Below are positions 1 through 64,000 of a stretch of DNA of 64,000 nucleotides, in pieces. The notes beneath the pieces are model-generated. The model did not search any database and had not been told where the DNA came from. It worked only from the letters and a program-made list of their open reading frames with translations. The position numbers and the translations under genes are program-made. The number at the start of each line of letters is the position of its first letter. Within the stretch, counting starts at the first letter, position 1. Source of the DNA: Escherichia coli. GTDB taxonomy: Bacteria; Pseudomonadota; Gammaproteobacteria; Enterobacterales; Enterobacteriaceae. The stretch lies in assembly GCF_024700885.2 (NCBI RefSeq), contig NZ_CP117016.1. One strand, written 5' to 3'.

Positions 1-187
1 CCTCTGAATTTCATCTTTTGTAAGCAATCAACTTAGCTGAATTTACTTTTCTTTAACAGTTGATTCGTTAGTCACCGATTACGACGGCATTAATGCGCAA
101 ATAAGTCGCTATACTTCGGATTTTTGCCATGCTATTTCTTTACATCTCTAAAACAAAACATAACGAAACGCACTGCCGGACAGACAA

Positions 188-1375
188 ATGAACTTATCCC
201 TACGACGCTCTACCAGCGCCCTTCTTGCCTCGTCGTTGTTATTAACCATCGGACGCGGCGCTACGCTGCCGTTTATGACCATTTACTTGAGTCGCCAGTA
301 CAGCCTGAGTGTCGATCTAATCGGTTATGCGATGACAATTGCGCTCACTATTGGCGTCGTTTTTAGCCTCGGTTTTGGTATCCTGGCGGATAAGTTCGAC
401 AAGAAACGCTATATGTTACTGGCAATTACCGCCTTCGCCAGCGGTTTTATTGCCATTCCTTTAGTGAATAACGTGACGCTGGTGGTGCTCTTTTTTGCCC
501 TTATTAACTGCGCCTATTCCGTTTTTGCTACCGTGTTGAAAGCCTGGTTTGCCGACAATCTTTCCTCCACCAGCAAAACGAAAATCTTCTCAATCAACTA
601 CACCATGCTCAACATTGGCTGGACCATCGGTCCGCCGCTCGGCACGCTGTTGGTGATGCAGAGCATCAATCTGCCCTTTTGGCTGGCAGCTATCTGTTCC
701 GCGTTTCCCATGCTTTTCATTCAAATTTGGGTAAAGCGCAGCGAGAAAATCATCGCCACGGAAACAGGCAGTGTCTGGTCGCCGAAAGTTTTATTACAAG
801 ATAAAGCACTGTTGTGGTTTACCTGCTCTGGTTTTCTGGCTTCTTTTGTTAGCGGCGCATTTGCTTCATGCATTTCACAATATGTGATGGTGATTGCTGA
901 TGGGGATTTTGCCGAAAAGGTGGTCGCGGTTGTTCTTCCGGTGAATGCTGCCATGGTGGTTACGTTGCAATATTCAGTGGGCCGCCGCCTTAACCCGGCT
1001 AACATCCGCGCGCTGATGACAGCAGGCACCCTCTGTTTCGTCATTGGGCTGGTCGGTTTTATTTTTTCCGGCAACAGCCTGCTATTGTGGGGTATGTCAG
1101 CTGCGGTATTTACTGTCGGTGAAATCATTTATGCGCCGGGCGAGTATATGTTGATTGACCATATTGCACCGCCAGGAATGAAAGCCAGCTATTTTTCCGC
1201 CCAGTCTTTAGGCTGGCTTGGTGCCGCGATTAACCCATTAGTGAGTGGCATAGTGCTTACCAGTCTGCCGCCTTTCTCGCTGTTTATCATCTTAGCGTTG
1301 GTGATCATTGCTGCGTGGGTGCTGATGTTAAAAGGAATTCGTGCAAGACCGTGGGGGCAGCCCGCGCTTTGTTGA
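188..1375 (+). CDS. ydeE: MFS transporter YdeE
   Basis: 395-aa ORF with a multi-TM hydrophobic profile. The N-terminus MNLSLRRSTSALLASSLLLTIGRG matches my recollection of E. coli YdeE, and synteny fits. Confidence 0.9.
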   Translation: MNLSLRRSTSALLASSLLLTIGRGATLPFMTIYLSRQYSLSVDLIGYAMTIALTIGVVFSLGFGILADKFDKKRYMLLAITAFASGFIAIPLVNNVTLVVLFFALINCAYSVFATVLKAWFADNLSSTSKTKIFSINYTMLNIGWTIGPPLGTLLVMQSINLPFWLAAICSAFPMLFIQIWVKRSEKIIATETGSVWSPKVLLQDKALLWFTCSGFLASFVSGAFASCISQYVMVIADGDFAEKVVAVVLPVNAAMVVTLQYSVGRRLNPANIRALMTAGTLCFVIGLVGFIFSGNSLLLWGMSAAVFTVGEIIYAPGEYMLIDHIAPPGMKASYFSAQSLGWLGAAINPLVSGIVLTSLPPFSLFIILALVIIAAWVLMLKGIRARPWGQPALC

Positions 1376-1501
1376 TTTAAGTCGAACACAATAAAAATTT
1401 AATTCAGCCTTCGTTTAGGTTACCTCTGCTAATATCTTTCTCATTGAGATGAAAATTAAGGTAAGCGAGGAAACACACCACACCATAAACGGAGGCAAAT
1501 A

Positions 1502-1597
1502 ATGCTGGGTAATATGAATGTTTTTATGGCCGTACTGGGAATAATTTTATTTTCTGGTTTTCTGGCCGCGTATTTCAGCCACAAATGGGATGACTAA
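1502..1597 (+). CDS. mgtS: Small membrane protein MgtS (YneM), 31 aa
   Basis: Hand-translated ATG..TAA gives MLGNMNVFMAVLGIILFSGFLAAYFSHKWDD. An SD (ggagg) lies upstream. It is below the ORF-track cutoff. Confidence 0.85.
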   Translation: MLGNMNVFMAVLGIILFSGFLAAYFSHKWDD

Positions 1598-1624
1598 TGA
1601 ACGGAGATAATCCCTCACCTAACC

Positions 1625-1663
1625 GGCCCCTTGTTACAGTTGTGTACAAGGGGCCTGATTTTT
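1625..1663 (+). terminator. Rho-independent terminator after mgtS
   Basis: 10-bp stem ggccccttgt/acaaggggcc followed by tgattttt. Confidence 0.7.
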
Positions 1664-1672
1664 ATGACGGCG

Positions 1673-1770
1673 AAAAAAAACCGCCAGTAAACCGGCGGTG
1701 AATGCTTGCATGGATAGATTTGTGTTTTGCTTTTACGCTAACAGGCATTTTCCTGCACTGATAACGGATC
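1673..1770 (-). ncRNA. mgrR: PhoP-dependent sRNA MgrR (approximate ends)
   Basis: The minus strand carries a terminator (ccgccggtttactggcgg + 8 U) ending near 1673. A PhoP box lies about 35 bp upstream of a 5' end near 1770. Position between mgtS and dgcZ is as in K-12. The sequence is recognised from memory, not aligned. Confidence 0.6.
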
Positions 1771-1804
1771 GTTGACACAGTAGCATCAGTTTTCTCAATG
1801 AATG

Positions 1805-1821
1805 TTAAACGGAGCTTAAAC
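1805..1821 (-). promoter_or_regulatory. PhoP box (GTTTAA-N5-GTTTAA) of the mgrR promoter
   Basis: The minus strand reads gtttaagctccgtttaa, a direct hexamer repeat with 5-bp spacer. It overlaps the dgcZ stop codon. Confidence 0.55.
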
Positions 1822-2706
1822 TCGGTTAATCACGTTTTGTTCGTCAATAAACATACAGCGATTTCTTCCGGTTTGCTTACCCTCATACATTGCCCGGTCC
1901 GCTCTTCCAATGACCACATCCAGAGGCTCTTCAGGAAATGCGCGACTCACACCTGCAGTCACGGTAATGTTGATATGCCCTTCAGAATGTGTGATGGCAT
2001 GGTTATCGACTAACTGGCAAATTCTGATACCTGCACGACATGCTTCTTCATCATTAGCCGCTTTGACAATAATGATAAATTCTTCGCCACCGTAGCGATA
2101 AACCGTTTCGTAATCGCGCGTCCAACTGGCTAAGTAAGTTGCCAGGGTGCGTAATACTACATCGCCGATTAAATGCCCGTAGGTATCATTAACCAATTTA
2201 AATCGGTCAATATCCAACAACATTAAATAAAGATTCAGAGGCTCAGCGTTGCGTAACTGATGATCAAAGGATTCATCAAGAACCCGACGACCCGGCAATC
2301 CCGTCAAAACATCCATATTGCTACGGATCGTCAGCAAATAAATTTTGTAATCGGTTAATGCCGCAGTAAAAGAAAGCAACCCTTCCTGAAAGGCGTCGAA
2401 ATGCGCGTCCTGCCAGTGATTTTCAACAATAGCCAGCATTAATTCCCGACCACAGTTATGCATATGTTGATGGGCAGAATCCATTAGCCGAACGTAAGGT
2501 AATTCATCGTTATCGAGTGGTCCCAGATGATCAATCCACCGACCAAACTGGCACAGTCCATAAGAATGGTTATCCGTTATTTCTGGCTTACTGGCATCTC
2601 TCGCGACTACGCTGTGAAACATACTTACCAGCCACTGGTAGTGGGCATCGATAGCCTTATTGAGATTTAACAAGATGGCATCAATTTCCGTTGTCTTCTT
2701 GATCAT
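1816..2706 (-). CDS. dgcZ: Zinc-sensing diguanylate cyclase DgcZ (YdeH); CZB + GGDEF domains
   Basis: The ORF contains the GGEEF motif (RYGGEEF). The start was moved to MIKKTTEID (ATG at 2706), giving 296 aa. Confidence 0.9.
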   Translation of the reverse strand: MIKKTTEIDAILLNLNKAIDAHYQWLVSMFHSVVARDASKPEITDNHSYGLCQFGRWIDHLGPLDNDELPYVRLMDSAHQHMHNCGRELMLAIVENHWQDAHFDAFQEGLLSFTAALTDYKIYLLTIRSNMDVLTGLPGRRVLDESFDHQLRNAEPLNLYLMLLDIDRFKLVNDTYGHLIGDVVLRTLATYLASWTRDYETVYRYGGEEFIIIVKAANDEEACRAGIRICQLVDNHAITHSEGHINITVTAGVSRAFPEEPLDVVIGRADRAMYEGKQTGRNRCMFIDEQNVINRV

Positions 2707-2960
2707 TGCCACTCCTTTTTCACAGTTCCTTGTGCGCGCTATTCTAACGAGAGAAAAGCAAAATTACGTCAATATTTTCATAGAAATCCGAAGTTATGAG
2801 TCATCTCTGAGATAACATTGTGATTTGAAACAAAATCAGCAGATAAAAAAGTGTTTAATTCTGTAAATTAAGCCTGCATTATCGCAATTAAAAGGATGAC
2901 AAATAGCATAACCCAATACCCTAATGGCCCAGTAGTTCAGGCCATCAGGCTAATTTATTT

Positions 2961-3353
2961 TTATTTCTGCAAATGAGTGACCCGAACGACGGCCGGAGCG
3001 CTTTTCTTATCCAGACTTCCGCTAATGTTGATCAGCTGGTCCGGCTGAACTTCTCGTCCATCAAAGACTGCCGCAGGAATAACAACATTAATTTCACCGC
3101 TCTTATCGCGAAAAACGTAACGGTCCTCTCCTTTGTGAGAAATCAAATTACCGCGTAGTGAAACCGAAGCGCCATCGTGCATTTTTTTTGCGAAATCAAC
3201 GGTCATTTTTTTTGCATCATCGGTTCCGCGATAGCCATCTTCTATTGCATGAGGCGGCGGTGGCGCTGCATCCTGTTTTAATCCGCCCTGGTCATCTGCC
3301 AACGCATAAGGCATGACAAGAAAACTTGCTAATACAATGGCCTGAAATTTCAT
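2961..3353 (-). CDS. ydeI: Periplasmic OB-fold (BOF family) protein YdeI
   Basis: 130-aa ORF with signal peptide [19 protein letters not shown]. Synteny fits. Confidence 0.85.
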
Positions 3354-3595
3354 ACTGACTCCTTAATTGCGTTTGGTTTGACTTATTAAGTCTGGTTGCT
3401 ATTTTTATAATTGACAAATAAGAATACTGCCAATTGTTATAAGGCATTTAAAATCAGGCAACTAGCTGTCAAATATTCAGAGAATTTTACTCACTAAAGT
3501 AAGAAGAAGATTAAAGAGTCTTAAACATATTTCAGAACAATCAGATTTATAAATTTGAAAATTATTATAACGGAAGGGTATACAAAAAAAGTAAT

Positions 3596-3673
3596 TTTGC
3601 TGGCGACTGCGAAACGGCATTCGCATTAGCGGTGAAGTTTGCCCTCACCCAGCTGCTGCAATTACTGCTATAA
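3596..3673 (+). pseudogene. ydeJ: Possible 3' remnant of ydeJ (CinA-C/PncC-like)
   Basis: The frame reads FAGDCETAFALAVKFALTQLLQLLL* but an in-frame stop lies about 80 nt upstream and there is no start codon. K-12 has ydeJ between ydeI and dcp, whereas only 365 bp are present here. The assignment is from memory of CinA-family C-termini. Confidence 0.35.
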
Positions 3674-3717
3674 CGAGGCTGGTCTGGCGATAAATCCAGG
3701 CCAGCCATTGGTGGTGT

Positions 3718-5763
3718 TTATACGTTCAAGCCACGATGTTGCAGCATCGGCATAATCTGAGGTGCCTTACCGCGCCATTGTCGATACAGGCGTTCCAGAT
3801 CTTCGCTGTTACCTCTGGAAAGAATCGCCTCGCGAAAACGCCGCCCATTTTCACGCGTTAATCCGCCCTGCTCAACAAACCACTGGTAACCATCATCGGC
3901 CAACATTTGCGTCCACAGATAAGCGTAATAACCTGCGGCATATCCGCCACCAAAAATATGGGCGAAATAACTGCTGCGATAGCGTGGCGGTATAGCAGGA
4001 AGATCCATATTTTCCGCCACCAGCGCCCGCAATTCGAAATCATCGACATCCTGCATTGCTTCGTTTTCTTCCAGGCAATGCCAGCGCATATCGAGAAGTG
4101 CGGCGCTAAGCAGTTCGCTCATCTCATACCCTTTATTGAACAGGCTGGCATTACGCATTTTCTGTTGCAGTTCATCAGGCATTGCTGCCCCGCTCTGATA
4201 ATGCCGGGCGTAGCGAGCGAATACCTGCGGATGCGTTGCCCAGTGTTCGTTGATTTGCGACGGAAATTCGACAAAATCACGCGGCGTGTTGGTGCCGGAA
4301 AGCGTGGCATAACGCTGGCGGGCAAAGAGGCCGTGTAGCGTATGACCAAATTCATGGAATAAGGTTATGACATCATCCCAGAGTAACAACGCAGGCTCAC
4401 CGGCAGCGGGTTTCTGATAATTGCAGACGTTATAAATTACCGGATGCGTTTCATTCAGCGTTGATTGCTCAACAAAATTGCCCATCCATGCACCGCCGCT
4501 TTTTGAATCACGGGCGAAGAAATCACCGTAAAATAACGCCAGCCCCACGCCATTATGATCAAAAATTTCCCATACACGAACGTCAGGATGGTAGACAGGA
4601 ATATCAAAACGTTCGACAAACTTAATACCGAAGAGCTGATTCGCAGTCCAGAATACGCCTTCATTCAACACCGTGTTTAATTCGAAATAAGGCTTGAGCT
4701 GCGCTTCATCGAGATCGAATTTCTCACGTCTTACCTGCTCGGCATAAAATGCCCAGTCCCACGGCTGCGCGCTAAACCCGCCCTGCTGCTTATCGATAAC
4801 CGCCTGTATGGAGGCTAATTCATCGCTCGCACGTTGACGCGCCGCTGGAACAATTTCCCGCATAAAGTTGAGTGCTGCTTCTGGCGTTTTTGCCATCTGA
4901 TCGGCGATTTTCCATGCGGCATAATGAGGGAAACCAAGCAGTTTCGCCTGCTGCGCGCGGATCTCCACCAGACGTTGAATGATAGCGCGGGTATCATTGG
5001 CATCATTTTTTTCCGCTCGCGTCCAGCCCGCAGTGAACAGTTTTTCACGCGTCGCACGATCGCGCATTTCGGCAAGCGCCGGTTGTTGGGTGGTATTCAG
5101 CAGCGGAATCAGCCATTTGTTATCCAGACCTTTCTCGCGAGCCGCCTCTGCCGCCAGCGCAATCTCTTGCTCACTTATTCCTGCCAGCTGCGCGATATCG
5201 TTCACAACCAGACCGCCGGATTTATTTGCTGCCAGTAACCGCTGGTTAAACTGGCTGGTCAGGGTCGCAGCTTCTGTATTCAGTACTTTTAATTTTGCTT
5301 TATCAGCTTGCGCAAGTTTGGCTCCGGCAAGGACAAAACGTTGATGAATGACCTCCACCAGGCGGATGGATTCACTATCAAGCCCCAGGGATTCTCGGCG
5401 CTGCCAGACAGCATCTACCCGCGCGAATAATTCACCGTTCAGATAGATATCATTAGCCAGTTCCGCCAGTTCAGCGGAAAACTGTTCATCAAGACGCTGT
5501 AATTCATCATTGGTATGCGCCGCAGTCATCGCAAAAAAGACGCTGGTAACGCGGGTAAGTAATTCTCCGCTTTGTTCCAGTGCCAGAATAGTATTGTTGA
5601 AATCAGGCGTTTGCGGGTTAAGCGCGATGGCAGTAATTTCTGCCCGCTTTTGCAGCATTCCCTCATCGAATGCCGGGCGATAGTGATGATTGGAAATTTG
5701 ATCAAAATGGGGAGCCAGATACGGCAGTGTGCTTTGCACAAGGAAAGGATTCATTGTTGTCAT
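3718..5763 (-). CDS. dcp: Dipeptidyl carboxypeptidase II (M3 family)
   Basis: HEFGH zinc motif is present. The start was set at MTTMNPFLVQ (ATG 5763), giving 681 aa. Confidence 0.92.
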   Translation of the reverse strand: MTTMNPFLVQSTLPYLAPHFDQISNHHYRPAFDEGMLQKRAEITAIALNPQTPDFNNTILALEQSGELLTRVTSVFFAMTAAHTNDELQRLDEQFSAELAELANDIYLNGELFARVDAVWQRRESLGLDSESIRLVEVIHQRFVLAGAKLAQADKAKLKVLNTEAATLTSQFNQRLLAANKSGGLVVNDIAQLAGISEQEIALAAEAAREKGLDNKWLIPLLNTTQQPALAEMRDRATREKLFTAGWTRAEKNDANDTRAIIQRLVEIRAQQAKLLGFPHYAAWKIADQMAKTPEAALNFMREIVPAARQRASDELASIQAVIDKQQGGFSAQPWDWAFYAEQVRREKFDLDEAQLKPYFELNTVLNEGVFWTANQLFGIKFVERFDIPVYHPDVRVWEIFDHNGVGLALFYGDFFARDSKSGGAWMGNFVEQSTLNETHPVIYNVCNYQKPAAGEPALLLWDDVITLFHEFGHTLHGLFARQRYATLSGTNTPRDFVEFPSQINEHWATHPQVFARYARHYQSGAAMPDELQQKMRNASLFNKGYEMSELLSAALLDMRWHCLEENEAMQDVDDFELRALVAENMDLPAIPPRYRSSYFAHIFGGGYAAGYYAYLWTQMLADDGYQWFVEQGGLTRENGRRFREAILSRGNSEDLERLYRQWRGKAPQIMPMLQHRGLNV

Positions 5764-5899
5764 TTTCTTCTCCTGAACGCGAGGTGTTCCATAGCGTAGG
5801 CTTACTGATAACGGAGTGCAATCTTGCAAACCAGTATTACCCGCTCTTAAGCATCACGTGCTATGTTATTGACACACAAAAGCGTTGAGGAACAGTGAG

Positions 5900-6646
5900 A
5901 TGATCGTTTTAGTAACTGGAGCAACGGCAGGTTTTGGTGAATGCATTACTCGTCGTTTTATTCAACAAGGGCATAAAGTTATCGCCACTGGCCGTCGCCA
6001 GGAGCGGTTGCAGGAGTTAAAAGACGAACTGGGAGATAATCTGTATATCGCCCAACTGGACGTTCGCAACCGCGCCGCTATTGAAGAGATGCTGGCATCG
6101 CTTCCTGCCGAGTGGTGCAATATTGATATCCTGGTAAATAATGCCGGTCTGGCGTTGGGCATGGAGCCTGCGCATAAAGCCAGCGTTGAAGACTGGGAAA
6201 CGATGATTGATACCAACAACAAAGGCCTGGTATATATGACGCGCGCCGTCTTACCGGGTATGGTTGAACGTAATCATGGTCATATTATTAACATTGGCTC
6301 AACGGCAGGCAGCTGGCCGTATGCCGGTGGTAACGTTTACGGTGCGACGAAAGCGTTTGTTCGTCAGTTTAGCCTGAATCTGCGTACGGACCTGCATGGT
6401 ACGGCGGTGCGCGTCACCGACATCGAACCGGGTCTGGTGGGTGGCACCGAGTTTTCCAATGTCCGCTTTAAAGGCGATGACGGTAAAGCGGAAAAAACCT
6501 ATCAAAATACCGTTGCATTGACGCCAGAAGATGTCAGCGAAGCCGTCTGGTGGGTGTCAACGCTGCCTGCTCACGTCAATATCAATACCCTGGAAATGAT
6601 GCCGGTTACCCAAAGCTATGCCGGACTGAATGTCCACCGTCAGTAA
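5900..6646 (+). CDS. ydfG: NADP-dependent 3-hydroxy acid dehydrogenase YdfG (SDR)
   Basis: TGATAGFG Rossmann motif and YxxxK are present. ATG at 5900 gives 248 aa. Confidence 0.92.
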   Translation: MIVLVTGATAGFGECITRRFIQQGHKVIATGRRQERLQELKDELGDNLYIAQLDVRNRAAIEEMLASLPAEWCNIDILVNNAGLALGMEPAHKASVEDWETMIDTNNKGLVYMTRAVLPGMVERNHGHIINIGSTAGSWPYAGGNVYGATKAFVRQFSLNLRTDLHGTAVRVTDIEPGLVGGTEFSNVRFKGDDGKAEKTYQNTVALTPEDVSEAVWWVSTLPAHVNINTLEMMPVTQSYAGLNVHRQ

Positions 6647-6653
6647 TTTTTAT

Positions 6654-6680
6654 ACCCGGCGTAACTGCCGGGTTATTGCT
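6654..6680 (+). terminator. Hairpin terminator after ydfG
   Basis: Stem acccggc/gccgggt followed by a T-rich tail. Confidence 0.5.
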
Positions 6681-6734
6681 TGTCACAAAAAAGTGGTAGA
6701 CTCATGCAGTTAACTCACTCACAAGCAAGAACGA

Positions 6735-7421
6735 ATGACCGTCGAAACGCAACTTAATCCCACACAGCCTGTCAATCAGCAGATTTATCGTATTCTTCGT
6801 CGCGACATTGTCCATTGCCTGATTGCACCAGGCACACCGTTGTCGGAAAAAGAAGTTTCTGTTCGTTTCAATGTGTCACGCCAGCCGGTTCGTGAAGCCT
6901 TTATTAAACTGGCGGAAAACGGCCTGATTCAAATTCGTCCGCAGCGTGGCAGCTACGTCAACAAAATTTCCATGGCCCAGGTGCGCAACGGCAGTTTTAT
7001 CCGTCAGGCCATTGAGTGCGCGGTGGCGCGTCGGGCGGCGAGCATGATTACCGAAAGCCAGTGCTACCAACTGGAACAAAATCTTCACCAGCAGCGCATT
7101 GCCATTGAGCGCAAGCAACTGGATGATTTTTTTGAACTTGATGACAACTTCCATCAACTCCTGACCCAGATTGCCGACTGTCAACTGGCGTGGGATACCA
7201 TTGAGAACCTGAAAGCGACCGTTGATCGCGTGCGCTATATGAGTTTCGACCACGTTTCTCCACCAGAAATGCTGTTACGCCAGCATCTTGAGATTTTCTC
7301 TGCCCTGCAAAAACGTGATGGCGATGCGGTAGAACGTGCAATGACGCAACATTTGCAGGAAATCAGCGAATCCGTGCGCCAGATCCGTCAGGAAAACAGC
7401 GACTGGTTTAGCGAAGAGTAA
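6735..7421 (+). CDS. ydfH: GntR/FadR-family regulator YdfH (RspR)
   Basis: 228 aa with an N-terminal GntR wHTH ([20 protein letters not shown]). Synteny fits. Confidence 0.88.
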
Positions 7422-7597
7422 TTCATTTCCTCTCATCCCATCCGGGGTGAGAGTTTTTCCCTCCGTCATATGGCTCATGCATGCATCAAAAAAGATGTGA
7501 GCTTGATCAAAAACAAAAAATATTTCACTCGACAGGAGTATTTATATTGCGCCCGTTACGTGGGCTTCGACTGTAAATCAGAAAGGAGAAAACACCT

Positions 7598-7801
7598 ATG
7601 ACGACCTACGATCGTAACCGTAACGCAATCACCACTGGCAGCCGTGTTATGGTTAGCGGCACCGGTCACACTGGCAAGATCCTGTCGATTGATACTGAAG
7701 GTCTGACCGCAGAGCAAATCCGCCGCGGAAAAACCGTAGTTGTTGAAGGTTGTGAAGAGAAACTGGCACCTCTGGACCTGATTCGTCTCGGCATGAACTA
7801 A
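7598..7801 (+). CDS. ydfZ: Small protein YdfZ
   Basis: 67-aa [20 protein letters not shown] with a good SD (aggag). Synteny fits. Confidence 0.85.
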
Positions 7802-7808
7802 GCGTGTG

Positions 7809-7837
7809 AATGCCGCCGATGGCGGCATTGCTTTTTT
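7809..7837. terminator. Bidirectional terminator between ydfZ and ydfI
   Basis: Stem aatgccgcc/ggcggcatt followed by gctttttt. Confidence 0.75.
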
Positions 7838-9296
7838 ACTTCACGGAATATTTCGCCACGGTCGCTTTCGCACCATGCGCTAATAAAGACAAGTACGCTT
7901 CCGTCACTTTTGCAGTAAACAAGCTATTGTCTGGCAAATCATCACCAAAGATTGCCTTAATCGCCAGCAATGACTGGACGCGCGCTTTCCCTTCGGCACT
8001 ACTTTGTACAGCCTTCTGAATAACAGGTAACAGTGGGTCACTGATTTCTATCGGATTTCCCTGTTCATCAACACCACCCACATAACGCATCCAACCTGCG
8101 ACGCCCAGCGCCAGCAGATCGAACTTGCTGTCATGCGCCAGATGCCAGCGAACAGAATCCAACATCCGCTGTGGCAATTTCTGGCTGCCATCCATCGCAA
8201 TCTGCCAGGTTCGATGACGTAACGCCGGGTTGCTATAGCGTGCAATTAATCGGTTAGCGTAATCTTGCAAATCAACGCCCTGCACTTTCAGCGTCGGCGC
8301 TTGTTCCTGCAACATCAAGCCATACGCCGCATGACGATAATGTTCATCTTCCATACAGTCATTAATGTGCTGATATCCAGCAAGATAACCCAGATACGCC
8401 AGGAATGAATGACTGCCGTTGAGCATGCGCAACTTCATCTCTTCATAAGGCAGCACATCGCTAACCAGTTCGGCTCCCGCTTTTTCCCATTCCGGACGTC
8501 CGGCAACAAAGTTATCTTCGATTACCCACTGGCGGAAAGGTTCACAGGCAACGCCAGCAGGATCGCGCACACCGGTAAGTTGTTCGATTTTCGCCAGCGT
8601 ATCCTCTGTCACTGCGGGCACAATACGGTCCACCATTGTTGATGGGAAAGTCACGTTATCTTCGATCCATTGTGCCAGTTTTACATCAACGGCTTGCGCG
8701 TAGGAAGTGACAACGTCACGCATAACATGACCGTTTTCTGGCATGTTGTCACATGACATGACGGTAAATGCGGGAAGTCCTGCCGCTTTACGGCGAGCCA
8801 GCGCCTCGACAATCACCCCTGTTGCAGTTTTCGGCTGGTGGGGATTTTGTACGTCGGCAACGACCATCGGGTGATCGAGCATTAACTGTCCGGTCGCCGG
8901 AGAGTGGAAATACCCTTTTTCGGTGATTGTCAGAGAGACAATCGCGATTTGCGGTTCACACATCGCAGCCAACACGGTTTCTAAGCCATCAATCTGTACG
9001 TGCAAGGCTTTTTTAACGACGCCAACGACGCGAGCCGTCCACGCATCGGCCGACATTTCCGCAACGGTATAAAGATTATCTTGCTGTTGTAAATCGGCAA
9101 TTTGCTGTTCGCCGCCGATTAAGTTGACCTCATAATATCCCCATTCACTGAAATGTTCCGTAGCAAGAATATCGGCATACACGCCCTGATGCGCACGGTG
9201 AAATGCACCAAAGCCTAAATGAACAATTCTTGGGGCCAGGTTATTACGATCATAAACAGGGAGTGTCGCTTTTGCTGATAACAAATTATTTCCCAT
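7836..9296 (-). CDS. ydfI: Mannitol-dehydrogenase-family oxidoreductase YdfI
   Basis: 486-aa ORF with a long-chain mannitol/mannonate DH-like sequence. Synteny fits. Confidence 0.88.
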
Positions 9297-9384
9297 AACA
9301 ATTCCTTAAATATAAATATGGCAAGCTACATGTTTTGTTATATGAATAAAAATCCCCTCTCCGGTAAGAGAAGGGATTGAGGAT

Positions 9385-10752
9385 TTAAAGACTTCTGGAA
9401 GGTTGCGCAGCTCTGACAACACGCGGTTGATCTTCCGCAGCGTCTTCCAGCGCACTTAAATCACGGTCTTTCACTTCTGGCATTTTCAGCGCAGAGATTA
9501 AACCAATCACTGAATATGCCATGATCATAATGGCGATCGGATACCAGGATTCCGTCATGGTGCAGAAAATACCCGCCAGGATAGGACCAAAACCGGAAGC
9601 GATAAGACCACCAATTTCTTTAGAAATCGCCATCCGGGTAAAGCGGTTTTTACAGCCGAACATTTCTGCCATGGTAATGTTTTCCAGAGCAAATAATCCC
9701 AGCACCGCACAGTTATGAATCACAATCAGTGCAACCATAATGGTGCTCGGGGCATAGCTTTTATCTACGATGATAGAAAGCATTGGCCATGCCAGCACAA
9801 TCGCGGAGGTATTCATAATAATATACGGGATCCGGCGACCAATTTTATCGGATAACCAACCAAGGAACGGAATGGTCATAAAGCCGAGAATCGAACTGAT
9901 CATCAATGCATCTGTTGGAATTGCTTTGTTAAACAATAACGTCTGTACTAAATAGCCTGCAAGGAAAGTCTGAATTAAACCGGAGTTACCAGCCTGACCA
10001 AAACGCAGCCCTGTTGCCAGCCAGAAGGATTTGCTCTGGAACATGCTACCAGCAGGTGCAGGTTTTGCTGTCGGTTGGTTGCTGTCGTTAACCTTCTCAA
10101 AGACCGGGCTTTCTTTAAGATTCATACGCAACCAGATAGCAAAGACCATCACGACAACGCTCGCCAGAAACGGTATACGCCATCCCCACGCCAGCAGTTC
10201 TTCTTTACTGAGAATGAAGAACATAAAGGCCCAGATTGCCGTTGCGCTTAAGGTTCCGCAGTTAGTTCCCATAGCCACAAATGAGGAGATAATTCCGCGC
10301 TTACCTTTTGGTGCATATTCCGCCAGCATCGTGCCGGCACCGGAAATTTCCGCGCCTGCCCCCAGCCCCTGAATAATACGCAGCGTCACCAGCAAAATTG
10401 GCGCAAACACACCAATTTGTGCATAGGTCGGCAGCACACCAATTAAGGTGGTACAGATCCCCATCATAGTGATGGTAATAAAGAGCACTTTTTTACGCCC
10501 GATTCTGTCGCCCATTTTGCCGAAAATAAATGCTCCGACAATACGCGCCACATAACCTGCACCGTAGGTTCCCATTGCCAGAATTAACGCCATTGCCGTT
10601 GATGATTCAGGAAAAAATATTTCATGAAACACTAACGCTGCGCCGAGCGAATATAACTGGAAATCCATAAATTCAAGCGCAGTGCCCAGCCATCCCGATA
10701 CTGCTGCTTTCACCAAATCCTTAGTGCTTCTTTCGTGTTTTTCTATTGTCAT
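9385..10752 (-). CDS. ydfJ: MFS metabolite:H+ symporter YdfJ (intact form)
   Basis: 455-aa multi-TM ORF. In K-12 this gene is truncated by prophage Qin, but here it is uninterrupted. Confidence 0.85.
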   Translation of the reverse strand: MTIEKHERSTKDLVKAAVSGWLGTALEFMDFQLYSLGAALVFHEIFFPESSTAMALILAMGTYGAGYVARIVGAFIFGKMGDRIGRKKVLFITITMMGICTTLIGVLPTYAQIGVFAPILLVTLRIIQGLGAGAEISGAGTMLAEYAPKGKRGIISSFVAMGTNCGTLSATAIWAFMFFILSKEELLAWGWRIPFLASVVVMVFAIWLRMNLKESPVFEKVNDSNQPTAKPAPAGSMFQSKSFWLATGLRFGQAGNSGLIQTFLAGYLVQTLLFNKAIPTDALMISSILGFMTIPFLGWLSDKIGRRIPYIIMNTSAIVLAWPMLSIIVDKSYAPSTIMVALIVIHNCAVLGLFALENITMAEMFGCKNRFTRMAISKEIGGLIASGFGPILAGIFCTMTESWYPIAIMIMAYSVIGLISALKMPEVKDRDLSALEDAAEDQPRVVRAAQPSRSL

Positions 10753-10809
10753 AATGGTTATCTCTAAAAAAGAGGTAAGATGCGTACTACTTACTCGCCG
10801 TTATTGGTA

Positions 10810-11829
10810 TTATTCAGAAAAAGTGAGTAAGACTTTGCAGCAATGCTTTTGATCCTGTTCAAATAAACTAATGGCATCAGCAACATGCTGGAAATCAAAC
10901 GTATGGGTAATTAATTTTTCTGGTTTAATTAACCCTTTACTTAACCAGTCGATAACGACCGGGAATTTATTTGCATTTAAGCGTGAAGAGAAAATAGAGA
11001 GTTCTTTTCCGGTAATTCCTTGCTGAATCACTTCAGACGGTTCACTGGAGAAGCCCATCAATACAATACGTGCCGCTGGAGAAGCCAGCGTTACGGCCTC
11101 TTTCAGGATAGAAGGATGACAAGCCGCATCGATAATTAATGTCGGCTTTATGCCTTTTTCAGCGAAAATCTCGCCAAGCGGTGTCTGGCTGTTATTAATC
11201 GCCCAGTCAGCCCCGCTCTCTTTCGCTTTTTCCAGTCGTTCATCAATGCGATCGGCAACAATCACATTTTTAACGTTATAGACGCCTTTTAATACCTGAA
11301 CGATCGTCAGGCCGATTGGACCGGCACCGTAAACCAGAACGGTATCATTTTCAGTCGGTTGACCATGACCGGTTACGTTAGCCGCAATGGTAAAAGGTTC
11401 GATCATCACCGCATATTGATCGGCCACTGCTTCAGGAATTTTCCACGCATTTTTTGCCGGAACCACGGCATATTCACTGAAACCACCGTCAGCGTGCACA
11501 CCTAATACAGCCAGTGTCGTACAAACGTTCGGCTTACCTATAGAGCACGGATAGCAATGCCCACAGCTGACCACCGGATCGACAGCAACGCGTTCACCGA
11601 CTCTGGCGCTTTCCACGCCTTCACCCACTGCATCAATGACGCCAAAGAATTCATGTCCAATGACGCGCGGATATTTCGCAAAAGGATTATGCCCACGATA
11701 AATATGGCTATCTGAACCACAAATCCCGGCAAGTTTCACTTTTACTCGTACTTCACCCGCTGACGGGGTGGGTATTTCACGTTCGATAATTGCCAGTTGA
11801 TTCGGTTTTTCAATTAAAATGCTTTTCAT
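10810..11829 (-). CDS. rspB: Zn-dependent dehydrogenase RspB
   Basis: GHEFFG and the GxGxxG motif are present. The start was set at MKSILIEKP, giving 339 aa. Confidence 0.9.
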   Translation of the reverse strand: MKSILIEKPNQLAIIEREIPTPSAGEVRVKVKLAGICGSDSHIYRGHNPFAKYPRVIGHEFFGVIDAVGEGVESARVGERVAVDPVVSCGHCYPCSIGKPNVCTTLAVLGVHADGGFSEYAVVPAKNAWKIPEAVADQYAVMIEPFTIAANVTGHGQPTENDTVLVYGAGPIGLTIVQVLKGVYNVKNVIVADRIDERLEKAKESGADWAINNSQTPLGEIFAEKGIKPTLIIDAACHPSILKEAVTLASPAARIVLMGFSSEPSEVIQQGITGKELSIFSSRLNANKFPVVIDWLSKGLIKPEKLITHTFDFQHVADAISLFEQDQKHCCKVLLTFSE

Positions 11830-11840
11830 TATCTTACTCC

Positions 11841-13055
11841 TTACCAGTTCCACAGCGTGCCATCTTCCAGACGTGCGACTGGCAGATAAGCAGGTTCATA
11901 GGGATATTTCGCCGCCAGCTTTTCATCGAATTCGATGCCAAGACCCGGTTTGTCTCCCGGATGCATATAGCCGTTATCGAAAGTCCAGTTGTGCGGGAAG
12001 ACTTCGAGCATTTGTTCGGAATAACCCATGTATTCCTGGACACCGAAATTGGGGACCCACAGATCAAAGTGCAGCGCCGCAGCCATGCAGACTGGTGACA
12101 AATCGGAAGGACCGTGTGAGCCAGTACGTACCTGATACAGCGAAGCAAAATCGGCAATCCGGCGCATACCGGTAATGCCACCCGCGTGGGTCAGCGTAGT
12201 GCGGATATAATCGATAAGTTGCTCTTCAATCAGTTGCTTGCAGTCCCAGATGCTGTTGAAGACTTCACCCACCGCGATGGGTGTGACGGTATGTTGGCGA
12301 ATGAGACGGAAGCATTCCTGGTTTTCCGCAGGCGTCGGGTCTTCCATCCAGAACATGCGATAATCTTCAATGCTTTTACCAAAGCGCGCCGCTTCAATAG
12401 GCGTTAAGCGATGGTGCATGTCATGCAGCAAATGTTCATTAAAACCAAACTTGTTACGTACCGCGTCAAACAATTTCGGCATGAAATCGAGGTATTTCTC
12501 CGTCGACCACAGCTGCTCTTCCGGCCACTGTCCTTTGGTTGCGGGTTCATAAGCCAGACCTTTACCTTTCGACATGCCGTAGGTGGTTTTCATACCAGGG
12601 ATTCCGCACTGCACGCGGATGGCTTTGAATCCCAGCTCCTGATGACGGGCATAATCATCCAGAGCTTCATCAATACTGTGACCGGTGGTATGGCAATAAA
12701 CCATCACCCCTTCACGAGACGCGCCGCCGAGTAACTGGTAAAGCGGCATGTTGGCAGCTTTGGCTTTAATATCCCACAGCGCCATATCAACCGCTGAAAT
12801 GGCCGACATCGTCACCGGGCCGCGACGCCAGTAAGCTCCTTTATAGAAAAACTGCCAGATATCTTCGATACGGTGTGCATCGCGACCAATAAGCTGCGGA
12901 CAAAGGTGATCCTGCAAATAAGAGGCAACGGAAAGCTCACGTCCATTGAGGGTGGCATCCCCAAGGCCCGTAATACCGTCCTCAGTGGTGATTTTTAATG
13001 TGACGAAATTACGCCCCGGACAGGTAACAAAAACTTCAGCCTTTACGATATTCAT
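11841..13055 (-). CDS. rspA: Enolase-superfamily mannonate dehydratase-like RspA
   Basis: The start was set at [17 protein letters not shown], giving 404 aa. Synteny with rspB fits. Confidence 0.9.
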
Positions 13056-13260
13056 GTTCGATTCCTTGCATCGCTTGTCGTGATGCATGAAATCTACGCA
13101 ACTGAGCTACTACCATACAAGTATGAAGATCAAAAAAAGCCGGAGTGATCACAAAAAAAGGCGTATATTTGCGCTGTGAATGGTTGACAAAAGATGAAAT
13201 AGAATACCTTTTGTCAGCTGACACTTCCTCGTATCTTATTGATAAAATGGATTTATGTTC

Positions 13261-13587
13261 CTACGTGCGCCCCCATCCCGCAACAATGATCAACATGCCG
13301 CAAAGCGCAATCAACGCCCCCGTCCAGTCATAAAGAGTCAGTTTCACGCCATCCACAACGCGCAGCCACATCAACGCCGTGCAGACATAAACGCCACCAT
13401 AAGCCGCGTAAACACGCCCACTCGCCGCAGGATGCAACGTTAACAACCAGACAAACAGCGCCAGTGAAATCCCCGCCGGAAGCAACAGCCAGATACTGGC
13501 GTTTCGTTTTAACCACAACCAGGGCAGAAAGCATCCAATAATTTCACACAGCGCAGTAGCAAAAAATAGTAACGTTGTTTTAATCAT
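13261..13587 (-). CDS. ynfA: UPF0060 membrane protein YnfA
   Basis: 108 aa from [16 protein letters not shown], with 4 TM segments. Confidence 0.88.
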
Positions 13588-13721
13588 CTTTGTCACTTAT
13601 TGACATCATGTATAGTTATAGGGCGACATAATATCATCAATATAAACACCCTCCTGGTACGTTTTGCGTTCGCTGTGGATGGTGTAGAATCACCTTTAAT
13701 CATTCATACAGGGAATGAATT

Positions 13722-14063
13722 ATGAAAATTACTCTCAGCAAACGAATTGGCCTGCTCGCTTTTCTGCTGCCTTGCGCAATGGCATTGAGCACAACTGTTC
13801 ATGCCGAAACTAACAAACTGGTGATTGAGTCTGGCGACAGTGCGCAAAGCCGCCAGCACGCCGCTATGGAAAAAGAGCAATGGAATGACACGCGCAATCT
13901 GCGCCAGAAAGTGAATAAACGCACTGAAAAAGAGTGGGATAAAGCCGACGCCGCTTTTGATAACCGCGATAAATGTGAGCAAAGCGCCAACATCAATGCC
14001 TACTGGGAGCCAAATACTTTGCGCTGCCTGGACCGTCGAACTGGCCGCGTTATTACCCCCTAA
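13722..14063 (+). CDS. ynfB: UPF0482 secreted protein YnfB
   Basis: 113 aa with a signal peptide. Synteny fits. Confidence 0.85.
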
Positions 14064-14097
14064 CCTGTTATTGATTTAAGGAATGTAAGGACACGTT

Positions 14098-14658
14098 ATG
14101 CCAAGCGCCCACAGTGTTAAGCTACGCCCGCTGGAGCGTGAAGATTTACGCTATGTACATCAACTCGACAATAACGCCAGTGTGATGCGTTACTGGTTTG
14201 AGGAACCCTACGAAGCCTTTGTTGAACTCTCTGATCTGTACGATAAGCATATTCACGATCAGAGCGAACGGCGCTTTGTGGTGGAATGTGACGGCGAAAA
14301 AGCCGGTCTGGTGGAGCTGGTGGAAATTAACCATGTTCATCGCCGCGCAGAATTTCAGATAATTATCTCCCCGGAATATCAGGGGAAAGGTCTGGCAACG
14401 CGTGCCGCAAAATTAGCAATGGACTATGGCTTCACCGTTCTTAATCTCTATAAGCTGTATCTGATCGTCGATAAAGAGAATGAAAAAGCGATTCACATTT
14501 ACCGCAAGCTTGGCTTTACGGTTGAAGGTGAATTGATGCATGAGTTCTTTATTAATGGTCAATATCGGAATGCCATTCGCATGTGCATATTCCAGCATCA
14601 GTATCTGGCAGAGCACAAAACACCGGGTCAGACTCTCCTGAAGCCGACCGCACAATAG
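14098..14658 (+). CDS. speG: Spermidine N1-acetyltransferase
   Basis: 186-aa GNAT protein ([17 protein letters not shown]). Confidence 0.93.
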
Positions 14659-14660
14659 CA

Positions 14661-15371
14661 TTAATAATAATCGATAGTATTTTTGATGGTGTAAACCCGT
14701 TCGACGGCGGGTTTTACTCCTTCATCAACAATGATTAGCTGACAGTCCACCGGATTGGCGTGACTGTCATATTCACAGCTCTGTTTTACATTACCAACCC
14801 GTTGATTATTCAGTAAAGTAACCGCTGTGTAATCTAATTTTTTGATCGGATCCGTTGATGGCGTGGCGCTGACAGATAATGTTTTGTCGTTACTTTTCGT
14901 GGTTTTACCCAGCGGATACCCCTGGTCATCATAGCGATATTCCATCTGCATCTGTTTGCTGCTGGCTTTAATCACAAAGCCATTATCATCGGTTTCCCAA
15001 CTCACCCCAGCAGAAGGTAATTCTGCTAGCTGGCATTTTCCCTGCAAACGAACTCTTTTCTCCAGTGTCTGGGCATCACGGTAATAATTGGCGTCCAGTA
15101 CCAGGGCAACCACGGTATTATTTTCCAGATCCAGTAATTCGAGTGAATCAAAACAGCCTTCTTCCGACAAAGTCCCCGAAACACGTTTCGTCACTTCACC
15201 TTGCTCATCCATTAATGTCTGAGTGAAATCTTTTACCGGACCACGCAGCGGATCAAAATCGAATTCATTAGAGAAACTGGCCATCTCAGGGGTAAATGAA
15301 AGTGTTACCTCTGTGCGGTCACATCCTGTGAGGAATATCGCGAGTAAGCATGGCAGTAATTTGTATTTCAC
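14661..15371 (-). CDS. ynfC: Lipoprotein YnfC (UPF0257)
   Basis: GTG start at 15371 gives (M)KYKLLPCLLAIFLTGC with a lipobox, 236 aa. Confidence 0.85.
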   Translation of the reverse strand: MKYKLLPCLLAIFLTGCDRTEVTLSFTPEMASFSNEFDFDPLRGPVKDFTQTLMDEQGEVTKRVSGTLSEEGCFDSLELLDLENNTVVALVLDANYYRDAQTLEKRVRLQGKCQLAELPSAGVSWETDDNGFVIKASSKQMQMEYRYDDQGYPLGKTTKSNDKTLSVSATPSTDPIKKLDYTAVTLLNNQRVGNVKQSCEYDSHANPVDCQLIIVDEGVKPAVERVYTIKNTIDYY

Positions 15372-15478
15372 AACAGTCACCAGAGAGTAGAGATGATTCT
15401 CAATCATAGTAGCAAATACAGTACTTTACACGTTAAATGCTATGCTTAAAGAAGTTATCTTCGCGTAAGGAGCTTATG

Positions 15479-15784
15479 ATGAAACTCTCAACCTGCTGTG
15501 CCGCGCTTCTGCTCGCCCTCGCCTCACCCGCGGTACTCGCCGCGCCGGGATCCTGTGAGCGCATACAGAGCGATATATCACAGCGCATTATCAATAATGG
15601 CGTACCCGAAAGCAGCTTCACGTTAAGTATTGTACCCAATGACCAGGTTGATCAGCCTGATTCCCAGGTCGTCGGGCATTGCGCTAATGATACGCATAAA
15701 ATTCTCTACACCCGCACCACCAGCGGTAACGTCTCTGCTCCCGCGCAGTCTACCCAGGATGGCGCGCCTGCCGAACCGCAGTAA
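15479..15784 (+). CDS. ynfD: DUF1161 secreted protein YnfD
   Basis: 101 aa from MKLSTCCAALLLALASPAVLA. Confidence 0.85.
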   Translation: MKLSTCCAALLLALASPAVLAAPGSCERIQSDISQRIINNGVPESSFTLSIVPNDQVDQPDSQVVGHCANDTHKILYTRTTSGNVSAPAQSTQDGAPAEPQ

Positions 15785-15982
15785 CACATTATCGACTGCA
15801 CGCCGGATACGACACATCCGGCGATTTGAACATACAACATAATCCCACCTTATTACTCATACCCTTCTATTGATATGGATTAATAATTCTTAACCCAAAA
15901 TAGGTAGACTGCCTCTATTGTTAGCGCGCTAAATATTAAATATATAAACTTTTATATAACGATAAAGAACAGGGAGTGAGTT

Positions 15983-18409
15983 ATGTCCAAAAATGAACAA
16001 ATGGTGGGCATCAGCCGCAGAACACTCGTTAAATCTACCGCGATAGGTTCTCTGGCGCTGGCTGCAGGCGGTTTTTCTTTACCGTTCACCCTGCGCAGTG
16101 CAGCGGCAGCGGTACAACAGGCCAGCGAGAAAGTGGTCTGGGGTGCCTGTTCCGTCAACTGTGGTAGCCGCTGTGCACTTCGTCTGCATGTTAAAGATAA
16201 TGAAGTGACCTGGGTGGAAACTGACAACACCGGCAACGACGAGTATGGCAATCATCAAGTACGTGCCTGTTTGCGCGGTCGCTCCATCCGTCGGCGTATT
16301 AATCATCCCGATCGCTTGAATTACCCAATGAAACGCGTGGGCAAACGCGGCGAAGGCAAATTCGAACGGATTAGCTGGGATGAAGCCCTGGATACTATCG
16401 CCAGTAGCCTGAAAAAAACCGTCGAACAATATGGCAATGAGGCTGTATATATTCAGTACTCTTCGGGGATTGTTGGCGGCAATATGACCCGCTCTTCACC
16501 ATCAGCCTCGGCGGTCAAACGCCTGATGAACTGCTACGGCGGTTCACTCAATCAGTATGGCTCCTACAGTACCGCGCAAATTTCCTGTGCCATGCCCTAC
16601 ACCTACGGCAGTAATGATGGCAACAGCACCACGGATATTGAAAACAGCAAGCTGGTCGTGATGTTTGGTAACAACCCGGCAGAAACCCGCATGAGCGGTG
16701 GTGGCATCACTTATCTTCTTGAAAAAGCGCGCGAGAAATCGAACGCCAAAATGATTGTTATCGATCCGCGATATACCGATACGGCTGCCGGTCGTGAAGA
16801 CGAATGGCTTCCTATTCGCCCGGGCACCGATGCCGCGCTGGTTGCGGGGATTGCCTGGGTATTGATTAACGAAAATCTCGTTGATCAACCTTTTCTCGAT
16901 AAATACTGCGTCGGCTATGACGAAAAAACCTTACCCGCAGATGCACCAAAAAATGGTCACTATAAAGCCTATATTCTTGGTGAAGGTGATGATAAAACAG
17001 CGAAAACGCCGCAGTGGGCTTCGCAAATTACCGGTATCCCGGTGGACCGTATCATCAAACTGGCGCGTGAAATTGGCACAGCAAAACCCGCTTATATCTG
17101 CCAGGGCTGGGGACCGCAACGCCAGGCAAACGGCGAGCTGACTGCACGCGCTATTGCGATGTTGCCTATTCTGACGGGCAATGTCGGCATCAGCGGCGGG
17201 AATAGTGGCGCGCGTGAATCGACCTATACCATTACCATAGAACGCCTACCGGTGCTTGATAATCCGGTCAAAACGTCAATCTCCTGCTTCAGCTGGACGG
17301 ATGCTATCGATCATGGTCCGCAAATGACGGCAATCCGCGACGGTGTCCGGGGCAAAGATAAACTGGATGTACCCATTAAGTTCATCTGGAACTATGCGGG
17401 AAATACCCTGGTTAATCAGCATTCTGACATCAACAAAACGCATGAAATTCTGCAAGACGAATCGAAATGCGAAATGATTGTGGTCATCGAAAACTTTATG
17501 ACCTCATCGGCAAAATATGCCGACATTCTGCTGCCAGACCTGATGACCGTTGAGCAGGAAGATATTATTCCTAACGACTACGCAGGTAACATGGGATATC
17601 TCATTTTCCTTCAGCCAGTCACCAGCGAAAAATTCGAACGCAAACCGATTTACTGGATCCTGAGTGAAGTCGCGAAACGTCTTGGACCTGACGTCTATCA
17701 AAAGTTCACAGAAGGTCGCACGCAGGAACAATGGTTACAACATCTGTACGCCAAAATGCTTGCCAAAGATCCGGCGTTACCGTCTTACGACGAACTGAAA
17801 AAAATGGGTATCTATAAGCGTAAAGATCCCAATGGTCATTTTGTCGCCTACAAAGCATTTCGTGACGACCCCGAGGCAAATCCACTTAAAACGCCTTCCG
17901 GTAAGATTGAAATTTACTCCAGCAAGCTGGCGGAAATTGCCCGTACCTGGGAACTGGAAAAAGATGAAGTGATAAGCCCACTGCCGGTTTATGCCTCAAC
18001 CTTTGAAGGCTGGGACTCCCCTGAACGTAGTACCTTCCCACTGCAACTGTTTGGTTTCCATTACAAATCCCGTACTCACTCGACCTACGGCAACATTGAT
18101 GTCCTGAAGGCAGCCTGCCGTCAGGAAGTGTGGATCAACCCTATAGACGCACAGAAACGTGGGATTGCCAACGGCGATATGGTGCGGGTGTATAACCATC
18201 GTGGCGAAGTTCGGCTACCAGCCAAAGTGACACCACGCATTCTCCCTGGGGTTAGCGCTATGGGCCAGGGAGCCTGGCACGAGGCCAATATGTCTGGCGA
18301 TAAAATCGACCACGGCGGCTGTGTGAATACGCTAACCACTCTGCGCCCTTCACCACTGGCGAAGGGAAACCCACAGCACACTAATCTGGTCGAGATCGAA
18401 AAAATATAA
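15983..18409 (+). CDS. ynfE: Molybdopterin oxidoreductase YnfE (DmsA paralogue, putative selenate reductase)
   Basis: 808 aa with a Tat signal (SRRTLVK), the 4Fe-4S Cys cluster CSVNCGSRC and an MGD-binding domain. Confidence 0.92.
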   Translation: MSKNEQMVGISRRTLVKSTAIGSLALAAGGFSLPFTLRSAAAAVQQASEKVVWGACSVNCGSRCALRLHVKDNEVTWVETDNTGNDEYGNHQVRACLRGRSIRRRINHPDRLNYPMKRVGKRGEGKFERISWDEALDTIASSLKKTVEQYGNEAVYIQYSSGIVGGNMTRSSPSASAVKRLMNCYGGSLNQYGSYSTAQISCAMPYTYGSNDGNSTTDIENSKLVVMFGNNPAETRMSGGGITYLLEKAREKSNAKMIVIDPRYTDTAAGREDEWLPIRPGTDAALVAGIAWVLINENLVDQPFLDKYCVGYDEKTLPADAPKNGHYKAYILGEGDDKTAKTPQWASQITGIPVDRIIKLAREIGTAKPAYICQGWGPQRQANGELTARAIAMLPILTGNVGISGGNSGARESTYTITIERLPVLDNPVKTSISCFSWTDAIDHGPQMTAIRDGVRGKDKLDVPIKFIWNYAGNTLVNQHSDINKTHEILQDESKCEMIVVIENFMTSSAKYADILLPDLMTVEQEDIIPNDYAGNMGYLIFLQPVTSEKFERKPIYWILSEVAKRLGPDVYQKFTEGRTQEQWLQHLYAKMLAKDPALPSYDELKKMGIYKRKDPNGHFVAYKAFRDDPEANPLKTPSGKIEIYSSKLAEIARTWELEKDEVISPLPVYASTFEGWDSPERSTFPLQLFGFHYKSRTHSTYGNIDVLKAACRQEVWINPIDAQKRGIANGDMVRVYNHRGEVRLPAKVTPRILPGVSAMGQGAWHEANMSGDKIDHGGCVNTLTTLRPSPLAKGNPQHTNLVEIEKI

Positions 18410-18469
18410 CCCACTACGACCATAAATTTTGACATGACATTTTGTTTGAAAAGCAATAAGTGAGTAATG

Positions 18470-20893
18470 ATGAAAATCCATACCACAGAGGCGCTCATGA
18501 AGGCTGAAATCAGCCGTAGAAGTCTGATGAAAACCTCCGCACTTGGCAGTCTCGCGCTGGCAAGCAGTGCTTTCACTCTGCCATTTTCCCAAATGGTCCG
18601 AGCGGCAGAGGCACCGGTAGAAGAGAAAGCGGTCTGGAGTTCCTGCACCGTTAACTGCGGGAGCCGCTGTCTGTTACGTTTGCATGTGAAAGATGACACC
18701 GTGTACTGGGTGGAGTCTGATACGACAGGTGACGACGTTTACGGTAATCATCAGGTTCGGGCATGTTTACGCGGGCGCTCTATCCGCCGACGGATGAATC
18801 ATCCTGACAGGTTGAAATATCCCATGAAGCGCGTCGGCAAGCGCGGTGAAGGTAAATTTGAACGGATAAGTTGGGACGAAGCCCTGGATACCATCAGTGA
18901 TAATCTTCGGCGGATCCTAAAAGATTACGGCAATGAGGCTGTACATGTTCTCTATGGAACAGGCGTAGATGGCGGAAACATCACCAACTCAAACGTCCCG
19001 TACCGTCTGATGAACTCTTGCGGTGGTTTTCTCAGTCGCTATGGCAGCTACAGTACCGCACAGATCAGTGCCGCAATGAGTTATATGTTCGGTGCCAATG
19101 ATGGCAACAGCCCGGATGATATCGCCAATACGAAGCTGGTCGTTATGTTCGGAAATAACCCGGCAGAAACGCGGATGAGCGGCGGTGGTGTCACTTACTA
19201 CGTCGAGCAAGCCCGCGAACGTTCAAATGCACGCATGATCGTCATCGATCCACGTTATAACGACACAGCTGCCGGACGTGAAGATGAATGGCTGCCCATT
19301 CGCCCTGGCACTGATGGCGCACTGGCCTGTGCGATTGCTTGGGTACTGATTACTGAAAACATGGTCGATCAGCCATTTCTCGACAAATATTGTGTTGGTT
19401 ACGATGAAAAAACGCTGCCCGCCAACGCACCACGTAACGCGCATTATAAAGCCTATATTCTGGGCGAAGGGCCTGACGGCATAGCTAAAACGCCGGAATG
19501 GGCAGCAAAAATCACCAGCATCCCGGCAGAAAAAATTATCCAGTTGGCACGAGAGATCGGTTCAGCAAAACCTGCTTATATTTGTCAGGGTTGGGGGCCA
19601 CAACGACACTCCAACGGCGAGCAAACGTCCCGCGCTATTGCCATGCTTTCCGTTCTCACCGGTAACGTCGGCATAAACGGTGGCAACTCAGGTGTACGCG
19701 AAGGTAGCTGGGATCTGGGGGTAGAATGGTTCCCGATGCTCGAGAATCCTGTTAAAACGCAGATTTCCGTCTTTACATGGACAGATGCCATCGACCATGG
19801 TGCGGAAATGACCGCGACCCGTGATGGTGTTCGTGGAAAAGAAAAACTGGATGTCCCCATCAAGTTTTTATGGTGCTACGCCAGTAACACATTAATCAAT
19901 CAACATGGCGACATCAATCACACCCATGAGGTGCTTCAGGATGACAGCAAGTGCGAGATGATTGTTGGCATTGACCACTTCATGACGGCCTCGGCTAAGT
20001 ATTGCGATATCCTGTTGCCCGACCTGATGCCAACAGAGCAAGAAGACCTTATCTCTCATGAATCTGCAGGGAATATGGGCTATGTGATCCTCGCCCAACC
20101 CGCAACCTCAGCAAAATTTGAACGCAAACCCATCTACTGGATGCTGAGTGAAGTCGCCAAACGCTTAGGACCGGACGTTTATCAAACCTTTACTGAAGGT
20201 CGCAGTCAGCATGAATGGATCAAATATCTCCATGCGAAAACGAAGGAACGTAACCCTGAGATGCCCGACTACGAGGAGATGAAAACGACCGGGATCTTTA
20301 AGAAAAAATGCCCGGAAGAACACTACGTCGCTTTCCGCGCATTCCGTGAAGATCCACAGGCAAACCCGTTGAAAACACCTTCGGGGAAAATCGAAATTTA
20401 TTCTGAACGACTGGCGACGATTGCGGATACCTGGGAATTGAAAAAAGATGAAATTATTCATCCCCTTCCTGCGTATACCCCAGGTTTTGATGGCTGGGAC
20501 GATCCCCTGCGGAAAACCTATCCACTGCAGTTAACGGGCTTCCACTACAAAGCACGTACCCACTCCAGCTACGGCAATATTGATGTGTTACAGCAGGCCT
20601 GCCCACAAGAGGTGTGGATCAACCCCATTGATGCTCAGGCACGCGGTATCCGTCATGGCGATACCGTGCGGGTATTTAACAATAATGGAGAAATGCTGAT
20701 TGCCGCAAAAGTGACTCCGCGTATTCTACCTGGCGTTACCGCCATCGGGCAAGGTGCGTGGCTTAAAGCGGATATGTTTGGTGACCGGGTCGATCACGGC
20801 GGCAGTATCAATATTCTGACCTCTCACCGCCCTTCACCGCTGGCAAAGGGAAACCCGTCGCACAGCAATCTTGTCCAGATCGAAAAGGTTTAA
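18470..20893 (+). CDS. ynfF: Molybdopterin oxidoreductase YnfF (DmsA paralogue)
   Basis: Tandem paralogue of ynfE with Tat signal SRRSLMK. The start could be either of two adjacent ATGs (18467 or 18470). Confidence 0.9.
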   Translation: MKIHTTEALMKAEISRRSLMKTSALGSLALASSAFTLPFSQMVRAAEAPVEEKAVWSSCTVNCGSRCLLRLHVKDDTVYWVESDTTGDDVYGNHQVRACLRGRSIRRRMNHPDRLKYPMKRVGKRGEGKFERISWDEALDTISDNLRRILKDYGNEAVHVLYGTGVDGGNITNSNVPYRLMNSCGGFLSRYGSYSTAQISAAMSYMFGANDGNSPDDIANTKLVVMFGNNPAETRMSGGGVTYYVEQARERSNARMIVIDPRYNDTAAGREDEWLPIRPGTDGALACAIAWVLITENMVDQPFLDKYCVGYDEKTLPANAPRNAHYKAYILGEGPDGIAKTPEWAAKITSIPAEKIIQLAREIGSAKPAYICQGWGPQRHSNGEQTSRAIAMLSVLTGNVGINGGNSGVREGSWDLGVEWFPMLENPVKTQISVFTWTDAIDHGAEMTATRDGVRGKEKLDVPIKFLWCYASNTLINQHGDINHTHEVLQDDSKCEMIVGIDHFMTASAKYCDILLPDLMPTEQEDLISHESAGNMGYVILAQPATSAKFERKPIYWMLSEVAKRLGPDVYQTFTEGRSQHEWIKYLHAKTKERNPEMPDYEEMKTTGIFKKKCPEEHYVAFRAFREDPQANPLKTPSGKIEIYSERLATIADTWELKKDEIIHPLPAYTPGFDGWDDPLRKTYPLQLTGFHYKARTHSSYGNIDVLQQACPQEVWINPIDAQARGIRHGDTVRVFNNNGEMLIAAKVTPRILPGVTAIGQGAWLKADMFGDRVDHGGSINILTSHRPSPLAKGNPSHSNLVQIEKV

Positions 20894-20903
20894 GGAGTAG
20901 CCC

Positions 20904-21521
20904 ATGACCACACAATATGGATTTTTTATCGATTCCAGCCGCTGTACTGGCTGTAAAACCTGCGAACTGGCGTGCAAAGATTTTAAAGATCTTGGCCCGG
21001 AAGTCAGTTTCCGCCGTATTTATGAATATGCTGGCGGCGACTGGCAGGAAGATAATGGCGTCTGGCACCAGAACGTGTTCGCTTATTATCTCTCCATCTC
21101 CTGTAACCATTGCGATGACCCCGCATGTACAAAAGTCTGCCCCAGCGGCGCAATGCATAAGCGTGAAGATGGCTTTGTGGTGGTTGATGAAGATGTTTGT
21201 ATCGGCTGCCGCTACTGCCACATGGCTTGTCCGTACGGCGCGCCACAGTACAATGCTGAAAAAGGGCACATGACGAAGTGCGATGGTTGTTATTCGCGCG
21301 TCGCCGAGGGGAAACAACCCATATGTGTCGAATCCTGCCCGCTGCGTGCACTTGAGTTCGGTCCAATTGAAGAGCTGCGCCAGAAGCACGGCACTCTGGC
21401 TGCCGTCGCGCCACTGCCGCGCGCGCATTTCACAAAACCCAATATCGTTATCAAACCTAACGCTAACAGCCGCCCGACCGGCGATACCACTGGTTATCTG
21501 GCTAATCCGGAGGAAGTGTAA
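20904..21521 (+). CDS. ynfG: 4Fe-4S subunit YnfG (DmsB paralogue)
   Basis: 205 aa with four CxxCxxCxxxCP-type clusters. Confidence 0.92.
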   Translation: MTTQYGFFIDSSRCTGCKTCELACKDFKDLGPEVSFRRIYEYAGGDWQEDNGVWHQNVFAYYLSISCNHCDDPACTKVCPSGAMHKREDGFVVVDEDVCIGCRYCHMACPYGAPQYNAEKGHMTKCDGCYSRVAEGKQPICVESCPLRALEFGPIEELRQKHGTLAAVAPLPRAHFTKPNIVIKPNANSRPTGDTTGYLANPEEV

Positions 21522-21522
21522 A

Positions 21523-22377
21523 ATGGGAAATGGATGGCATGAATGGCCACTGGTTATCTTTACCGTATTGGGTCAATGCGTAGTAGGCGCGCTGATTGTT
21601 AGCGGAATTGGCTGGTTCGCCGCCAAAAATGACGCAGACCGTCAGCACATTGTTCGTGGCATGTTTTTCCTCTGGCTGTTGATGGGCATCGGGTTTATTG
21701 CCTCTGTCATGCACCTGGGATCCCCACTGCGGGCGTTTAACTCGCTGAATCGAATCGGAGCTTCTGGTCTGAGTAACGAGATTGCTGCCGGTTCCATATT
21801 TTTTGCCGTTGGCGGATTATGGTGGCTGGTGGCAGTCATCGGTAAAATGCCGCAAGCGTTGGGGAAACTCTGGTTACTTGTCAGCATGGCGCTCGGCGTC
21901 ATTTTCGTCTGGATGATGACCTGCGTGTATCAAATCGACACAGTGCCAACCTGGTATAACGGTTACACTACGCTGGCTTTCTTCCTGACAGTATTGTTGA
22001 GCGGTCCAATACTTGCTGCCACAATTCTGCGGGCAGCCCGCGTTACATTTAATACCACACCCTTTGCCATCATTAGCGTTCTGGCGCTGATCGCTTGTGC
22101 CGGGGTGATTGTGCTGCAAGGTTTGTCTCTGGCGTCTATTCACTCATCCGTACAACAAGCCAGCGAGCTGGTACCAGATTACGCCTCCTTACAGGTCTGG
22201 CGTGTGGTATTGTTATGCGCAGGTCTAGGATGCTGGCTTTGTCCGCTCATTCGTCGCCGTGAACCTCACGTTGCCGGACTTGTTCTGGGGCTAATCCTCA
22301 TACTTGGCGGTGAGATGATCGGGCGTGTGCTCTTTTATGGCCTGCACATGACGGTAGGAATGGCTATTGCAGGTTAA
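21523..22377 (+). CDS. ynfH: Membrane anchor subunit YnfH (DmsC paralogue)
   Basis: ATG at 21523, 1 nt after the ynfG stop. MGNGWHEWPLVIF, 284 aa, multi-TM. The longer track ORF is rejected. Confidence 0.88.
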   Translation: MGNGWHEWPLVIFTVLGQCVVGALIVSGIGWFAAKNDADRQHIVRGMFFLWLLMGIGFIASVMHLGSPLRAFNSLNRIGASGLSNEIAAGSIFFAVGGLWWLVAVIGKMPQALGKLWLLVSMALGVIFVWMMTCVYQIDTVPTWYNGYTTLAFFLTVLLSGPILAATILRAARVTFNTTPFAIISVLALIACAGVIVLQGLSLASIHSSVQQASELVPDYASLQVWRVVLLCAGLGCWLCPLIRRREPHVAGLVLGLILILGGEMIGRVLFYGLHMTVGMAIAG

Positions 22378-22419
22378 CAAATTGGTGCGGGGCAACCCGC
22401 ACATTTCAGGATGTTAGGA

Positions 22420-23034
22420 ATGACCCATTTTTCACAGCAAGATAATTTTTCTGTTGCGGCGCGCGTGTTGGGCGCGCTGTTTTATTACGCTCCGGAGAGT
22501 GCGGAAGCCGCACCTCTGGTTGCGGTACTCACCAGTGACGGCTGGGAAACTCAGTGGCCTCTACCAGAAGCGTCATTAGCGCCGCTGGTGACGGCTTTTC
22601 AGGCACAGAGTGAAGAGACTCGCGCCCAGGCCTGGCAGCGTTTGTTTGTCGGCCCGTGGGCTCTGCCGTCTCCGCCGTGGGGGTCGGTCTGGCTGGATCG
22701 CGAATCTGTGCTGTTTGGCGATTCAACATTGGCACTTCGTCAATGGATGCGCGAGAAAGGCATTCAGTTCGAAATGCAGCAAAACGAACCGGAAGATCAT
22801 TTTGGTTCACTGCTGTTGATGGCTGCGTGGTTGGCGGAGAATGGTCGCCAGACAGAATGCGAAGAATTGCTGGCATGGCACCTTTTTCCGTGGTCAACAC
22901 GTTTTCTTGACGTTTTTATCGAAAAAGCAGAACACCCTTTCTACCGTGCACTGGGTGAACTGGCTCGCTTAACGCTGGCGCAATGGCAATCACAACTGTT
23001 AATTCCTGTCGCGGTTAAACCACTCTTTCGATAG
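22420..23034 (+). CDS. dmsD: Tat proofreading chaperone DmsD
   Basis: 204 aa from MTHFSQQDNFSVAARVLG. Confidence 0.9.
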   Translation: MTHFSQQDNFSVAARVLGALFYYAPESAEAAPLVAVLTSDGWETQWPLPEASLAPLVTAFQAQSEETRAQAWQRLFVGPWALPSPPWGSVWLDRESVLFGDSTLALRQWMREKGIQFEMQQNEPEDHFGSLLLMAAWLAENGRQTECEELLAWHLFPWSTRFLDVFIEKAEHPFYRALGELARLTLAQWQSQLLIPVAVKPLFR

Positions 23035-23228
23035 GATCACCGTAATATTGCCGGATGGTGACGATTACGCGCAATTCGGCAATAATAGGTTACAGTGTCA
23101 CGTTTTTTTGTCTCTTAAAGCACGCACTGCTTTTGCGGCTGGCCTCTTTTGCCGCAAAATAGTCGCCCGTGTTTCATTGCCCATTTCTGCTCATGCATCA
23201 TCTACACATCTATCCGGATCTGCGCACT

Positions 23229-24485
23229 ATGTTCCGCCGTCTGCTTATCGCAACAGTCGTCGGTATTCTTGCGGCCTTTGCCGTTGCCGGGTTTCGTCAT
23301 GCGATGCTGCTACTGGAGTGGCTGTTCCTCAATAATGACTCGGGCAGTCTGGTCAATGCAGCTACAAATCTTTCCCCGTGGCGACGGCTGCTAACTCCGG
23401 CGCTCGGCGGACTGGCGGCGGGTTTGTTGCTGATGGGCTGGCAGAAATTTACCCAGCAACGCCCTCATGCGCCGACCGATTACATGGAAGCGTTGCAAAC
23501 CGATGGGCAGTTTGATTACGCAGCAAGCCTGGTTAAATCCCTTGCCTCTCTGCTGGTAGTAACCAGCGGCAGTGCAATTGGTCGCGAAGGTGCGATGATT
23601 CTTTTAGCTGCCCTTGCCGCCTCCTGTTTTGCCCAACGTTTTACGCCTCGCCAGGAGTGGAAATTATGGATCGCCTGTGGAGCTGCGGCGGGAATGGCTG
23701 CGGCCTATCGCGCCCCGCTTGCTGGCAGTTTATTTATAGCCGAAGTGCTGTTTGGCACTATGATGTTGGCCTCTCTCGGCCCGGTGATTATTTCCGCTGT
23801 CGTGGCGTTGCTGGTTAGCAATCTTATTAATCATAGCGACGCGTTACTCTACAGCGTACAACTCTCAGTGACGGTTCAGGCTCGTGACTATGCGCTGATT
23901 ATCAGTACAGGTGTGCTGGCAGGTCTGTGCGGACCACTGTTGTTAACGTTAATGAACGCCTGTCATCGTGGATTTGTAAGTCTCAAACTTGCGCCGCCCT
24001 GGCAACTGGCACTGGGCGGGTTGATCGTGGGTCTGCTTTCCCTGTTCACACCTGCAGTGTGGGGCAACGGCTATAGCACCGTACAATCCTTTTTAACCGC
24101 CCCGCCACTGTTAATGATCATTGCCGGGATCTTCCTCTGTAAACTGTTTGCCGTGCTGGCGAGTAGTGGTTCTGGCGCGCCCGGTGGTGTCTTTACACCG
24201 ACGCTATTTATCGGTCTTGCCATTGGCATGTTGTATGGTCGTAGCCTGGGATTATGGTTCCCTGATGGCGAAGAAATGACGCTTTTACTCGGATTGACCG
24301 GGATGGCGACACTGTTGGCGGCAACCACGCACGCGCCGATTATGTCGACGTTGATGATATGTGAAATGACCGGGGAGTATCAGCTACTCCCCGGTTTATT
24401 GATTGCCTGCGTAATTGCGTCGGTAATTTCGCGGACGTTACACCGTGACTCTATCTACCGCCAGCACACTGCGCAGCATAGCTAA
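23229..24485 (+). CDS. clcB: ClC-type voltage-gated chloride channel ClcB
   Basis: 418 aa from [12 protein letters not shown], with the GREG and GxFxP ClC motifs. Confidence 0.9.
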
Positions 24486-25133
24486 GCGGATGTATTGCCC
24501 CAGTTCACGCTGTTCGGCGCGCGGCAGATAAGGCAGTTCACCAATGAGCGGTGCCGGAAGTTTTTTACCCAGCACATCAATGATTTCCGCATAATGCGCC
24601 AGTCCTGGATTGATTCGGTTAGCCACCCAGCCAATGAGCGGCAGCCCGTCGTTGGCAATCGCCTGAGCTGTTAGTAGTGCATGGTTAATGCAACCTTCCT
24701 GAATACCGACAACCATCAATACCGGCAGTTGTTCCTGCACCACCCATTCAGAGAGCGGACGCAAATCATTCATCAGACTGCGCCAGCCGCCAGTCCCTTC
24801 TACCACCACATGATCGACTTTATCGGTCAGGTTTGCCAGGCCGTTTGAAATGAGGGTGTAATTGATTGGGCAACTGTGCGCCACGCTACTTTCTTCTTCG
24901 CTTAACGCGATAGGATTAACTGCTTCATAAGGCAGTTCGATGGTTGAAACACTCTGCAACACCAGGGCATCTTTATTACGCAGCCCTTCGGGTGTCTCTT
25001 TGCTCCCCTTCGCTACGGGTTTATATCCCGCAACCGTTTTTCCCTGGGAGGCTAACGCTTGTAGCAATGCGCGGGAAACCACCGTTTTCCCTACAGAAGT
25101 GTCTGTACCGGTAATAAAGAAACGCTTCAGCAT
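24438..25133 (-). CDS. bioD2: Dethiobiotin synthetase paralogue BioD2 (YnfK)
   Basis: 231 aa from [17 protein letters not shown] (P-loop). Its 3' end overlaps the clcB 3' end by 48 bp. Confidence 0.88.
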
Positions 25134-25257
25134 CACTAACTCCACCGTTATGCTTCACAAATATAAACCAGGAAAATAATTAACCTTGAAAGTCTAAGTT
25201 ATGCTTTCCTGGCCCAAATTGAGATAGCGCAAATTTTGGTAGAACAGTTAAAAAATG

Positions 25258-26478
25258 TTAACCCTGCAACAGACGAATCAACAAAGAACCGTTATACATC
25301 GCGTCTTTTACCAGCGCAGCCCCTGCCATCGTGCCCTGGTTAGAAAACTGAGTACTCTCAACGCTAATGTGCTGACTATACGCAGGAAGGGCCTGCTGAC
25401 GGATGCTATCTGAGATGACCGGGAAGAGGATATCTGCCGCTTTACTTAACGGTGAGCCAATCAGTATTTTTTGTGGGTTAAATAAATTCACCATGATGGC
25501 AAGAATGCGCCCTACATGCGCGCCCACCCCGGTAATGATGTCTTTTGCCAGCAGATCGCCGCGCAATGCCGCCTGACACAATGAGTCCACGGTTAACGGC
25601 TGTCCATGTAACATCGAGCTCATGGATTGATTGAGACGCAGCTGTGCCAGCTCAAGAATACTGTCCACACTGGCGATGGTTTCGAGGCAACCGTGATTCC
25701 CGCAATAACAGCGTTTCCCATACGGGTCGACCTGTGTGTGGCCTATTTCCACGAGGCTACTGCTGCCTGCGTGTAGCAGATGACCATCGGTAATGACGCC
25801 CGCCCCCACGTTGTGATCGATAACCACCTGAATCACATCGCGCGCCCCGCGTGAGGCACCAAACAAGGCCTCTGCCATCGTCCATGCGCTGATATCATGC
25901 TGAATATAAACCGGTACGCCGGTATGCTGCTCCAGCGCCTCGCCGAGCGGCATCTCTTTTACATCCTCGTAGAACGGCATGCGATGTACGATGCCATTTT
26001 CCGTATCAATAATTCCCGGCAAGGTTATGGCAATCGAAGTTAGACGCTCAAGTTTTTTCTGGTGGCGGATAAAAAACTGATCGATATGGGAAATGATACG
26101 ATCCAGCAATGGTGAGTCATCTTTTAACGCCAGTTCCTGCGCCTCCTCCACCACCAGTTTGCTGCTCAGATCGCGCAGAGCAAGGAAAATCTCCCCGCGA
26201 CTAATGCGCAGAGAAAGATAGTGCCAGGCTTCAGTTTCAACCACCAGCCCCACCGCCGGACGGCCACGGTTCCCCGCTTCTTTGATTTCCAGCTCTTGCA
26301 CCAGGTGTGCTTCGAGCATCTCACGGACAATTTTGGTGATACTGGCAGGAGCCAGTTGCGCCAGACGGGAAAGATCGATACGCGAGACTGGACCAAGCTG
26401 ATCAATCAGGCGATAAACCGCGCCCGCGTTGGTCTGCTTTATTTGATCAATGTGTCCAGGCTGGTTTTCAGCAACCAC
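25258..26478 (-). CDS. mlc: ROK-family global regulator Mlc (DgsA)
   Basis: 406 aa with a GTG start (MVAENQPGHIDQIK) and ROK Cys/His motifs. Confidence 0.92.
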   Translation of the reverse strand: MVAENQPGHIDQIKQTNAGAVYRLIDQLGPVSRIDLSRLAQLAPASITKIVREMLEAHLVQELEIKEAGNRGRPAVGLVVETEAWHYLSLRISRGEIFLALRDLSSKLVVEEAQELALKDDSPLLDRIISHIDQFFIRHQKKLERLTSIAITLPGIIDTENGIVHRMPFYEDVKEMPLGEALEQHTGVPVYIQHDISAWTMAEALFGASRGARDVIQVVIDHNVGAGVITDGHLLHAGSSSLVEIGHTQVDPYGKRCYCGNHGCLETIASVDSILELAQLRLNQSMSSMLHGQPLTVDSLCQAALRGDLLAKDIITGVGAHVGRILAIMVNLFNPQKILIGSPLSKAADILFPVISDSIRQQALPAYSQHISVESTQFSNQGTMAGAALVKDAMYNGSLLIRLLQG

Positions 26479-26612
26479 CGCATACTCCCTATATTTTCGC
26501 GCTCCGAAATAATCTGTAGGCTATGGTGAAGCACTTCAATACGTGTCGTCAAATTTTTACTTAGGCATGTGATTAACAGCACATTTTTCGGGCTTTTTCG
26601 CTGAAATTTCCC

Positions 26613-27506
26613 TCACCTGAGAGCATTCAGCAGATGAATACGAAAGTTACGCGCAGCCGGACTTTGTTCATGATGTTTCGGCCAGACCAACCACATTTCA
26701 GAAACCGCATCCTCTTCAGCAATCGGCACCCAGCGCATTTCGTTGAGCTGAACACGTTTAAATGACGCAGGCAAAATTGAAACACCCAGACCGGCGGAAA
26801 CCAGACCGATGATGGTCATTGCCTCACCCACCTCCTGAGTGATGACGGGCGTCAAATGGTAACGTCGCATCAGCCCGAGAATATCGTCATACAGCCCTGT
26901 CCCGACGTGCGGATCAAAAAAGACAAAGGGTTCTTTCGCCAGTTCAGCCAGCGTTACACTCGGGTTATTTGCCAGGGGATGATCGTGCGGGATCATCGCC
27001 ATAAGCGGTTCATGGACGATGACTGCGTGTTCAAGCGTCTCCGGTAACGCTGTGTTACGCAGCAATCCCATATCCAGCGTTCCTTCAATGAGCGGAGCGA
27101 TTTGCTCGCGAGTGTTCATTTCGCGGGTTTGTAAATGGACATCGGGATAATCACGGCGAAACAGCGATAACGTATCGGACACTGCCCGAATAAAAGGAGC
27201 GGACGAAGTAAAACCAATGCGCAACTCCCCCGCTTCGCCCTGATGCAGCCTTTCAGCGCGAGCGGCAGCATCATCCACCATAGACAAGATTTGCCGACTA
27301 TCTACAAGAAACTGTTTTCCTGCTGCCGTCAGCAATACACTGCGATTGGTCCGTGCCAGCAGTCGGGCACCAATTTGTTGCTCCAGCGCCTGAATCTGCT
27401 GACTTAGCGGCGGTTGCGAAATATTCAGGCGGGCAGCGGCGCGCCCGAAATGCAGCTCTTCTGCAACAGCAACAAAGTAACGCAGATGACGAAGTTCAAT
27501 ATTCAT
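26613..27506 (-). CDS. ynfL: LysR-family regulator YnfL
   Basis: 297 aa with an N-terminal LysR HTH (MNIELRHLRYFVAVAEELHFGRAA). It is divergent from ynfM. Confidence 0.88.
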   Translation of the reverse strand: MNIELRHLRYFVAVAEELHFGRAAARLNISQPPLSQQIQALEQQIGARLLARTNRSVLLTAAGKQFLVDSRQILSMVDDAAARAERLHQGEAGELRIGFTSSAPFIRAVSDTLSLFRRDYPDVHLQTREMNTREQIAPLIEGTLDMGLLRNTALPETLEHAVIVHEPLMAMIPHDHPLANNPSVTLAELAKEPFVFFDPHVGTGLYDDILGLMRRYHLTPVITQEVGEAMTIIGLVSAGLGVSILPASFKRVQLNEMRWVPIAEEDAVSEMWLVWPKHHEQSPAARNFRIHLLNALR

Positions 27507-27612
27507 ATTTAAAACATCTTATTTGAGATTATTAATATATTAGACAGAACAATTCGATTTTCCTAATCTATTCATAAGCCTGATCCACAGGCATATTTAG
27601 CAAGGATTTCAA

Positions 27613-28866
27613 GTGAGCCGTACTACAACTGTTGATGGCGCTCCGGCAAGCGACACTGACAAGCAAAGCATTTCTCAGCCAAATCAATTTATTAAACGCG
27701 GTACGCCGCAATTTATGCGCGTCACCCTGGCGCTGTTCTCTGCCGGACTGGCAACCTTCGCACTTCTCTATTGTGTGCAACCTATCCTTCCGGTGCTTTC
27801 GCAGGAGTTTGGCTTAACGCCCGCGAACAGTAGTATTTCACTGTCCATTTCCACGGCGATGTTGGCTATCGGTTTGCTGTTTACTGGCCCGTTATCCGAT
27901 GCCATTGGTCGCAAACCAGTGATGGTAACGGCGCTACTGTTGGCCTCCATTTGTACGTTACTTTCGACAATGATGACCAGCTGGCACGGCATTTTGATTA
28001 TGCGCGCCTTGATTGGGCTTTCGTTAAGTGGCGTAGCAGCTGTCGGCATGACTTATCTTAGCGAGGAAATCCACCCCAGTTTCGTGGCCTTTTCTATGGG
28101 GTTGTATATCAGCGGCAACTCTATTGGCGGCATGAGCGGACGCTTAATTAGCGGTGTCTTCACGGACTTTTTCAACTGGCGAATTGCGCTGGCGGCAATC
28201 GGTTGTTTCGCGCTGGCCTCGGCGTTAATGTTCTGGAAAATCCTCCCGGAATCACGCCATTTTCGTCCGACTTCGCTGCGACCTAAGACGTTGTTTATCA
28301 ACTTTCGTCTGCACTGGCGTGACCGGGGATTACCGTTATTGTTCGCAGAAGGCTTTTTGCTGATGGGGTCGTTCGTCACGCTGTTTAATTACATCGGCTA
28401 TCGGTTGATGCTTTCCCCCTGGCATGTCAGTCAGGCCGTGGTTGGCTTATTATCGCTGGCTTATTTGACCGGTACATGGAGCTCACCCAAAGCCGGAACC
28501 ATGACCACCCGCTATGGGCGCGGTCCGGTGATGTTGTTTTCGACGGGGGTTATGCTGTTTGGTTTACTGATGACCTTATTTAGCTCGCTGTGGCTGATCT
28601 TTGCCGGAATGTTACTCTTCTCAGCCGGATTCTTCGCAGCCCACTCAGTAGCCAGCAGCTGGATCGGCCCCCGCGCAAAACGCGCTAAAGGCCAGGCCTC
28701 CTCGCTGTATCTGTTCAGTTACTATCTGGGGTCGAGTATTGCCGGGACGCTGGGTGGTGTTTTCTGGCATAACTATGGCTGGAACGGCGTCGGCGCATTT
28801 ATTGCTCTGATGCTGGTCATTGCTCTGCTGGTCGGGACGAGTTTGCATCGTCGTCTGCACGCCTGA
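27613..28866 (+). CDS. ynfM: MFS transporter YnfM
   Basis: 417 aa with a GTG start and 12-TM-like profile. Confidence 0.88.
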   Translation: MSRTTTVDGAPASDTDKQSISQPNQFIKRGTPQFMRVTLALFSAGLATFALLYCVQPILPVLSQEFGLTPANSSISLSISTAMLAIGLLFTGPLSDAIGRKPVMVTALLLASICTLLSTMMTSWHGILIMRALIGLSLSGVAAVGMTYLSEEIHPSFVAFSMGLYISGNSIGGMSGRLISGVFTDFFNWRIALAAIGCFALASALMFWKILPESRHFRPTSLRPKTLFINFRLHWRDRGLPLLFAEGFLLMGSFVTLFNYIGYRLMLSPWHVSQAVVGLLSLAYLTGTWSSPKAGTMTTRYGRGPVMLFSTGVMLFGLLMTLFSSLWLIFAGMLLFSAGFFAAHSVASSWIGPRAKRAKGQASSLYLFSYYLGSSIAGTLGGVFWHNYGWNGVGAFIALMLVIALLVGTSLHRRLHA

Positions 28867-29289
28867 AAAATAAGTCCGGACTGCGGTAAATACCCATCCG
28901 GACTTATTGCCTGCTCAAACCAACGTTAATAGCCATCCTAAAATAGACGAAGCGCCAGCCAATTCCCGCAGCGCATCTAGCGTCATCAGGACTATAAGTA
29001 CCCAAATAAACGGATTCATTTTGCTGTGTGTCATTTATTACTGATGCGCAGTTATTCTACCGCTTTGTAAGTAGTAAAATAGTTAACCTGATCAAGACTA
29101 CTATTATTGGTAGCTAAATTTCCCTTAAGTCACAATACGTTATTATCAACGCTGTAATTTATTCAGCGTTTGTACATATCGTTACACGCTGAAACCAACC
29201 ACTCACGGAAGTCTGCCATTCCCAGGGATATAGTTATTTCAACGGCCCCGCAGTGGGGTTAAATGAAAAAACAAATTGAGGGTATGACA

Positions 29290-29598
29290 ATGAAAAAAGT
29301 ATTAGCTCTGGTTGTTGCCGCTGCTATGGGTCTGTCTTCTGCCGCCTTTGCTGCAGAGACTGCGACCACACCTGCTCCGACTGCGACGACCACCAAAGCA
29401 GCGCCGGCGAAAACCACACATCATAAAAAACAGCATAAAGCAGCACCTGCCCAGAAAGCGCAGGCGGCTAAAAAGCATCATAAGAATGCGAAAACTGAAC
29501 AGAAAGCCCCTGAACAAAAAGCGCAGGCAGCGAAGAAACACGCCAAGAAACACAGCCATCAGCAACCGGAAAAACCTGCTGCACAACCCGCAGCGTAA
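29290..29598 (+). CDS. asr: Acid shock protein Asr
   Basis: 102 aa from [21 protein letters not shown], followed by a Lys/Ala/His/Gln-rich repetitive region. Confidence 0.9.
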
Positions 29599-29690
29599 GT
29601 TTTCAACAGTAATACTGGCGCGCCCCCTCGCGCCTGAAAATTACGGTGCTAAGCGGGTAACGTTTAGCACCGCCTTTAGCGGAGGGTAGT

Positions 29691-29774
29691 ATGGTGGGCC
29701 GTTATCGCTTTGAGTTCATTCTTATCATCCTTATTTTATGCGCACTGATTGCCACCCGTTTTTATCTTTCCTGA
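29691..29774 (+). CDS. ydgU: Small membrane protein YdgU (27 aa)
   Basis: Hand-translated as MVGRYRFEFILIILILCALIATRFYLS*, with SD ggaggg upstream. Confidence 0.7.
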   Translation: MVGRYRFEFILIILILCALIATRFYLS

Positions 29775-29873
29775 TCGTAGTTATCTGATTTTACTCCCAC
29801 TTTCATCCCGTCCCGTCTATAGTATTTATGAGGGTTTGCTTTTAATAATCATAATTACCCACCAGAGTGTGAT

Positions 29874-30695
29874 ATGCGTACAACCATTGCTGTAGTGTTG
29901 GGTGCAATTAGTTTGACGTCTGCTTTTGTGTTTGCAGATAAACCAGACGTTGCCAAATCGGCAAACGATGAGGTCAGCACCCTGTTTTTTGGTCATGATG
30001 ATCGTGTGCCAGTGAATGACACGACCCAATCACCGTGGGATGCGGTTGGCCAACTGGAAACGGCCAGCGGCAATTTATGTACGGCGACGCTGATTGCACC
30101 CAATCTGGCATTAACGGCAGGACACTGTTTATTGACGCCGCCAAAGGGTAAAGCCGATAAAGCGGTAGCGCTGCGTTTCGTGTCAAATAAAGGTCTTTGG
30201 CGCTATGAGATCCACGACATAGAAGGCCGCGTTGATCCGACACTGGGAAAGCGGTTAAAAGCAGATGGGGATGGTTGGATTGTTCCTCCCGCAGCTGCAC
30301 CATGGGACTTCGGCTTGATTGTGCTGCGTAATCCCCCTTCTGGCATTACACCATTGCCGTTATTTGAGGGAGATAAAGCCGCGCTTACCGCCGCATTAAA
30401 AGCGGCAGGTCGTAAAGTGACTCAGGCGGGATACCCTGAAGATCATCTCGATACGTTGTACAGTCATCAAAACTGTGAAGTGACTGGCTGGGCGCAAACG
30501 TCGGTGATGTCGCATCAGTGCGATACCTTGCCGGGTGACAGCGGTTCGCCTCTGATGTTGCATACCGATGACGGCTGGCAATTAATTGGGGTGCAAAGTT
30601 CGGCTCCTGCCGCGAAAGATCGCTGGCGCGCCGATAACCGGGCCATTTCTGTTACCGGTTTTCGCGACAAGCTGGATCAACTGTCGCAAAAATAA
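29874..30695 (+). CDS. ydgD: Secreted trypsin-like serine peptidase YdgD
   Basis: 273 aa with a signal peptide, TAGHC (His) and GDSGSP (Ser) motifs. Confidence 0.9.
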
Positions 30696-30733
30696 TGTTC
30701 AAACGCTGCCCGACAGCGCGGGCAGCGTGTTCA

Positions 30734-31063
30734 TCAGGCAAGTTTCACCATGATCATTCCAGCCAACAGCAAGACCAGGCCAATCCAGCCTTTACGATTT
30801 AACCGTTGACCAAACAAGATCCAACCTGCGGCTAACGTGGCGGCAATACCAAACCCGCCCCACAATGCATAAGCGACAGACAAGTCGATCCCTTTAACGG
30901 CCTGAGAAAGCGCACTAAAGGCAGCCAGCACCGCCGCCAGGGAGAGCAAGCCAAATATTTTGCGACGAAAGCCGTCAGAAAATTTCAAAAAGACGTTAGC
31001 AACGATTTCCAGCACGATTGCCAATGCCAGCCAGGCGGCGTGAACCCATTCAAACTGCGCCAT
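30734..31063 (-). CDS. mdtI: SMR spermidine exporter subunit MdtI
   Basis: 109 aa with 4 TM segments. It overlaps mdtJ. Confidence 0.92.
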
Positions 31064-31415
31064 GGTTCACCTCCAGTTCAGGTTTACGCGCTTTACGGGT
31101 ACCTGATTTGATCAATACAATCCCGGCCACCAGGGTGGTTAACCCGGCAATTTTCATCAGCGATAAACTTTCGTCGAATAACAAAACGCTAAACAAGGTA
31201 ATAAATAAAATACCGATACCTTCCCACAGCGCATAAGCTACGCCTAAGGCGATCTTTTTAACGGCGAAAGAGAGAAATATATACGACAGAGAAATCATCA
31301 CCAGCATTAAAATAAAGCCGCCATTTCCCTCACTGACGCTCGCCCATTTCATAGACAGCGTACCGGTAATTTCTGTAGCAATAGCCAGACCTAATAAAAT
31401 CCAATAAATATACAT
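31050..31415 (-). CDS. mdtJ: SMR spermidine exporter subunit MdtJ
   Basis: 121-aa SMR family protein. Confidence 0.92.
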
Positions 31416-31826
31416 TGTCCTTCTCCTGCAAGAGAATTATTTTAATTTTCGCTTAATTCAGCGAAACCAAAGTAAAGTGGTCAAGCCCCGCGCATAGCGC
31501 AAGCTTAAGCAGAAGAAAGGACTAAAGCGCGTTGCGCCAGTGCTGCTCACCTACGAGCAAGATAGTGGATGAGGTACGAAGATGGGTAAATGTAGAAAAT
31601 AACGTCCTGAACAAATTGTCCATAATATTACAATTATCCGCAGTGTTGCTTCTCGTCATCGCGGATGATAATTGTCCTCGGTAGTTGAACACGCCTGATT
31701 TGTATCATAGCTTAAGAATTAACTCAAAATATTTTCACTTCTTTACCTGAGCGGTTTGATTTTCGTTATGATGACGGAGCGAAAAAGACATTATTATTAG
31801 CCAAGGAAGAAAAAACGGGGACAAGC

Positions 31827-31991
31827 ATGGCAAAGCCGATCATCACGCTCAATGGCCTAAAAATCGTCATTATGTTGGGAATGCTGGTCATTATTCTCTG
31901 CGGTATCCGTTTTGCCGCCGAGATCATCGTGCCGTTTATTCTCGCATTATTTATTGCTGTTATATATAACTTATTTCGCATAACACATTGA
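31827..31991 (+). pseudogene. tqsA: tqsA (AI-2 exporter) 5' fragment, truncated by island insertion
   Basis: [45 protein letters not shown] runs into island DNA (IYNLFRITH*). The continuation [11 protein letters not shown] resumes at 47227. Confidence 0.9.
31955..31963. repeat. att core copy (integrase-distal junction; I call it attL by window position)
   Basis: TGCTGTTAT, identical to 47218..47226. Confidence 0.85.
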
Positions 31992-32037
31992 TTTAATTAA
32001 ATAATTAACACCGCAAAAAGTGCCAAAAATCGCAAAA

Positions 32038-32060
32038 TGACTACACCAGTGACTACACCG
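32038..32060 (+). repeat. 23-bp arm repeat TGACTACACCAGTGACTACACCG (left arm)
   Basis: A perfect copy lies at 47068..47090 in the same orientation. It is internally a tandem GACTACACC x2. Similarity continues for about 10 more bp (TCG[G/T]TGCAC). Confidence 0.85.
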
Positions 32061-32077
32061 TTCGGTGCACTGTATGA

Positions 32078-32102
32078 AACAACGTGGAACAAATAGACAC
32101 AA
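32078..32102 (+). repeat. 10-bp-phased (A/C)ACAA array, left arm (3 units)
   Basis: AACAA at 32078 and 32088, CACAA at 32098. Confidence 0.7.
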
Positions 32103-32415
32103 GAAATATACAGGCGGATCATCTTTCCAGGGGGAAGCACACCAATTCATGAGGGGCGTTAATGTCGATATGGGGATCCCCACCTACCGGAATTTTTTTC
32201 CGGTTAAACGTTAATCAGGCTGGTGGGCTTTACCTGTTCGGTAGGTGTTATGATTATCGTAATACCTTTCCCCCAATGGGGTAAAAGCATCAACCGTAAC
32301 GAAAGTCGTTATGGTTGCCACTGATACCCCAAATTTGGGTATCACGAGTAAGCCCCAAAATCTGGGTGTTACTCTTACTACCCAAACTACGGGTAGTTTC
32401 CGTAGTTTCATGGTC

Positions 32416-32435
32416 GAGTTGCAGATCTGCAACTC
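32416..32435. repeat. Perfect 20-bp palindrome GAGTTGCAGATCTGCAACTC
   Basis: Read directly from the sequence. It lies in a non-coding 0.7-kb island end, next to three CCCAAA..GGGT dyads (about 32324-32396) and a tandem GTAGTTTC x2. Confidence 0.8.
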
Positions 32436-32689
32436 CCCCATTAACCACAGGCGAATTTCCGCCTTCGGTCATTCCTTAATCATCTGCGTAATCATAATGA
32501 TTATTCAGCAAGCGCAATTTTGCGCTTTGCTTAAAGTTCAGCGAGTTACCGCGCCGACTTCCTCAAATTGAGGTTTCCGAAAATATCAGCGGGTTAGCGA
32601 TTAAGCTGACCATTAATTAAACTGCGAAAATGTCGTAGTTGTGAGGGGTGTAGCCAACCCATTTTTGGGCCGTCGGGAATATCAACCAG

Positions 32690-32971
32690 TTACCGCCGCA
32701 ACCGCTCCGGCTTCTTCCAGTGGTACGTTATTTTCTCCTTCTCCCGATACATCTCCACGCGGCGACGGTAGGCCAGCAACTCAAGAACTCTGGTTCGTAT
32801 GTTGCGCATATCCACGCCATTAAGTTCTATACCATCACGGCGCATCACCTCAGCAACAACACGCGCATAGTTTTCGGCTGTCACGCTGTCCGGCTGCGTG
32901 GCCTGTTCGTCAGCCTGCTGGCTGATTCCGGCAACGCGGCGGATTAATCCCGTTATTTCGGCTTCTGTCAT
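32690..32971 (-). CDS. Hypothetical protein (93 aa) downstream of terL
   Basis: ATG with SD gaggt. It lies 13 nt after the TerL stop. No family was recognised. Confidence 0.6.
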   Translation of the reverse strand: MTEAEITGLIRRVAGISQQADEQATQPDSVTAENYARVVAEVMRRDGIELNGVDMRNIRTRVLELLAYRRRVEMYREKEKITYHWKKPERLRR

Positions 32972-32984
32972 GCTGCTGACCTCA

Positions 32985-34646
32985 TTACACCCCGCTAAAT
33001 TCTTCCAGTTTCTGGCGGTGGCTGTCGCTTATATCAAAAGCAAAATCCTCATGCTCTGCCTGGAATGTACCAAACGCCATCAGCGCCGCCACGCTCGGGT
33101 CTATCTTGTTCGGTGATTTTTTCTTGTTCGGCTTGATATTGGCGTTCGCGTCACTCTGCATCACGACGTTACTCATCGACCAGGACAACACCGGATCGCC
33201 ACGATGCACAATCACCCTGCGGTTAACAAAAACTTCGAACGATTTCGCCGCCGGACTGAATCTGAGGTAGGTTTGCGGGAACGGCTCCACCTCAAAACCT
33301 GCCCCCTGTAATTGCGTTCTGAGATGCGTGGCGTTCCACGTATCAAAGCCCACCAGCCTGATATTAAATTTCTCCGCGTCCTGCATGATGTCATCTCTGA
33401 TCCGGTCGTAATCAATGCAGTCGCCAGGCGTTGTGCGTATCCAGCCTGCTTTAGCCCACTGACGATAGATGGCGCGGTTTTTATTGGCGGGGTTCTGTAG
33501 CTGAAATTCCGGCAGATAGTGACGGGAAACCAGCATAATGGTTTTACCGACCGGAAAGGCATAGCACACGCTGGAAATATCGCTGGTTGATGATAAGTCC
33601 AGCCCCGCGTAACACTCCTGGCCGTGTAAATCTTCCTCCGTGAACGTTCCGGCACACTCAGCCCATGCGCCGTTACCCATCCACGGGGTAGCCCCCTGGC
33701 ACCAGATATTAAATCGCTTTGTCATCATCTCCACCCACTGCGACGGAATACCCCGCGCTTTCTGGATGGTTGAGGCCAGTTTTTCACGATCGACGGAAAC
33801 ATCAATATTAGGGTTCGCCTTTATCCACATCGCCGGATCATCAACCTCGTTTTCGTCGTCCAGTTCGTAAATCAGTACAAAAATTGAATCGTTAACCTCT
33901 TCGCCGTCCAGGATCTGGCAGCAATAATCATAGTGCTGCTTACAGGCTGAAACGACGTTGCTGCCTGATGTGGTAATGGCAAATAACAGCCCTTCGGGAC
34001 GTGCGCCCATCCCCAGCTCAAGCGCGGAATAAACGCCGTTATCGGGGTGCAAGTGGTATTCGTCCACGATGGAAAGGCTGGGGTTTGTTCCCTCGATGGT
34101 TGCCGCTTTTGCTGCCAGCGGCTTTAACAGGCTGTTGCTTTTCGGGTGTATCACCTTATGCGCCTGAATATTCACCCGCCTGCGTAACGGTCGGGATAAA
34201 AGGCACATCTGACGCGCATCATCAAAGACGATCCGCGCCTGGTCACGGCTCACCGCTGCGGTGTAGATATCCTGCTGACCGTTCTCCATAATCAGAAACC
34301 AGTTAGCCAGAATCGCGGCGGTCGTGGATTTCGCATTTTTGCGCGGCACTTCGATAAAGGCGCTCGTGTATTTGCGCCGTCCGGTGGCCTTAACCTTAAA
34401 GCCGAGGATGCACGCAAAGGCGAACTGCTGCCACGGCTCCAGCTCAATGGGTCTGCCACGCATCGGTCCTTTTACGTGCGGGCACACCCTGGAAAAGGCA
34501 ATAAACCGCTCCACAACCTCACGATCGAACGTGTAAAGGGGGCTTTTAAGGTCCGAAAAGTACCGTTTAACGGCCTGTTTCAGCCGTTTACAGGCCGGAA
34601 TTTTGCCCGTTTTTACGTCTTCTGCGTACTTATTCCAGGCGGTCAA
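32985..34646 (-). CDS. terL: Terminase large subunit (Terminase_1-type)
   Basis: 553 aa with an ATPase region (VPRKNAKST Walker A-like, IVDEYH Walker B) and a C-terminal nuclease. The TTG start overlaps the terS 3' end and has SD gagga. Confidence 0.85.
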   Translation of the reverse strand: MTAWNKYAEDVKTGKIPACKRLKQAVKRYFSDLKSPLYTFDREVVERFIAFSRVCPHVKGPMRGRPIELEPWQQFAFACILGFKVKATGRRKYTSAFIEVPRKNAKSTTAAILANWFLIMENGQQDIYTAAVSRDQARIVFDDARQMCLLSRPLRRRVNIQAHKVIHPKSNSLLKPLAAKAATIEGTNPSLSIVDEYHLHPDNGVYSALELGMGARPEGLLFAITTSGSNVVSACKQHYDYCCQILDGEEVNDSIFVLIYELDDENEVDDPAMWIKANPNIDVSVDREKLASTIQKARGIPSQWVEMMTKRFNIWCQGATPWMGNGAWAECAGTFTEEDLHGQECYAGLDLSSTSDISSVCYAFPVGKTIMLVSRHYLPEFQLQNPANKNRAIYRQWAKAGWIRTTPGDCIDYDRIRDDIMQDAEKFNIRLVGFDTWNATHLRTQLQGAGFEVEPFPQTYLRFSPAAKSFEVFVNRRVIVHRGDPVLSWSMSNVVMQSDANANIKPNKKKSPNKIDPSVAALMAFGTFQAEHEDFAFDISDSHRQKLEEFSGV

Positions 34647-34986
34647 GCTCGTCCTCTTCTTCTGTTTCCGGTGGGTTTTTACGGCGGCTTATCGGGTCAA
34701 AACCGAGCAAGGAGGCCATTTTTATCATCACCCTTTCAGCGTCTGATTTCGCGCTTAATGCGGGGTTTCTGCTCTCGCCGCCCTGACTGTTAACAATGCT
34801 GAACCCGCGCGCCGCAAGGTCTGCGACGGCTTTCCGGTAAATGGAGTAGTTGACACAATACAGTTCCAGATTGCTCCAGTCGGCGGGGGTCAGGTCTCCC
34901 CGTTCCGCAAGCTGCCGCGATTTTTCCCGCCACTGCTTCACGGCGATGTCATCCAGGTAGGCGGGGGCTTTCGGTGGTCTTGCCAT
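34630..34986 (-). CDS. terS: Terminase small subunit, P27 family
   Basis: 118 aa; MARPPKAPAYLDDIAVKQWRE...LELYCVNYSIYRKA is typical of P27-family TerS. Confidence 0.8.
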   Translation of the reverse strand: MARPPKAPAYLDDIAVKQWREKSRQLAERGDLTPADWSNLELYCVNYSIYRKAVADLAARGFSIVNSQGGESRNPALSAKSDAERVMIKMASLLGFDPISRRKNPPETEEEDELDRLE

Positions 34987-35108
34987 GCTTATTTTTCGTC
35001 AGATTATTTTTCAAAAAATTCCCGTGCATAAAAATTTGAGGAGGCGTTCGGTGCCCGGCGGGGTCGGGTTTGTCCTGAAAACGCCCCCCACCCCGTCATA
35101 CAGCCTCA

Positions 35109-35282
35109 TCAGCGATTGCGGAAACATTCCATAACCTCGCGGTCACGGTCGGTTAATCGCTTCGCTGTGATGCGTTCTGCGCGTCCTGACGCTTTATCTT
35201 TATGCCCTGTTTCCTGTGTCTTCCATGCGTCACGCTGCCTTATAAGTCCACGGATAAGGCGGTTTTGTTCCCGCTCATTCAT
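35109..35282 (-). CDS. Small hypothetical protein (57-60 aa) between HNH and terS
   Basis: This is the C-terminal part of track ORF 35109..35513. The ATG at 35282 (or 35291) overlaps the HNH stop. The rest of that ORF is out of frame inside the HNH gene. Confidence 0.4.
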   Translation of the reverse strand: MNEREQNRLIRGLIRQRDAWKTQETGHKDKASGRAERITAKRLTDRDREVMECFRNR

Positions 35283-35715
35283 CAGCGTCATACATCCAGT
35301 TATTGCGGTTAGCGGCCCGTTCTTCCTCTTCACGAAATCCACCTGCGGCACGCTTGCTTTTTGTTGCCGGATCAAGCCATTTCGTTTTCTGGTTATGACA
35401 CGCCTGGCACAATGGTTGATGGTTCCATTCGGGCCAGAAGAGAACATCATCACCGCCATTAATCGGGATAATGTGATCCACCACCACGGCGGGCGTATAT
35501 ATCCCCTTCTCAAGGCATCGCACGCATAACGGGTTTTTACTCAGATACATGGCGCGGTATTTGTCCCACTGTCTGGAATATCCACGCGCGCGGCGGTGTC
35601 CTCGTCTGGCATCCTCTGCACGCCATGCCGCCCGCCTGTGCTCCTCACACTTGCCGGATTTAACGCGCCTGTTACAGCCTGGTTCTGTGCATCGTCTTAA
35701 TGGTTGCCACGGCAT
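35275..35715 (-). CDS. HNH endonuclease (packaging-associated)
   Basis: 146 aa with Cys pairs and DHIIP...N..LCQACHNQKT, an HNH motif. It sits beside terS as in HK97-like cos phages. Confidence 0.85.
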   Translation of the reverse strand: MPWQPLRRCTEPGCNRRVKSGKCEEHRRAAWRAEDARRGHRRARGYSRQWDKYRAMYLSKNPLCVRCLEKGIYTPAVVVDHIIPINGGDDVLFWPEWNHQPLCQACHNQKTKWLDPATKSKRAAGGFREEEERAANRNNWMYDADE

Positions 35716-36011
35716 CAGTACACCCCCACATCACGGTAAGCCGTCCAGAGTGCGCCTATCGTCATGGGTACGCGTGTTTTTGCGTTATCCGCGACAATCT
35801 GGCGATTTTCATACAGGTGAGCGATAAACATCATGCAGCCAATCTTTATGGCTGGCGTGAACTCCAGCCCGTCATCAAAGCGCCTGCCTATGTGTATCTG
35901 GCACGCCTCAAGCGATGCGGCAATGTATCCGCTGATTAACTGGTCTTCATCGTCGCCATCGATGCGGCAATGGAGTTTCACTTCTTCCAGGGTGATAAGT
36001 TCTTCTGTCAT
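35715..36011 (-). CDS. gp6-like head-tail connector protein
   Basis: 98 aa. MTEELITLEEVKLHCRIDGDDEDQLISGYIAAS is the typical Phage_connect_1 N-terminus. ATGA overlap with the upstream gene. Confidence 0.75.
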   Translation of the reverse strand: MTEELITLEEVKLHCRIDGDDEDQLISGYIAASLEACQIHIGRRFDDGLEFTPAIKIGCMMFIAHLYENRQIVADNAKTRVPMTIGALWTAYRDVGVY

Positions 36012-36346
36012 TTTTCCGCGCCCTCACGACAAAGAATTTCAAGGCGTGTCCTGGCGGCATCCGGCAGCGGCTGCCCGATGATATTCAGTACACGCCCCGC
36101 CAGCGGCCCCGTACTGACCTTTATCCGGCTGGTGGCGTTGATGTCCTTCCGGTACCGTATCCAGATCCTTACGGTACCAATCGCCAGCTCTGCGCCCGAT
36201 GAAATGGCCTCCTTGCTGCTGACCATGTTCACGCTTGCCCAGAGTGTGTGACCGTCCTCCCACGTTTCGAGTATTTCGCCGGTTATATCCCTGGTCTGTT
36301 TCAGGGTCTGAATCGTTATCCTGTCACGCAGTCGCCCTATGTTCAT
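36008..36346 (-). CDS. Head-closure / head-tail adaptor protein (SPP1 gp16-like)
   Basis: The start was set at MNIGRLRDRITIQ (ATG 36346, ATGA overlap with the portal stop), giving 112 aa. Confidence 0.7.
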   Translation of the reverse strand: MNIGRLRDRITIQTLKQTRDITGEILETWEDGHTLWASVNMVSSKEAISSGAELAIGTVRIWIRYRKDINATSRIKVSTGPLAGRVLNIIGQPLPDAARTRLEILCREGAEK

Positions 36347-37554
36347 TCCGGTTTTTCTCCCTCGCTGATTTTTACTTCCTGTTTCCATGCCTGGCTGAAC
36401 TCATCACCACCATCACGCGGTGACAGACCTTCACGTTCGCGGGCTTCGTTCGGACACATAACGCCGGATTTGATGCCGCGCTCATAGGTGGCAAAGCGTT
36501 CGCCAGGTGTGGCCCGTAACAGGTCCGCGCTGTCAAACTCCACCTGATACCGGATACCAGGTACAGGCGAGGCCACCAGCAGGGCGTTTTTTATCTGCTG
36601 CTCAAAGTTCGCCAGCCACGGGCGCATCGTCATGGTGAGAAATGCGCGGCTTGCCTCGCTGAAATTGCTGTAGGTGCTGTTGCTGTATTCCTGCAAAAAA
36701 ATCGGCGAGACGTTGAACATTCGGGCGATGTCTTCAATGGTGAAGCGACGGGAGGCCAGCCATTCAGCATCCTGATTACTCATGCCCAGCTGCTGATAGC
36801 TCATACCCCCTTCAAGGATGGGCGTTTTTCCGGCGTTTCTGGCCCCTTTGTAGCGTTCCAGTGCGGCTAATGCCTGTTTGCCCTTCACGCCGTCCAGCCA
36901 TTCGCCTGACGTGATAACCCCTGCCGCCATCATGCCATCACGCATCACGCTCGCGCCGTGGCGTTGTTGGGCCAGCCCAAGCCCCAGCGATTCGCGGCAG
37001 ATGGTTACAGGTGAGCACCCCATAAAGCCGTCATCCGTGGAGTAACGAAGGTGAAGTACTTCCCACGGTAAATAGTTGCGGGTGTTTCCGGTGTAGGCGT
37101 CAGTGATGCAGTAGCGCCAGTTGTGTTCGCCTGTCTGCTCCACGTTCACCGACTGCGGCGGGTAAGGATGTAAAGCCGCCGGAAAACCATCACGCCCCCA
37201 CTGAATCACCGCATAAGCATTACCGTTTAACAGGCAGTGGCGGATCATCATTCGCTTAAACTGGTAGGGGGTTTGCCATGCGTTCGGGCGCTCGTTGAGG
37301 ATGTGATCGACCGGATGAGAATCAAGCCACTCGCGGGCCTCCTTCCCCTTCTCATTGCGTACCAGGTACAGGTAACACGGCATGGTAGCCACCGCCTCAG
37401 AGATGACCGTCACGGCGTTCATGACGGCGGGCAGTGATTCCGCTGTCCCCGATGATACGTACTCACCCGCCCCCGTGTTCGATGTGCCAGCCAGCGCCAT
37501 AAATTCATCCAGCGTCATGCTGCGCTGCTCTTTTTTTCTTCTGAAAGGCCACAT
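36343..37554 (-). CDS. Portal protein, HK97 family
   Basis: 403 aa, recognised by family-typical sequence and position. SD gggggtg. Confidence 0.85.
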   Translation of the reverse strand: MWPFRRKKEQRSMTLDEFMALAGTSNTGAGEYVSSGTAESLPAVMNAVTVISEAVATMPCYLYLVRNEKGKEAREWLDSHPVDHILNERPNAWQTPYQFKRMMIRHCLLNGNAYAVIQWGRDGFPAALHPYPPQSVNVEQTGEHNWRYCITDAYTGNTRNYLPWEVLHLRYSTDDGFMGCSPVTICRESLGLGLAQQRHGASVMRDGMMAAGVITSGEWLDGVKGKQALAALERYKGARNAGKTPILEGGMSYQQLGMSNQDAEWLASRRFTIEDIARMFNVSPIFLQEYSNSTYSNFSEASRAFLTMTMRPWLANFEQQIKNALLVASPVPGIRYQVEFDSADLLRATPGERFATYERGIKSGVMCPNEAREREGLSPRDGGDEFSQAWKQEVKISEGEKPE

Positions 37555-37555
37555 A

Positions 37556-38128
37556 TCACACCCCCGCTAAATCCACCCACCAGCGGCGATTATCCGCACG
37601 CGGCATTTTTTCGGGGTGCTGCTCATACAGGGAACGGCGGGCCAGCTCCACGCCGGAATCGGGGTAAGCCGGTACCGATGTAACGGTAATTTCGTACAGT
37701 TCCGCCACCAGCACGGTGCGCACGCATGGATCTGTTGTGGTATCCCATACATCCTTACGGGAGCGAAAGCCAAAGCTCATCCCCGAGATGTCCCCACGCT
37801 TAACCAGTTCGATAACGTCGCGCCCTGTACTGGTATCCGGTGGGGTCAGTTCAAAGCGTAACCCTGTTTCGTCCTCTTCCAGTTTCAGCGTGCCGGAACG
37901 GGTGCGCCCCAGTAACATGCTGTGGTCATGCTCATACAGGCCGCGAACGTCATTACCCGCCGCAAGCCACTCAGTAAACGCCCCCCGCTGGAATTTTTCG
38001 TAAAACTCCCCCCATAGCAGTTCTGAAAGCTTATCCCAGCGAACAACGTAGCCCGTCAGCGTACCGGCTCCGCTGGTAGTGATTTCCGATGACCGGATTT
38101 CCATACTCTTCATAATTTTTTCACCCAT
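37556..38128 (-). CDS. Prohead serine protease, HK97 (S78) family
   Basis: 190 aa (start may be 38113). EHD...LLGR and GMSFGF motifs are present. Confidence 0.85.
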   Translation of the reverse strand: MGEKIMKSMEIRSSEITTSGAGTLTGYVVRWDKLSELLWGEFYEKFQRGAFTEWLAAGNDVRGLYEHDHSMLLGRTRSGTLKLEEDETGLRFELTPPDTSTGRDVIELVKRGDISGMSFGFRSRKDVWDTTTDPCVRTVLVAELYEITVTSVPAYPDSGVELARRSLYEQHPEKMPRADNRRWWVDLAGV

Positions 38129-38137
38129 AAAACACTA

Positions 38138-38157
38138 AAGGGGCTTTTAAGCCCCTT
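38138..38157 (-). terminator. Hairpin between capsid and protease genes (possible attenuator)
   Basis: Stem aaggggctt/aagcccctt, followed on the minus strand by ttagtgtttt. Confidence 0.4.
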
Positions 38158-38167
38158 CTGTATGCTG

Positions 38168-39325
38168 TTAATCGTCGTCCTGTGGCAGTTCCAGAATCTT
38201 GATCGCGTTCGAATCCACCACGCCACCGCCTAAATATTTCTGCGTGAAAATTTTGATGAAGCCCGGCTCTGTGAGGTTGTCCGGTCTGGTGCGAACACCT
38301 GTTTCGTGATCAACAATGTAGTAACCGCGTTTGAAGTCACCCAGGGCAATAACGTTATCCGGCATAAACTCCAGATATTCGACCGGAAGGCCCAGTAACG
38401 TATCAGGATCACCCGCCTGTAAACGGTCGCGCCAGATGTAATCACCGTTCGCGTTCTTCACCTTCTGAAGTTTTGCCGCCGTCGTGGAGTTAACCACCCA
38501 GACCGCGTTTTTGCGGTATTTTTTACGTAATGCAAATTTCAGGTCGATCAGCGGGTCCGCAGATGTCCACGCCAGAGATTCGGAAGGTTTAATTACCTGC
38601 AACGTACCAAAATCACGCTCTTTGTCGTTCTTCTCTGCACGGGGTACGGATAAAAAGCCTTTTGCTTTTTTGTCACCGTCGCCCACAACCAGATCGCTTT
38701 CTTCGGTTTCCGTGAAGTTGTCGCCAATCTCGCCCGTCAGCCATGAAAGGATGTCCACATCGGAAAAATCCACGATTTCCTGCGTGGTGCGCGGGTACGC
38801 ATAGACCGGATACAGCTTAATGCTCACCTCGTTAATCTGCGGGGTGCTGGTCTGTTCGCGTGCCTTACCCTCTTCACCGTGGTTAACGGTCGCACCGCCA
38901 GCGGAAACAAGCTGCTTAAACTCGTTGCTGCTGATTTTCTTCACGGTACAGATGCGGCGCATGGTGGATTCATCCGTCAGCATTCGCATGATTTCGGTGT
39001 TCAGTTCGGGGATAACGGTATAACCACCATCAGCGGGAACGCCTGTACTTAATGCGCGGGTTTCACCTGTCAGAATGTAGTGACGTAGTTCGGCTGGGTC
39101 AGTGGTCTGACTGCTTTTACCTGGCTTGCTGCGCTCTTCGTCTGCAATGGCTTCAAGGCGGGAAATGTCTTTATCGAGGGATTCAGCTTTAGCGCGTAAT
39201 TCGTCAAATTTTGCGCCCTCAGCATCGTTAAGACTGCGGTTTTCTTTTTCCGCGTTCTCCAGCATGTCGCGCATCTGATTTTTAATGGCGGTTTTCTGCT
39301 GGCGTAATTCGATTATTCTCGGCAT
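38168..39325 (-). CDS. Major capsid protein, HK97 fold, with N-terminal delta/scaffold-like coiled coil
   Basis: 385 aa with a charged helical N-terminus (about 100 aa) followed by an HK97-family capsid body. Confidence 0.88.
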   Translation of the reverse strand: MPRIIELRQQKTAIKNQMRDMLENAEKENRSLNDAEGAKFDELRAKAESLDKDISRLEAIADEERSKPGKSSQTTDPAELRHYILTGETRALSTGVPADGGYTVIPELNTEIMRMLTDESTMRRICTVKKISSNEFKQLVSAGGATVNHGEEGKAREQTSTPQINEVSIKLYPVYAYPRTTQEIVDFSDVDILSWLTGEIGDNFTETEESDLVVGDGDKKAKGFLSVPRAEKNDKERDFGTLQVIKPSESLAWTSADPLIDLKFALRKKYRKNAVWVVNSTTAAKLQKVKNANGDYIWRDRLQAGDPDTLLGLPVEYLEFMPDNVIALGDFKRGYYIVDHETGVRTRPDNLTEPGFIKIFTQKYLGGGVVDSNAIKILELPQDDD

Positions 39326-39539
39326 AAAAAAAGTCCTGGGGTTAAGTAAGGAACTCCAGGACGCGGCAAAAACTCAACCGTTTTTCATAAGGAAATCAGC
39401 AATCGCACCGATCGTTTTCCCGCCTGGTAATGAATATTGGCGAGAACATTAACAGGCGGAAAAGTGGCCCCAGCGTCCTGGCACCACGGGCGAGAATAAT
39501 CATGATTCAGTTCGGGTAAAATATGCCGATCCGCTCAGT

Positions 39540-39565
39540 GAACAACGTGGAACAACCACGAACAA
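39540..39565 (+). repeat. Three GAACAA units at exact 10-bp spacing upstream of the capsid operon
   Basis: GAACAA at 39540, 39550 and 39560. Confidence 0.8.
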
Positions 39566-39583
39566 ATAATTTACAAAACATGA

Positions 39584-39606
39584 CAAAAAGCCGGATTGCT
39601 CCGGCT
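39584..39606 (-). terminator. Rho-independent terminator ending the early/replication operon
   Basis: The minus strand reads agccggagcaatccggct + ttttgt, immediately after the stop at 39613. Confidence 0.7.
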
Positions 39607-39612
39607 GTGTGA

Positions 39613-39894
39613 TTATCTGTCCTGGTAATTTCGCCATATTTCATTACCAGCACCATCCATACCCATTTCGGCATAAGTGCGATCGACCGCCTTTTTCAGG
39701 TCTCCGTAGTTATCCGGCGGCTCCGGTGGCCTCTGTGCCTTCCTGGAACATTCCAGCCGTCGCATCGTGATGTGATGCCGTTCCTTGTCTGTCTCCACCA
39801 GTTGCATGACTTCACCCCATCGCGCCGACGCTCTCCGGTAAAAGCCTTTCGCCTCCAGTTCTTCCGCTATGCGGTCATGTACCATCGTCCCCAC
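39613..39894 (-). CDS. PerC-like transcriptional activator (candidate)
   Basis: 93 aa. IAEELEAKGFYRRASARWGEVM matches the (L/F)(W/Y)RRAxxRWxEV motif I recall for the PerC/Pch family. Not verified by search. Confidence 0.5.
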   Translation of the reverse strand: MGTMVHDRIAEELEAKGFYRRASARWGEVMQLVETDKERHHITMRRLECSRKAQRPPEPPDNYGDLKKAVDRTYAEMGMDGAGNEIWRNYQDR

Positions 39895-39897
39895 CCC

Positions 39898-40308
39898 TCA
39901 GAACGGAATATCATCACCGTAAGGGTCATCGCCTCCCGCTGGTGGCTGATTACCCTGTGTGCCTGTGGTCTTGCGTCGGCTCCCACCAGGACGTGCCGCA
40001 CGGGCACTGATTACGCTGTCTGCAATAACCTGATAACCCTGCCGCGTTTCCCCGTTCTGTCCGGTCCACTGGCTGACCTGCATCGTGCCGGATACGCTGG
40101 CAACGTCGCCTTTTTGATGTTTAGCCAGGAAGTCGGCCTGCTTACCAAATGCGATGACCGATAGCCATAACGTCGCCTGTCCATCCTGTGCCTGGCTGCA
40201 TGGCAGCGATACCGCCATACGCGCCAGCGTCATCGGTGTACCCTTGCTGGTCTGTTTTACCTGCGGGTCGTCCACCAGCCGCCCGTAAGCTGCTATCTGT
40301 GCTGTCAT
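39898..40308 (-). CDS. ssb: Single-stranded DNA-binding protein
   Basis: 136 aa with an OB-fold N-terminus, a Gly/Pro-rich linker and the acidic tip DDIPF. Confidence 0.88.
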   Translation of the reverse strand: MTAQIAAYGRLVDDPQVKQTSKGTPMTLARMAVSLPCSQAQDGQATLWLSVIAFGKQADFLAKHQKGDVASVSGTMQVSQWTGQNGETRQGYQVIADSVISARAARPGGSRRKTTGTQGNQPPAGGDDPYGDDIPF

Positions 40309-40583
40309 GATTCCACCTCTCCGGTTTTAACGTTGATGGTTGTTACCTGTTCCGCTTCGGCAATCTCCCGCTCTGTCAGCGTGGCAAAATTTGCCGCCGT
40401 CGTGGTCATGAATGCGCTTATCAGTTTGGGATGTGCTTTCGCGTATCCTTCCCCCGCGTGGCGGTCTATCGTTCTGATTGCCACCTTTAAAGCGTGCTCT
40501 GTCATGTCTAACGCGCGATATTTCGGTTCTGTTCTGTCTCTGCGTTTTTTGAGTGATTTATTAAATTTCCCTGAAGTGTGCAT
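40305..40583 (-). CDS. Hypothetical protein (92 aa)
   Basis: ATG at 40583. Its stop overlaps the ssb start (ATGA). Confidence 0.5.
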   Translation of the reverse strand: MHTSGKFNKSLKKRRDRTEPKYRALDMTEHALKVAIRTIDRHAGEGYAKAHPKLISAFMTTTAANFATLTEREIAEAEQVTTINVKTGEVES

Positions 40584-40632
40584 ATTTATTTTTACCCCCT
40601 CGTTTAAAAAGTTTTGAGTTGTGCCTCCCCTT

Positions 40633-40855
40633 GTCTACCTTATCTACCTTAGTGGCCCTCATACCAGTAATGGCGCGGCTTTCAGCGGGGTAGAGTGCTT
40701 TTATCCACTATCTACCCCGTGTCTACCTCCCTGTCTGATTCAGGTAAAATCAGGTAGAGAGGGTAGATAGTGGGTAGACAGTAAAAAAAGGTTATCTACC
40801 TAACTTAATGCACTGAATTAAATGTATTTTTCTTTACTCAGGTAGACAGGGTAGA
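40633..40855. repeat. Iteron cluster / candidate island replication origin
   Basis: 11 copies of the hexamer GGTAGA/TCTACC. TCTACC starts at 40634, 40644, 40711, 40722 and 40795. GGTAGA starts at 40689, 40753, 40762, 40773, 40841 and 40850. They flank an AT-rich stretch (40801-40840) directly downstream of the primase stop. Confidence 0.75.
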
Positions 40856-40871
40856 CAGCAATTACAAAAAA

Positions 40872-42626
40872 TTATAAAAACGCGTCGCACTCGTCTGTTG
40901 TTATTGCGTTAGTCTGCGTTACTCCCTTAACTTTCCGCGTAATATATTCATGTCCGTAAACTTTCGCGGCTGGCTTCATAGCCTTGCCAAAGTCATTTAC
41001 GTTTAGCGGTTTGCTCCTGCCTGCGTACGCCATAAACGCCAGATAGACGCGGTAAAGGCTGTTTCTGGTCGTGTACTTCACTGAATCGCCACCGCCGCCC
41101 ATCATCAGGCCGCGTGCTTCCTCCAGAAAATTCAGGAACTGGCAAAACTCAATAACCGGATCCGTCTGTTGCTTTATTGCCAGAGCTTCATCACCGTCAC
41201 GCTGTTCCAGTAGTAAAGCCCGTGCCTTCTCAGGGTCGGTAAAGTTCGCCAGCAATCGGCGGATAATGACAGGGATTTCAGCCGCGATCTTTTCCGGTAG
41301 CTCCCTGTCTTTTTCGGCCTCACTGACGATATTGTCGAAACGGAAAATCACGCGACGACGTGCCACACCTCCGGCCCGTTCGGTGAATATCATCGGGTTA
41401 TTGTTGGTCGCCAGCACCACCGCCCTGATTACCGCCGTGAAACGCTTTTCGTATTTCGGGTTAATTTCCACGGGGTCACCGCCCGTGATTTTCTTGATGC
41501 CCGTTCCTTCGCCTGTATATTTCGGCTGGTCAGCCAGGACGATAAGACGACTCCCGACAACCTGCGCACGTCCACCAGCATCATCAAGCGATGTCATTTC
41601 AGCGCTTACCGTGTTCTGTTTCCCTGCCAGAAGGCTGGCTATGTGTGTGAATGTACTTTTACCGCTCCCGCCGTCTCCGGTGGCCTCAATAAACATCTGC
41701 CAGTCGTACCGGTTCGCCATAATCATGTACAGCGCGGCACATATACGCATCATCTTGCGCGGGTCTTTTCCGGCTGCGTGCTCAAGCCATTTATGAAAGT
41801 TTGGCGCGTTATCGCGGATGTTCTCCCCTGGTGCTGGTGGCGTGTACTCAATGCCGTTGTGCGTGGTGATCCAGTTCTCCGGCGTGTGCGGGGAAAATTC
41901 CCCCGTTTTCAGGTCAAGCGCACCATTGGCGAACGGCAACAAATCGCCGGACGGCTCGCCCATTGGTTCGGCAATAACTTTTAACGCTTCCACGGCGTTA
42001 TTGATTACGCGCTTGCTGAAAGTGGCCCTGTGCTCTGAATAGATCGCCACCATTTCGCGGCTAAGTTCCATTGTGCTGACCGGACACCATACCCCGCCGC
42101 GCCATACGTGAACGATTTCACTTTCAGGATGTACGCAAACGCCATCAAAGCGATCGGCAAGCAGTTGCGCGCGCTCACTGTCCGCCATCTGCGAAAGTTG
42201 CGCCTTTTGCTTTACCGGAAGCTCAATGACCAGACCATCAGAAAGATTCTGGCGCTCACGGGCCAGATATTCGCGCCAGTTCTCCACCTTCTGACCGTGC
42301 ATACCATCAGGGTAAAAATTTGCATCCTGTACGCCTGCCGCCGCCAGCTTCTGACCAATCGCCTTTATCATTACTGGCGCAAGATATCCGGCCCTGAATA
42401 TGCGCACGGATTTTCTGCCTTCCGGCACAATTTGCAGCTTATCCAGTTCGGATAACTGCTGCTCCCCAAGCCACACAGGAGGCTCATTATCTCCGGCCAT
42501 ACGCGCGTCATGTTCCTGCCATTGTTTTGCGTGTGACCAGGCATCACTACCCGCAAAAATAATGACTTCTGTTTCTTTGTGTTTTATGCCGCGTGACTGC
42601 TGTTTTACGTTCGGTGCCAGTTTCAT
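40872..42626 (-). CDS. P4-family primase/helicase (pri-rep)
   Basis: 584 aa with Walker A GDGGSGKST and Walker B LIVLADQP. The C-terminal architecture is D5/P4-alpha-like. Confidence 0.82.
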   Translation of the reverse strand: MKLAPNVKQQSRGIKHKETEVIIFAGSDAWSHAKQWQEHDARMAGDNEPPVWLGEQQLSELDKLQIVPEGRKSVRIFRAGYLAPVMIKAIGQKLAAAGVQDANFYPDGMHGQKVENWREYLARERQNLSDGLVIELPVKQKAQLSQMADSERAQLLADRFDGVCVHPESEIVHVWRGGVWCPVSTMELSREMVAIYSEHRATFSKRVINNAVEALKVIAEPMGEPSGDLLPFANGALDLKTGEFSPHTPENWITTHNGIEYTPPAPGENIRDNAPNFHKWLEHAAGKDPRKMMRICAALYMIMANRYDWQMFIEATGDGGSGKSTFTHIASLLAGKQNTVSAEMTSLDDAGGRAQVVGSRLIVLADQPKYTGEGTGIKKITGGDPVEINPKYEKRFTAVIRAVVLATNNNPMIFTERAGGVARRRVIFRFDNIVSEAEKDRELPEKIAAEIPVIIRRLLANFTDPEKARALLLEQRDGDEALAIKQQTDPVIEFCQFLNFLEEARGLMMGGGGDSVKYTTRNSLYRVYLAFMAYAGRSKPLNVNDFGKAMKPAAKVYGHEYITRKVKGVTQTNAITTDECDAFL

Positions 42627-42922
42627 TTTTTACCCCTGAATCCGTTAATCATGGTTTTCAGCTTCTGGATGTTTGCCCGTGCCCTGGCGTTGCTGGTGGA
42701 CACGTTATGCGGCGCGGTCTGTACCAGAGAAAAATCACGCCGGAACTGATAAACAGGCATCACGCAATCATATTCGTAACCTTCACGGCGGTAGGTTACG
42801 CGCCGTTCTTCCACGCCCTTAATCATTACCGTGCCGCCGTACTGGTCGCGGTAAATATCGCCGCGCGTAAATTTAGGGTGAGTGTTGCCACTGGCAGTTA
42901 AGCCAGAATATTTAAGTTTCAT
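42623..42922 (-). CDS. Hypothetical protein (99 aa)
   Basis: SD ggaga. ATGA overlap with the primase start. Confidence 0.55.
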   Translation of the reverse strand: MKLKYSGLTASGNTHPKFTRGDIYRDQYGGTVMIKGVEERRVTYRREGYEYDCVMPVYQFRRDFSLVQTAPHNVSTSNARARANIQKLKTMINGFRGKK

Positions 42923-42927
42923 TATTT

Positions 42928-43161
42928 TTATTCTCCGGTGTGCTGTTCTTTATATCTGTCGTGCAATAGATCTATTTCTTGCAGTTCCATTATTACAGGC
43001 TCAAGAAGCGTTATTAATGCCGTGGCAATTCTTGATTTTTGTTTGTCGCGTTCATTGTCGCCAAGTGTTTCAAGCCATATGCGCAATATTTCCAGCATGT
43101 TTTCACTGTGAGAAAGTGCAAGAAATGCGCGGTCTATTGTTTCGTGGTAAATATCACGCAT
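42928..43161 (-). CDS. Hypothetical protein (77 aa)
   Basis: ATG with SD gagga. Part of the packed operon. Confidence 0.5.
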   Translation of the reverse strand: MRDIYHETIDRAFLALSHSENMLEILRIWLETLGDNERDKQKSRIATALITLLEPVIMELQEIDLLHDRYKEQHTGE

Positions 43162-43387
43162 GGCTTACATCCTCAGGAAATTTTCTTCTATAACGCGCCT
43201 CTGCCACATATTCCGCATAATCGGCGGCGATATTCAGTACATCAAGCCCCGTTGATTTATATTCTCTCGTGGAAAGTAAGAAAAAAGCCGCTCTAATAAG
43301 TTCTGGCATTGACGAAAGCGCATCAGCCGCATCATCAGGAACGCCGGAAAATTCCTGTTTCAGGGAATTAAAACGATCATCACGCAT
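43154..43387 (-). CDS. Hypothetical protein (77 aa)
   Basis: ATG with SD gggggg. It has 8-nt overlaps with both neighbouring genes. Confidence 0.5.
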   Translation of the reverse strand: MRDDRFNSLKQEFSGVPDDAADALSSMPELIRAAFFLLSTREYKSTGLDVLNIAADYAEYVAEARYRRKFPEDVSHA

Positions 43388-43745
43388 GTTTACCCCCCTG
43401 AATGACCTGATAACCGCAACTGGTCAGCAACTCGATAAATTCCGGCAGTGTGCCGAAACAGCAATCATCACGCAGCCGTTCACAGGATACCTCGACGCCG
43501 TTTTCGTAGTGACTCACCATACATCCGGTAAAATGCAGATCATCATCGTGATGGCTCGTTGACGGCTTAATCAGTCGCGCACGTTCCGCCAGTTCCAGCA
43601 ATGCTTCAACGCTTCCGGCAATTGCACCATCCGGCAGGTGATAATTACGCACTATGCGCCCGTTCTCCACATTGACCAGCAACTGCCCGGTAAATTTCTC
43701 ATCAAACTGAATGCTGTTAAGGTCAGAAATTGACAGATTATGCAT
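43380..43745 (-). CDS. Hypothetical protein (121 aa)
   Basis: The start was moved to MHNLSISDL (ATG 43745), preceded by a strong SD aggagg. Confidence 0.55.
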   Translation of the reverse strand: MHNLSISDLNSIQFDEKFTGQLLVNVENGRIVRNYHLPDGAIAGSVEALLELAERARLIKPSTSHHDDDLHFTGCMVSHYENGVEVSCERLRDDCCFGTLPEFIELLTSCGYQVIQGGKHA

Positions 43746-43962
43746 GGTGCACCTCCTGCACATCAGCCATGATAATTTTTCCGGCCTTATCCAGTGCCTG
43801 ATCGGCTTTTAGCTGCACAAATGCTAAATAATGGAAGATGCATTCTGATTCTCTGGCTGCGTGTTTATGCGCCCTGTCAGCAATAACAGAAATATCAATA
43901 AGCGCGTGCATCAGCGTAGTGAGCGCGGCGGCGGCTGCGTCCGGTGTGGTTTTATTGCACAT
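43738..43962 (-). CDS. Hypothetical protein (74 aa)
   Basis: The start was moved to MCNKTTPD (ATG 43962), preceded by SD ggagggg. Confidence 0.5.
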   Translation of the reverse strand: MCNKTTPDAAAAALTTLMHALIDISVIADRAHKHAARESECIFHYLAFVQLKADQALDKAGKIIMADVQEVHHA

Positions 43963-44182
43963 GTACCCCTCCGCATTTTTTTTCGTTAGAAATAAGCGTT
44001 CTTCTTTCCTGTTCATCGCTCAGGAATACGCAGACCTCACCGCTAAGGCGTTTAAGTAAGCCGATGATTGCCCCTGATTCGCTGTCGGTCATCATGCCAG
44101 GGTAATCCTCTGCCAGTGCGCAAATAACTTCGATTTGGTGGGCGCGTTCTGCTGCCTGTTGTAGTGTGATTTCCTGGCTCAT
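43952..44182 (-). CDS. Hypothetical protein (76 aa)
   Basis: ATGA overlap with the icd-like stop. Confidence 0.5.
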   Translation of the reverse strand: MSQEITLQQAAERAHQIEVICALAEDYPGMMTDSESGAIIGLLKRLSGEVCVFLSDEQERRTLISNEKKCGGVHVQ

Positions 44183-44379
44183 AAGCCTACCCCCTGACGA
44201 ATACGGGCAGCAAATACCATCACGCAGCCAGCCGGAGATTGCTGGCGTGCTTCCTGTTCGCTGGTGGCCTCAATGGTAATCACGCGCGGTTGTGCCGTGC
44301 TCAGGGCGATAAAACGCCAGATGTATTTATTCAGGTTGTGCGAGTCCCGCCCTTGCGGGTGTGTGGTATGATTTCTCAT
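44179..44379 (-). CDS. Icd-like host cell-division inhibitor (66 aa)
   Basis: This is the C-terminal 66 codons of the 340-aa track ORF. ATG at 44379 with SD gaggt. YIWRFIAL...ATSEQEARQ...VFAARIR resembles Icd-like proteins of P4-type elements, from memory. Confidence 0.55.
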   Translation of the reverse strand: MRNHTTHPQGRDSHNLNKYIWRFIALSTAQPRVITIEATSEQEARQQSPAGCVMVFAARIRQGVGL

Positions 44380-44475
44380 AGCTACCTCGATACTTTCGCT
44401 ATCGTTGGTGGTTAGAAGCCCGGTTAGTGTTAGCGCACTGCCGGGTTTCGTCGTTTCTGCACCTTGCGCCAACAA

Positions 44476-44529
44476 GGTGTTGAACACCAATTTAAACCCA
44501 GGTGTTAAACACGTCAAGTGTTGAACACT
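44476..44529. promoter_or_regulatory. Three operator-like 13-bp dyads (GTGTT-N-AACAC) in a divergent promoter region
   Basis: GGTGTTGAACACC 44476-88, GGTGTTAAACACG 44501-13, AGTGTTGAACACT 44517-29. A putative rightward promoter, TTGAAC(44521)-17 nt-CATACT(44544), overlaps the third dyad. Confidence 0.65.
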
Positions 44530-44578
44530 TATTTTTTTTCCTGCATACTGCATTTGTTTTTTATGAGGGGTACACCAC

Positions 44579-44758
44579 ATGGCGACAAAAGCGGTAAACG
44601 CAAAATCACAAACCGTTGCGGCAAGGGTTCCGCATGAAGTTATGAACAATGTTGAGGCGGTAAAAATGCCTGGCGAAAGTACGGGGCAATTTGTTACTGC
44701 GGCATTAAAACGAGAAGTTGAATATCGCCAGCGGCGCAAGGCCAAAGAACCAGAGTAA
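44579..44758 (+). CDS. Ribbon-helix-helix (Arc/CopG-like) DNA-binding protein, 59 aa, candidate island repressor
   Basis: Hand-translated as MATKAVNAKSQTVAARVPHEVMNNVEAVKMPGESTGQFVTAALKREVEYRQRRKAKEPE*. SD gagggg. It has a beta-strand-helix-helix pattern. It is below the ORF-track cutoff and is one of only two plus-strand genes in the island. Confidence 0.5.
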   Translation: MATKAVNAKSQTVAARVPHEVMNNVEAVKMPGESTGQFVTAALKREVEYRQRRKAKEPE

Positions 44759-44800
44759 TCACCATCAGCGCCGTGGTGTAAGGTATTACGGCGCATTGCT

Positions 44801-44989
44801 ATGCAGGACAACACAATGACCGATAAAGAATTGACCAAAACATTATCACCGGCACGGAAAAGACGGCGCAGAAAGATAGAGCATGAATCAGAAAGATTCG
44901 CGCCATGTGCTTTTGCCCTTGAGCAATTCCTTAAAGAGTACAGGGAAAAGCGCTCATTGCAGGTATGGCAACGAACTGAACCAGACTGA
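44801..44989 (+). CDS. Hypothetical basic protein (57-62 aa)
   Basis: Downstream of the RHH gene and before the plus-strand terminator. Contains an ARKRRRRK stretch. The start may be 44816. Confidence 0.4.
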   Translation: MQDNTMTDKELTKTLSPARKRRRRKIEHESERFAPCAFALEQFLKEYREKRSLQVWQRTEPD

Positions 44990-45084
44990 TTGCATTGCCC
45001 ACCAGCCTGATAACGGCTATCATCCCCGTGCTTATGTTTGGGATCACACACACAAACGGCGCAGCGGGTTATCTGTTCAGAAAG

Positions 45085-45112
45085 GCGGCTCCATTTCGGG
45101 GCCGCTTTTTTT
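45085..45112 (+). terminator. Rho-independent terminator of the rightward RHH unit
   Basis: Stem gcggctcc/ggggccgc (8 bp, one G-U pair) followed by 7 T. Confidence 0.7.
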
Positions 45113-45258
45113 ATACCTGAAAAACCCCAATTTTGTTGTTTTTCAGTTTCACCAGGGCGAACGAATCCCCGCCCACGTTCTGGCGTATATTCAATCTTCA
45201 TGGTTATAGCTCTGTGTTCAGATGATTGATGTGTGGCGGCTGCGTGCCGCCAGCGTGA

Positions 45259-45447
45259 TTAATGAACTGCCTTGCAGCTATCCTTCCAGGCCAGAACCTC
45301 GGATAAAGACCAGCCAACGGAACGACCGCCAAGTTTACGACGTGATGGGAATTGTCCGGCCTTTTCCAGGCGGTAGCGACACGTACGGCTAAGGCCGGTT
45401 AGTTTTTCGCATTCTTTTTCACGTATAAACCGATCAGTGCTTAACAC
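45259..45447 (-). CDS. alpA: AlpA-family regulator / excisionase-type HTH
   Basis: FIREKECEKLTGLSRTCRYRLEKAGQFPSRRKLGGRSVGWSLSEVLAW is the typical AlpA/Phage_AlpA motif. The favoured start is the GTG at 45447, 5 nt after SD aagggggg. The track ORF extends to a TTG at 45528. Confidence 0.8.
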   Translation of the reverse strand: MLSTDRFIREKECEKLTGLSRTCRYRLEKAGQFPSRRKLGGRSVGWSLSEVLAWKDSCKAVH

Positions 45448-45720
45448 TATTGCCCCCCTTTCGTTTCTTAAAGAGTCATCAGGTGTCTTATTGTGTCGTA
45501 TTGTTCCCGCTAGAGTGATGAATGGCAAATACTGAGGATGTATGATTTACAGAAAATGAAACAGTAAGAATAAAATTTTTTAAATTCATGTTAATACAAA
45601 GGCATAAAATATTGTTCCATGCCTTTTTTCTCGCTCTTTAAAGAGTGATTCGCTAGTGTACAAAAAACCAGTAACGCATTAAAAATCAGCTACTTATAAA
45701 TCCGTACGCTTTTTCGCCTC

Positions 45721-45765
45721 TTGTTCGTAGTTGTTCCACATTGTTGCTCATTGTTGCACGTTGTA
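45721..45765 (-). repeat. Five TTGTT/TTGTA units at exact 10-bp spacing (inverse orientation of the GAACAA arrays), int-alpA intergenic
   Basis: Units start at 45721, 45731, 45741, 45751 and 45761. Confidence 0.8.
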
Positions 45766-45812
45766 TCTGTTCGCATATCCAGTATGCGCATACTGAAAAA
45801 ACACGAAAAAAA

Positions 45813-47042
45813 TTATTTTCTTCTGGCTACGGGTAGCGTGGTTACGTTTTCATGTGTTCCCGCCAGTATCCCTAACCGCTCCGTCCACATATCCAGCGCA
45901 TTGCGTTTCGCATCCAGATAACGGGAATGATTATAAACTCGCTGCATTCCTGGCATCTGGTGGCCTGTAAGCTGCTCCACGACATGCGGATCAACGCCTA
46001 AATCGTTCAGCATGGTTGTAAAGGTGCGCCGGATGTCATGCAGTGACCAGTGAGGGTGATTAAGCCTCCTGTACGCTAATCTTCCATACTGCGATACGCT
46101 GGCCTCCTGTTTCACTTCCCCCAGCAATAAGCCCGTGTGCCTGTTCTGCTCCACCAGCTGCGTGACGAACGGCAGGATCGCTTCCGGTATGGGCCGGAAT
46201 ATTGCGACCTTCGTTTTGCTGTGCTCCTTCGGAACGGTCCATAGCATTTCCGTAAAATCCCACTCCCCGATCTCCGATAACCTCAGTTCTACCGTTCTGG
46301 CTCCGAAGACAATCAGGAGGCGGATTAACGCGACGTAGTAAGGGGAGAATATTTTTTTGTCCAGTGCCTGCAATAATTCGCCAAGTTCTTTGTTACTTAA
46401 GACACGTTCGCTTATATCCGGTTTTTTCCCAACGTCCGCAACGTTCAGATCGTCCAGAACGTTGCTGATTGCATAGCGCCGCCTACGGCAGAACTTAAGC
46501 GCCTGTTTGCACGCCTGTAGCACGAATCCGGCAGTAACAGGCGTTCGCTTTGCCACCTGGTCAAAACAGGCCAGCCAGTGCCGTAGCTCGCATTTATCCA
46601 GCGGCATAGCACCAATCTGCTGTATTACGTGATTATTAAGTCGCCTTTTCAGGGCGATATAATCCACGCGGTTTTCCTTTACGTAATACTCAAGCCAGTA
46701 GGTGAGCGCATCGCCAACCGTTACGGGCTTTAACGCTTCCTGTACGGTGTAATTCATCTCATGACGTGGATTTTTCCCCTCAGCCAGCCATGTGCGACAC
46801 TGTGCGGCTTTTTCCCTGGCTGCTTTCAGGCTCAGATCAGGATAACTTCCCAGCTTAATGCGTTCGGGTCGTGTCTCCCTTCCCGTTCCGGCCCTGTATG
46901 TGAAATACCAGGTCAATTTCCCTGATGTTAAATATTTCACGCTCAGGTTTCCGCCATCACTATAAAACGTGTTTTTCTCCGCTGGCTTACCATGAAGTTT
47001 CCTTAGCAAGGTATCGCTCAGTTTGTTCATTGCTCTGCTCAC
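45813..47042 (-). CDS. int: P4-type tyrosine integrase (DUF4102 arm-binding N-terminus + catalytic core)
   Basis: 409 aa, with either a GTG at 47042 or an ATG at 47030 (MNKLSDTLLRKL). The N-terminus is GKLTWYFTYR...LGSYPDLSLKAAR. Catalytic motifs HDIRRT and Y in VYNHSRY are present. Confidence 0.9.
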   Translation of the reverse strand: MSRAMNKLSDTLLRKLHGKPAEKNTFYSDGGNLSVKYLTSGKLTWYFTYRAGTGRETRPERIKLGSYPDLSLKAAREKAAQCRTWLAEGKNPRHEMNYTVQEALKPVTVGDALTYWLEYYVKENRVDYIALKRRLNNHVIQQIGAMPLDKCELRHWLACFDQVAKRTPVTAGFVLQACKQALKFCRRRRYAISNVLDDLNVADVGKKPDISERVLSNKELGELLQALDKKIFSPYYVALIRLLIVFGARTVELRLSEIGEWDFTEMLWTVPKEHSKTKVAIFRPIPEAILPFVTQLVEQNRHTGLLLGEVKQEASVSQYGRLAYRRLNHPHWSLHDIRRTFTTMLNDLGVDPHVVEQLTGHQMPGMQRVYNHSRYLDAKRNALDMWTERLGILAGTHENVTTLPVARRK

Positions 47043-47067
47043 GTTTTACCCCCTCTTTACGAAAAAG

Positions 47068-47090
47068 TGACTACACCAGTGACTACACCG
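47068..47090 (+). repeat. 23-bp arm repeat TGACTACACCAGTGACTACACCG (right arm)
   Basis: Perfect copy of 32038..32060, in the same orientation. Confidence 0.85.
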
Positions 47091-47108
47091 ATCGTTGCAC
47101 AAAGGGCT

Positions 47109-47132
47109 ACAACGTGAAACAAGCTGGAACAA
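47109..47132 (+). repeat. 10-bp-phased ACAA array, right arm (3 units, a 4th at +12)
   Basis: ACAA at 47109, 47119 and 47129, and another at 47141. Confidence 0.7.
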
Positions 47133-47217
47133 GGAAAATCACAAATCTATTGATAATCAAAAACATAATGCACAGCCTGAAACATTATGAAACAGCAAAA
47201 AACACTAAATGATAAAA

Positions 47218-47226
47218 TGCTGTTAT
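47218..47226. repeat. att core copy (integrase-proximal junction; I call it attR by window position)
   Basis: TGCTGTTAT, identical to 31955..31963. Confidence 0.85.
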
Positions 47227-48124
47227 TCTTAACCCGCTGGTGCAACACATGGTCCGCTGGCGTGTGCCGCGTGTACTGGCAGTGTCGATTTTGATGACCA
47301 TCATCGTGATGGCGATGGTGTTGCTGTTAGCTTATCTGGGTTCCGCACTCAACGAGTTGACGCGGACGTTACCGCAATATCGCAACTCTATTATGACGCC
47401 GCTGCAAGCTCTTGAACCGTTGTTGCAACGCGTAGGGATTGACGTCTCAGTTGACCAACTGGCGCATTACATTGATCCGAACGCGGCGATGACGTTGCTC
47501 ACCAACTTATTGACGCAGTTATCTAATGCCATGTCATCAATCTTTTTATTGCTGCTGACGGTGCTGTTTATGCTGCTCGAAGTGCCACAATTGCCCGGAA
47601 AATTTCAGCAAATGATGGCGCGTCCGGTTGAAGGGATGGCGGCGATTCAGCGTGCGATTGACAGTGTGTCTCATTATCTGGTGCTGAAAACAGCCATCAG
47701 CATCATCACCGGCCTGGTCGCCTGGGCGATGCTCGCCGCACTCGATGTTCGCTTCGCTTTTGTCTGGGGATTGCTGGCCTTTGCGCTTAATTACATCCCG
47801 AATATTGGTTCAGTTCTCGCGGCAATCCCCCCTATTGCTCAGGTACTGGTGTTTAATGGCTTCTACGAAGCGTTGCTGGTGCTGGCGGGATATCTGCTGA
47901 TTAATCTGGTCTTCGGCAATATTCTGGAGCCACGCATCATGGGGCGTGGGCTGGGGCTTTCCACATTGGTGGTATTTTTGTCGTTGATTTTTTGGGGATG
48001 GTTGTTAGGACCGGTGGGTATGCTGCTTTCCGTGCCGTTGACAATTATTGTCAAAATTGCGCTTGAACAAACAGCGGGAGGTCAAAGCATCGCCGTTCTG
48101 TTAAGCGATCTCAATAAAGAGTGA
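47218..48124 (+). pseudogene. tqsA: tqsA 3' fragment (codons ~44-344)
   Basis: The frame continues (A)[21 protein letters not shown]...LSDLNKE*. An in-frame TAA lies at 47213-15 just upstream, so there is no island-provided N-terminus. Confidence 0.9.
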
Positions 48125-48144
48125 CGGCCTCCGCAGAGGCCGTC
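48123..48144. terminator. Shared hairpin between convergent tqsA and pntB
   Basis: Stem gacggcctc/gaggccgtc with a 4-nt loop. Confidence 0.6.
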
Positions 48145-48148
48145 AGGG

Positions 48149-49540
<1,392 letters not shown>

Positions 49541-49547
49541 TTACCCC

Positions 49548-51143
<1,596 letters not shown>

Positions 51144-51603
51144 TCATGTACGAGCTAAATGTTACTCCGTTAAAATAAATTAGTAACAAACGCCCTATAA
51201 CGTACTGAAAATTATGCCTGTGATCTAGCGCCAAAAATCAGTATTTCGGCGTGAACTCGCAAAATATTAACGATTCAGCCGTGATAGTGGGATAAACACC
51301 TTAGAACGGCGGATAAAGACTGATAATTGTCTTCGGCGGTCGGGTAAAACGAGACATCGCCCCGGCACGAATCACTACTTAACATTAAATTAACTTATAC
51401 AATTCAGTTGCTTCAGTAGTAATGATGCTGATACGGCTGTTTTTTAAGCATAGACGGTCATTTGAGCAGGATTAAAATTGGCTTAAGGAATGTGATATGA
51501 AAAATGACGCAGACAGTTACACCGTTTAAATGCAATAATCAGCCACGTTTCTCGTTAATAACAATACCAGTACCTGGTTTGCGCAAGGCGAAGGATTATT
51601 TTT

Positions 51604-52548
51604 ATGAAGCTTAAGAACACCCTCCTGGCGTCGGCACTGCTTTCTGCTACGGCATTCTCCGTTAACGCAGCAACAGAACTGACACCGGAGCAAGCGGCAG
51701 CGGTTAAACCTTTTGACCGTGTAGTGGTTACCGGTCGTTTTAATGCTATTGGCGAAGCGGTGAAAGCCGTTTCTCGTCGCGCAGATAAAGAAGGTGCCGC
51801 CTCTTTTTATGTTGTCGACACTTCTGATTTTGGTAACAGCGGTAACTGGCGTGTGGTCGCTGACCTCTATAAAGCCGATGCTGAAAAAGCAGAAGAAACA
51901 AGTAATCGCGTAATTAACGGTGTTGTCGAACTGCCGAAAGATCAGGCCGTTCTGATTGAACCGTTTGACACGGTCACCGTCCAGGGCTTCTATCGTAGCC
52001 AGCCAGAAGTCAATGATGCCATCACCAAAGCGGCAAAAGCGAAAGGTGCCTACTCTTTCTACATCGTTCGTCAAATCGATGCCAACCAGGGCGGCAACCA
52101 GCGTATTACTGCATTCATCTATAAAAAAGATGCTAAGAAACGTATCGTCCAGAGCCCGGATGTGATCCCGGCAGATTCCGAAGCAGGACGTGCAGCTCTG
52201 GCTGCCGGTGGCGAAGCTGCGAAGAAAGTTGAGATCCCGGGTGTTGCGACTACCGCATCACCAAGTTCTGAAGTCGGTCGCTTCTTTGAAACCCAGTCAT
52301 CAAAAGGCGGGCGTTACACCGTCACGCTCCCGGATGGCACTAAAGTCGAAGAACTGAACAAAGCGACCGCAGCGATGATGGTCCCGTTCGACAGCATCAA
52401 ATTCTCTGGCAACTACGGCAACATGACTGAAGTCTCCTATCAGGTTGCGAAACGTGCCGCGAAGAAAGGTGCTAAGTATTACCACATCACCCGCCAGTGG
52501 CAGGAACGTGGTAATAACCTGACCGTCAGCGCAGATCTGTATAAATAA
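51604..52548 (+). CDS. ydgH: Periplasmic DUF1471-repeat protein YdgH
   Basis: 314 aa with a signal peptide and three YdgH/BhsA-like repeats. Confidence 0.88.
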   Translation: MKLKNTLLASALLSATAFSVNAATELTPEQAAAVKPFDRVVVTGRFNAIGEAVKAVSRRADKEGAASFYVVDTSDFGNSGNWRVVADLYKADAEKAEETSNRVINGVVELPKDQAVLIEPFDTVTVQGFYRSQPEVNDAITKAAKAKGAYSFYIVRQIDANQGGNQRITAFIYKKDAKKRIVQSPDVIPADSEAGRAALAAGGEAAKKVEIPGVATTASPSSEVGRFFETQSSKGGRYTVTLPDGTKVEELNKATAAMMVPFDSIKFSGNYGNMTEVSYQVAKRAAKKGAKYYHITRQWQERGNNLTVSADLYK

Positions 52549-52566
52549 CTATTCAGTTACTCCTAT

Positions 52567-52597
52567 AAGGCGGCTTGATGCCGCCTTTCGCATTTTT
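52567..52597 (+). terminator. Rho-independent terminator after ydgH
   Basis: Stem aaggcggc/gccgcctt followed by tcgcattttt. Confidence 0.75.
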
Positions 52598-52733
52598 AGT
52601 CACAAATTTCCCCGCGACCATTGCATGCAGACACATCTCTTCGTAAAATCCCGCGCTTCAGTGGCAAACTCCATTTTTATGCGTTTTGCCCTAATATTTA
52701 TTCTTCTTATCACGTTTTAATCACTGGATATCG

Positions 52734-54116
52734 ATGGAAAAGAAACTGGGACTGAGCGCACTCACCGCGCTGGTATTAAGCTCAATGCTGGGCGCGGGTG
52801 TTTTCAGTCTGCCGCAAAATATGGCGGCAGTTGCCAGCCCGGCAGCACTGCTCATCGGCTGGGGCATTACTGGCGCTGGCATTTTATTGCTGGCCTTTGC
52901 CATGCTGATCCTCACGCGCATTCGTCCCGAACTTGACGGCGGTATCTTTACCTATGCCCGCGAAGGGTTTGGCGAGCTAATCGGCTTTTGTTCCGCATGG
53001 GGATACTGGCTGTGCGCAGTCATCGCCAACGTCTCCTATCTGGTGATCGTTTTTTCCGCGTTAAGCTTTTTTACGGACACGCCGGAATTGCGCCTGTTTG
53101 GCGATGGTAATACCTGGCAATCGATCCTCGGTGCATCGGCTTTATTGTGGATTGTTCACTTTTTGATCCTGCGCGGAGTGCAAACCGCTGCCAGCATTAA
53201 CCTGGTGGCGACACTGGCAAAATTGTTGCCGCTGGGTCTGTTTGTTGTGCTGGCGATGATGATGTTCAAACTGGATACCTTCAAGCTCGACTTCACCGGA
53301 CTTGCACTTGGCGTACCCGTTTGGGAACAGGTGAAAAACACCATGCTGATCACCCTGTGGGTTTTCATTGGTGTGGAAGGTGCCGTGGTTGTTTCTGCGC
53401 GTGCGCGTAATAAACGTGATGTTGGCAAAGCGACACTGCTGGCGGTTCTCTCCGCTCTGGGCGTTTACTTGCTGGTAACGCTGCTTTCGCTGGGCGTGGT
53501 GGCACGTCCTGAACTGGCTGAAATTCGTAACCCGTCAATGGCCGGTCTGATGGTGGAAATGATGGGACCGTGGGGCGAAATCATCATCGCTGCCGGTTTG
53601 ATCGTTTCCGTTTGCGGCGCGTACTTAAGCTGGACCATCATGGCGGCAGAAGTTCCGTTCCTGGCTGCCACTCATAAAGCATTCCCGCGCATTTTTGCGC
53701 GCCAGAACGCACAAGCTGCGCCATCCGCCTCACTGTGGTTGACCAACATCTGCGTGCAAATTTGTCTGGTACTCATCTGGCTGACCGGTTCCGATTACAA
53801 CACGTTGCTGACCATCGCCTCAGAAATGATTCTGGTGCCCTATTTCCTGGTCGGCGCGTTCTTGCTGAAAATCGCAACCCGTCCACTGCATAAAGCGGTA
53901 GGTGTCGGTGCCTGCATTTATGGCTTATGGTTATTGTACGCCTCTGGTCCAATGCACTTGCTGTTATCCGTTGTTCTGTATGCGCCGGGGCTGCTGGTTT
54001 TCCTGTATGCGCGTAAAACGCATACACATGATAACGTACTGAACCGCCAGGAAATGGTGCTAATTGGCATGCTGTTAATTGCCTCAGTTCCGGCGACCTG
54101 GATGCTGGTGGGATAA
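52734..54116 (+). CDS. ydgI: APC-family putative arginine:ornithine antiporter YdgI (ArcD)
   Basis: 460 aa, multi-TM (MEKKLGLSALTALVLSSMLGAGVF). Confidence 0.9.
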   Translation: MEKKLGLSALTALVLSSMLGAGVFSLPQNMAAVASPAALLIGWGITGAGILLLAFAMLILTRIRPELDGGIFTYAREGFGELIGFCSAWGYWLCAVIANVSYLVIVFSALSFFTDTPELRLFGDGNTWQSILGASALLWIVHFLILRGVQTAASINLVATLAKLLPLGLFVVLAMMMFKLDTFKLDFTGLALGVPVWEQVKNTMLITLWVFIGVEGAVVVSARARNKRDVGKATLLAVLSALGVYLLVTLLSLGVVARPELAEIRNPSMAGLMVEMMGPWGEIIIAAGLIVSVCGAYLSWTIMAAEVPFLAATHKAFPRIFARQNAQAAPSASLWLTNICVQICLVLIWLTGSDYNTLLTIASEMILVPYFLVGAFLLKIATRPLHKAVGVGACIYGLWLLYASGPMHLLLSVVLYAPGLLVFLYARKTHTHDNVLNRQEMVLIGMLLIASVPATWMLVG

Positions 54117-54152
54117 CGTTCATCCCATCGTTGGATAGCAAAGGAGATAACG

Positions 54153-54875
54153 ATGGGTAAAGCCCAGCCCTTGCCAATATTAATTACTGGCGGAGGTCGT
54201 CGCATCGGCCTCGCACTCGCCTGGCATTTCATTAATCAAAAGCAACCGGTGATTGTCAGCTATCGGACGCACTATCCAGCCATTGATGGACTGATTAAGG
54301 CAGGTGCGCAGTGTATTCAGGCTGATTTTTCGACCAACGACGGTGTGATGGCGTTTGCCGATGAAGTACTAAAAAGCACCCATGGTCTGCGTGCTATTTT
54401 GCATAACGCCAGCGCGTGGATGGCGGAAAAACCGGGAGCGCCACTGACCGACGTACTGGCTTGCATGATGCAGATCCACGTTAATACCCCATACCTGCTC
54501 AACCATGCGCTGGAAAGATTACTGCGTGGGCACGGACACGCCGCCAGTGATATCATTCACTTTACCGATTATGTGGTGGAGCGCGGTAGCGACAAACATA
54601 TTGCCTATGCTGCAAGCAAGGCGGCACTGGATAATATGACCCGCTCGTTTGCCCGCAAGCTGGCACCGGAAGTGAAAGTGAATTCTATTGCGCCATCGCT
54701 GATCCTGTTTAATGAGCATGATGATGCCGAATATCGACAACAGGCGCTGAATAAATCACTGATGAAAACCGCGCCTGGCGAGAAAGAAGTGATCGACCTG
54801 GTCGATTACTTACTTACCAGCTGCTTTGTCACCGGACGCAGTTTCCCTCTTGATGGCGGTCGTCATCTGCGTTAA
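54153..54875 (+). CDS. folM: Dihydromonapterin reductase FolM (SDR)
   Basis: 240 aa (MGKAQPLPILITGGGRRIG). Confidence 0.92.
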   Translation: MGKAQPLPILITGGGRRIGLALAWHFINQKQPVIVSYRTHYPAIDGLIKAGAQCIQADFSTNDGVMAFADEVLKSTHGLRAILHNASAWMAEKPGAPLTDVLACMMQIHVNTPYLLNHALERLLRGHGHAASDIIHFTDYVVERGSDKHIAYAASKAALDNMTRSFARKLAPEVKVNSIAPSLILFNEHDDAEYRQQALNKSLMKTAPGEKEVIDLVDYLLTSCFVTGRSFPLDGGRHLR

Positions 54876-55207
54876 TGCAGCTTAATCCAGCATATAATCA
54901 ACACCCATGCGCTTATCCCCCAGCATGCAACAGAACCAACAAAAGCGGCGGGCAAGCGCATCATTCCGGTGAAATACCACAGCGACGCCAGGTAAACAAA
55001 ATAGGGAATAATCGACCACATGCTAAAAATGATGGTTGCGCGTAAGGCTTCAATGCCGCGTTCGCTGGCAACAATATAATGCGCGATGAGCGCAAAGGTC
55101 GGGAAAAGTGGAATCAGCCCGGCGATATAATAATTTTTCGTTTTTGCTAAAACACCAATCAACAGCACTACCAGCGCACCGAGCGCGGCTTTGATTACCA
55201 GCCCCAT
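54872..55207 (-). CDS. ydgC: GlpM-family inner membrane protein YdgC
   Basis: 111 aa with 3-4 TM segments. It has a 4-bp convergent overlap with folM. Confidence 0.88.
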   Translation of the reverse strand: MGLVIKAALGALVVLLIGVLAKTKNYYIAGLIPLFPTFALIAHYIVASERGIEALRATIIFSMWSIIPYFVYLASLWYFTGMMRLPAAFVGSVACWGISAWVLIICWIKLH

Positions 55208-55262
55208 CTTTTTACCTTAACACCTCCATAACAAGTCATCAGTAGAATACCTGATGAAAGCT

Positions 55263-55279
55263 TGTTTAGAAACGATTGA
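55263..55279 (+). promoter_or_regulatory. Possible PhoP box upstream of rstA
   Basis: TGTTTAgaaacGATTGA, one good and one degenerate half-site. rstA is PhoP-activated in K-12 (recollection). Confidence 0.4.
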
Positions 55280-55335
55280 TAGTAAGTAAAAACAGCGCGG
55301 TGTATTGTGACGTTTTTATATCTACCGTGAATGTT

Positions 55336-56055
55336 ATGAACACTATCGTATTTGTGGAAGATGATGCGGAAGTCGGTTCACTGATTGCCGCGTACCTGGC
55401 AAAACATGATATGCAGGTTACCGTAGAGCCGCGCGGCGACCAGGCCGAAGAAACCATTTTGCGAGAAAATCCGGATTTGGTGTTACTCGATATCATGCTA
55501 CCAGGCAAGGACGGCATGACCATTTGTCGTGATTTACGCGCAAAGTGGTCCGGACCGATTGTTCTTCTAACCTCTCTCGATAGCGATATGAACCACATCC
55601 TGGCACTGGAAATGGGTGCCTGCGACTATATTCTCAAAACGACGCCCCCTGCTGTTTTGTTAGCGCGTTTACGTTTGCATTTGCGTCAGAATGAGCAAGC
55701 CACACTGAGCAAAGGTCTTCAGGAAACGTCTCTGACTCCCTACAAAGCCCTGCATTTCGGCACGTTGACCATCGATCCTATCAACCGCGTAGTCACCCTG
55801 GCTAACACTGAAATCTCGCTCTCGACAGCTGATTTCGAATTATTGTGGGAATTAGCTACCCATGCTGGGCAAATCATGGACCGCGATGCATTGCTGAAAA
55901 ATTTACGTGGCGTCAGTTATGACGGACTGGATCGTAGCGTGGACGTGGCTATTTCGCGGTTAAGAAAAAAACTGCTCGATAACGCCGCAGAACCTTATCG
56001 CATTAAAACTGTGCGTAACAAAGGCTATCTTTTTGCGCCTCATGCATGGGAATAA
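55336..56055 (+). CDS. rstA: OmpR-family response regulator RstA
   Basis: The start was set at MNTIVFVEDD, giving 239 aa with receiver and winged-helix domains. Confidence 0.93.
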   Translation: MNTIVFVEDDAEVGSLIAAYLAKHDMQVTVEPRGDQAEETILRENPDLVLLDIMLPGKDGMTICRDLRAKWSGPIVLLTSLDSDMNHILALEMGACDYILKTTPPAVLLARLRLHLRQNEQATLSKGLQETSLTPYKALHFGTLTIDPINRVVTLANTEISLSTADFELLWELATHAGQIMDRDALLKNLRGVSYDGLDRSVDVAISRLRKKLLDNAAEPYRIKTVRNKGYLFAPHAWE

Positions 56056-56058
56056 GCG

Positions 56059-57360
56059 ATGAAAAAACTGTTTATCCAGTTTTACCTGTTATTGTTTGTC
56101 TGCTTCCTTGTGATGTCTCTGCTGGTCGGGCTGGTGTACAAATTTACCGCCGAACGCGCGGGCAAACAGTCGCTGGATGATTTGATGAACAGTTCGCTGT
56201 ATCTGATGCGTAGCGAATTGCGTGAGATCCCCCCACACGACTGGGGTAAGACGCTGAAAGAGATGGATTTAAATCTCTCTTTCGATCTGCGTGTCGAGCC
56301 ACTGAGTAAATACCATCTGGATGATATTTCCATGCACCGGCTGCGTGGCGGCGAAATTGTCGCTCTGGACGATCAGTACACCTTTTTGCAACGTATCCCG
56401 CGCAGCCACTACGTGCTGGCAGTTGGTCCTGTTCCTTATCTTTATTACCTCCATCAGATGCGATTACTGGATATCGCCCTGATCGCTTTTATTGCCATTT
56501 CCCTCGCCTTTCCGGTGTTTATCTGGATGCGTCCGCACTGGCAGGATATGTTAAAACTGGAAGCAGCGGCGCAACGATTTGGCGATGGGCATCTCAGTGA
56601 GCGTATCCACTTTGATGAGGGTTCGAGCTTTGAACGACTTGGCGTCGCATTTAACCAGATGGCGGACAATATCAACGCCTTGATTGCCAGCAAAAAACAG
56701 CTTATCGACGGAATCGCTCACGAACTGCGAACGCCGTTAGTGCGCTTGCGTTATCGACTGGAGATGAGTGATAACCTGAGCGCCGCCGAATCCCAGGCAT
56801 TGAATCGCGATATCAGTCAACTTGAAGCTTTAATTGAAGAGCTACTGACTTATGCCCGACTCGATCGCCCACAAAACGAGCTTCATCTTAGCGAACCAGA
56901 CCTGCCGTTGTGGCTGTCAACGCATCTGGCAGACATTCAGGCAGTAACACCCGATAAAACGGTACGGATTAAAACGCTCGCGCAAGGCCATTATGCGGCG
57001 TTGGATATGCGCTTAATGGAGCGTGTGCTGGATAATTTGCTCAATAACGCCCTGCGCTACTGCCATTCAACGGTTGAAACCAGCCTGCTACTGTCGGGGA
57101 ATAGAGCGACATTAATTGTTGAGGATGATGGCCCAGGGATTGCCCCAGAAAACCGCGAACATATCTTTGAACCTTTTGTTCGCCTCGATCCCAGCCGGGA
57201 TCGCTCAACCGGCGGCTGCGGGCTGGGGTTGGCGATTGTCCACTCTATAGCACTGGCAATGGGCGGTACGGTTAATTGTGACACCAGCGAACTGGGTGGT
57301 GCCCGCTTCTCGTTTAGTTGGCAGTTATGGCATAACATCCCGCAATTTACCTCTGCCTGA
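56059..57360 (+). CDS. rstB: Sensor histidine kinase RstB
   Basis: 433 aa with 2 TM segments, a HAMP domain, an H-box (IAHELRTPL) and N/G boxes. Confidence 0.93.
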   Translation: MKKLFIQFYLLLFVCFLVMSLLVGLVYKFTAERAGKQSLDDLMNSSLYLMRSELREIPPHDWGKTLKEMDLNLSFDLRVEPLSKYHLDDISMHRLRGGEIVALDDQYTFLQRIPRSHYVLAVGPVPYLYYLHQMRLLDIALIAFIAISLAFPVFIWMRPHWQDMLKLEAAAQRFGDGHLSERIHFDEGSSFERLGVAFNQMADNINALIASKKQLIDGIAHELRTPLVRLRYRLEMSDNLSAAESQALNRDISQLEALIEELLTYARLDRPQNELHLSEPDLPLWLSTHLADIQAVTPDKTVRIKTLAQGHYAALDMRLMERVLDNLLNNALRYCHSTVETSLLLSGNRATLIVEDDGPGIAPENREHIFEPFVRLDPSRDRSTGGCGLGLAIVHSIALAMGGTVNCDTSELGGARFSFSWQLWHNIPQFTSA

Positions 57361-57402
57361 CACTACGCGCACGGTGGTCAAGTCACCACCATTGTGCTAT
57401 AA

Positions 57403-59765
<2,363 letters not shown>

Positions 59766-59877
59766 GGCCTGCTCCTCACCTGATTAATTTTTTCTTTCTG
59801 TTTTGCTTTCGTTAAGCAACTTTTAGCTCACTCATTATTTACTATTTGATAACAAATGTTTGGTCTTTCGTGCCATG

Positions 59878-59902
59878 TAAAAAAACCGCCCCGAAGGGCG
59901 GC
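59878..59902 (-). terminator. Rho-independent terminator after fumA
   Basis: The minus strand reads gccgcccttcggggcggt followed by 7-8 T. Confidence 0.8.
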
Positions 59903-59907
59903 TCTGT

Positions 59908-61554
59908 TTATTTCACACAGCGGGTGCACTGTGTGAGTTGTATCTGCTGGAAGAAGTCATTTCCTTTATCATCCACAAGGATAAACGCCGGGAAATCTTC
60001 CACTTCAATTTTCCAGATGGCTTCCATTCCCAGTTCCGGATATTCAACACATTCCAGGCTCTTAATGCTTCCCTGCGCCAATACAGCTGCCGGACCACCG
60101 ATACTACCGAGGTAGAAACCGCCGTGTTTTTTACAAGCATCCGTCACCTGCTGGCTGCGGTTGCCTTTCGCCAGCATGATCATACTTCCGCCCTGCGCTT
60201 GCAGTTGATCGACATAAGAATCCATCCGTCCGGCGGTCGTTGGGCCAAGAGAACCGGAGGCATAACCTTCCGGCGTTTTGGCCGGACCCGCATAGTAAAT
60301 CGGATGATCTTTGATGTACTGCGGCAGCCCTTCACCGTTATCCATCCGCTCTTTCAGTTTGGCGTGAGCAATATCACGACCGACGATAATCGTGCCGTTA
60401 AGCGATAAGCGTGTAGAAACGGGGTACTGCGACAACTGTGCGAGGATCTCTTTCATCGGACGGTTAAGGTCAACGCGCACCGCTTCGCCTTCTCCCGTTT
60501 TGCGCAGCTCTTCCGGAATATATTTGCCTGGATTATGTTCCAGTTTTTCGATCCAGATCCCCTGACGGTTGATCTTCGCTTTGATATTACGGTCAGCGGA
60601 ACAGGAGACGCCCATTCCGACCGGGCAGGATGCGCCGTGACGTGGCAGGCGAATCACGCGGATGTCGTGAGCGAAGTATTTACCACCAAACTGCGCACCC
60701 AGACCAAGATTTTGCGCTTCGATCAGCAATTCTTTTTCCAGTTCCACATCGCGGAACGCCTGACCGTGCTCATTCCCTTCCGTTGGCAATTCATCATAGT
60801 ATTTAGCGGAAGCCAGTTTCACCGTTTTAAGGTTCGTTTCCGCAGAAGTTCCACCAATCACAAATGCAATATGATAGGGAGGACAGGCCGCCGTACCCAG
60901 CGTGCGCATCTTCTCAACCAGGTAATTTTTCAGTTTCCCCGGCGTTAGTAACGCTTTGGTTTCCTGATAGAGATACGTCTTGTTTGCCGAACCGCCACCT
61001 TTGGCGATACAGAGGAATTTGTACTCGTCGCCATCAACGGCATAAAGATCGATCTGCGCTGGTAGATTGGTGCCGGTATTCACCTCTTTATACATATCCA
61101 GCGGCGCGTTTTGCGAGTAGCGCAGATTATCTTCGATATAAGTGTTATAGACACCGCGTGCCAGCGCCGCTTCATCACCGCCACCGGTCCATACACGCTG
61201 CCCTTTTTTACCAACAATAATCGCGGTGCCGGTATCCTGACAGGTTGGCAGAACGCCTTTCGCCGCGATGTCGGAGTTGCGCAGGAATTGCAGCGCCACA
61301 TATTTATCATTTTCGCTGGCTTCCGGGTCACGCAGAATGTCGGCCACCTGTTGTTGGTGAGCCGGACGCAGCATAAATGACGCATCATGAAACGCCTGAC
61401 GCGCCAACAAAGTTAACGCTTCGGGTGCGACTTTCAAAATCTCCTGCCCTTCAAATTCAGATACGCTAACGTGTTCGCTGGTTAGCAGGTAATACTCAGT
61501 ATCATCTTTTTTGAGTGGAAAAGGAGCCTGATAATGAAAGGGTTTGTTTGACAT
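59908..61554 (-). CDS. fumA: Class I (Fe-S) fumarate hydratase
   Basis: 548 aa ([24 protein letters not shown]). Confidence 0.95.
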
Positions 61555-61752
61555 TGTTCTCTCACTTACTGCCTGGTTTGGTTATGCTCTGGGCGGGTGT
61601 TCCGTTGCCCTGTTAAAAGCGAGTAACAATATCCTACACACTTTTTTAACAAAAACTGAGACTAGTACGACTTTTTGCGGCTCCAGGTTACTTCCCGTAG
61701 GATTCTTGCTTTAATAGCGGGATTAATTTCCACATTAAAACAGGGATTGATC

Positions 61753-62928
61753 ATGCAAAAACTCATTAACTCAGTGCAAAACTATGCCTGGGGCAGCAAA
61801 ACGGCGTTGACTGAACTTTATGGTATGGAAAATCCGTCCAGCCAGCCGATGGCCGAGCTGTGGATGGGCGCACATCCGAAAAGCAGTTCACGGGTGCAGA
61901 ATGCCGCCGGAGATATCGTTTCACTGCGTGATGTGATTGAGAGTGATAAATCGACTCTGCTCGGAGAGGCCGTTGCCAAACGCTTTGGCGAACTGCCTTT
62001 CCTGTTCAAAGTATTATGCGCAGCACAGCCGCTCTCCATTCAGGTTCATCCAAACAAACGCAATTCTGAAATCGGTTTTGCCAAAGAAAATGCCGCAGGT
62101 ATTCCGATGGATGCCGCCGAGCGTAACTATAAAGATCCTAACCACAAGCCGGAGCTGGTTTTTGCGCTGACGCCTTTCCTTGCGATGAACGCGTTTCGTG
62201 AATTTTCCGAGATTGTCTCCCTACTCCAGCCAGTCGCAGGTGCACATCCGGCGATTGCTCACTTTTTACAACAGCCTGATGCCGAACGTTTAAGCGAACT
62301 GTTCGCCAGCCTGCTGAATATGCAGGGGGAAGAAAAATCCCGCGCGCTGGCGATTTTAAAATCGGCGCTCGACAGTCAGCAGGGTGAACCGTGGCAAACG
62401 ATTCGTTTAATTTCTGAATTTTACCCGGATGACAGCGGTCTGTTCTCCCCGCTGTTGCTGAATGTGGTGAAATTGAATCCTGGCGAAGCGATGTTCCTGT
62501 TCGCTGAAACGCCGCACGCTTACCTGCAAGGCGTAGCGCTGGAAGTGATGGCGAACTCCGATAATGTGCTGCGTGCGGGTCTGACGCCTAAATATATTGA
62601 TATTCCGGAACTGGTTGCCAATGTGAAGTTCGAAGCCAAACCGGCTAACCAGTTGTTGACCCAGCCGGTGAAACAAGGTGCAGAACTGGACTTCCCGATT
62701 CCTGTTGATGATTTTGCCTTCTCGCTGCATGACCTTAGTGATAAAGAAACCACCATCAGCCAGCAGAGTGCCGCCATTTTGTTCTGCGTCGAAGGCGATG
62801 CAACGCTGTGGAAAGGTTCTCAGCAGTTACAGCTTAAACCGGGTGAATCAGCGTTTATTGCCGCCAACGAATCACCGGTGACTGTCAAAGGCCACGGCCG
62901 TTTAGCGCGTGTTTACAACAAGCTGTAA
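61753..62928 (+). CDS. manA: Mannose-6-phosphate isomerase
   Basis: The start was set at MQKLINSVQNYAWGSK, giving 391 aa. Confidence 0.95.
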   Translation: MQKLINSVQNYAWGSKTALTELYGMENPSSQPMAELWMGAHPKSSSRVQNAAGDIVSLRDVIESDKSTLLGEAVAKRFGELPFLFKVLCAAQPLSIQVHPNKRNSEIGFAKENAAGIPMDAAERNYKDPNHKPELVFALTPFLAMNAFREFSEIVSLLQPVAGAHPAIAHFLQQPDAERLSELFASLLNMQGEEKSRALAILKSALDSQQGEPWQTIRLISEFYPDDSGLFSPLLLNVVKLNPGEAMFLFAETPHAYLQGVALEVMANSDNVLRAGLTPKYIDIPELVANVKFEAKPANQLLTQPVKQGAELDFPIPVDDFAFSLHDLSDKETTISQQSAAILFCVEGDATLWKGSQQLQLKPGESAFIAANESPVTVKGHGRLARVYNKL

Positions 62929-63028
62929 GAGCTTACTGAAAAAATTAACATCTCTTGCTAAGCTTATTAAAGGCTTATAACACCTTCAGGCGGCCAGTCC
63001 GCCTGATTTCATTTTATGGATAATCATT

Positions 63029-64000
63029 ATGAATAAATCGCTGGTAGCGGTAGGCGTCATTGTTGCGCTAGGCGTAGTCTGGACAGGCGGCGCATGGTAT
63101 ACAGGCAAGAAGATTGAAACCCATCTCGAAGACATGGTCGCGCAGGCGAACGCGCAACTCAAACTGACCGCTCCTGAATCCAACCTGGAAGTCAGTTATC
63201 AAAACTATCATCGCGGCGTATTCAGCAGCCAGTTGCAACTGTTGGTGAAACCCATTGCCGGGAAAGAAAATCCGTGGATTAAAAGCGGTCAGAGCGTCAT
63301 CTTCAACGAATCGGTTGATCATGGTCCCTTCCCCCTTGCCCAGCTAAAAAAACTGAACCTGATCCCGTCGATGGCATCAATTCAAACCACGCTGGTTAAT
63401 AACGAAGTTAGCAAGCCACTGTTTGATATGGCAAAAGGTGAAACGCCTTTTGAGATTAACTCCCGCATTGGTTACAGCGGAGATTCCAGTTCCGATATTT
63501 CGCTCAAGCCGCTGAATTACGAGCAAAAGGATGAAAAAGTCGCCTTTAGCGGCGGCGAGTTCCAGTTAAATGCGGACAGAGACGGCAAAGCTATCTCCCT
63601 TTCCGGGGAGGCGCAAAGTGGTCGGATAGACGCAGTTAACGAATACAACCAGAAAGTGCAGTTGACCTTTAATAATCTGAAAACCGACGGTTCCAGCACG
63701 CTGGCAAGTTTTGGTGAGCGCGTAGGAAACCAAAAACTGTCACTGGAAAAAATGACCATTTCAGTGGAAGGCAAAGAACTGGCACTGCTGGAAGGCATGG
63801 AGATCAGCGGTAAATCGGATCTGGTCAATGACGGTAAAACGATCAATAGCCAACTGGATTACTCGCTAAACAGCCTGAAGGTACAGAATCAGGATCTGGG
63901 CAGTGGCAAGCTGACTCTAAAAGTCGGCCAAATTGATGGCGAAGCCTGGCATCAGTTTAGCCAGCAATATAACGCGCAAACTCAGGCGCTGCTGGCACAG
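63029..64000 (+). CDS. ydgA: DUF945 protein YdgA (5' partial, runs off the window)
   Basis: ATG at 63029 (MNKSLVAVGVIVALGVVWTGGAWYTGKK). The frame is open to the window end. It is absent from the ORF track because there is no stop. Confidence 0.85.
   Translation, partial: MNKSLVAVGVIVALGVVWTGGAWYTGKKIETHLEDMVAQANAQLKLTAPESNLEVSYQNYHRGVFSSQLQLLVKPIAGKENPWIKSGQSVIFNESVDHGPFPLAQLKKLNLIPSMASIQTTLVNNEVSKPLFDMAKGETPFEINSRIGYSGDSSSDISLKPLNYEQKDEKVAFSGGEFQLNADRDGKAISLSGEAQSGRIDAVNEYNQKVQLTFNNLKTDGSSTLASFGERVGNQKLSLEKMTISVEGKELALLEGMEISGKSDLVNDGKTINSQLDYSLNSLKVQNQDLGSGKLTLKVGQIDGEAWHQFSQQYNAQTQALLAQ

Follow-up and report, generated by a model that had tools for sequence, protein, structure and literature searches.

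The locus analysed here raises the question of what kind of element interrupts tqsA, the AI-2 transporter gene, in a 64-kb stretch of an Escherichia coli chromosome (the window), and whether this element is new. The original prediction, made from the DNA alone, had described an insert with exact 9-bp direct-repeat ends and assigned it to the cf-PICI class of the EDL933 prototype, with an implied claim of novelty. The boundaries, gene content, intact frames, iterons and near-identity to characterised proteins can all be read directly from the DNA, and they are taken up below before the biology that they suggest.

Boundaries of the insert

Positions 31955-47226 of the window form a discrete insert of 15,272 bp within tqsA, flanked by the 9-bp repeat TGCTGTTAT, which is found at 31955-31963 and 47218-47226, while a third copy in the 64-kb window, at 53959, is unrelated. 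The copy number of this repeat is in itself weak evidence, as 0.46 copies are expected and three copies were reached in one of 100 shuffles. Unlike the repeat count, the empty-site test is decisive for the boundaries. When the 400 bp that precede the insert (ending with one copy of the repeat) are joined to the 400 bp that follow it, the product aligns to strain 1190 over 800 of 800 positions, in a single unbroken match, and this removal of the insert rebuilds the 344-aa TqsA reading frame. The predicted insertion and its ends are recovered exactly, and the comparison with empty tqsA genomes, which had been called for, shows that 5165 of the 5426 complete E. coli genomes have an uninterrupted site. 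Both flanks of the insert are core chromosome.

Table 1. Features of the element and of its insertion site, with positions in the window
Feature	Position	Strand	Basis or remark
5' fragment of tqsA	31827..31963	+	joins 47227-48124 to give 344-aa TqsA; RefSeq partial gene
att core TGCTGTTAT, int-distal end	31955..31963	+	reverse complement of ATAACAGCA
conserved non-coding attachment arm	31964..32290	.	two tandem GACTACACC, at 32039 and 32051
three copies of a 17-mer, consensus GGTAACTGGTTGATATT	32534..32694	-	one copy preceded by a short hairpin
conserved 93-aa gene, last in operon	32690..32971	-	phrog_1561; 87% identical to EcCIEDL933 homologue
large terminase TerL	32985..34646	-	Pfam TerL_ATPase, TerL_nuclease; 98.6% identical to EcCIEDL933
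small terminase TerS (P27 family)	34630..34986	-	Pfam Terminase_4; 100% identical to EcCIEDL933
122-bp gap upstream of terS, candidate cos site	34987..35108	-	layout of vB_KppS-Ant record
60-aa ORF between HNH and TerS	35109..35291	-	100% identical to EcCIEDL933
HNH endonuclease	35275..35715	-	Pfam HNH; 99.3% identical to EcCIEDL933
head-tail adaptor (gp6-like; PHROG Ad1)	35715..36011	-	Pfam Phage_connect_1; phrog_40; 99.0% identical to EcCIEDL933
head closure/head completion protein (PHROG Hc1)	36008..36346	-	Pfam Phage_HCP; phrog_25; 96.4% identical to EcCIEDL933
portal protein	36343..37554	-	Pfam Phage_portal, E 6e-90; 99.0% identical to EcCIEDL933
prohead serine protease (S78)	37556..38128	-	Pfam Peptidase_S78; 97.4% identical to EcCIEDL933
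HK97-fold major capsid protein, N-terminal scaffold-like domain	38168..39325	-	Pfam Phage_capsid
PerC-family transcriptional activator, accessory gene	39613..39885	-	Pfam PerC, E 5e-43; 86.5% identical to EcCIEDL933
single-stranded DNA-binding protein SSB	39898..40308	-	Pfam SSB; 98.5% identical to EcCIEDL933
92-aa ORF	40305..40583	-	phrog_1231; 89% identical to EcCIEDL933 over 81 aa
candidate iteron-type replication origin	40632..40857	.	nine GGTAGAYA octamers, both orientations
primase-replicase	40872..42626	-	D5_N, DUF5906, Pox_D5; P4-family primase C-terminal domain
DUF4222 protein	42623..42922	-	Pfam; 80% identical to EcCIEDL933
five small ORFs (77, 77, 121, 74, 76 aa)	42928..44182	-	PHROG families of unknown function only
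Icd-like cell-division-inhibitor homologue	44179..44379	-	RefSeq name; phrog_6196
YlcI/YnfO-family ORF, opposite strand	44579..44758	+	RefSeq and PHROG annotation
truncated gene downstream of alpA	44754..45201	-	149 of 247 codons; RefSeq pseudogene
AlpA regulator	45259..45447	-	phrog_2790; RefSeq WP_000953272.1
tyrosine integrase	45813..47042	-	Pfam Arm-DNA-bind_3, Phage_integrase
two tandem putative arm-type sites GACTACACC, int-proximal arm	47069..47089	+	
att core TGCTGTTAT, int-proximal end	47218..47226	+	
3' fragment of tqsA	47227..48124	+	RefSeq annotation and rebuilt reading frame

Gene content

All of the named genes other than alpA pass the curated cut-offs of Pfam, and AlpA was placed through PHROG and its RefSeq accession, so that the predicted integrase, AlpA, primase and SSB are all present. 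The named head, packaging, SSB, PerC, primase and integrase genes lie on the minus strand, and the integrase, AlpA and primase genes, which share this direction of transcription, make up a left half of the PICI type.

The integrase shares 405 of 409 residues (99%) with its EcCI042 counterpart and 373 of 409 (91%) with that of EcCIEDL933, and 17 of the 36 differences from the latter fall in the first 60 residues, which correspond to the arm-binding domain. The motif GACTACACC, which occurs only four times in the window, twice at each end of the element and always on the plus strand, would represent the arm-type binding sites of this integrase. The int-distal arm is near-identical in EcCI042 and conserved in EcCIEDL933, as are the attachment arms overall. 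AlpA matches the PHROG families of excisionases and transcriptional regulators, and its accession is common to the element, EcCIEDL933 and EcCI042; the literature on EcCIEDL933 indicates that alpA is needed for induction. The gene that follows alpA is reduced to 149 codons here, against 247 in EcCIEDL933, a truncated arrangement that is also found in EcCI042, and this gene is one of the four regions reported to vary between two other cf-PICIs. The claim that the genes of the element are intact holds for every head and packaging gene, but not for this one, which RefSeq marks as a pseudogene.

The complete HK97-type head and packaging set that had been proposed is borne out gene by gene, as is its translational coupling, given the overlaps of 4, 4, 1, 17 and 17 nt within the head operon. 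The capsid protein is identical at 382 of 385 residues to PDB 9GYI, the T=4 capsid structure of EcCIEDL933, and maturation is predicted to yield a protein that begins at S93 (STGVPAD), as the literature on that structure describes the motif SxGxxAD and a mature N-terminus at residue 93. The HNH endonuclease is a requirement for cos packaging of the HK97 type. The 60-aa ORF beside it is probably the homologue of EcCIEDL933 gene 1792, judging by the gene count from the capsid gene (1786). A cos site may lie in the 122-bp gap upstream of terS, as suggested by the layout of a single database record, that of the cf-PICI-like “phage” vB_KppS-Ant, whose linear sequence opens 22 nt ahead of terS and closes shortly after the HNH gene and a small ORF. 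This gap is near-identical in EcCIEDL933, with one substitution and a length difference of 1 nt. The 93-aa gene that closes the operon has a counterpart of equal length at this position in EcCI042, a classical PICI, and it is followed by the array of GGTAACTGGTTGATATT 17-mers, which has three copies here and five at the same terminal place in EcCIEDL933; no further copy with four or fewer mismatches was found on that strand of the window.

The primase-replicase scores 109.1 bits against TIGR01613, the P4-family primase C-terminal domain (cut-off 108.7); the Pri-Rep proteins of PICIs are stated to differ in sequence from the P4 alpha protein (Fillol-Salom et al.). Its match to the DUF927 replicase of EcCIEDL933 is limited to the first 163 aa (82%), beyond which the element has D5_N and DUF5906 in place of DUF927. 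The predicted iterons are real, with nine of the 12 GGTAGAYA octamers of the 64-kb window concentrated at 40632-40857, immediately 3' of the primase gene, in a region that also contains the repeat families D1-D5 and I1-I5, and this array would be the replication origin. Because the replication module differs from that of the prototype, its function is read from the domain content and the iterons only. In the early region, the five small ORFs had no match in NCBIfam or PADLOC, and three of them have no homologue in EcCIEDL933; altogether, seven small ORFs of the element match solely PHROG families of unknown function. The ylcI/ynfO ORF is absent from EcCIEDL933 and is found in the same place in EcCI042. 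A terminator-like hairpin lies at 39606-39589, directly after the PerC gene.

The predicted lack of tail and lysis genes agrees with the profile searches that had been proposed, in that Pfam, PHROGs, NCBIfam and PADLOC gave no match to a tail, holin, endolysin or defence family for the ORFs of the element. The small ORFs contain no convincing transmembrane segment, with the highest 19-residue hydropathy being 1.73, in a segment with His and Asp. Similarly, no ORF matched the families named for Sid, Psu or Delta of P4 in Pfam, PHROGs and NCBIfam at the thresholds used, in line with the predicted difference from P4 and against a P4-like satellite as defined by sid, psu and delta. A temperate HK97-like prophage was rejected, as neither a lysis cassette nor the tail parts of a full virion (tail tube, tape measure, baseplate or tip, and fibres) were found in the 15.3 kb with Pfam and PHROGs, and the flanks are core chromosome.

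Relationship to known elements

The prototype cf-PICI, EcCIEDL933 of E. coli O157:H7 EDL933 (Alqurainy et al., 10.1101/2022.09.08.507074; He et al., 10.1101/2025.02.11.637232; PDB 9GYI), lies between roxA and phoQ in that chromosome. Across 6.9 kb, the head and packaging block at 32678-39611 shares 97.4% identity with its EcCIEDL933 counterpart, and identities of 96-100% are seen for the head and packaging proteins (99.2% for the capsid), which confirms the predicted class by direct comparison. AlpA, TerS and the 60-aa ORF show no difference, the gene order is shared, and the sizes are similar (15.3 kb here and a published 15.4-15.5 kb). A comparison of coordinates also shows that the gene order of the element is that published for proteobacterial cf-PICIs, i.e., capsid, protease, portal, connectors and hnh-terS-terL. 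The two differ in their integration site, which is tqsA with the core TGCTGTTAT here and the roxA(ycfD)-phoQ intergenic region with the core GGACATATTT in EcCIEDL933.

On the other hand, the attachment site, core and orientation are all shared with EcCI042, which, like EcCIK1516, is a classical PICI in tqsA with the core ATAACAGCA (Fillol-Salom et al. 2018, PMC6092414, Table S1). The arrangement of the truncated gene, ylcI/ynfO and the icd-like gene is also common to both elements, and the DUF4222, SSB and PerC genes occupy the same positions. EcCI042 is only 11 kb long, however, and has a RepA-type helicase. Where the element has the HK97-type head and terminase set, EcCI042 carries a homologue of a lambda-type capsid, a gene for head decoration and three other ORFs. 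One of these three, of 144 aa, may be an Rpp-like packaging redirector, judging by the published length of Rpp. The element is thus a mosaic of an integration module of the EcCI042 type, a P4-family primase module and a head module of the EcCIEDL933 type.

Of the traits of classical PICIs, the element has the PICI-specific integrase and the tqsA att site, but it is unlike them, as predicted, in carrying portal, TerL, adaptor and head closure genes identified by Pfam, which classical PICIs lack, as they depend on the capsid and terminase of the helper through Rpp redirection. In SatelliteFinder, cfPICI components exclude an element from the PICI family (de Sousa et al. 2023, PMC10085698). All 11 core components of its cfPICI family are present here at full length (int, alpA, primase-replicase, capsid, protease, portal, head closure, adaptor, HNH, TerS and TerL), and the forbidden tail and holin components were not found, so that, judged by this component list, the element would be a cfPICI of “Type A”. 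This type was reported only from Proteobacteria, and cfPICIs from 13% of Enterobacteriaceae genomes (PMC10085698). The size of 15,272 bp and the site-specific integration also suit a cf-PICI, an element of about 15 kb or about one third of a helper genome. In the portion of the TIGER catalogue drawn on here (Mageeney et al. 2020, PMC7192596), islands of 15-16 kb are recorded in E. coli tqsA and are not classed as satellites; their likeness to the element is one of site and size.

Given this, the element is very probably an intact cf-PICI of the EcCIEDL933 lineage, integrated by its tyrosine integrase at TGCTGTTAT in tqsA. It is already known rather than new, as the family, mechanism, capsid structure, tqsA site and 9-bp core have all been published, and the implied novelty falls. 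The original prediction is correct and the element nonetheless known because its head and packaging genes are almost identical to those of the published EcCIEDL933. It had been anticipated that a match to a characterised element would remove the novelty without affecting the functional call, and this is what happened, module by module.

Proposed mechanism and alternatives

The element most likely builds its own small capsids, packages only itself and uses the tails of a helper, a scheme in which the induction, excision, capsid size, cos position and tail source are drawn from its near-identity to the studied prototype. A helper phage would turn on alpA, upon which Int would excise the island and restore tqsA, and the primase-replicase would amplify the island from the adjoining iteron origin. 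The late operon would then provide a 47-nm T=4 HK97-fold capsid from the capsid, protease and portal of the island itself, into which HNH, TerS and TerL would cut and package unit-length island DNA (~15 kb), probably at a cos immediately 5' of terS. Completion of the filled head would fall to the adaptor and head closure protein, and the head would become infective only after joining the tail of a helper siphophage. In EcCIEDL933, head and packaging knockouts abolish the transfer of the island (or severely reduce it, in the case of gene 1792) and leave the helper titre unaffected, and mutations in the helper tail genes also abolish transfer.

The phage-derived, HK97-like head genes and the truncated gene after alpA would also fit the immobile leftover of a complete HK97-like prophage whose tail and lysis genes were deleted. 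This origin is very unlikely, given that the early region is of the PICI type and runs in one direction (AlpA, Icd-like, DUF4222, primase-replicase, SSB and PerC), the head and packaging genes are all intact, with most of them overlapping or abutting, and both the integrase and its site are those of a classical PICI of 11 kb. In addition, no larger parent is found among the 25 best-matching genomes, and the prototype with the same head module is mobile in experiments. Even less credible is that the element remodels the capsid of its helper, in the manner of a classical PICI or P4-like satellite, and builds none of its own, a reading that we consider close to negligible. The integrase, AlpA, att site and early genes shared with EcCI042 and the P4-family domain of the primase are in its favour, but the portal, protease, capsid, adaptor, head closure, HNH and TerL genes are the markers by which SatelliteFinder separates cfPICI from PICI, no ORF matched the families named for the P4 proteins at the thresholds used in Pfam, PHROGs and NCBIfam, and the EcCI042 region with the lambda-type capsid homologue is replaced here.

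The least improbable of the alternatives, although still an unlikely one, is that of an intact cf-PICI which can no longer be mobilised in its host, due to its replication module, the truncated gene or the lack of a matching helper, and which is only inherited vertically. The replicase and part of the early region are unlike those of the tested prototype, RefSeq marks a pseudogene, related clinical strains have many identical copies at similar coordinates, and EcCIEDL933 itself is induced by none of the 17 resident prophages of EDL933. Against this, the truncated arrangement is that of a described PICI, EcCI042, the gene concerned also differs between two other cf-PICIs, the D5_N, DUF5906 and P4-primase domains are complete, with cognate iterons adjoining them, and at least 80% of the replication module is present in 196 genomes. 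No helper prophage was found within the 64-kb window, and this, the differing replication module and the truncated gene were counted against the preferred reading of an intact cf-PICI, together with the possible clonal origin of many copies and the single record behind the candidate cos site.

Distribution

Among complete E. coli genomes, 158 have at least 80% of the element, and the 25 that match best all carry it unchanged in size, at 15,272 bp. Many identical copies sit at similar chromosomal positions in related clinical strains and may reflect clonal inheritance rather than recent transfer.

The insertion site in tqsA

The 9-mer TGCTGTTAT, found at both ends of the element, has three copies in the window against 0.46 expected, a count that is not compelling by itself. 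An empty-site query, composed of the left 400 bp ending in one copy of the repeat and the right 400 bp, was uninterrupted and 100% identical over its 800 bp in strain 1190, and the comparison with E. coli genomes that have an empty tqsA found the site uninterrupted, at a coverage of at least 80%, in 5165 of 5426 complete genomes. Given this test, the insert is a discrete element of 15,272 bp that lies within tqsA and is bounded by a 9-bp target duplication. The original prediction had described precise 9-bp direct-repeat ends in this gene, which is borne out by the join of the two flanks and by the 344-aa TqsA reading frame that it restores.

A 23,272-bp stretch that includes the element is identical in strain MLI114, and the annotation of this strain identifies the remainder of the window as core chromosome near the replication terminus (ydeE-mdtJ on one side, pntB-ydgA on the other), with no prophage in these flanks. 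A second, partial match lies elsewhere on the MLI114 chromosome (NZ_CP117013.1), outside the window, and is probably another PICI-type island. A larger parent prophage was considered in strain CFSAN004176, which has no intact tqsA site, and none is present, as its tqsA carries an internal deletion and not a different insert. Alignment with the 800-bp empty-site query ends at base 382, and the deletion begins approximately 10-18 bp short of the att core; it could be the scar of an imprecise excision.

Gene content and operon layout

All the genes of the element are transcribed from the minus strand, except one, and those of the head operon mostly overlap or abut (overlaps of 4, 4, 1, 17, and 17 nt). 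The predicted integrase, AlpA, primase with iterons, SSB, and full HK97-type head and packaging set were all found. The predicted lack of any tail or lysis function also held in the Pfam and PHROGs profile searches, and no ORF of the element matches tail, holin, endolysin, or defence families in Pfam, PHROGs, NCBIfam, or PADLOC, nor does any have a convincing membrane-spanning segment. The terminal 93-aa gene was considered as a candidate Rpp and rejected, given that the published Rpp proteins have 144-153 aa. Two strong terminator-like hairpins with T-rich tails, one past perC and one between the capsid and protease genes, suggest that the capsid operon may have its own promoter, with transcription attenuated past the capsid gene.

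Features of the element and of the compared loci, with the genes in order of transcription (window positions unless another record is named)
Feature	Position	Strand	Remarks
Element	31955-47226		
TGCTGTTAT, element ends	31955; 47218		
TGCTGTTAT, third copy	53959-53967		Core chromosome, far outside the element; taken as chance
Integrase	45813-47042	-	Arm-DNA-binding and catalytic domains; first gene
AlpA		-	After integrase
Truncated gene		-	After AlpA; 149 codons
YlcI/YnfO ORF		+	After truncated gene; opposite strand
Icd-like gene, then five small unknown ORFs		-	After YlcI/YnfO ORF
DUF4222 gene		-	Between the five small ORFs and the primase-replicase
Primase-replicase		-	584 aa; D5_N, DUF5906, Pox_D5; P4-family primase C-terminal domain
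92-aa unknown ORF, SSB, PerC		-	After primase-replicase, in this order
HK97-type capsid, S78 protease, portal		-	After PerC, in this order
Head completion protein, then gp6-like adaptor		-	After portal
HNH, 60-aa ORF, TerS (P27 family), TerL		-	After adaptor, in this order
93-aa unknown ORF		-	After TerL; last gene
Head and packaging block	32678-39611		Compared with EcCIEDL933
Suggested promoter region, capsid operon	39326-39588		
Terminator-like strong hairpin, T-rich tail	39589-39606	-	Just past perC
Terminator-like strong hairpin, T-rich tail	38137-38158	-	Capsid/protease gap
Gap between 60-aa ORF and terS	34987-35108		122 bp; probable cos region
17-mer array, element	32534-32694	-	3 copies
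Nested imperfect inverted repeats	32277-32444		Arms of 33, 26, and 19 nt
symR-like stretch	44380-44452	+	73 nt
EcCIEDL933 integrase	681-1910 of its locus (L005)		
17-mer array, EcCIEDL933	15108-15503 of its locus (L005)		5 copies
tqsA with internal deletion, CFSAN004176	20264-20660 of NZ_CP014583.1 (L006)		
vB_KppS-Ant	1-16548 of LR881103.1 (L007)		16.5 kb

Relationship with EcCIEDL933

The prototype cf-PICI, EcCIEDL933, is 15.4 kb long and carries int, alpA, rep, and all the capsid and packaging genes but none for a tail; its capsid, protease, portal, and connectors are followed by hnh-terS-terL (Alqurainy et al., 10.1101/2022.09.08.507074). The head and packaging block of the element is 97.4% identical to that of EcCIEDL933 over 6.9 kb, the int-alpA block 94%, the SSB-PerC block 93%, and the DUF4222 gene with the start of the primase gene 89%. 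At the protein level, identity reaches 99.2% for the capsid, 97.4% for the protease, 99.0% for the portal, 96.4% for the head closure protein, 99.0% for the adaptor, 99.3% for HNH, 100% for both the 60-aa ORF and TerS, 98.6% for TerL, and 98.5% for SSB, while a single RefSeq AlpA protein is common to both elements. The capsid agrees at 382 of 385 residues with PDB 9GYI, in which the T=4, 47.5-nm EcCIEDL933 capsid was solved at 3.2 Å, and its STGVPAD maturation motif is retained at residue 93. The prediction of an EDL933-type cf-PICI is thus supported, and comparison with the described cf-PICIs places the element in a known family, already published and characterized both structurally and genetically.

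The two elements differ, on the other hand, in their early regions and sites. Beyond residue 163, the replicase is of the D5_N/DUF5906 type in the element and of the DUF927 type in EcCIEDL933. The prototype also lacks three small ORFs and ylcI/ynfO, and the gene following alpA has 247 codons there rather than 149. EcCIEDL933 lies between roxA and phoQ in the EDL933 chromosome, whereas the element lies in tqsA, and the integrases, 91% identical, have different cores and sites. The four copies of GACTACACC in the window share one orientation, with a tandem pair inside either end of the element, and look like putative integrase arm-type sites. Of the 36 integrase substitutions relative to EcCIEDL933, 17 fall in residues 1-60, the arm-binding domain, which fits the different flanks of the tandem arm sites, GTGACTACACC in the element and mostly TTAACTACACC in EDL933.

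The ends of the element, its intact genes, the iterons, and the arm sites can be read directly, and the remaining mechanism is predicted by analogy with experiments on EcCIEDL933. Helper-dependent induction of the prototype requires alpA, and knockouts of its head and packaging genes abolish transfer of the island, or for gene 1792 reduce it severely, with no effect on the helper; transfer continues when the helper capsid and terminase are knocked out, and stops when the helper tail genes gp10 and gp14 are (10.1101/2022.09.08.507074). The EcCIEDL933 capsids are T=4, with a capacity of approximately 15.5 kb, and work on the cf-PICIs indicates that the usable tails are set by the adaptor and connector proteins. 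As the adaptor shares 99% and the head closure protein 96% identity with their EcCIEDL933 counterparts, the element is predicted to use the same HK106-type tail partners, and would take its tails from such helpers as EcCIEDL933 does.

The tqsA-targeting backbone

Two classical PICIs, EcCI042 (11 kb) and EcCIK1516 (11.4 kb), are also found in tqsA, with the core ATAACAGCA, the reverse complement of TGCTGTTAT, while EcCICFT073 has the core GGACATATTT at ycfD-phoQ (Fillol-Salom et al. 2018, PMC6092414, Table S1). This last core is also the repeat read at the ends of EcCIEDL933. The EcCI042 integrase is identical to that of the element at 405 of 409 residues, its AlpA is identical, its int-distal arm is nearly identical over approximately 330 bp, and its truncated gene, ylcI, and icd-like gene are arranged in the same way. 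The truncated gene is therefore a stable feature of the shared backbone, and not decay in this copy; the gene downstream of alpA is also one of the four regions that differ between two other cf-PICIs (He et al., 10.1101/2025.02.11.637232). The islands of the TIGER study include ones of 15 and 16 kb, and one of 11 kb, in E. coli tqsA (Mageeney et al. 2020, PMC7192596), and tqsA is among the genes disrupted by prophage integration (Bobay et al.).

The element is a mosaic of known parts, an EcCIEDL933-type head with the integration module of a tqsA PICI described in 2018. One more mosaic of published modules adds little; it shows that the EDL933-type head module is carried by a tqsA-targeting backbone as well. 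Its practical value lies in annotation, where the region should be labelled a cf-PICI satellite and not a defective prophage.

Alternative readings and distribution

Of the 5426 complete E. coli genomes, 158 carry at least 80% of the element, and the best 25 of these 158 matches all have its 15,272 bp and are 100% identical when rounded to one decimal. The possibility that the element is a prophage remnant is contradicted by this constant size among the best-matching genomes, by an early region, integrase, and site of the PICI type, by the intact and closely packed head operon, and by the mobility of the EcCIEDL933 prototype. A classical PICI or a P4-like satellite is excluded by the presence of the portal, TerL, and connector genes and by the absence of matches, in Pfam, PHROGs, or NCBIfam, to families named for Sid, Psu, or Delta. 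In the phage collection there was no close copy of the element (the best match was 77-79% identical over 13% of the query), so that there is no virome sign of the exact element being packaged. That it is an intact but non-mobilisable copy is considered improbable.

The int-tqsA junction was found in 246 of the 5426 genomes, so that this cf-PICI would account for approximately two thirds of the occupied tqsA sites, provided that all 158 copies are in tqsA, in which case this AI-2 exporter gene is inactivated in about 3% of the complete E. coli genomes (158/5426). The remaining occupied sites would hold different elements that share this integrase. At 80% or more, the replication and early module is present in 196 genomes, and its pieces recombine with replicases of the RepA and DUF927 types. 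A capsid scan of one genome per species returned only the expected relatives from the Enterobacterales and Orbaceae, with 98% identity in Shigella flexneri and 66-74% in Rosenbergiella, Citrobacter, Erwinia, and Gilliamella. The reported cf-PICI hosts include Enterobacteria and Orbaceae, and these satellites make capsids of their own, release DNA-filled heads that lack tails, and accept tails from different phages (10.1101/2022.09.08.507074), a flexibility thought to explain their spread across species.

Candidate cis-acting elements

The window has 12 GGTAGAYA octamers, and nine of them lie, in both orientations, within the 288-bp gap after the primase gene, a cluster that, judged by its arrangement, is an apparent iteron-type origin. 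A 17-mer array (consensus GGTAACTGGTTGATATT) lies just past the last gene of the operon in both the element and EcCIEDL933. The 17-mers are usually preceded by GGCGC, and some copies follow a short hairpin with a variable stem sequence; there are no further copies at up to four mismatches on that strand of the window. The array is possibly a packaging or regulatory site. Its likeness to lambda cosN, at approximately 8 of 14 bases by eye, is not convincing. The nested inverted repeats include approximately 90 bp absent from EcCIEDL933 and EcCI042 at the same non-coding end position.

The Rfam scan of the element gave a single match, below threshold, in which the symR-like stretch scored 33 bits (E 0.006) for the SymR antitoxin RNA, whose gathering score is 61. 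This stretch folds into a pair of strong hairpins (-35.1 kcal/mol, z -4.9). On its own strand it lies upstream of ylcI/ynfO, and for the oppositely transcribed Icd-like gene it sits immediately upstream of the start codon. It may act as an antisense regulator of this cell-division inhibitor, or be no more than a structured leader.

A more ambitious reading in two parts, which we regard as rather unlikely, combines a module swap at tqsA with the 17-mer array and the symR-like RNA as undescribed satellite elements. In its first part, an EcCI042-type backbone would have exchanged the genes that redirect helper capsids for a complete EcCIEDL933-type head module; if so, the classical and capsid-forming PICIs would recombine as a single pool, and the export of AI-2 by TqsA would be contingent on excision of the satellite. 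In its second part, both the array and the structured RNA, which runs antisense to the icd-like leader, may act as cis-regulatory or packaging elements.

Finally, a cos site is probably located in the gap between the 60-aa ORF and terS, a lead rather than a proof, predicted because vB_KppS-Ant, a linear record, begins 22 nt ahead of terS; this record ends just after HNH and a small ORF. Deposited as an induced phage ('Escherichia phage vB_KppS-Ant'), it is laid out like a cf-PICI (terS, terL, int, primase, capsid, protease, portal, connectors, and HNH) and lacks a tail module. Its 765-aa gene following terL is annotated as a tail tape measure protein, and may be a mis-named accessory gene in a variable region.

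Follow-up and report, generated by a model that had tools for sequence, protein, structure and literature searches.

The tqsA locus in the window

The window that we analysed is a stretch of 64,000 nucleotides of Escherichia coli DNA (contig NZ_CP117016.1), to which all coordinates refer unless another element is named. In it tqsA, the gene for the autoinducer 2 (AI-2) exporter, is found in two pieces separated by an island with the genes of a phage satellite (Table 1). The annotation of the island genes was borrowed from a near-identical copy (L001), which differs by 5 nt. RefSeq labels both pieces of tqsA in that copy as partial pseudogenes and gives the 5' piece the product name "pheromone autoinducer 2 transporter, missing C-terminus". 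All the annotated genes of the island but two small ORFs lie on the minus strand, and Icd-like proteins are encoded in addition to the products listed in Table 1.

A few features were noticed far from the island. By the annotation of the collinear strain SCU-204, an IS200C transposase is located at 1574-2032, beside mgtS, and the mgtT gene is listed as truncated (1388-2032). The same annotation places short remnants of ydeI and of a 2-oxo-tetronate isomerase gene back to back at 3462-3670, in what looks like a deletion scar. The gene ydfJ is intact in this strain.

Table 1 Features of the interrupted tqsA gene and of the island, in order along the window
Feature	Coordinates	Strand	Evidence and remarks
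tqsA 5' fragment	31827..31963	+	codons 1-45 plus two bases of codon 46; ends with the attL core copy
54-codon ORF	31827..31991	+	46 residues of native identity, then island-encoded YNLFRITH and TGA
attL copy of the 9-bp core TGCTGTTAT	31955..31963	+	reverse complement of the published PICI att core ATAACAGCA in tqsA
Predicted capsid-forming PICI (phage satellite)	31964..47217	- (nearly all genes)	15,254 bp; RefSeq annotation of the L001 copy, Pfam, PHROGs
Tandem TGACTACACC repeats, putative arm-type integrase sites (P' side of attP)	32038..32059	+	same repeats in EcCI042
Conserved 93-aa terminal PICI gene	32690..32971	-	phrog_1561; homologues at the same place in L004, L005, L006, L016 and L017
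Terminase large subunit	32985..34646	-	Pfam TerL_ATPase, TerL_nuclease; 98.7% aa identity to EcCIEDL933
Terminase small subunit (P27 / Terminase_4)	34630..34986	-	100% aa identity to EcCIEDL933
HNH endonuclease, packaging module	35275..35715	-	phrog_144; 99.3% aa identity to EcCIEDL933
Head-tail adaptor	35715-36011	-	phrog_40; 99.0% aa identity to EcCIEDL933
Head closure protein	36008-36346	-	phrog_25; 96.4% aa identity to EcCIEDL933
Portal protein	36343..37554	-	Pfam Phage_portal, E = 6e-90; 99.0% aa identity to EcCIEDL933
HK97-type prohead protease	37556..38128	-	Pfam Peptidase_S78
HK97-fold major capsid protein	38168..39325	-	Pfam Phage_capsid, E = 1.5e-61; 99.2% aa identity to EcCIEDL933
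PerC-family transcriptional activator, accessory gene	39613..39885	-	RefSeq annotation, PHROGs
Single-stranded DNA-binding protein	39898..40308	-	RefSeq annotation
Primase/replication protein	40872..42626	-	D5_N, DUF5906, Pox_D5
AlpA-family regulator, 62 aa, PICI induction switch	45259..45447	-	Pfam Phage_AlpA, E = 1.5e-16; identical in EcCI042 and EcCIEDL933
P4-type tyrosine integrase, 409 aa, tqsA-targeting lineage	45813..47042	-	Pfam; 405/409 identical to the EcCI042 integrase
Tandem AGTGACTACACC repeats, putative arm-type sites (P side of attP)	47066..47089	+	
Island-encoded TAA in the tqsA frame	47213..47215	+	two codons 5' of A44, the first native codon of the 3' fragment
attR copy of the 9-bp core TGCTGTTAT	47218..47226	+	
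tqsA 3' fragment	47227..48124	+	rest of codon 46 to the stop; candidate in-frame restarts GTG 47240 (V51) and ATG 47249 (M54)

Insertion junctions and consequence for TqsA

The core that flanks the island begins at nucleotide 129 of tqsA, the third base of codon 43, and ends in codon 46. The 9-mer alone is weak evidence, since it has three matches in the window against 0.46 expected and three were also reached in one of 100 shuffles; the third copy, at 53959, is unrelated. The decisive test is the join of the two tqsA pieces across one core copy. Positions 31827-31963 and 47227-48124 put together give an ORF of 1,035 nt and 344 amino acids with zero internal stops, and the rejoined protein matches the TqsA of PDB 7NB6 over residues 1-344 (E = 1e-208). 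The attB so reconstructed is TTTATTGCTGTTATTCTTAACC. In its attP the island (31964-47217) brings no tqsA-like segment that would replace the one cut off.

The sequence-only reading had stated that the integration is intragenic, that it cuts tqsA at codons 43-46 and that the element does not repair the gene, and it had proposed aligning both fragments to intact tqsA; the two core copies, the continuous frame with its full-length match and the attP all agree with it. It was also right about the in-frame TAA ahead of the 3' fragment and about GTG 47240 and ATG 47249, which are the first in-frame starts of that fragment. For the 5' ORF it had counted 45 native residues and nine island codons. The fusion running to the stop at 31989-91 is confirmed, but the actual split is 46 plus eight, because at residue 46 ATA replaces ATT and both code for Ile, so that this residue is native in identity. 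The ORF begins MAKP, reaches FIAVI at the end of its native part and continues with the island-encoded residues to the TGA.

The cryo-EM work on TqsA (PMC9475539) describes H1 (T7-F29) as making the principal contact of the pentamer on the cytoplasmic side and H2 (A31-W57) as a horizontal helix embedded in the membrane, which passes across TMH5 where the domains meet, while the hairpins HP1 and HP2 are called a functionally critical element. The insertion cuts inside H2. Any product restarted at V51 or M54 would be without H1 and most of H2, and the earlier description of a truncated protein lacking the first TM segment has to be replaced by this one. A crude consensus scan found no sigma-70-like promoter on the plus strand of 46700-47400, nor any outward promoter or terminator able to drive the 3' fragment, and there is no convincing Shine-Dalgarno sequence before GTG 47240 or ATG 47249. 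Since the attP carries no tqsA-like replacement, the gene is left cut within H2 and is almost certainly null in carriers, in which AI-2 export would be lost. Deletion of tqsA in K-12 gives more biomass, motility, biofilm, intracellular AI-2 and lsr expression (Herzberg et al. 2006, in the summary given by PMC9475539).

Gene content and relatives of the island

The int-alpA-replication order and a size of about 10-15 kb, both typical of E. coli PICIs, were found in the island, which measures 15,254 bp. The P4-type nature of the integrase, already recognised from the sequence, is confirmed by its Arm-DNA-bind_3, Phage_int_M and Phage_integrase domains (PF13356, 67 bits; PF22022, 20 bits, which is below its cutoff of 27; PF00589, 59 bits). 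Neither RefSeq annotation nor Pfam nor PHROGs revealed tail or lysis genes in the island. No deposited phage record covered more than 13% of it, the best one doing so at 78.6% identity. The perC gene is among the PICI accessory genes of Table S1 in Fillol-Salom et al. 2018 (PMC6092414). Judged by its gene content, which is the one published for capsid-forming PICIs (cf-PICIs), the island belongs to that class.

Direct comparison agrees with this. The same gene order and content, also without tail or lysis genes, are found in EcCIEDL933, the prototype of the cf-PICIs (Alqurainy et al., bioRxiv 10.1101/2022.09.08.507074). The packaging modules share 97.4% nucleotide identity over 6.9 kb and their proteins 96-100%, AlpA is identical, and the sizes are similar (15.4-15.5 kb against 15.25 kb in the window). 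However, EcCIEDL933, as we located it in EDL933, sits between the phoQ stop codon and roxA, with the core AAATATGTCC and nothing disrupted; the identity of its integrase falls to 91%, and a DUF927-type protein serves for its replication. The opposite pattern is found with EcCI042. Here the att core ATAACAGCA, reverse complement of TGCTGTTAT, lies at nucleotide 129 of tqsA with the same crossover, 405 of 409 integrase residues and all 62 of AlpA are identical, and the arm repeats and the left-end gene are the same. In contrast, EcCI042 is a classical PICI of 11 kb, in which a RepA-type replication module is accompanied by no more than a capsid protein and a decoration protein. The island of the window, at 15.25 kb, has the full set of capsid and packaging genes together with a primase of D5 type, and only about 36% of it aligns with EcCI042. 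The element thus reads as an integration and regulation module of EcCI042 type joined to a packaging module of EcCIEDL933 type.

PICI induction follows when a helper phage activates alpA expression, and helper dependence is known for EcCICFT073 and EcCIEDL933; in the latter an alpA mutation abolishes both induction and transfer. From the identity of its AlpA, the island of the window would depend on a helper in the same AlpA-mediated way. Small capsids that attach to helper phage tails were shown for EcCIEDL933 only.

Some annotations within the island deserve separate mention. PGAP calls an ORF of 60 amino acids on the plus strand (47030-47212) that overlaps the start of the integrase gene, spans the attP arm repeats and terminates shortly before the attR core. 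No Pfam or PHROG family matches it and no such ORF is annotated in the islands of the sister lineage described below; it is probably spurious. On the minus strand PGAP breaks up a continuous ORF of 340 codons (44179-45201) into three calls, namely an Icd-like gene, a pseudogene and a YlcI/YnfO gene on the opposite strand; a phage repressor PHROG matches its C-terminal ~90 residues only. Antisense to this repressor-like part, at 44380-44452 (+), there is a symR-like Rfam match that scores 33 bits where the gathering score is 61 and is probably due to chance, and no Rfam family is above threshold in the region. Finally, nested imperfect inverted repeats (arms of 33 and 26 nt) are found at 32277-32395, within the non-coding 726 bp with which the island begins on the left; our guess would be a packaging site or some other cis element.

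Use of the tqsA site across E. coli genomes

We searched 5,426 complete E. coli genomes for the occupied junctions and, with a 300-nt reconstructed site as query, for the empty site, a survey that the sequence-only reading had recommended. The uninterrupted empty site was present in 5,169 genomes, the attL junction in 245 and the attR junction in 246, an occupancy of about 4.5%. At least 80% of the island of the window was present in 158 of the genomes, while its packaging module, at 80% coverage or more, was found in 411. The integrase protein, searched against one genome per species, gave a single close relative, in Shigella flexneri and at another site.

At least four different elements occupy the identical core position: the predicted cf-PICI of the window, an 11.5-kb island with capsid and decoration protein only (L004), a 15.05-kb cf-PICI with a different replication module (L005) and EcCI042 (L016). 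The exact crossover position is common to the five tqsA-site elements compared, and their integrases are 97-99.5% identical to one another. The tail that the islands add to the 5' stub is IYN* in L004, IYNSFNLTN* in L005 and YNLFRITH in the window; it varies from one island to another, and therefore there is no conserved fusion peptide. In strain SCU-204 the island differs by 5 nt in 15.25 kb and the chromosomal flanks by about 1.2%, so that a near-identical island lies within divergent flanks, which indicates horizontal arrival in different backgrounds. By these comparisons, the tqsA site is the dedicated attB of this integrase lineage and not an accident.

Actually, the site had been described before. 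Table S1 of Fillol-Salom et al. 2018 (PMC6092414) lists EcCI042 and EcCIK1516 with the att core ATAACAGCA in tqsA. No tRNA gene appears among the E. coli PICI att sites of that table. The sequence-only reading had set this insertion against the tRNA or tmRNA ends usually targeted by P4-type integrases; it is indeed intragenic, but its rarity was overstated. The cf-PICI preprint (10.1101/2022.09.08.507074) counts six attB sites for cf-PICIs. Two cf-PICIs by gene content, the island of the window and L005, use the tqsA site.

As a side observation, these satellites are modular mosaics, in which one int-alpA-att module is combined at tqsA with three cargoes that differ in their morphogenesis and replication genes.

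The sister integrase lineage at phoQ-roxA

A sister lineage of integrases, about 91% identical and with nearly identical attP arms, integrates at AAATATGTCC. This core overlaps the phoQ stop codon, and both phoQ and roxA are left intact. The phoQ-roxA site hosts EcCICFT073 and EcCIEDL933 and is occupied in 600 of the 5,426 genomes. Since the sister lineage occupies this harmless site, elements of the family have no need to disrupt a gene; those of the tqsA lineage simply do so.

The two lineages are separated by 31 fixed integrase differences, 20 of them within residues 1-74 (the arm-binding domain) and none after residue 259. Their arm repeats differ at the 5' bases, (A)GTGACTACACC in the tqsA lineage versus ATTAACTACACC or TTGACTACACC in the phoQ lineage, and the core-proximal ~25-30 nt of attP differ as well. 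This pair of integrases looks useful for the study of shifts in att specificity.

Two further observations concern the phoQ lineage. The cf-PICI packaging module, 97% identical, accompanies this other integrase as well at phoQ-roxA. In addition, the sequence CGGTGTAGTTAATGGTGTAGTTAATT, published as the "att core" of EcCIDI14, corresponds in reverse complement to the tandem arm-type repeat of the phoQ-lineage attP (18013-18037 of L006); tandem or nested islands may have it in common as an arm repeat, and it would then not be a true core.

Island polymorphism and a nonsense mutation in an apparent ST1193 clone

In 57 complete genomes, with or without the island, tqsA carries a nonsense mutation at codon 298 (S298*, TCG to TAG), located inside HP2. 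The equivalent base in the window, 47982, is the wild-type C. Going by strain names only (MCJCHV-1, MS10858, EcST1193), these genomes apparently represent the pandemic ST1193 clone. Our literature search found no publication dealing with both ST1193 and tqsA.

The island is present in 44 of the 57 genomes, and the other 13 are without a perfect occupied junction. Five of these 13 were checked and have a contiguous, scarless site on an identical haplotype, and the genome listings suggest that the remaining ones are empty too. The same haplotype with a wild-type codon 298 was found in seven occupied genomes (one of them verified) and nine empty ones. All four combinations of island and S298* are therefore present on one haplotype, which implies recent gain and/or loss of the satellite within one clonal complex. 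Either order of island insertion and S298* requires three events. If S298* arose only once, the state of the island would have changed at least twice in the clonal complex, unless there was recombination within 756 bp. Occupied and scarless empty sites in one apparent clone offer a natural system to measure rates of PICI gain and loss.

The tqsA gene has also been damaged independently in other ways in other strains. Strain MB20 and an ST131 strain gave partial matches only, and in strain CFSAN004176 (L002) a partial match that was first suspected to be another insertion site turned out to be an unrelated internal deletion in tqsA. Because of the 57 genomes with S298* and the deletion in CFSAN004176, tqsA can be considered dispensable, and S298* shows this for a very successful lineage. 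It also follows that in the 44 carriers with S298* excision cannot restore TqsA function.

A by-product of site choice or a genetic switch

The disruption itself is in the literature. Bobay et al. 2013 (PMC3603311) included tqsA among the core genes disrupted by prophage integration, and Mageeney et al. 2020 (PMC7192596) proposed it as a new candidate for regulated gene integrity. The supplement of the latter lists three E. coli elements of 11, 15 and 16 kb with the crossover about 30 residues into the UPF0118 domain, and in its domain-disruption test tqsA had an attB:attLR score ratio of ~1.27. With the disruption published in 2013, the site in 2018 and the regulated gene integrity proposal in 2020, both the observation and the idea of a switch were already in print. 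The insertion is real, was correctly read from the sequence, was already known and is ordinary for this family of elements.

We consider it very probable that the island is a cf-PICI at the dedicated att site of its lineage and that the loss of tqsA is a tolerated by-product. The element has entered a dedicated site, TGCTGTTAT at codons 43-46 of tqsA, by site-specific recombination, with a P4-type tyrosine integrase nearly identical to that of EcCI042 as the recombinase. With no tqsA-like segment in its attP, integration has cut the gene within H2 and left a stub of 54 amino acids, and a 3' piece with an in-frame stop upstream, no recognisable promoter or Shine-Dalgarno sequence and no H1 oligomerisation helix. 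Excision would take place only once a helper phage activates AlpA. As established for PICIs, excision goes hand in hand with replication, packaging and lysis by the helper, and the gene is restored mainly in cells entering the lytic cycle of the helper. Inactivation of tqsA would then most likely be a tolerated consequence of the site chosen by the satellite and not a switch regulated by the host.

The main alternative is that the reversible interruption of tqsA is itself selected, as regulated gene integrity of the active-lysogeny type, with export turned off by integration (and more intracellular AI-2, biofilm and motility) and turned on by excision. Several of its marks are found at this locus. 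The conserved UPF0118 domain is disrupted and the attP does not restore it, and a tight integrase clade (97-99.5% identical) is inserted at the same position in independent events, which is the pattern used for regulated gene integrity by Mageeney et al. 2020 (PMC7192596), whose candidate list contains tqsA; a selective reason for the choice of site therefore keeps some weight. The strong phenotypes of the tqsA deletion (Herzberg 2006, in the account of PMC9475539) also speak for it. The established cases (phi10403S/comK, skin/sigK, SPbeta/spsM, Stx phage/mlrA and phi13/hlb, PMC7192596) share with the tqsA insertion an integrase that targets the conserved interior of a coding sequence, an attP without replacement and a gene that precise excision would rebuild. 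In them, however, excision has been shown experimentally to be tied to a programme of the host such as sporulation or phagosome escape, whereas the island of the window is a helper-dependent satellite, of a type for which a helper phage is the only known trigger, with no known host cue, and many of its carriers have a second, irreversible lesion in tqsA. PICI induction requires the activation of alpA by a helper phage, so that excision is tied to helper-driven lysis, as established for PICIs, and not to a host programme; nor is a host-controlled excisionase evident. The scarless empty sites and the four combinations of island and S298* do point to recent gain and/or loss. By sequence, excision would give an intact ORF in the window, L004, L005 and L016, but S298* within HP2 would be retained in the 44 carriers, which argues against selection for a restorable gene there. 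The sister lineage, harmlessly inserted at the phoQ stop codon in 600 genomes, argues in the same direction. Overall we regard a selected switch as improbable. The sequence-only reading had said that excision would restore the gene and had called the insertion a potential reversible genetic switch. The first statement is right for the rejoined ORF of the window and fails for the 44 carriers with the nonsense codon in their 3' fragment; for the second we found nothing beyond reversibility in principle, PICI excision being helper-dependent.

A more speculative version, which we regard as quite improbable, would be that the satellite gains from inactivating the AI-2 exporter and that the tqsA site was selected for this reason; occasional scarless loss of the island would then amount to a satellite-driven phase variation of quorum signalling at the population level. 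If this were true, raised intracellular AI-2, lsr expression, biofilm and motility would bring carriers into dense communities with helper phages and recipients, and the four-state polymorphism of the ST1193 complex would reflect ongoing switching and not simple gain.

It is highly unlikely that the 3' fragment is expressed from V51 or M54 as an N-terminally truncated TqsA with a functional or neo-functional role, in which case export would be altered and not lost. The ORF of 294 codons at 47240-48124 is still open in the window, and its product would retain the C-terminal transport domain (TMH5, TMH6, HP1 and HP2) with the docked AI-2 site, but it would miss the pentamer contact of H1 and most of H2 at the domain interface. 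As to its expression, a GGTG seven nucleotides 5' of ATG 47249 could act as a weak internal start and read-through from island transcripts is compatible with the crude promoter scan; against this, that scan gave no promoter-like site on the plus strand of 46700-47400, the Shine-Dalgarno sequences are not convincing, there is a TAA in frame upstream, and the only ORF called ahead of the fragment (47030-47212) has zero family matches.

An accidental insertion by an integrase that properly belongs to another site, such as phoQ-roxA, where a 91%-identical integrase with nearly identical attP arms is in more frequent use (600 versus 245 genomes), is in effect refuted and keeps next to no probability, since the crossover is identical in all five tqsA-site elements compared, the tqsA integrases form their own lineage with 31 fixed differences and a different core-proximal attP sequence, and the tqsA core is a distinct PICI att site in Table S1 of Fillol-Salom et al. 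2018 (PMC6092414).

Significance for E. coli

If loss of tqsA acts in natural isolates as the deletion does in K-12, about 4.5% of the sequenced E. coli would carry a lesion in quorum signalling made by a satellite. The carriers include many extraintestinal pathogenic strains, and the function of tqsA should not be assumed in E. coli isolates.

Follow-up and report, generated by a model that had tools for sequence, protein, structure and literature searches.

A conserved multi-stem-loop cassette at the non-coding end of a capsid-forming phage satellite in Escherichia coli tqsA and its possible role as a boundary element

The non-coding end of the tqsA island

The window (the whole stretch of 64,000 nucleotides of Escherichia coli DNA that was analysed) contains a phage satellite of ~15.3 kb within tqsA, and the 0.7-kb stretch considered here is its terminal non-coding region. 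The satellite is a capsid-forming PICI (cf-PICI). It has the ~15-kb size of this family, carries int, an alpA-type regulator, and a primase with an adjacent iteron ori, encodes its own capsid, protease, portal, connector, HNH, TerS, and TerL, and is transcribed in one direction; tail and lysis genes were absent from the island. The gene content was read from the annotation of an identical island in FORC_069, the ori iterons were computed, and the family description was taken from the literature. All island genes are on the minus strand, orf93 being the last, and tqsA fragments are annotated on both sides of the island. The left att core of the original prediction is present, with its coordinates corrected to those in Table 1, at the junction between the 5' fragment of tqsA and the island.

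The 0.7 kb is a mosaic that comprises the att core and arm repeats, a spacer with hairpins, a 123-bp cassette, and stacked copies of the orf93 3' end, each with a stem-loop (Table 1). The original prediction described the region as highly organised, non-coding, and located at the island end, and this description is correct. Every motif that it listed is in place, and a repeat search recovered the motifs independently, together with an additional 33-nt inverted repeat, imperfect and with dyad 2 at its centre (32325-32357 / 32363-32395).

Table 1. Features of the terminal region of the island, from the att core to orf93
Feature	Position	Strand	Sequence and remarks
attL core	31955-31963	.	TGCTGTTAT; junction of tqsA 5' fragment and island; 9-mer again at 47218-47226 (attR)
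Tandem repeat, two copies	32037-32060	+	TGACTACACC; candidate integrase arm-type sites, attP arm
Conserved spacer	32100-32317	.	common to phoQ-side O157 island and Shigella island
Hairpin	32186-32204		accggaa/ttccggt
Chi octamer	32219-32226		in spacer
Spacer stem-loop	32270-32281		CCCCCAATGGGG
Spacer stem-loop	32292-32316		AACCGTAACGA/TCGTTATGGTT
123-bp cassette	32318-32440	.	three dyads, tandem repeat, 20-bp palindrome; sharp borders
Dyad 1	32324-32342		ataCCCCAAATTTGGGtat; arms extend 32322-32344
Dyad 2	32353-32367		CCCCAAAATCTGGGT
Dyad 3	32379-32395		taCCCAAACTACGGGTa; arms extend 32377-32397
Small palindrome and tandem repeat	32384-32409		AAACTAC/GTAGTTT; inside cassette
Tandem repeat, two copies	32393-32400 and 32402-32409		GTAGTTTC
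Perfect 20-bp palindrome	32416-32435		GAGTTGCAGATCTGCAACTC
GC-rich stem-loop	32446-32473	+	AGGCGaatttcCGCCT, tail TCGGTCATTCC; weaker plus-strand terminator
Stem-loop	32484-32508	.	CTGCGTAATCAT/ATGATTATTCAG
Terminator-like module	32510-32551	+	AAGCGCAA/TTGCGCTT stem (32510-32527) and T-rich tail
Second degenerate copy of orf93 3' end with stem-loop	32568-32651	.	AATATCAGCGGGTTAGCG, CCTCAAATTGAGG, imperfect AAACTGCG..CGTAGTT
Hairpin A	32656-32671	-	GGCCCAaaaaTGGGTT (orf93 sense strand); ~20 nt past stop codon
Terminator-like stem-loop	32687-32704	-	CGGTTGCGGCGGTAACTG, then GTTGATATTC; overlaps orf93 stop codon
orf93	32690-32971	-	93 aa, phrog_1561; last island gene; only gene consistently adjoining cassette

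The TGACTACACC repeats are probably integrase arm-type sites of the attP arm. The 24-mer GTGACTACACCAGTGACTACACCG of 32037-32060 recurs at 47067-47090 beside int, and 32034-32092 aligns to the int-proximal end of locus L001. Within the 0.7 kb, the pattern of a short repeat that lies near the core and again on the other arm by int was found for 32037-32060 only. The attP arm would then consist of the core and these repeats and extend over 31955-32100. The cassette is not an arm site, because it is found with unrelated integrases and att sites.

The earlier view that the region holds no credible ORF is borne out. Of eight ORFs tested across homologous loci, four were frameshifted and none had a clear third-position excess; the control, orf93, was intact in 35/35 variants, with 261/293/651 substitutions by codon position. 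A profile search for a real small gene over the repeats yielded none, as the six ORFs of the region gave 0/6 matches in Pfam and PHROGs, and the ORFs running through the cassette were assigned to no family there. A coding reading is ruled out on both grounds. A known RNA family was rejected as well. Searches of the window and of L073 against Rfam 15, with both gathering and permissive thresholds, returned chance-level matches only, and no covariance model matched at or near its gathering score. Only chance matches were obtained by blastn and tblastn against 50,697 phage records; the one that was checked is a single dyad in a non-replication gene of ST64B. A literature search by sequence strings found no record of the cassette.

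Distribution of the cassette and the packaging question

Of 5426 complete E. coli genomes, 705 (13%) carry the cassette, and its location is a PICI end in every locus examined. It lies in constant orientation between orf93 and the att/accessory side in all of these loci, and beside orf93 in all but one or two; L036 kept the cassette and lost orf93. Accessory genes, where present, converge on it; L081 has an Abi gene there, and L073 a small hydrophobic ORF. Islands with only ~80% identity in their orf93 DNA share 92-100% identity in the cassette, whose positions 36-87 are almost invariant. The arms of the dyads are kept, and variation is found in the A/T-rich centre of dyad 1. The family consists of two sequence types only. 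In the diverged, 76%-identical variant the left arms of dyads 2 and 3 are kept and the right arms are lost, and therefore the pairing of these two dyads is not what is conserved.

The cassette accompanies three packaging modules (HK97-type TerS/TerL/HNH, Nu1-like TerS with capsid/decoration, and DUF1441 with a protease-capsid fusion). The replication modules of its islands are of at least three kinds, and the integration sites are many. L010, L020, L032, and L049 each carry it in two copies, and partial or duplicated cassettes with varied junctions are seen among the islands. The cassette is dispensable and modular, as expected for an accessory boundary element. A MITE or REP-type dispersed repeat was rejected; no TIR or TSD was found at the insertion boundary in comparison with L003, and all the examined loci are PICI ends.

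The same distribution bears on the view that the region has no selected function and is a recombination scar zone at an accessory hotspot, where recombination or gene conversion between co-resident PICIs keeps the cassette similar and hairpin-templated repair keeps the palindromes. Sharp mosaic breakpoints, three degenerate copies of the orf93 3' end, the variously joined partial and duplicated cassettes, and the narrowness of the family are consistent with this view, as are the otherwise intact islands that do without the cassette. Such an origin is nevertheless unlikely, given a frequency of 13% in complete genomes with one position and orientation throughout, a conservation above that of the adjacent coding DNA, the retention of the cassette in L036 after the loss of orf93, and a stem-loop after orf93 that is kept through many different stem sequences.

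The original prediction likened the region to a terminase recognition and cleavage region, in which TerS would bind the dyads (cosB-like) and cleavage would fall in the palindrome (cosN-like). The arrangement of multiple spaced sites by a symmetric site bears a superficial likeness to lambda cosB/cosN. Moreover, the region is downstream of terL in an island type that has cohesive ends according to the literature, and, like the cos sites of lambda, HK97, and Rpp-type PICIs, the cassette is non-coding, repeat-rich, and near the terminase genes of a cos-packaged element. Unlike these sites, it is ~2.2 kb past the terS 3' end, on the downstream side of terL and orf93, and not upstream of terS or rpp. 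The cos reading is unsupported because a near-identical cassette occurs with the three unrelated packaging modules and is absent from a Shigella island (L004) with TerS, TerL, and HNH 99-100% identical to those of the window. Hence the cassette does not co-vary with a cognate terminase. The islands with two copies also argue against this reading, and the lambda cosN, GGGCGGCGACCT, was not found within 2 mismatches in 31964-32689.

In Rpp-type PICIs, cos is immediately upstream of rpp, and the HK97 TerS site is 15-29 bp from the cut. A linear Klebsiella cf-PICI record, obtained from lysate in a paper that does not state that the termini were mapped, starts 22 nt before terS and ends right after GGGGTGGGGGnnGTTTTCAGGAC, a motif conserved in the HNH-terS gap of the window. 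The HK97 cut likewise lies just upstream of terS, and both point to that place. Judged from these comparisons, the cassette is very unlikely to be a DNA-packaging (cos) site, the TerS-site and cleavage-site model itself being barely credible, and cos is more likely to be in the HNH-terS gap, at ~34987-35108. The packaging signal of cf-PICIs would accordingly be better searched for in that gap than at the island end.

Iteron-like features of the cassette

The dyads are 19 bp long with the motif nTACCC-N7-GGGTAn, and their centre-to-centre distance is exactly 27 bp. ACCC-N7-GGGT occurs four times in the window against 0.62 expected, and a perfect 20-bp palindrome is expected ~0.06 times per 64 kb (hand arithmetic). 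The 27-bp units were not called as a tandem repeat by TRF, and a recent 27-bp tandem triplication is unsupported. The motifs of the cassette do not occur elsewhere within the island.

One motif at an exact spacing suggests an iteron- or operator-like DNA array, in which the dyads and the palindrome would bind a dimeric protein from the island (e.g. the orf93 product), the host, or the helper phage; the array could serve as a decoy or roadblock, or as a lambda-ori-like auxiliary site of replication. The conserved arms around a variable dyad 1 centre and a cassette sequence more conserved than the neighbouring gene are in line with this. The order of dyad iterons, short spacer, and palindrome is that of lambda ori, and dyad 1 matches lambda iteron 3 at 15/19 positions. 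In environmental phages, TACCCAAAATCTGGGTA is repeated in tandem within a small initiator-like gene of the HTH_36 type, and another environmental phage has ATACCCCAAATTGGGGTAT across a TTGACA/TATAAT promoter; dyads of this type are therefore real protein sites in other settings. In other islands the corresponding position holds iteron-like modules, namely four GTCAC in L004 and, in L020 and L082, three GCGGGTTAT, an AT-rich part, and three ATAACCCGC, flanked by two copies of the cassette. The L020 iteron cassette has no counterpart among phage origins.

The array remains a tentative possibility, as several observations do not fit it. No partner was found. The orf93 family is narrow, without a recognisable DNA-binding domain or a relative in PDB, NCBIfam, or Pfam, and the AlphaFold model from its single sequence is of low quality (pLDDT 61, three helices); the idea that orf93 is a recognisable DNA-binding protein was therefore rejected. 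Alleles of orf93 that are 70% to 100% identical have the same cassette beside them, and alleles 87-91% identical lack it. No such tandem iterons came up in an E. coli phage or prophage when IMG/VR and the phage database were searched. The array lacks an AT-rich unwinding element and a cognate initiator gene, its motifs recur nowhere in the island, and it does not co-vary with the replication module. In the diverged variant dyads 2 and 3 have each lost one arm, and the symmetric double changes that are seen are those predicted by base pairing.

A narrower form of this reading takes the cassette as an orphan lambda-ori-like iteron array, carried by E. coli PICIs irrespective of their packaging and replication type, for a trans-acting protein (e.g. 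a helper initiator or regulator, or orf93), acting either as a decoy that titrates a helper factor or as a second origin that uses the helper replication machinery. The iteron-like modules of other islands would then be alternative specificities. The cassette resembles ori-lambda in that a palindrome comes after three dyads in which C3/G3 arms enclose an A/T tract, and similar dyads are the tandem iterons of the HTH_36 genes described above. In contrast to ori-lambda, it has three sites and not four, a spacing of 27 bp instead of 20-24 bp, a swapped outer arm base (A-CCC..GGG-T versus T-CCC..GGG-A), and no AT-rich unwinding region, the 20-bp spacer being ~43% G+C. It is neither in nor beside an initiator gene, as no O-like or HTH_36 gene is adjacent, and two of its three dyads are lost in the diverged variant. 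Mimicry of a helper ori was rejected, since IMG/VR pattern scans for tightly spaced iterons led to environmental, non-enterobacterial phages only. This narrower form is quite improbable.

A site for the island's own replication was also rejected. The ori of the island is at 40584-40871 and has GTCTACC/GGTAGA iterons, which the cassette lacks, and an identical cassette occurs in islands with GGTAGAYA, CTGTTCACC, or AAAGTGAGG origins. The islands that bear it have three or four unrelated sets of ori iterons, which does not agree with a crr-like site or a second ori for the island's Rep. The crr of P4 is a cis replication region of two ~120-bp direct repeats with ori iterons. Like crr, the cassette is a unit of ~120 bp with three internal repeats, is present in two direct copies in some islands, and is far from ori; unlike crr, it shares nothing with the ori iterons.

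Stem-loops beside orf93 and the boundary reading

Both strands of 32270-32450 fold far better than dinucleotide shuffles, with z = -9.2 for the plus strand and -8.7 for the minus strand. The sense strand folds better in 45/50 variants. However, base composition accounts for this minus-strand advantage, as the z-scores are equal on both strands, and the choice of a strand by folding energy was dropped.

Compensatory changes are strong beside orf93 and modest inside the cassette. Hairpin A is a stem-loop that is kept at its site with a stem sequence that differs between islands. Double changes occur in 4/6 of its pairs, with G-U in 5/13 on the sense strand only, and its covariation of 0.359, against 0.217, was reached by 1/500 shuffles. 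The alignments clearly support a conserved pairing for hairpin A. In L003 and L004 the homologue of the 32484-32508 stem-loop is TGGTCAT/ATGACCA, which amounts to two A-T to G-C double changes. In the cassette, 3/35 pairs have double changes (C-G/U-A, A-U/C-G, G-C/A-U) and helix 2 is broken in the diverged type; the score of 0.076, against 0.056, was reached by 3/500 shuffles. The inner G-C pair of the 20-bp palindrome changes to A-T via an A.C intermediate. Within the cassette, the G-U and A-C evidence gives conflicting indications of a preferred strand.

The cassette itself has no U-tract and does not qualify as an intrinsic terminator, and the flanking modules do. Terminator-like modules are found on both strands within the region (32704-32687 on the minus strand and 32510-32535 on the plus strand). 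In the commoner arrangement (L073, L020), a strong intrinsic terminator, an 11-bp stem with 8 GC and a U-rich tail, comes right after the cassette on the orf93 strand. The GC hairpin at 32446-32473 is homologous to it. In the window, this hairpin is inverted and on the other side of the cassette, and the layout of a 3' UTR before a terminator therefore fails for the island of the window. The 32510-32551 module is also a degenerate copy of the orf93 3'-end sequence (GTTACCGCG), and 32507-32552 matches the orf93-proximal sequence of L004. This module and the second copy at 32568-32651 are missing in most relatives, where the cassette abuts 32652. Several modules of the stem-loop zone would thus be stacked degenerate copies of the orf93 3' end that arose by repeated recombination between islands, the mobile cassette being a separate part.

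Strong sequence conservation and stable hairpins could also mark a free-standing sRNA gene or an sRNA derived from the 3' UTR, the single-stranded stretches of which (e.g. CCCCAAAAUC and UACCCAAACUAC) would pair with targets in the island, the helper phage, or the host. The invariant stretches survive the loss of their pairing partner, and in L073-type islands the minus strand has a terminator after the cassette, with a weaker plus-strand one in the window. Yet the two arrangements have it on opposite strands, no promoter-like site was found beside the cassette in the window or in L073, and no target was identified. Together with the lack of an Rfam match and of a literature record, these points make an sRNA doubtful.

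The best explanation, to which a probability of about 0.35 is given, is that the cassette and its neighbours are a transcribed multi-stem-loop boundary or 3'-UTR element. They would act as RNA and mark the boundary of the single long operon of the island. Transcription would run through the region as the 3' UTR of the orf93 mRNA and, in the commoner arrangement, the cassette would lie between orf93 and the strong terminator. As it is quasi-palindromic, the cassette would fold equally on transcripts that come from the tqsA promoter or from the accessory-gene side. Its stable hairpins may pause or terminate RNA polymerase, block 3' exonucleases, or give RNase III/E processing sites. The packaging operon would thereby be insulated from convergent transcription, and the host/int side from read-through.

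This boundary reading is favoured by the constant position and orientation of the cassette between orf93 and the att/accessory side, the terminator right after it in the commoner arrangement, the convergence of the accessory genes, the folding of both strands, the terminator-like modules on both strands, and the compensatory changes in hairpin A, in the 32484-32508 stem, and in the cassette. The dispensable, modular nature of the cassette and the exclusion of cos, ori/crr, coding, and known RNA families point the same way. On the other hand, the reading assumes that the region is transcribed, with its hairpins as a boundary or stability element. The primary sequence is conserved far beyond a purely structural need, the 27-bp spacing of one motif looks more like a protein-binding array, and other islands have iteron-like DNA modules at the same place. 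The missing U-tract, the right arms lost from the 76% variant, the inverted hairpin of the window, the compositional nature of the minus-strand advantage, and the contradictory strand evidence also weigh against it.

Among known systems, the region resembles operon-end stem-loop clusters such as REP/BIME-like stabilisers and lambda sib. It is at the 3' end of a long operon, between convergent units, and consists of a series of stable stem-loops with compensatory changes and with canonical terminators adjacent. In contrast to such clusters, the cassette has no U-tract and its primary sequence is kept far beyond the need for pairing. Its sequence differs from REP, BIME, and ERIC, and it is confined to PICI ends in every examined locus instead of being dispersed over the chromosome. 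Lambda sib is an RNase III site next to att. The region also sits beside att but, unlike sib, is not parted by integration from the operon that it follows.

The original prediction offered a protein-bound regulatory site and a structured RNA as fall-backs, and these are the two readings ranked highest here; its caution that the function is not deducible from sequence still largely holds. If the cassette is a protein-binding array, it would represent a new layer of satellite-helper interaction that is common to PICIs with otherwise different piracy strategies, and a decoy for a helper factor would add a new type of interference or sensing by satellites. If the boundary reading is true, the significance is modest. 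The cassette would then represent a conserved cis module, not described before, that marks the inner edge of the accessory/defence-gene hotspot of E. coli PICIs, and it would help to delimit the islands and to engineer PICI-based delivery vectors without read-through.

Anatomy of the island end

The island, of ~15.3 kb, is inserted in tqsA with two copies of the 9-bp att core TGCTGTTAT. It is identical to the island of FORC_069, whose genes, all annotated on the minus strand, run in the order integrase, alpA-type regulator and Icd-like genes; primase, SSB and PerC; major capsid, prohead protease and portal; head closure, head-tail connector and HNH; and finally TerS (P27 family), TerL and a 93-aa hypothetical protein (orf93). 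This gene set is that of the capsid-forming PICIs (cf-PICIs) described by the Penades laboratory. Since orf93 is the last gene and attL bounds the island, the studied region at the left end is the stretch between the two. A lambdoid prophage upstream of the island, beside ynfG, carries Q, the nin region, cII, repressor, kil, recE, gam, bet, exo and intD, with replication genes of a type other than lambda O, and is a possible PICI helper. In the Icd-like/early region, near a ~440-bp indel separating the window from FORC_069, there is a weak Rfam match to SymR antitoxin RNA (33.3 bits vs a gathering score of 61, E = 0.0067).

All the motifs listed in the original prediction are present where it placed them and are recovered by a repeat search, in which the three dyads have a centre-to-centre spacing of 27 bp and together form a larger imperfect inverted repeat of 33 nt around dyad 2. 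The motif and folding features exceed chance: ACCC-N7-GGGT occurs four times vs 0.62 expected, and the fold z-scores on the two strands are -9.2 and -8.7. The claim that the region is non-coding is borne out by its six ORFs, which gave no match in Pfam or PHROGs. In homologous loci, four of eight tested ORFs carry frameshifts and none of the eight has a clear third-position excess, while the reading frame of the control, orf93, is unbroken in all 35 of its variants, whose substitutions at the three codon positions number 261/293/651.

Of 5426 complete E. coli genomes searched with megablast, 1317 contain pieces of the 726 bp and only 203 the whole of it. Comparison with 70-odd related loci divides the region into five parts (a to e in the table), and it is a mosaic rather than a single element. 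The repeats of part a are as would be expected for integrase arm-type sites, and a 24-mer from this part is found again next to int. Part d is absent in most relatives, and its degenerate orf93 3'-end copies correspond to the 48-bp repeats D1 and D2 of the repeat search. A Chi octamer (GCTGGTGG) is also present in the terminal region; in L073-type islands, Chi lies directly past hairpin A (the stem-loop beyond the orf93 stop) on the orf93 strand and abuts the cassette (GGCTGGTGGGTGAGTTGCAG). This placement may be chance, Chi being frequent in E. coli.

Features of the island end, the island and the compared loci (window coordinates unless a locus is named)
Feature	Coordinates	Strand	Content
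Lambdoid prophage	~1-21000		upstream of island
att core, left	31955-31963		TGCTGTTAT
Part a	31955-32100		att core and two TGACTACACC repeats
Part b	32100-32317		spacer with three stem-loops; common to islands at other att sites
Chi octamer	32219-32226	plus	GCTGGTGG
Part c (cassette)	32318-32440		123 bp, sharp borders; exactly the dyads, tandem repeat and palindrome
Part d	32441-32651		GC hairpin, another hairpin, two degenerate copies of orf93 3' end plus stem-loop
Hairpin with double changes	32484-32508
Terminator-like module	32510-32535	plus	identified by eye
Part e	32652-32689		true orf93-proximal stem-loop
Terminator-like module	32704-32687	minus
HNH-terS gap	34987-35108	minus	between the small ORF after HNH and terS
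Island origin	40584-40871	minus	downstream of primase gene
Weak SymR match	44380-44452	plus
Part-a 24-mer, second copy	47067-47090		next to int
att core, right	47218-47226
L073 hydrophobic ORF	L073 13575-13718	plus	47 codons, unannotated
Ori-like terminal module	L020 1150-1377; L082 7001-7298; L080 ~30-110
Module replacing cassette	L004 ~6480-6700
Tandem dyads	L138 5112-5180; L134 14285-14370		3' part of small HTH_36-domain gene

Distribution of the cassette and the probable packaging site

Of the 5426 E. coli genomes, 705 carry the cassette, at 802 places in all, two of them on plasmids. In every examined locus it occupies the end of a PICI-type island in constant orientation, with an orf93 homologue beside it in all but one or two. 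Between islands with only ~80% identity in orf93 DNA it is 92-100% identical, and just two sequence types exist, the second (76% identical) in satellites within lambdoid prophages. In these comparisons the cassette is independent of every other island module. It is accompanied by HK97-type TerS/TerL/HNH, by a Nu1-like TerS with capsid/decoration genes, or by a DUF1441 gene with a protease-capsid fusion; by origins with GGTAGAYA, CTGTTCACC or AAAGTGAGG/AAAGTGGGG iterons; and by integration in tqsA, tRNA-Ile, fis, hpt, clpS or a prophage capsid gene. Four islands carry two copies, one has kept the cassette and lost orf93, and an O157 island (L003) and a Shigella island (L004) have orf93 and no cassette.

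The original prediction favoured a terminase recognition and cleavage site. A cos site has to accompany its terminase wherever it goes, and the cassette does not: the TerS, TerL and HNH of L004, which lacks it, are 99-100% identical to those of the window. The cassette is therefore very improbable as cos; the original observation stands and its preferred interpretation does not, while its fall-back options, a protein-bound site or a structured RNA, correspond to the two readings ranked highest below. No lambda-type cosN was found in the studied region. In HK97, the cut lies just upstream of terS. The HK97 TerS site is 15-29 bp from the cut, and Rpp-type PICIs have cos directly upstream of rpp. 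The true cos region of the island is probably the HNH-terS gap, where A/T tracts follow a G-rich motif (GACGGGGTGGGGGGCGTTTTCAGGAC) and where cf-PICIs of both E. coli and Klebsiella conserve the motif GGGGTGGGGGnnGTTTTCAGGAC. A linear 16.5-kb record of a Klebsiella cf-PICI from lysate (LR881103) has its start 22 nt upstream of terS and its end immediately past the HNH-terS motif; these are the ends of the deposited record and count as supportive, not as proof, because the paper gives no statement of mapped termini.

Two further roles were rejected. A P4-crr-like site does not fit, since no iteron of the island's own origin recurs in the cassette, which stays the same despite differing Rep specificities, and an integrase arm site does not fit because integrases differ among cassette islands. 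The origin itself has more than 12 copies of (T/C)GTCTACC / GGTAGA(C/T)A in two sets flanking an AT-rich stretch, the layout described for Gram-negative PICIs. A second PICI primase type (L073, L017, L028 and many more loci) has CTGTTCACC iterons downstream of the primase gene; satellite phage P4 has this as its type I iteron (TGTTCACC), which suggests a DNA-binding specificity shared with the P4 alpha protein.

Other terminal modules were also observed. In L004, a Shigella flexneri cf-PICI, the place of the cassette is taken by a module with two palindromes, ATGACGTnnnnACGTCAT and AACGGTTAAACCGTT, in which GTCAC is repeated four times at 10-12-bp spacing. In L020, L082 and L080, the terminal non-coding DNA holds an ori-like module (GCGGGTTAT three times, ~60 bp of AT-rich DNA, ATAACCCGC three times), found in 138 E. 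coli genomes, with no adjacent rep gene and no phage match; in L020 it has one direct copy of the cassette on each side. L081 (E. coli DETEC-S586) is a PICI-type satellite that interrupts a lambdoid prophage in its major capsid gene and points the same way as the late operon; it carries an Abi gene, a TIR-domain gene, the diverged (76%) cassette and the most diverged orf93 (61%).

Transcription signals and base pairing

In the commoner arrangement (L073, L020), the orf93 strand reads orf93, hairpin A, cassette, two small hairpins and an 11-bp stem (8 GC) with a U-rich tail, which would place the cassette within a 3' UTR of ~200 nt. In the window, the GC hairpin homologous to that stem has the reverse orientation and sits on the opposite side of the cassette. 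Accessory genes, when present, converge on the cassette from the other side, namely the Abi gene of L081 and a small hydrophobic ORF of L073. The latter, between tRNA-Ile and the cassette, encodes the peptide MDTLRKGSDLLSARVIAVTGLIAALGNLGLCPIAVVLVCIALVIMLK, comes with a GC hairpin terminator of its own and has the look of an accessory gene of type I toxin-like character.

A stem-loop ~20 nt past the orf93 stop codon is found in all islands with differing stems (for example CCCA/TGGG, GTGCA/TGCAC, ACGCA/TGCGT, GCGCA/TGCGC, GCTCA/TGAGC, TTCGCC/GGCGAA). Four of its six pairs show double changes, 5 of 13 sequences have G-U pairs on the orf93 sense strand, and its covariation score (0.359 vs 0.217) is matched by 1 of 500 shuffles. 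The hairpin at 32484-32508 has two double changes from A-T to G-C. Within the cassette, three pairs show double changes (score 0.076 vs 0.056, matched by 3 of 500 shuffles), and an inner pair of the palindrome passes from G-C to A-T via an A.C intermediate. In the diverged cassette type, dyads 2 and 3 retain their left arms but have lost the right ones, which counts against pairing. The evidence for pairing is weaker within the cassette than outside, because its sequence hardly varies.

Possible functions of the cassette

As far as the searched libraries show, the cassette is undescribed, with no matching Rfam family, phage record or paper. The reading ranked first, held tentatively at a probability of about 0.35, is an RNA-level boundary or 3'-UTR element. 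Its stable stem-loops would function on either strand, since the cassette is quasi-palindromic, and would end, process or protect transcripts where the island operon meets the host or accessory side. Confidence is kept at this level because this reading leaves the sequence conservation and regular dyad spacing unexplained.

Second comes an array of protein-binding sites on DNA, the main rival and itself rather unlikely. The dyads are similar to the iterons of lambda ori, dyad 1 matching iteron 3 at 15 of 19 positions; iteron-like modules occupy the equivalent place in other islands, and near-identical dyads serve as tandem iterons in HTH_36 initiator-like genes, or as promoter operators, of unrelated environmental phages. 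In two such phage contigs (L138, L134), tandem dyads TACCCAAAATCTGGGTA encode repeated YPKSG or NPTQFLG peptides, and iterons inside an initiator gene are the same arrangement as in lambda O/ori. However, such iterons turned up in no E. coli phage, and the searches gave neither a partner protein nor an AT-rich unwinding element. A recombination scar devoid of function is improbable and ranks third; an sRNA gene, more doubtful still, ranks fourth, ahead of cos.

The likeliest class, stem-loop modules at operon ends, is ordinary; a confirmed iteron or decoy reading alone would raise the interest of the cassette.

Follow-up and report, generated by a model that had tools for sequence, protein, structure and literature searches.

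Candidate integrase arm-type sites and candidate phased AlpA sites in both attachment arms of an Escherichia coli chromosomal island

The island, its boundaries and its genes

The stretch of DNA analysed here, referred to throughout as the window (64 kb), is Escherichia coli chromosome, with 100% identity to strain MLI114. In K-12, tqsA is intact and represents the empty site; relative to it, the window has a 15,263-bp insertion in this gene. The att core, TGCTGTTAT, is found at 31955..31963 at the int-distal junction, where it resides inside tqsA codons F-I-A-V-I, and again at 47218..47226 at the int-proximal junction; alignment of the K-12 empty site extends as far as this 9-mer from either side. 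Both core positions are also confirmed by the attP of an IMG/VR contig (L250), which is 11.1 kb in length and encodes an Int with 100% identity to that of the island. Its 119-bp terminal overlap indicates that this contig is circular, and its attP junction is exactly the one expected if the two arms of the island are fused at the core. Thus, elements with this Int and these arms do excise. The tqsA core ATAACAGCA, which the island shares with EcCI042, has been published for the PICIs EcCI042 and EcCIK1516 (Fillol-Salom et al., 2018, PMC6092414).

All genes of the island are on the minus strand. They comprise int, alpA, an icd-like gene and other small genes, and genes for a DUF4222 protein, a D5-type primase, ssb and perC, together with those for a major capsid protein, prohead protease, portal, head closure and head-tail connector proteins, an HNH protein, TerS and TerL. 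Neither tail nor lysis genes are present among the ORFs of the island or in the RefSeq annotation of the identical locus. Judged by this predicted gene set, the island is a capsid-forming PICI (cfPICI), a class defined as elements of about 14-15 kb without tail or lysis genes (de Sousa et al., 2023, PMC10085698). A search of the island against Rfam returned only a sub-threshold symR-like match, and no RNA that accounts for the repeats described below.

Two of the encoded proteins are of particular relevance to the attachment sites. The int gene (45813..47042, minus strand, GTG start) encodes a P4-type tyrosine integrase of 409 aa, in which residues R249, K276, H335, R338, H361 and Y370 are invariant in the Int alignment. 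At residues 8-95 it contains the arm-binding N-terminal domain that the earlier note had recognized as DUF4102, now named Arm-DNA-bind_3 (PF13356, E=1.4e-18), in addition to a catalytic domain. Its matches in the PDB are 3JTZ, 3RMP and 3JU0, of which 3JTZ and 3JU0 are matches to the arm domain. The alpA gene (45259..45447, minus strand), which comes next after int, encodes a protein of 62 aa (RefSeq WP_000953272) that belongs to Pfam PF05930 (Phage_AlpA, E=5e-17) and has an AlpA-family match in PDB 8C3T. This winged-helix regulator is a candidate recombination directionality factor (RDF) and activator.

Repeats and phased arrays

The 23-mer TGACTACACCAGTGACTACACCG occurs exactly at 32038-32060 and at 47068-47090, on the plus strand in both cases, just as the earlier note had described. 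No further match exists anywhere in the 64 kb, even when three mismatches are allowed, and the expectation from 100 shuffles is zero. Each copy consists of GACTACACC twice with a 12-bp period, a tandem structure that had likewise been recognized, and the four exact occurrences of this 9-mer in the window all fall within the two copies. The 23-mers are embedded in a longer, imperfect direct repeat of 76 nt with 76% identity, which extends over 32034-32109 and 47064-47139.

The int-distal doublet (32038..32060), TGACTACACCAG-TGACTACACCG, has a 12-bp period and corresponds to two copies of GGTGTAGTCA when read in the sense direction of the island. It starts 79 bp from the core centre and 83 bp from the core start. 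The int-proximal doublet (47068..47090) is an identical 23-mer that resides 25 bp upstream of the int start codon, and it ends 133 bp from the core centre and 128 bp before the core itself. Distances of 83 and about 130 bp inside the respective cores had been given previously and agree with these values. The int-proximal doublet may also serve as an int operator.

Immediately following the 23-mer is the sequence TCGGTGCAC in the left, int-distal arm and TCGTTGCAC in the right, int-proximal arm, and in each case an array of ACAA units comes next, which confirms the succession of TCG(G/T)TGCAC and a 10-bp-phased ACAA array that the earlier note had given for both arms. The units of the left arm reside at 32079, 32089 and 32099, and those of the right arm at 47099, 47109, 47119 and 47129, with a phase of exactly 10 bp in each arm; both arrays start 9-19 bp past the doublet. 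The int-distal array (32066..32102), which includes a degenerate unit within TCGGTGCAC ahead of the three ACAA units, and the int-proximal array (47098..47142), with its four units, are candidate AlpA (RDF) sites, and both form part of the conserved footprint in the arm alignments. The proximal array is situated between the core and the doublet, and the distal array on the far side of its doublet.

Three exact ACAA units at 10-bp spacing are matched 7 times in the window, as against 0.01 in shuffles, and three AACAA units with at most two mismatches are matched 9 times, as against 0.19. The phased-array matches are confined to four places within this one island, namely the two arms and the segments 39541-39565 and 45711-45765, and a chance origin of the repeats and arrays is excluded.

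The two internal arrays are an addition to what the earlier note contained. The first (39541..39565) has three AACAA units with no mismatch and resides past the perC terminator hairpin, approximately 215 bp upstream of the capsid gene. A doublet was looked for beside this array and none was found, and the possibility that it is a vestigial att arm was rejected for lack of an adjoining doublet. The second array (45711..45765, minus strand) has five phased AACAA units at the start of the int-alpA intergenic region, in the sense orientation relative to alpA. The homologous array of EcCICFT073 has six units and falls inside the 2128-2583 fragment that was used as PalpA-lacZ; in that island, AlpA activates the PalpA-lacZ fragment, and overexpression of AlpA leads to excision and replication of the island (PMC6092414). 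In three of the related islands introduced below (L005, L006 and L007), no strict array is found upstream of alpA.

Additional conserved elements reside between the doublets and the core. An exact match to the IHF consensus, AATCAATGTGTTA (31981..31993, minus strand), is located between the core and the distal doublet and is a candidate bending site; it is one of eight matches to the consensus WATCAANNNNTTR in the window. The block AAATCAATG is retained in the distal arms of the window and of the related islands L003 and L004. In the proximal arm, the conserved block ATAATCAAAAACATA (47153..47167), which is IHF-like with one mismatch to the consensus, is present in 6/6 aligned arms. Adjacent to the core is a further block, GCAAAAAACACTAAATGATAAAA (47195..47217), that is kept across elements with different cores and is possibly an island-side core-type Int site.

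Conservation, geometry and covariation among related islands

Homologues of int plus its arm, at 70-92% nucleotide identity, are present in 1,240 of 5,426 complete E. coli genomes, and the left-arm module is present in 882 of the 5,426. Islands at five other chromosomal places were compared: phoQ/roxA (L003; EcCICFT073, which is L329), smrA/abgR (L004), clpS/cspD (L005 and L007) and thiM/rcnR (L006). Both classical PICIs and cfPICIs are represented, some encoding a primase and others a RepA-type helicase. Int relatives from IMG/VR, which contributed to the covariation described below and supplied the circular attP contig, were kept only at 75% identity or above, and most end at the int start, with distant clades outside this sample. 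A scan of 596 Gb of genome contigs for ACTACACCNNNNACTACACC gave 120 matches in unrelated taxa, which is the chance level; the scan is uninformative because a motif with only sixteen defined positions is expected to recur by chance in a collection of this size. A literature search for the motif returned unrelated primer matches only.

In every island of the comparison, doublets with a 12-bp period are present in both arms as direct repeats, and a phased (G/A/C)AACAA array comes after each of them; the conservation in related islands that the earlier note had proposed as a check is thus found at five other att sites, including that of EcCICFT073. In the arm alignments, the doublet, the array, the IHF-like block and the core-adjacent block are kept, whereas the intervening spacers diverge. 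This footprint bears on the view that the modules are a functionless relic, either a duplication or gene-conversion tract or a set of iterons or packaging signals that lie near the ends by chance. The modules do form a 76-nt imperfect direct repeat, as a duplication might, and P4 alpha-type primases bind TGTTC-containing iterons, with type 1 repeats annotated at the P4 origin. However, the retention of motifs amid diverging spacers effectively refutes a relic, the arrays are unchanged in islands with a RepA helicase in place of the primase, and the modules are found in cos-type PICIs as well as in capsid-forming PICIs with their own terminase. A functionless origin is thus barely credible. The specific proposal that the AACAA arrays are replication iterons, by analogy with TGTTCACC of P4, is ruled out, since RepA-helicase islands without a primase carry them too.

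The geometry of the reconstituted attP is similarly constrained. The gap from doublet to doublet is 211-212 bp in all six cases. The distance from the core centre to the doublet varies by a few bp across elements, since the crossover can be placed only to within the identity block. That such a spacing persists although the cores differ suggests a recombination complex, and it therefore weighs against the alternative that the module serves mainly in transcriptional control of int and other operons, through AlpA and/or a host or helper factor, with the distal copy acting on transcription across the circular attP. Such a role is suggested by the position of the proximal copy 25-100 bp upstream of the int start, by the arrays upstream of alpA and the capsid operon, and by the counterpart sites of KplE1, which repress intS. 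Yet neither arm contains a convincing sigma-70 promoter: scans of both arms and of the int-alpA region gave no convincing int promoter, the only match being a weak TTCATA-18-TATGTT at 47191-47162. Moreover, Pint-lacZ expression in EcCICFT073 is unchanged by AlpA (Fillol-Salom et al., PMC6092414), which implies that AlpA at the proximal array, if bound there, has no measurable transcriptional effect in that assay; the Pint-lacZ primers (Fillol-Salom 2018) have no match in the 13-kb CFT073 locus. A mainly transcriptional module is therefore unlikely, although a transcriptional function is compatible with, and not exclusive of, a role of the same sites in recombination.

Variation among the islands provides a means of assigning each element to a protein. 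Islands of the window type have the doublet GGTGTAGTCAct-GGTGTAGTCA (GTCACT), an Int N-domain that is at least 90% identical to that of the window, and AlpA of type 1. In L003, L004, L005, L007 and CFT073, the doublet is GGTGTAGTTAat-GGTGTAGT(T/C)A (GTTAAT), the N-domain is approximately 72-82% identical, and AlpA is of type 1 or 2. The doublet of L006 is TGTGTGGTCAgt-TGTGTGGTCA, with an N-domain of 65% identity and an AlpA that is 90-92% identical to those of L005 and L007. More generally, the TGTGTGGTCA doublet goes with an Int N-domain that is less than 70% identical to that of the window, with identities of 61-65% to the four closest group members. The array unit, on the other hand, is TTGTTCC or TTGTTTC with AlpA type 1 and TTGTTCG with AlpA type 2 or 3, regardless of the doublet variant, and the doublet variant is in turn independent of AlpA type. 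Thus, doublet and array are only about 10 bp apart, yet each tracks a different protein, the Int N-domain in one case and AlpA in the other. The window and L003 differ in a mosaic patch that co-varies with the Int N-domain. Their int gene and arm are 90-100% identical save for this one stretch of 60-72% identity (47076-46927), which covers part of the doublet, the 5′ UTR and Int residues 1-40, and the unlinked distal doublet shows a matching change.

This double dissociation, together with the presence of arrays at PalpA, favours assignment of the doublets to Int and of the arrays to AlpA. The combined model, in which the doublets are Int arm-type sites and the arrays are AlpA RDF sites, is therefore the probable one, on the basis of sequence comparison and analogy. 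The earlier note had read the layout as arm-type integrase sites with accompanying RDF sites, and this reading now has in silico support from conservation, geometry, covariation and precedent.

The converse assignment, in which the phased AACAA units would be the Int arm-type sites and the doublet would be bound by AlpA or another island protein, is distinctly unlikely. The adjacent direct repeats formed by the P'1-P'3 arm sites of lambda make it conceivable, and Tommasini et al. (PMC10111431) left AlpA or an unknown protein open as the binder of a comparable doublet in helper-embedded PICIs (HE-PICIs). However, array variants sort with the type of AlpA and not with Int clade. Doublet variants sort with the clade of the Int N-domain and do not change between AlpA types 1 and 2. 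Arrays are also found at PalpA, where AlpA acts and Int is without a known role. The dimensions of the elements argue in the same direction: the conserved core of the array unit is only 5-6 bp, which is typical of RDF sites, and that of the doublet is 9-10 bp, like arm-type sites, with the 12-bp doublets of P4 annotated as arm repeats.

Recognition of the doublets by a third DNA-binding protein of the island or the host, such as a PerC-like, DUF4222 or Icd-like protein, is very unlikely. The island does encode several small proteins without an assigned function. Nevertheless, the doublet is constant for the same Int clade despite different accessory and replication modules (RepA helicase or primase, with or without perC, classical or capsid-forming), and the int-attP segment alone is sufficient for integration in EcCICFT073 (PMC6092414).

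The assignment of doublets to Int and arrays to AlpA is subject to several qualifications. The covariation of array with AlpA is drawn from two AlpA types only. Part of the covariation could reflect hitch-hiking, as Int, the proximal arm and alpA are physically linked, and gene conversion between the arms could homogenize the doublets without any protein constraint. In addition, a single motif is retained among HE-PICIs whose Int N-domains are only 65% identical, which indicates that the motif does not diverge with the domain in a simple way.

Precedents, proposed recombination complex and implications

Similar arrangements can be recognized in other integrative elements. In P4, 12-bp units annotated as "attP arm sequence repeat" form adjacent, co-oriented doublets at 3942-3965 and 4151-4174, with the core (4078-4097) between them and the doublet at 3942-3965 just upstream of the int start (GenBank X51522). 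As in the island, the proximal doublet is approximately 15-25 bp upstream of the int start, and the Int N-terminal domain type is common to both elements. The study behind the P4 attP arm repeats is reportedly that of Pierson and Kahn from 1987. In contrast to the island, P4 has the arm motif GGGGGCAnAnnn rather than GGTGTAGTCA, a gap of approximately 186 bp between doublets rather than 211-212 bp, extra inverted repeat copies at the int start, and a core formed by the 20-bp 3′ end of tRNA-Leu; the two Ints are only 24% identical, and P4 displays no obvious phased AACAA arrays. With its layout already annotated in P4 and reported for a sister satellite group, the explanation of the repeat is well supported but ordinary.

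HE-PICIs contain a doubled motif, tgTGTATTGCantgTGTATTGCa, which is found twice per attP at 81+/-2 and 132+/-2 bp from the centre and for which the proposed binders were the Int arm domains, AlpA or an unknown protein (Tommasini, Mageeney and Williams, 2023, PMC10111431). The motif was stated to be absent from other PICIs, and equivalents were not reported (Tommasini et al., 2023, PMC10111431). This geometry was reproduced on HE-PICIs from IMG/VR, in which the gap between doublets is 210-213 bp. The attP of the island resembles that of HE-PICIs in having two doublets of 12-bp period with the same orientation, in this case 79 and 133 bp from the centre. The HE-PICI core sequence TGTATTGC, however, is not matched by the island motif GGTGTAGTCA in the same orientation, GTGT being all that they have in common, and the Int N-domains are only 44-52% identical. 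HE-PICIs also differ in their insertion into prophage late genes and in having alpA directly abutting int, and no AACAA arrays were seen beside their doublets. The three motif classes, all with a GTGT core, look like diverged homologous sites.

For KplE1 (CPS-53), the binding of IntS to arm-type P' sites and of the RDF TorI to its own sites in attL has been proven experimentally (Panis et al., 2010, PMC2951348), whereas the sites of the island are known from sequence. The order of elements in KplE1 attL is that of the proximal arm of the island, with the core followed by three 10-bp-phased TorI sites, the IntS arm sites and the intS ATG. IntS likewise has an Arm-DNA-bind_3 domain, the TorI site GTTCG can be compared with the TTGTTCG and TTGTTCC of the island family, and IntS and TorI both repress intS. 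The KplE1 arm motif contains TAAA, and TorI is 29% identical over 42 aa; TorI does not belong to the Pfam AlpA family. In general, RDFs tend to bind direct repeats that are spaced by one turn of the helix, and the RDF Apl of phage 186 also regulates transcription (PMC7498355).

The int/alpA module of the island is shared with EcCICFT073, EcCI042 and EcCIDI14 (PMC6092414) and with cfPICIs (PMC10085698), and EcCICFT073 has the same doublets and arrays. Arm sites were not described in either of these reports (PMC6092414, PMC10085698). The island differs in several respects from lambda, with which it shares a heterobivalent integrase and, on the proposed reading, RDF direct repeats one helical turn apart that abut an Int arm site. 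The attP of lambda contains arm sites P1, P2 and P'1-3, Xis sites X1-X1.5-X2, and IHF sites H1, H2 and H'. Thus, the arm sites of lambda are divided 2+3 between its arms and its Xis sites are confined to one of them, whereas the island has an identical candidate module of two Int sites and three or four RDF sites in both arms, in direct orientation. The N-domain of lambda Int is of a different fold family, and the placement of the array beyond the doublet in the distal arm of the island, rather than between doublet and core, does not conform to the classical lambda arrangement.

Under the model that assigns doublets to Int and arrays to AlpA, each arm would contain two adjacent arm sites, so that the total of four matches the number of N-terminal domains in an Int tetramer, and each doublet would be fused to three or four AACAA units, one helical turn apart, that are bound by AlpA as the RDF. 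In the sense direction of the island, attP would then consist of an array, a doublet, approximately 79 bp with an IHF site, the 9-bp core, the conserved block, the IHF-like block, an array, a doublet, and 25 bp leading to the int start. Int could bridge the arm doublets to the core sites, with IHF bending the DNA. Upon induction by a helper phage, AlpA would coat the arrays beside the Int-bound doublets, reshaping the arms such that recombination between attL and attR, and hence excision, is favoured. The AlpA arrays upstream of alpA and the capsid operon would couple excision to transcription of the island. Int and AlpA on the proximal module probably also damp int expression, as in KplE1 and P4, because this module would separate int from any promoter further upstream.

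The doublets also bear on published attachment cores. For EcCIDI14, the "att site core" listed in Table S1 of Fillol-Salom et al. (2018, PMC6092414) is CGGTGTAGTTAATGGTGTAGTTAATT, which is the sequence of the arm doublet. The same table lists TTTGTAGTTATACGTTTGTAGTTATACGG for PICIs at the yejM site (Fillol-Salom et al., 2018, PMC6092414); in ATCC 25922, TTTGTAGTTATACGTTTGTAGTTATACGG is a doublet, and the real identity block, CTCTCGTG..., is located approximately 140 bp away at the 3′ end of tRNA-Pro. From these sequences, the longest terminal direct repeat in EcCIDI14 and yejM-type islands is best read as an arm site and not as the crossover core, so that at least one published att core is corrected to an arm doublet.

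The architecture described here is already known in kind, and the understanding of this class of recombination system is unchanged; what is new is the extension of the HE-PICI observation to the integrase clade of classical E. coli PICIs and cfPICIs. The result is a base-resolved att map for a common family of E. coli satellites that includes the experimentally tractable EcCICFT073, and this map provides sites to mutate for testing AlpA-driven excision. The naturally occurring variants of the Int N-domain and of the doublet, all with a fixed geometry, could also assist in engineering or re-targeting these integrases.

More tentatively, it is possible, if not the likelier case, that one fixed scaffold, consisting of two co-oriented doublets approximately 212 bp apart on either side of the crossover, each with an AlpA array, and with site sequences that differ by clade and would thereby provide a recognition code for the Arm-DNA-bind_3 domain, extends across the whole Gram-negative radiation of PICIs, cfPICIs and P4-like elements. 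If so, several published PICI att cores (EcCIDI14 and the yejM/tRNA-Pro group) would be arm sites, and the intasome would be quasi-symmetric, unlike that of lambda. Because the module of two Int sites and three or four AlpA sites is present in both arms, and arrays reside at PalpA and the capsid operon, AlpA could behave as a single switch that simultaneously flips the directionality of recombination and starts transcription of the island.

An attP junction in nature and the published att cores

Metagenome contig L250 (IMG/VR, IMGVR_UViG_3300045988_152974) has ends that overlap by 119 bp (positions 1-300 and 10980-11098 examined) and is a circular PICI of ~10,979 bp. Its Int is 100% identical to that of the window, and the attP junction seen in this circle matches the prediction obtained by joining both arms of the window.

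Doubled motifs of the kind proposed here as arm-type sites of Int can also be recognized in the literature. The "att site core" of EcCIDI14 is given as CGGTGTAGTTAATGGTGTAGTTAATT, and the corresponding entry for the yejM/tRNA-Pro PICIs consists of two copies of TTTGTAGTTATACG (Fillol-Salom 2018, Table S1, PMC6092414). These listed cores are doubled arm motifs rather than crossover cores. At the yejM/tRNA-Pro locus of strain ATCC 25922 (L330; 1250-1300 and 12507-12533 inspected), the identity block resides in the 3′ end of tRNA-Pro, and the proximal arm contains two direct and two inverted motif units.

Sequence divergence at the start of int

When the window is compared with L003, a related E. 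coli island at phoQ/roxA, identity is only 60-72% across 46927-47076, versus 90-100% in both flanks. This segment, which covers the proximal doublet, the 5′ UTR and the first ~40 codons of int, is a mosaic recombination patch. The arm-binding domain of Int appears to be exchanged along with its proximal sites, as one cassette.

Internal array and non-coding stretch

Three phased AACAA units without mismatch (AACAACGTGGAACAACCACGAACAA), resembling the proposed AlpA sites, are located outside the att arms at 39541-39585. They are preceded by the perC terminator hairpin (39588-39606), and the capsid gene, on the minus strand, begins ~215 bp downstream of them at 39325. This array has no doublet beside it, and no counterpart was found in the related islands L003-L007 at the same stringency. 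The array may serve as an AlpA-controlled late promoter or antitermination site of the packaging operon.

The last ORF is separated from the distal arm by a non-coding stretch of ~590 bp (32100-32690), crowded with hairpins (32277-32331, 32325-32395 and 32407-32444) and carrying 48-bp-spaced direct repeats of ATATCAGCGGGTTAGCG at 32534, 32582 and 32678. Possibly, this is the packaging (cos/pac) region. A perfect 18-nt inverted repeat (ATCAGGCTGGTGGGCTTT at 32214-32231 and AAAGCCCACCAGCCTGAT at 33345-33362) has its arms 1,113 nt apart, with the terL 3′ end and the last small ORF lying within its span.

The icd-like zone and the tqsA target

A weak symR-like Rfam match (44380-44452, plus strand; 33 bits versus a gathering threshold of 61, E=0.005) sits in the icd-like zone, antisense to island genes, and may represent an antisense or immunity RNA, or else chance. 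The 340-aa ORF at 44179-45201 has neither a Pfam match nor a RefSeq annotation, and is probably not a true gene; across this interval RefSeq instead has small genes, an icd-like pseudogene and, on the opposite strand, a YlcI/YnfO gene.

At its target, the island interrupts tqsA, which encodes the AI-2 exporter, after about codon 45, leaving the reading frame unrestored (31827-31963 and 47218-48124). Both halves are pseudogene fragments in RefSeq, and carriers of the island are therefore tqsA mutants.

Follow-up and report, generated by a model that had tools for sequence, protein, structure and literature searches.

The capsid-first, terminase-last head operon of a satellite island in Escherichia coli tqsA follows the known layout of capsid-forming PICIs

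Results

The head and packaging genes form one intact, co-directional module

The window analysed here is a 64,000-nt stretch of an E. coli chromosome (contig NZ_CP117016.1). Its minus strand carries the following head and packaging genes, listed in coding order.

38168..39325, minus strand: major capsid protein, HK97 fold family (Pfam Phage_capsid, E 1.5e-61; PHROGs)
37556..38128, minus strand: prohead serine protease, S78 (Pfam Peptidase_S78, E 7e-48; PHROGs)
36343..37554, minus strand: portal protein (Pfam Phage_portal, E 6e-90; PHROGs)
36008..36346, minus strand: head closure protein Hc1 (Pfam Phage_HCP; PHROGs; RefSeq annotation)
35715..36011, minus strand: gp6-like head-tail adaptor Ad1 (Pfam; PHROGs; RefSeq annotation)
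35275..35715, minus strand: HNH endonuclease, packaging accessory (Pfam; PHROGs)
35109..35291, minus strand: small conserved ORF, 60 aa (phrog_3173; protein identical in EcCIEDL933)
34630..34986, minus strand: small terminase TerS, P27/Terminase_4 family (Pfam; PHROGs; same protein accession in EcCIEDL933)
32985..34646, minus strand: large terminase TerL with ATPase and nuclease domains (Pfam; PHROGs)
32690..32971, minus strand: conserved hypothetical gene after terL (phrog_1561)

Examined by Pfam and PHROGs, the order was capsid, S78 protease, portal, Hc1, Ad1, HNH, small ORF, TerS and TerL, and the RefSeq annotation of an identical copy concurred with these gene calls. The identities and order proposed in a sequence-only reading of this DNA were borne out; the proteins called adaptor and connector there are Hc1 and Ad1, respectively. 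That reading had also asked whether HMM searches would swap the family identities, and no swap was found; the E-values of the capsid and portal assignments exclude it. The capsid protein showed 99% amino acid identity with that of EcCIEDL933. All ORFs of the module were intact and tightly packed, with only two intra-operon spacers, one between capsid and protease (39 nt) and one between the small ORF and terS (122 nt). The gene after terL is possibly 'gene 1792' of the EcCIEDL933 paper.

The module belongs to an att-bounded island inserted in tqsA

The module is part of a larger element, whose other features are given below.

31964..47217, minus strand: complete cf-PICI island of about 15.26 kb within tqsA (flanking tqsA fragments, direct repeat)
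45813..47042, minus strand: tyrosine integrase (Pfam Arm-DNA-bind_3 and Phage_integrase; about 90% amino acid identity to the EcCIEDL933 integrase)
45259..45447, minus strand: AlpA regulator (Pfam Phage_AlpA, 5e-17; 100% identical to EcCIEDL933 AlpA)
40872..42626, minus strand: primase/replicase (Pfam D5_N, DUF5906, Pox_D5)
39613..39885, minus strand: gene for a PerC-family regulator, immediately upstream of the head operon (Pfam PerC, 4e-43; also in EcCIEDL933)

The island was bounded by a 9-bp direct repeat, TGCTGTTAT, at 31955-31963 and 47218-47226 (repeat-to-repeat distance 15,263 bp), with tqsA fragments on both sides as judged from the identical RefSeq copy. Nucleotide homology to EcCIEDL933 ended at 31982 and 47218. 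Pfam and PHROG searches detected no tail, lysis or holin genes among the island ORFs scanned, a set that excluded a few short ORFs in 42928-44182, and none are listed for the identical copy in RefSeq.

The gene order is the norm among cf-PICIs

Positions 32678-39611 aligned with EcCIEDL933 (NZ_CP008957.1) in one 6.9-kb alignment at 97.4% nucleotide identity. In proteobacterial cf-PICIs the published order is capsid-protease-portal-head connectors followed by hnh-terS-terL (Alqurainy et al., bioRxiv 10.1101/2022.09.08.507074), SatelliteFinder describes the cf-PICI organisation as very conserved, and published identification relies on a matching gene set and order. The island agreed with this description as follows: it is att-bounded and within the size range of about 10-18 kb; it encodes an integrase, an AlpA-type regulator and a primase/replicase (Pfam); it contains all 11 SatelliteFinder core components, from its own capsid through TerL, in the published order; it lacks a tail module and lysis/holin genes among the ORFs scanned and in the RefSeq annotation; and it is far closer to EcCIEDL933 than to the nearest true phages found (at most 40% identity in capsid and 36% in TerL).

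The order cap-pro-por-(Hc1)-Ad1-HNH-(sORF)-terS-terL was present in all 80 fetched loci where the sequence suffices, from Enterobacterales, Orbales and Pasteurellales, with capsid identities of 57-98%. The nearest 'phage' records to the module were satellites themselves. The module had matches in 537 of the 5426 complete E. coli genomes, 411 of them at coverage of at least 80%. The sequence-only reading had set the order apart from that of canonical HK97-like phages, and had stated beforehand that the point would fall if the order were the norm in the closest phage relatives; in substance, it is. The capsid-first, terminase-last order is thus genuine but ordinary, because it equals the published cf-PICI layout and the copy in tqsA shares 97% identity with the EcCIEDL933 prototype.

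A decayed and rearranged HK97-like prophage, stripped of tail, lysis and early genes and with the order left as debris, would also explain head and packaging proteins that are all of HK97-type families in an island without tail genes. We consider this very improbable, and dismissed it, given that every module ORF is intact and tightly packed, that the same compact layout recurs across 80 loci in three orders, that the nearest true phages are so distant, that the island has int, alpA and primase genes of PICI type, and that the prototype, at 97% identity, functions as a transferable satellite. In EcCIEDL933, mutant analysis showed that each gene is required for transfer of the island and dispensable for transfer of the phage (bioRxiv 10.1101/2022.09.08.507074). 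Nor does the island qualify as an autonomous HK97-like temperate phage, with tail and lysis genes absent among the ORFs scanned and an order unlike that of HK97, VW-6S and YeP1.

Rotation of the HK97 map does not yield the island order

The canonical HK97 order given in the sequence-only reading was accurate: in the HK97 record HNH occupies the right end and is followed by terS, terL, portal, protease, capsid, Ad1 and Hc1. It was also correct that the island differs from true HK97-like phages, as VW-6S, YeP1 and HK97 all read terS-terL-portal-protease-capsid-Ad1. The label 'circularly permuted', however, was wrong. A true rotation would read portal-protease-capsid-Ad1-Hc1-HNH-terS-terL, whereas in the HMM-based order of the island portal-protease-capsid and Ad1-Hc1 are each reversed, which rules out a circular permutation. 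Only HNH-cos-terS-terL is retained relative to HK97, and all module genes keep one orientation. Simple rotation, through a different placement of att or cos on the HK97 map, would fit that retained block, located at the opposite end to int, and would fit Pasteurellaceae relatives in which whole modules are rotated relative to int. It cannot, however, produce capsid-protease-portal or Hc1-Ad1 with all genes co-directional, and we regard it as hardly credible.

A terminator-like hairpin separates capsid and protease

The shorter of the two spacers contained one structural feature.

38137..38158, minus strand: GC-rich hairpin with U-rich tail, intrinsic-terminator-like (folding, conservation)

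A hairpin directly after the capsid gene, earlier placed at 38138-38157, was confirmed, with a 9-bp stem and a 4-nt loop; the 61-nt stretch around it folded at -18.3 kcal/mol (z = -3.0 versus shuffles). The terminator scan overall found 12 candidates versus 10 expected from shuffles, which is no enrichment, so the claim for this hairpin stands on its conservation across loci. A terminator-like hairpin was found at the capsid-protease position in 54/54 distinct normal-length spacers from 76 related loci; three further loci with odd-length spacers were left unfolded. Compensatory changes were few because most of the stem core GGGGC/GCCCC keeps its sequence across loci. Changed stems occurred only in L071, which has a non-homologous stem in place of the usual hairpin, and in L038/L057/L058. 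Pasteurellaceae copies had hairpins with strong U-runs, and the U-tract of the E. coli copy was interrupted (UUUAGUGUUUU).

The hairpin would yield a surplus of capsid mRNA over the downstream genes. It is possible, though we rather doubt it, that the order is instead a frozen accident without effect on expression and that the hairpin is a relic or an mRNA 3' stabiliser and no attenuator. In HK97 itself a putative terminator directly follows the capsid gene, so the hairpin could have travelled along with the gene, and the interrupted U-tract of the E. coli copy also favours this explanation. Retention in every normal-length spacer, including the replacement stem of L071 and the strong U-runs of Pasteurellaceae, argues against it, as does an order that is invariant across deep divergence.

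A predicted cos site lies in the small-ORF/terS spacer

The longer spacer was found to hold a candidate packaging site.

35001..35095, minus strand: predicted cos region, GGGGTGGGGGGCGTTTTCAGGAC ... CACCGAACGCCTCCTCAAATTTTTATGCACGGGAATTTTTTGAAAAATAA (conservation, HK97-end homology, LR881103 contig ends)

Across 66 distinct sequences, the non-coding blocks of this spacer were 75-80% conserved versus 12-43% in the adjacent small-ORF coding sequence, and the conserved blocks were similar to the physical ends of HK97. By homology to those ends, cleavage is predicted near 35035-35045, probably leaving a 3' overhang as in HK97. These observations, together with the contig ends described below, back the earlier suggestion that cos lies between HNH and terS.

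With cos in this spacer, packaged linear DNA should run terS-terL-att-int ... capsid-HNH-small ORF. We set the ends of LR881103, a contig from a phage preparation of KpCIDSM30104, against its chromosomal copy. The contig starts with terS-terL, runs through att into int, and stops after the capsid-to-HNH-small ORF block, matching the packaged-genome layout proposed from the E. coli sequence. The source paper reports a SPAdes assembly only, without end-mapping, and the ends could be assembly breaks; they are therefore suggestive and no proof. The cf-PICI literature searched for 'cos' gave no position, and the site proposed for the island (about 35035-45) may so far be unpublished.

Repeats and a second hairpin lie upstream of the head operon

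Two features were recorded between perC and the capsid gene.

39589..39606, minus strand: terminator-like hairpin after perC, between the upstream genes and the head operon
39326..39588, minus strand: upstream region of the head operon, with phased [A/T]ACAA repeats at 39541-39586

A sigma-70 consensus scan gave no minus-strand match in 39326-39612, and overall counts were below the shuffle mean; a sigma-70 promoter for the head operon was dropped, as no promoter could be named.

Besides the cluster ahead of the capsid operon (39541-39586), phased [A/T]ACAA repeats were observed at the two att arms (47108-47132 and 32078-32102) and between int and alpA (45721-45765). A search of cf-PICIs whose int/alpA are divergent did not find the motif, which is what an element-specific sequence would lead one to expect.

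Discussion

We are highly confident that this region is the head-and-packaging operon of a cf-PICI, a close EcCIEDL933 variant in tqsA of the E. coli chromosome. Helper induction, small self-made capsids, packaging confined to the element's own DNA and the borrowing of helper tails rest on experiments for EcCIEDL933 and KpCIDSM30104 only; helper dependence, small capsids and tail theft by the tqsA copy would follow by analogy with its 97%-identical prototype. By homology with EcCIEDL933, a helper phage would induce the island via AlpA, and the island would then excise and replicate with its own primase. Capsid, protease, portal, Hc1 and Ad1 from the co-directional operon would serve to build small capsids of the HK97 fold, HNH-TerS-TerL would package only the island's own DNA at its own cos site, and only tails would be taken from the helper. 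The hairpin in the capsid-protease spacer may meanwhile keep capsid mRNA in excess of that of the downstream genes.

More tentatively, the capsid-first order and the hairpin might together form an expression ramp, with much capsid, less protease and portal and least terminase, while the [A/T]ACAA repeats serve as sites for one island-encoded binder (AlpA/Vis-like or the integrase arm domain); we hold this joint reading to be possible but not probable. If true, such a binder would tie excision to switch-on of the head operon.

For annotation, the locus should carry the label cf-PICI of EcCIEDL933 type rather than prophage remnant. Satellites of this kind also make up the 'phage' records vB_KppS-Ant and Pmp7/Pmp8 as well as part of P12620-1. 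The locus has little weight as a discovery; its layout is the published hallmark of proteobacterial cf-PICIs, for which roughly one in ten complete E. coli genomes has a match. The conserved hairpin and the predicted cos are targets for the study of capsid stoichiometry and self-DNA recognition.

Comparison with known systems

The classical PICIs EcCICFT073 and EcCIED1a of E. coli share the int-alpA-primase left half and AlpA-dependent induction, but they are without capsid, portal, connector and TerL genes and redirect helper packaging via Rpp (bioRxiv 10.1101/2022.09.08.507074).

HK97 and HK97-like HNH/cos phages have the same protein families and an adjacent HNH-cos-terS-terL. The HK97 cos architecture is similar to that of the island (G-run ... 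ACCGCC..AAA / TTT ... ACGC ... GATTTTTTT), and its annotated putative terminator after the capsid gene is at the position of the island hairpin. In contrast, HK97 has its head genes downstream of terL in the order portal-protease-capsid-Ad1-Hc1, and its 39.7-kb genome includes tail, lysis and early genes. Among the true phages scored, a set without HK97 itself, the nearest had capsid identities of 32-40% and TerL identities of no more than 36%.

KpCIDSM30104 ('phage vB_KppS-Ant', LR881103) and other proteobacterial cf-PICIs share the operon order, the hairpin position and the conserved cos-like spacer. KpCIDSM30104 is 65% identical to the island in capsid, 81% in TerL and 38% in Hc1, differs in int and alpA (about 50% identical), and has an accessory gene after terL.

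EcCIEDL933 of E. coli O157:H7 EDL933, the prototype capsid-forming PICI (bioRxiv 10.1101/2022.09.08.507074), is integrated between roxA and phoQ (core GGACATATTT), whereas the present island is in tqsA (core TGCTGTTAT). The primase region is of D5_N type here versus annotated DUF927 in the prototype, with only partial nucleotide homology. A 327-bp segment between perC and the capsid gene of EcCIEDL933 is absent here, so regulation of the operon could differ. The two islands otherwise have the same gene set and order, similar sizes (15.3 kb here versus 15.4 kb), a PerC and SSB block upstream, and identical AlpA, TerS and small-ORF proteins.

Location and gene content of the module

The sequence was E. 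coli chromosome with 100% identity to strain MLI114, and the head and packaging module was located in a 15.26-kb capsid-forming phage-inducible chromosomal island (cf-PICI) interrupting tqsA. Comparison with Pfam and PHROGs unambiguously assigned nine closely packed minus-strand ORFs in 32985-39325, and the genes, order and coordinates proposed for them by the sequence-only reading were all correct.

Features of the island and its insertion site (window coordinates)
31827-31970 and 47219-48124, tqsA fragments
31955-31963 and 47218-47226, 9-bp repeat TGCTGTTAT at the island ends
32690-32971, conserved gene after terL, 93-aa product
32985-34646, minus, large terminase TerL (ATPase and nuclease domains)
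34630-34986, minus, small terminase TerS (Terminase_4)
35109-35291, minus, small ORF, 60 aa (phrog_3173)
35275-35715, minus, HNH endonuclease (Pfam/PHROGs)
35715-36011, minus, gp6-like adaptor Ad1 (Pfam/PHROGs)
36008-36346, minus, head closure protein Hc1 (Phage_HCP)
36343-37554, minus, portal (6e-90)
37556-38128, minus, prohead protease S78 (7e-48)
38168-39325, minus, major capsid, Phage_capsid (1.5e-61)
39613-39885, PerC-family regulator (activator)
40872-42626, D5-type primase
45259-45447, AlpA
45813-47042, tyrosine integrase

DUF4222 and SSB were also encoded by the island. The island ORFs scanned gave no match to tail or lysis families, and the RefSeq annotation of an identical island copy listed no tail or lysis genes. 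From protease through small ORF, neighbouring genes abutted or overlapped, and the module had only two real spacers, one of 39 nt between capsid and protease and one of 122 nt between the small ORF and terS.

The ~700 bp separating the final island gene from the att end (31971-32690) held no convincing ORF; several partial matches that overlap one another link this stretch to the equivalent region of the prototype cf-PICI, EcCIEDL933, and suggest internal repeats. Just inside both ends was an imperfect 76-nt direct repeat (32034-32109 and 47064-47139; 76% identical) containing tandem GTGACTACACCA GTGACTACACC, and these end repeats are possible arm-type recombinase sites.

Gene order in phages and in the cf-PICI family

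The module order was unusual against true phages, but not within its own family. HK97, Pseudomonas VW-6S and Yersinia YeP1 have terS-terL-portal-protease-capsid-Ad1, followed in HK97 by Hc1, and HK97 carries its HNH gene beside cos at the right genome end. The sequence-only reading had described the module as circularly permuted relative to this map. Rotation of HK97 predicts portal-protease-capsid-Ad1-Hc1-HNH-terS-terL and was rejected; capsid-protease-portal and Hc1-Ad1 are each opposite to HK97 with all orientations unchanged, neither a single inversion nor a rotation can yield the order, and only the HNH-cos-terS-terL block matches HK97. The observation was real, the label wrong: the module is an operon re-ordered gene by gene and since then frozen across the clade.

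Proteobacterial cf-PICIs were already reported to share a capsid-first layout, capsid-protease-portal-head connectors, ending hnh-terS-terL (bioRxiv 10.1101/2022.09.08.507074), a later cf-PICI paper used exactly the same gene list and order as identification criterion, and SatelliteFinder gave 969 cfPICIs of very conserved organisation. As an independent check, one genome per species was scanned with a capsid profile. The scan found 80 loci in Enterobacterales, Orbales (Gilliamella, Frischella) and Pasteurellales (capsid identity 56-98%), and cap-pro-por-(Hc1)-Ad1-HNH-(sORF)-terS-terL on one strand was present in every one with enough sequence. The order is already published and the norm for a well-described satellite family. 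Of the 5426 complete E. coli genomes, 537 had a match to the module, and in 411 of these the coverage was at least 80%.

In the phage collection, only satellite genomes, a 3.8-kb fragment and the last part of a 106-kb record exceeded 58% capsid or 68% TerL identity, the satellite genomes being vB_KppS-Ant, Pmp7 and Pmp8 (10.7-16.5 kb), deposited as phages. The next records, with at most 40% capsid and 36% TerL identity, were canonical-order phages.

Several "phage" records were cf-PICI DNA: LR881103 (locus L002), OR544139 (L003), OR544138, OR850982 and PQ569648 90-106 kb (L008). vB_KppS-Ant, described in its own paper as a filamentous ssDNA phage, is KpCIDSM30104, and the CDS that follows terL in it, labelled "tape measure", is probably an accessory gene with a wrong annotation. 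Pasteurellaceae cf-PICIs (loci L037-L081 and L003) kept the cap-to-terL order, with the integrase just upstream of capsid and alpA/primase downstream of terL; whole modules are therefore rotated relative to att there.

The predicted cos region and the packaged genome

Two non-coding blocks in the pre-terS spacer (35076-35090 and 35016-35045) were 75-80% conserved among 66 distinct sequences from three orders, compared with 12-43% for the neighbouring small-ORF coding sequence and 39-69% for the terS start. Their architecture, GGGGTGGGGG ... ACCnCCCGCCnCCTCAAA-TTTTTACGCACGG..ATTTTTTTGAAAA, is similar to that of the HK97 physical ends once these are joined, ...GGGCAGGGGGGGGG ... GACCGCCGCCAAA / GTTTGAATTTAACGC...GATTTTTTTAG, and by this homology we place the predicted cleavage near 35035-35045.

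LR881103 (vB_KppS-Ant), assembled from a phage preparation, was >99.9% identical to the cf-PICI of K. pneumoniae ATCC 13883, which is presumably the DSM 30104 strain; the vB_KppS-Ant paper puts its identity to the genome of DSM 30104 at >99%. The record was joined across att (80-bp overlap), had both ends inside the small-ORF/terS spacer, where the 69 bp separating them were absent, and ran terS-terL ... int ... primase-capsid ... HNH-small ORF. This is the layout that the sequence-only reading anticipated from a cos between HNH and terS, so that its cos position and packaged layout held up; the record is supportive, not decisive, because the paper gives no end-mapping.

The hairpin after the capsid gene

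The hairpin GAAGGGGCU-UAAA-AGCCCCUUU, followed by AGUGUUUUAU, was found at 38137-38158, and the 61-nt stretch around it folded at -18.3 kcal/mol (z = -3.0). Capsid and protease genes were both located in 79 relatives; 76 spacers were of normal length (54 distinct sequences), and three (4, 0 and 841 nt) were left unfolded. A GC-rich hairpin and then a U-rich run occurred in all 54, with different loops, altered stems (loci L038, L057, L058) and, in L071, a non-homologous stem in place of the usual one, confirming the hairpin proposed from sequence. In HK97 a putative terminator is annotated immediately downstream of the capsid gene, so the hairpin is ancestral and travelled with this gene. A partial terminator after a first-placed capsid would reasonably be expected to reduce expression of all downstream genes.

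The region upstream of the head operon

A terminator-like hairpin followed perC at 39589-39606, and between it and the capsid start no minus-strand match to the sigma-70 consensus was found, which makes an activator-dependent promoter for the head operon likely. Phased 10-bp repeats, (A/T)ACAA-N5-NACAA, clustered in four island places.

Phased repeats (window coordinates)
39541-39586, upstream of the capsid operon
45721-45765 (plus 45491-45505), int-alpA spacer
47108-47132 and 32078-32102, the two att arms

Inside the island were 12 of the 13 matches in the 64-kb window, and a related 15-mer had 11 matches (2.1 expected; 0/100 shuffles reached 11). The layout was the same in EcCIEDL933 and a Shigella copy, and the repeats were absent from cf-PICIs with divergent int/alpA. 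This pattern suggests candidate sites for an island-encoded DNA binder, with AlpA or the integrase arm domain as candidates.

Comparison with EcCIEDL933

EcCIEDL933 of E. coli O157:H7 EDL933 is the experimentally characterised prototype of cf-PICIs; it forms its own small capsids, packages no DNA but its own, and relies on the helper phages HK106 or HK446 for tails alone (bioRxiv 10.1101/2022.09.08.507074). Mutation of its packaging module, gene by gene, abolished island transfer and kept phage transfer, except that loss of hypothetical gene 1792 did not abolish island transfer but severely reduced it (bioRxiv 10.1101/2022.09.08.507074). A single 6.9-kb alignment joined 32678-39611 to EcCIEDL933 at 97.4% identity, and the AlpA, TerS and small-ORF proteins were identical. 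In both islands a PerC-family gene with its own terminator-like hairpin lay immediately upstream of the head operon. Between perC and capsid, EcCIEDL933 (locus L005) carries a segment of 327 bp (L005 10511-10837) that includes a 225-nt ORF and is absent from the window copy (~39585-39611). The att cores were short and different, TGCTGTTAT in tqsA against GGACATATTT between roxA and phoQ (L005 3149 / 18610), despite integrases ~90% identical. The locus, at a tqsA site, adds a new copy to those of an element already known.
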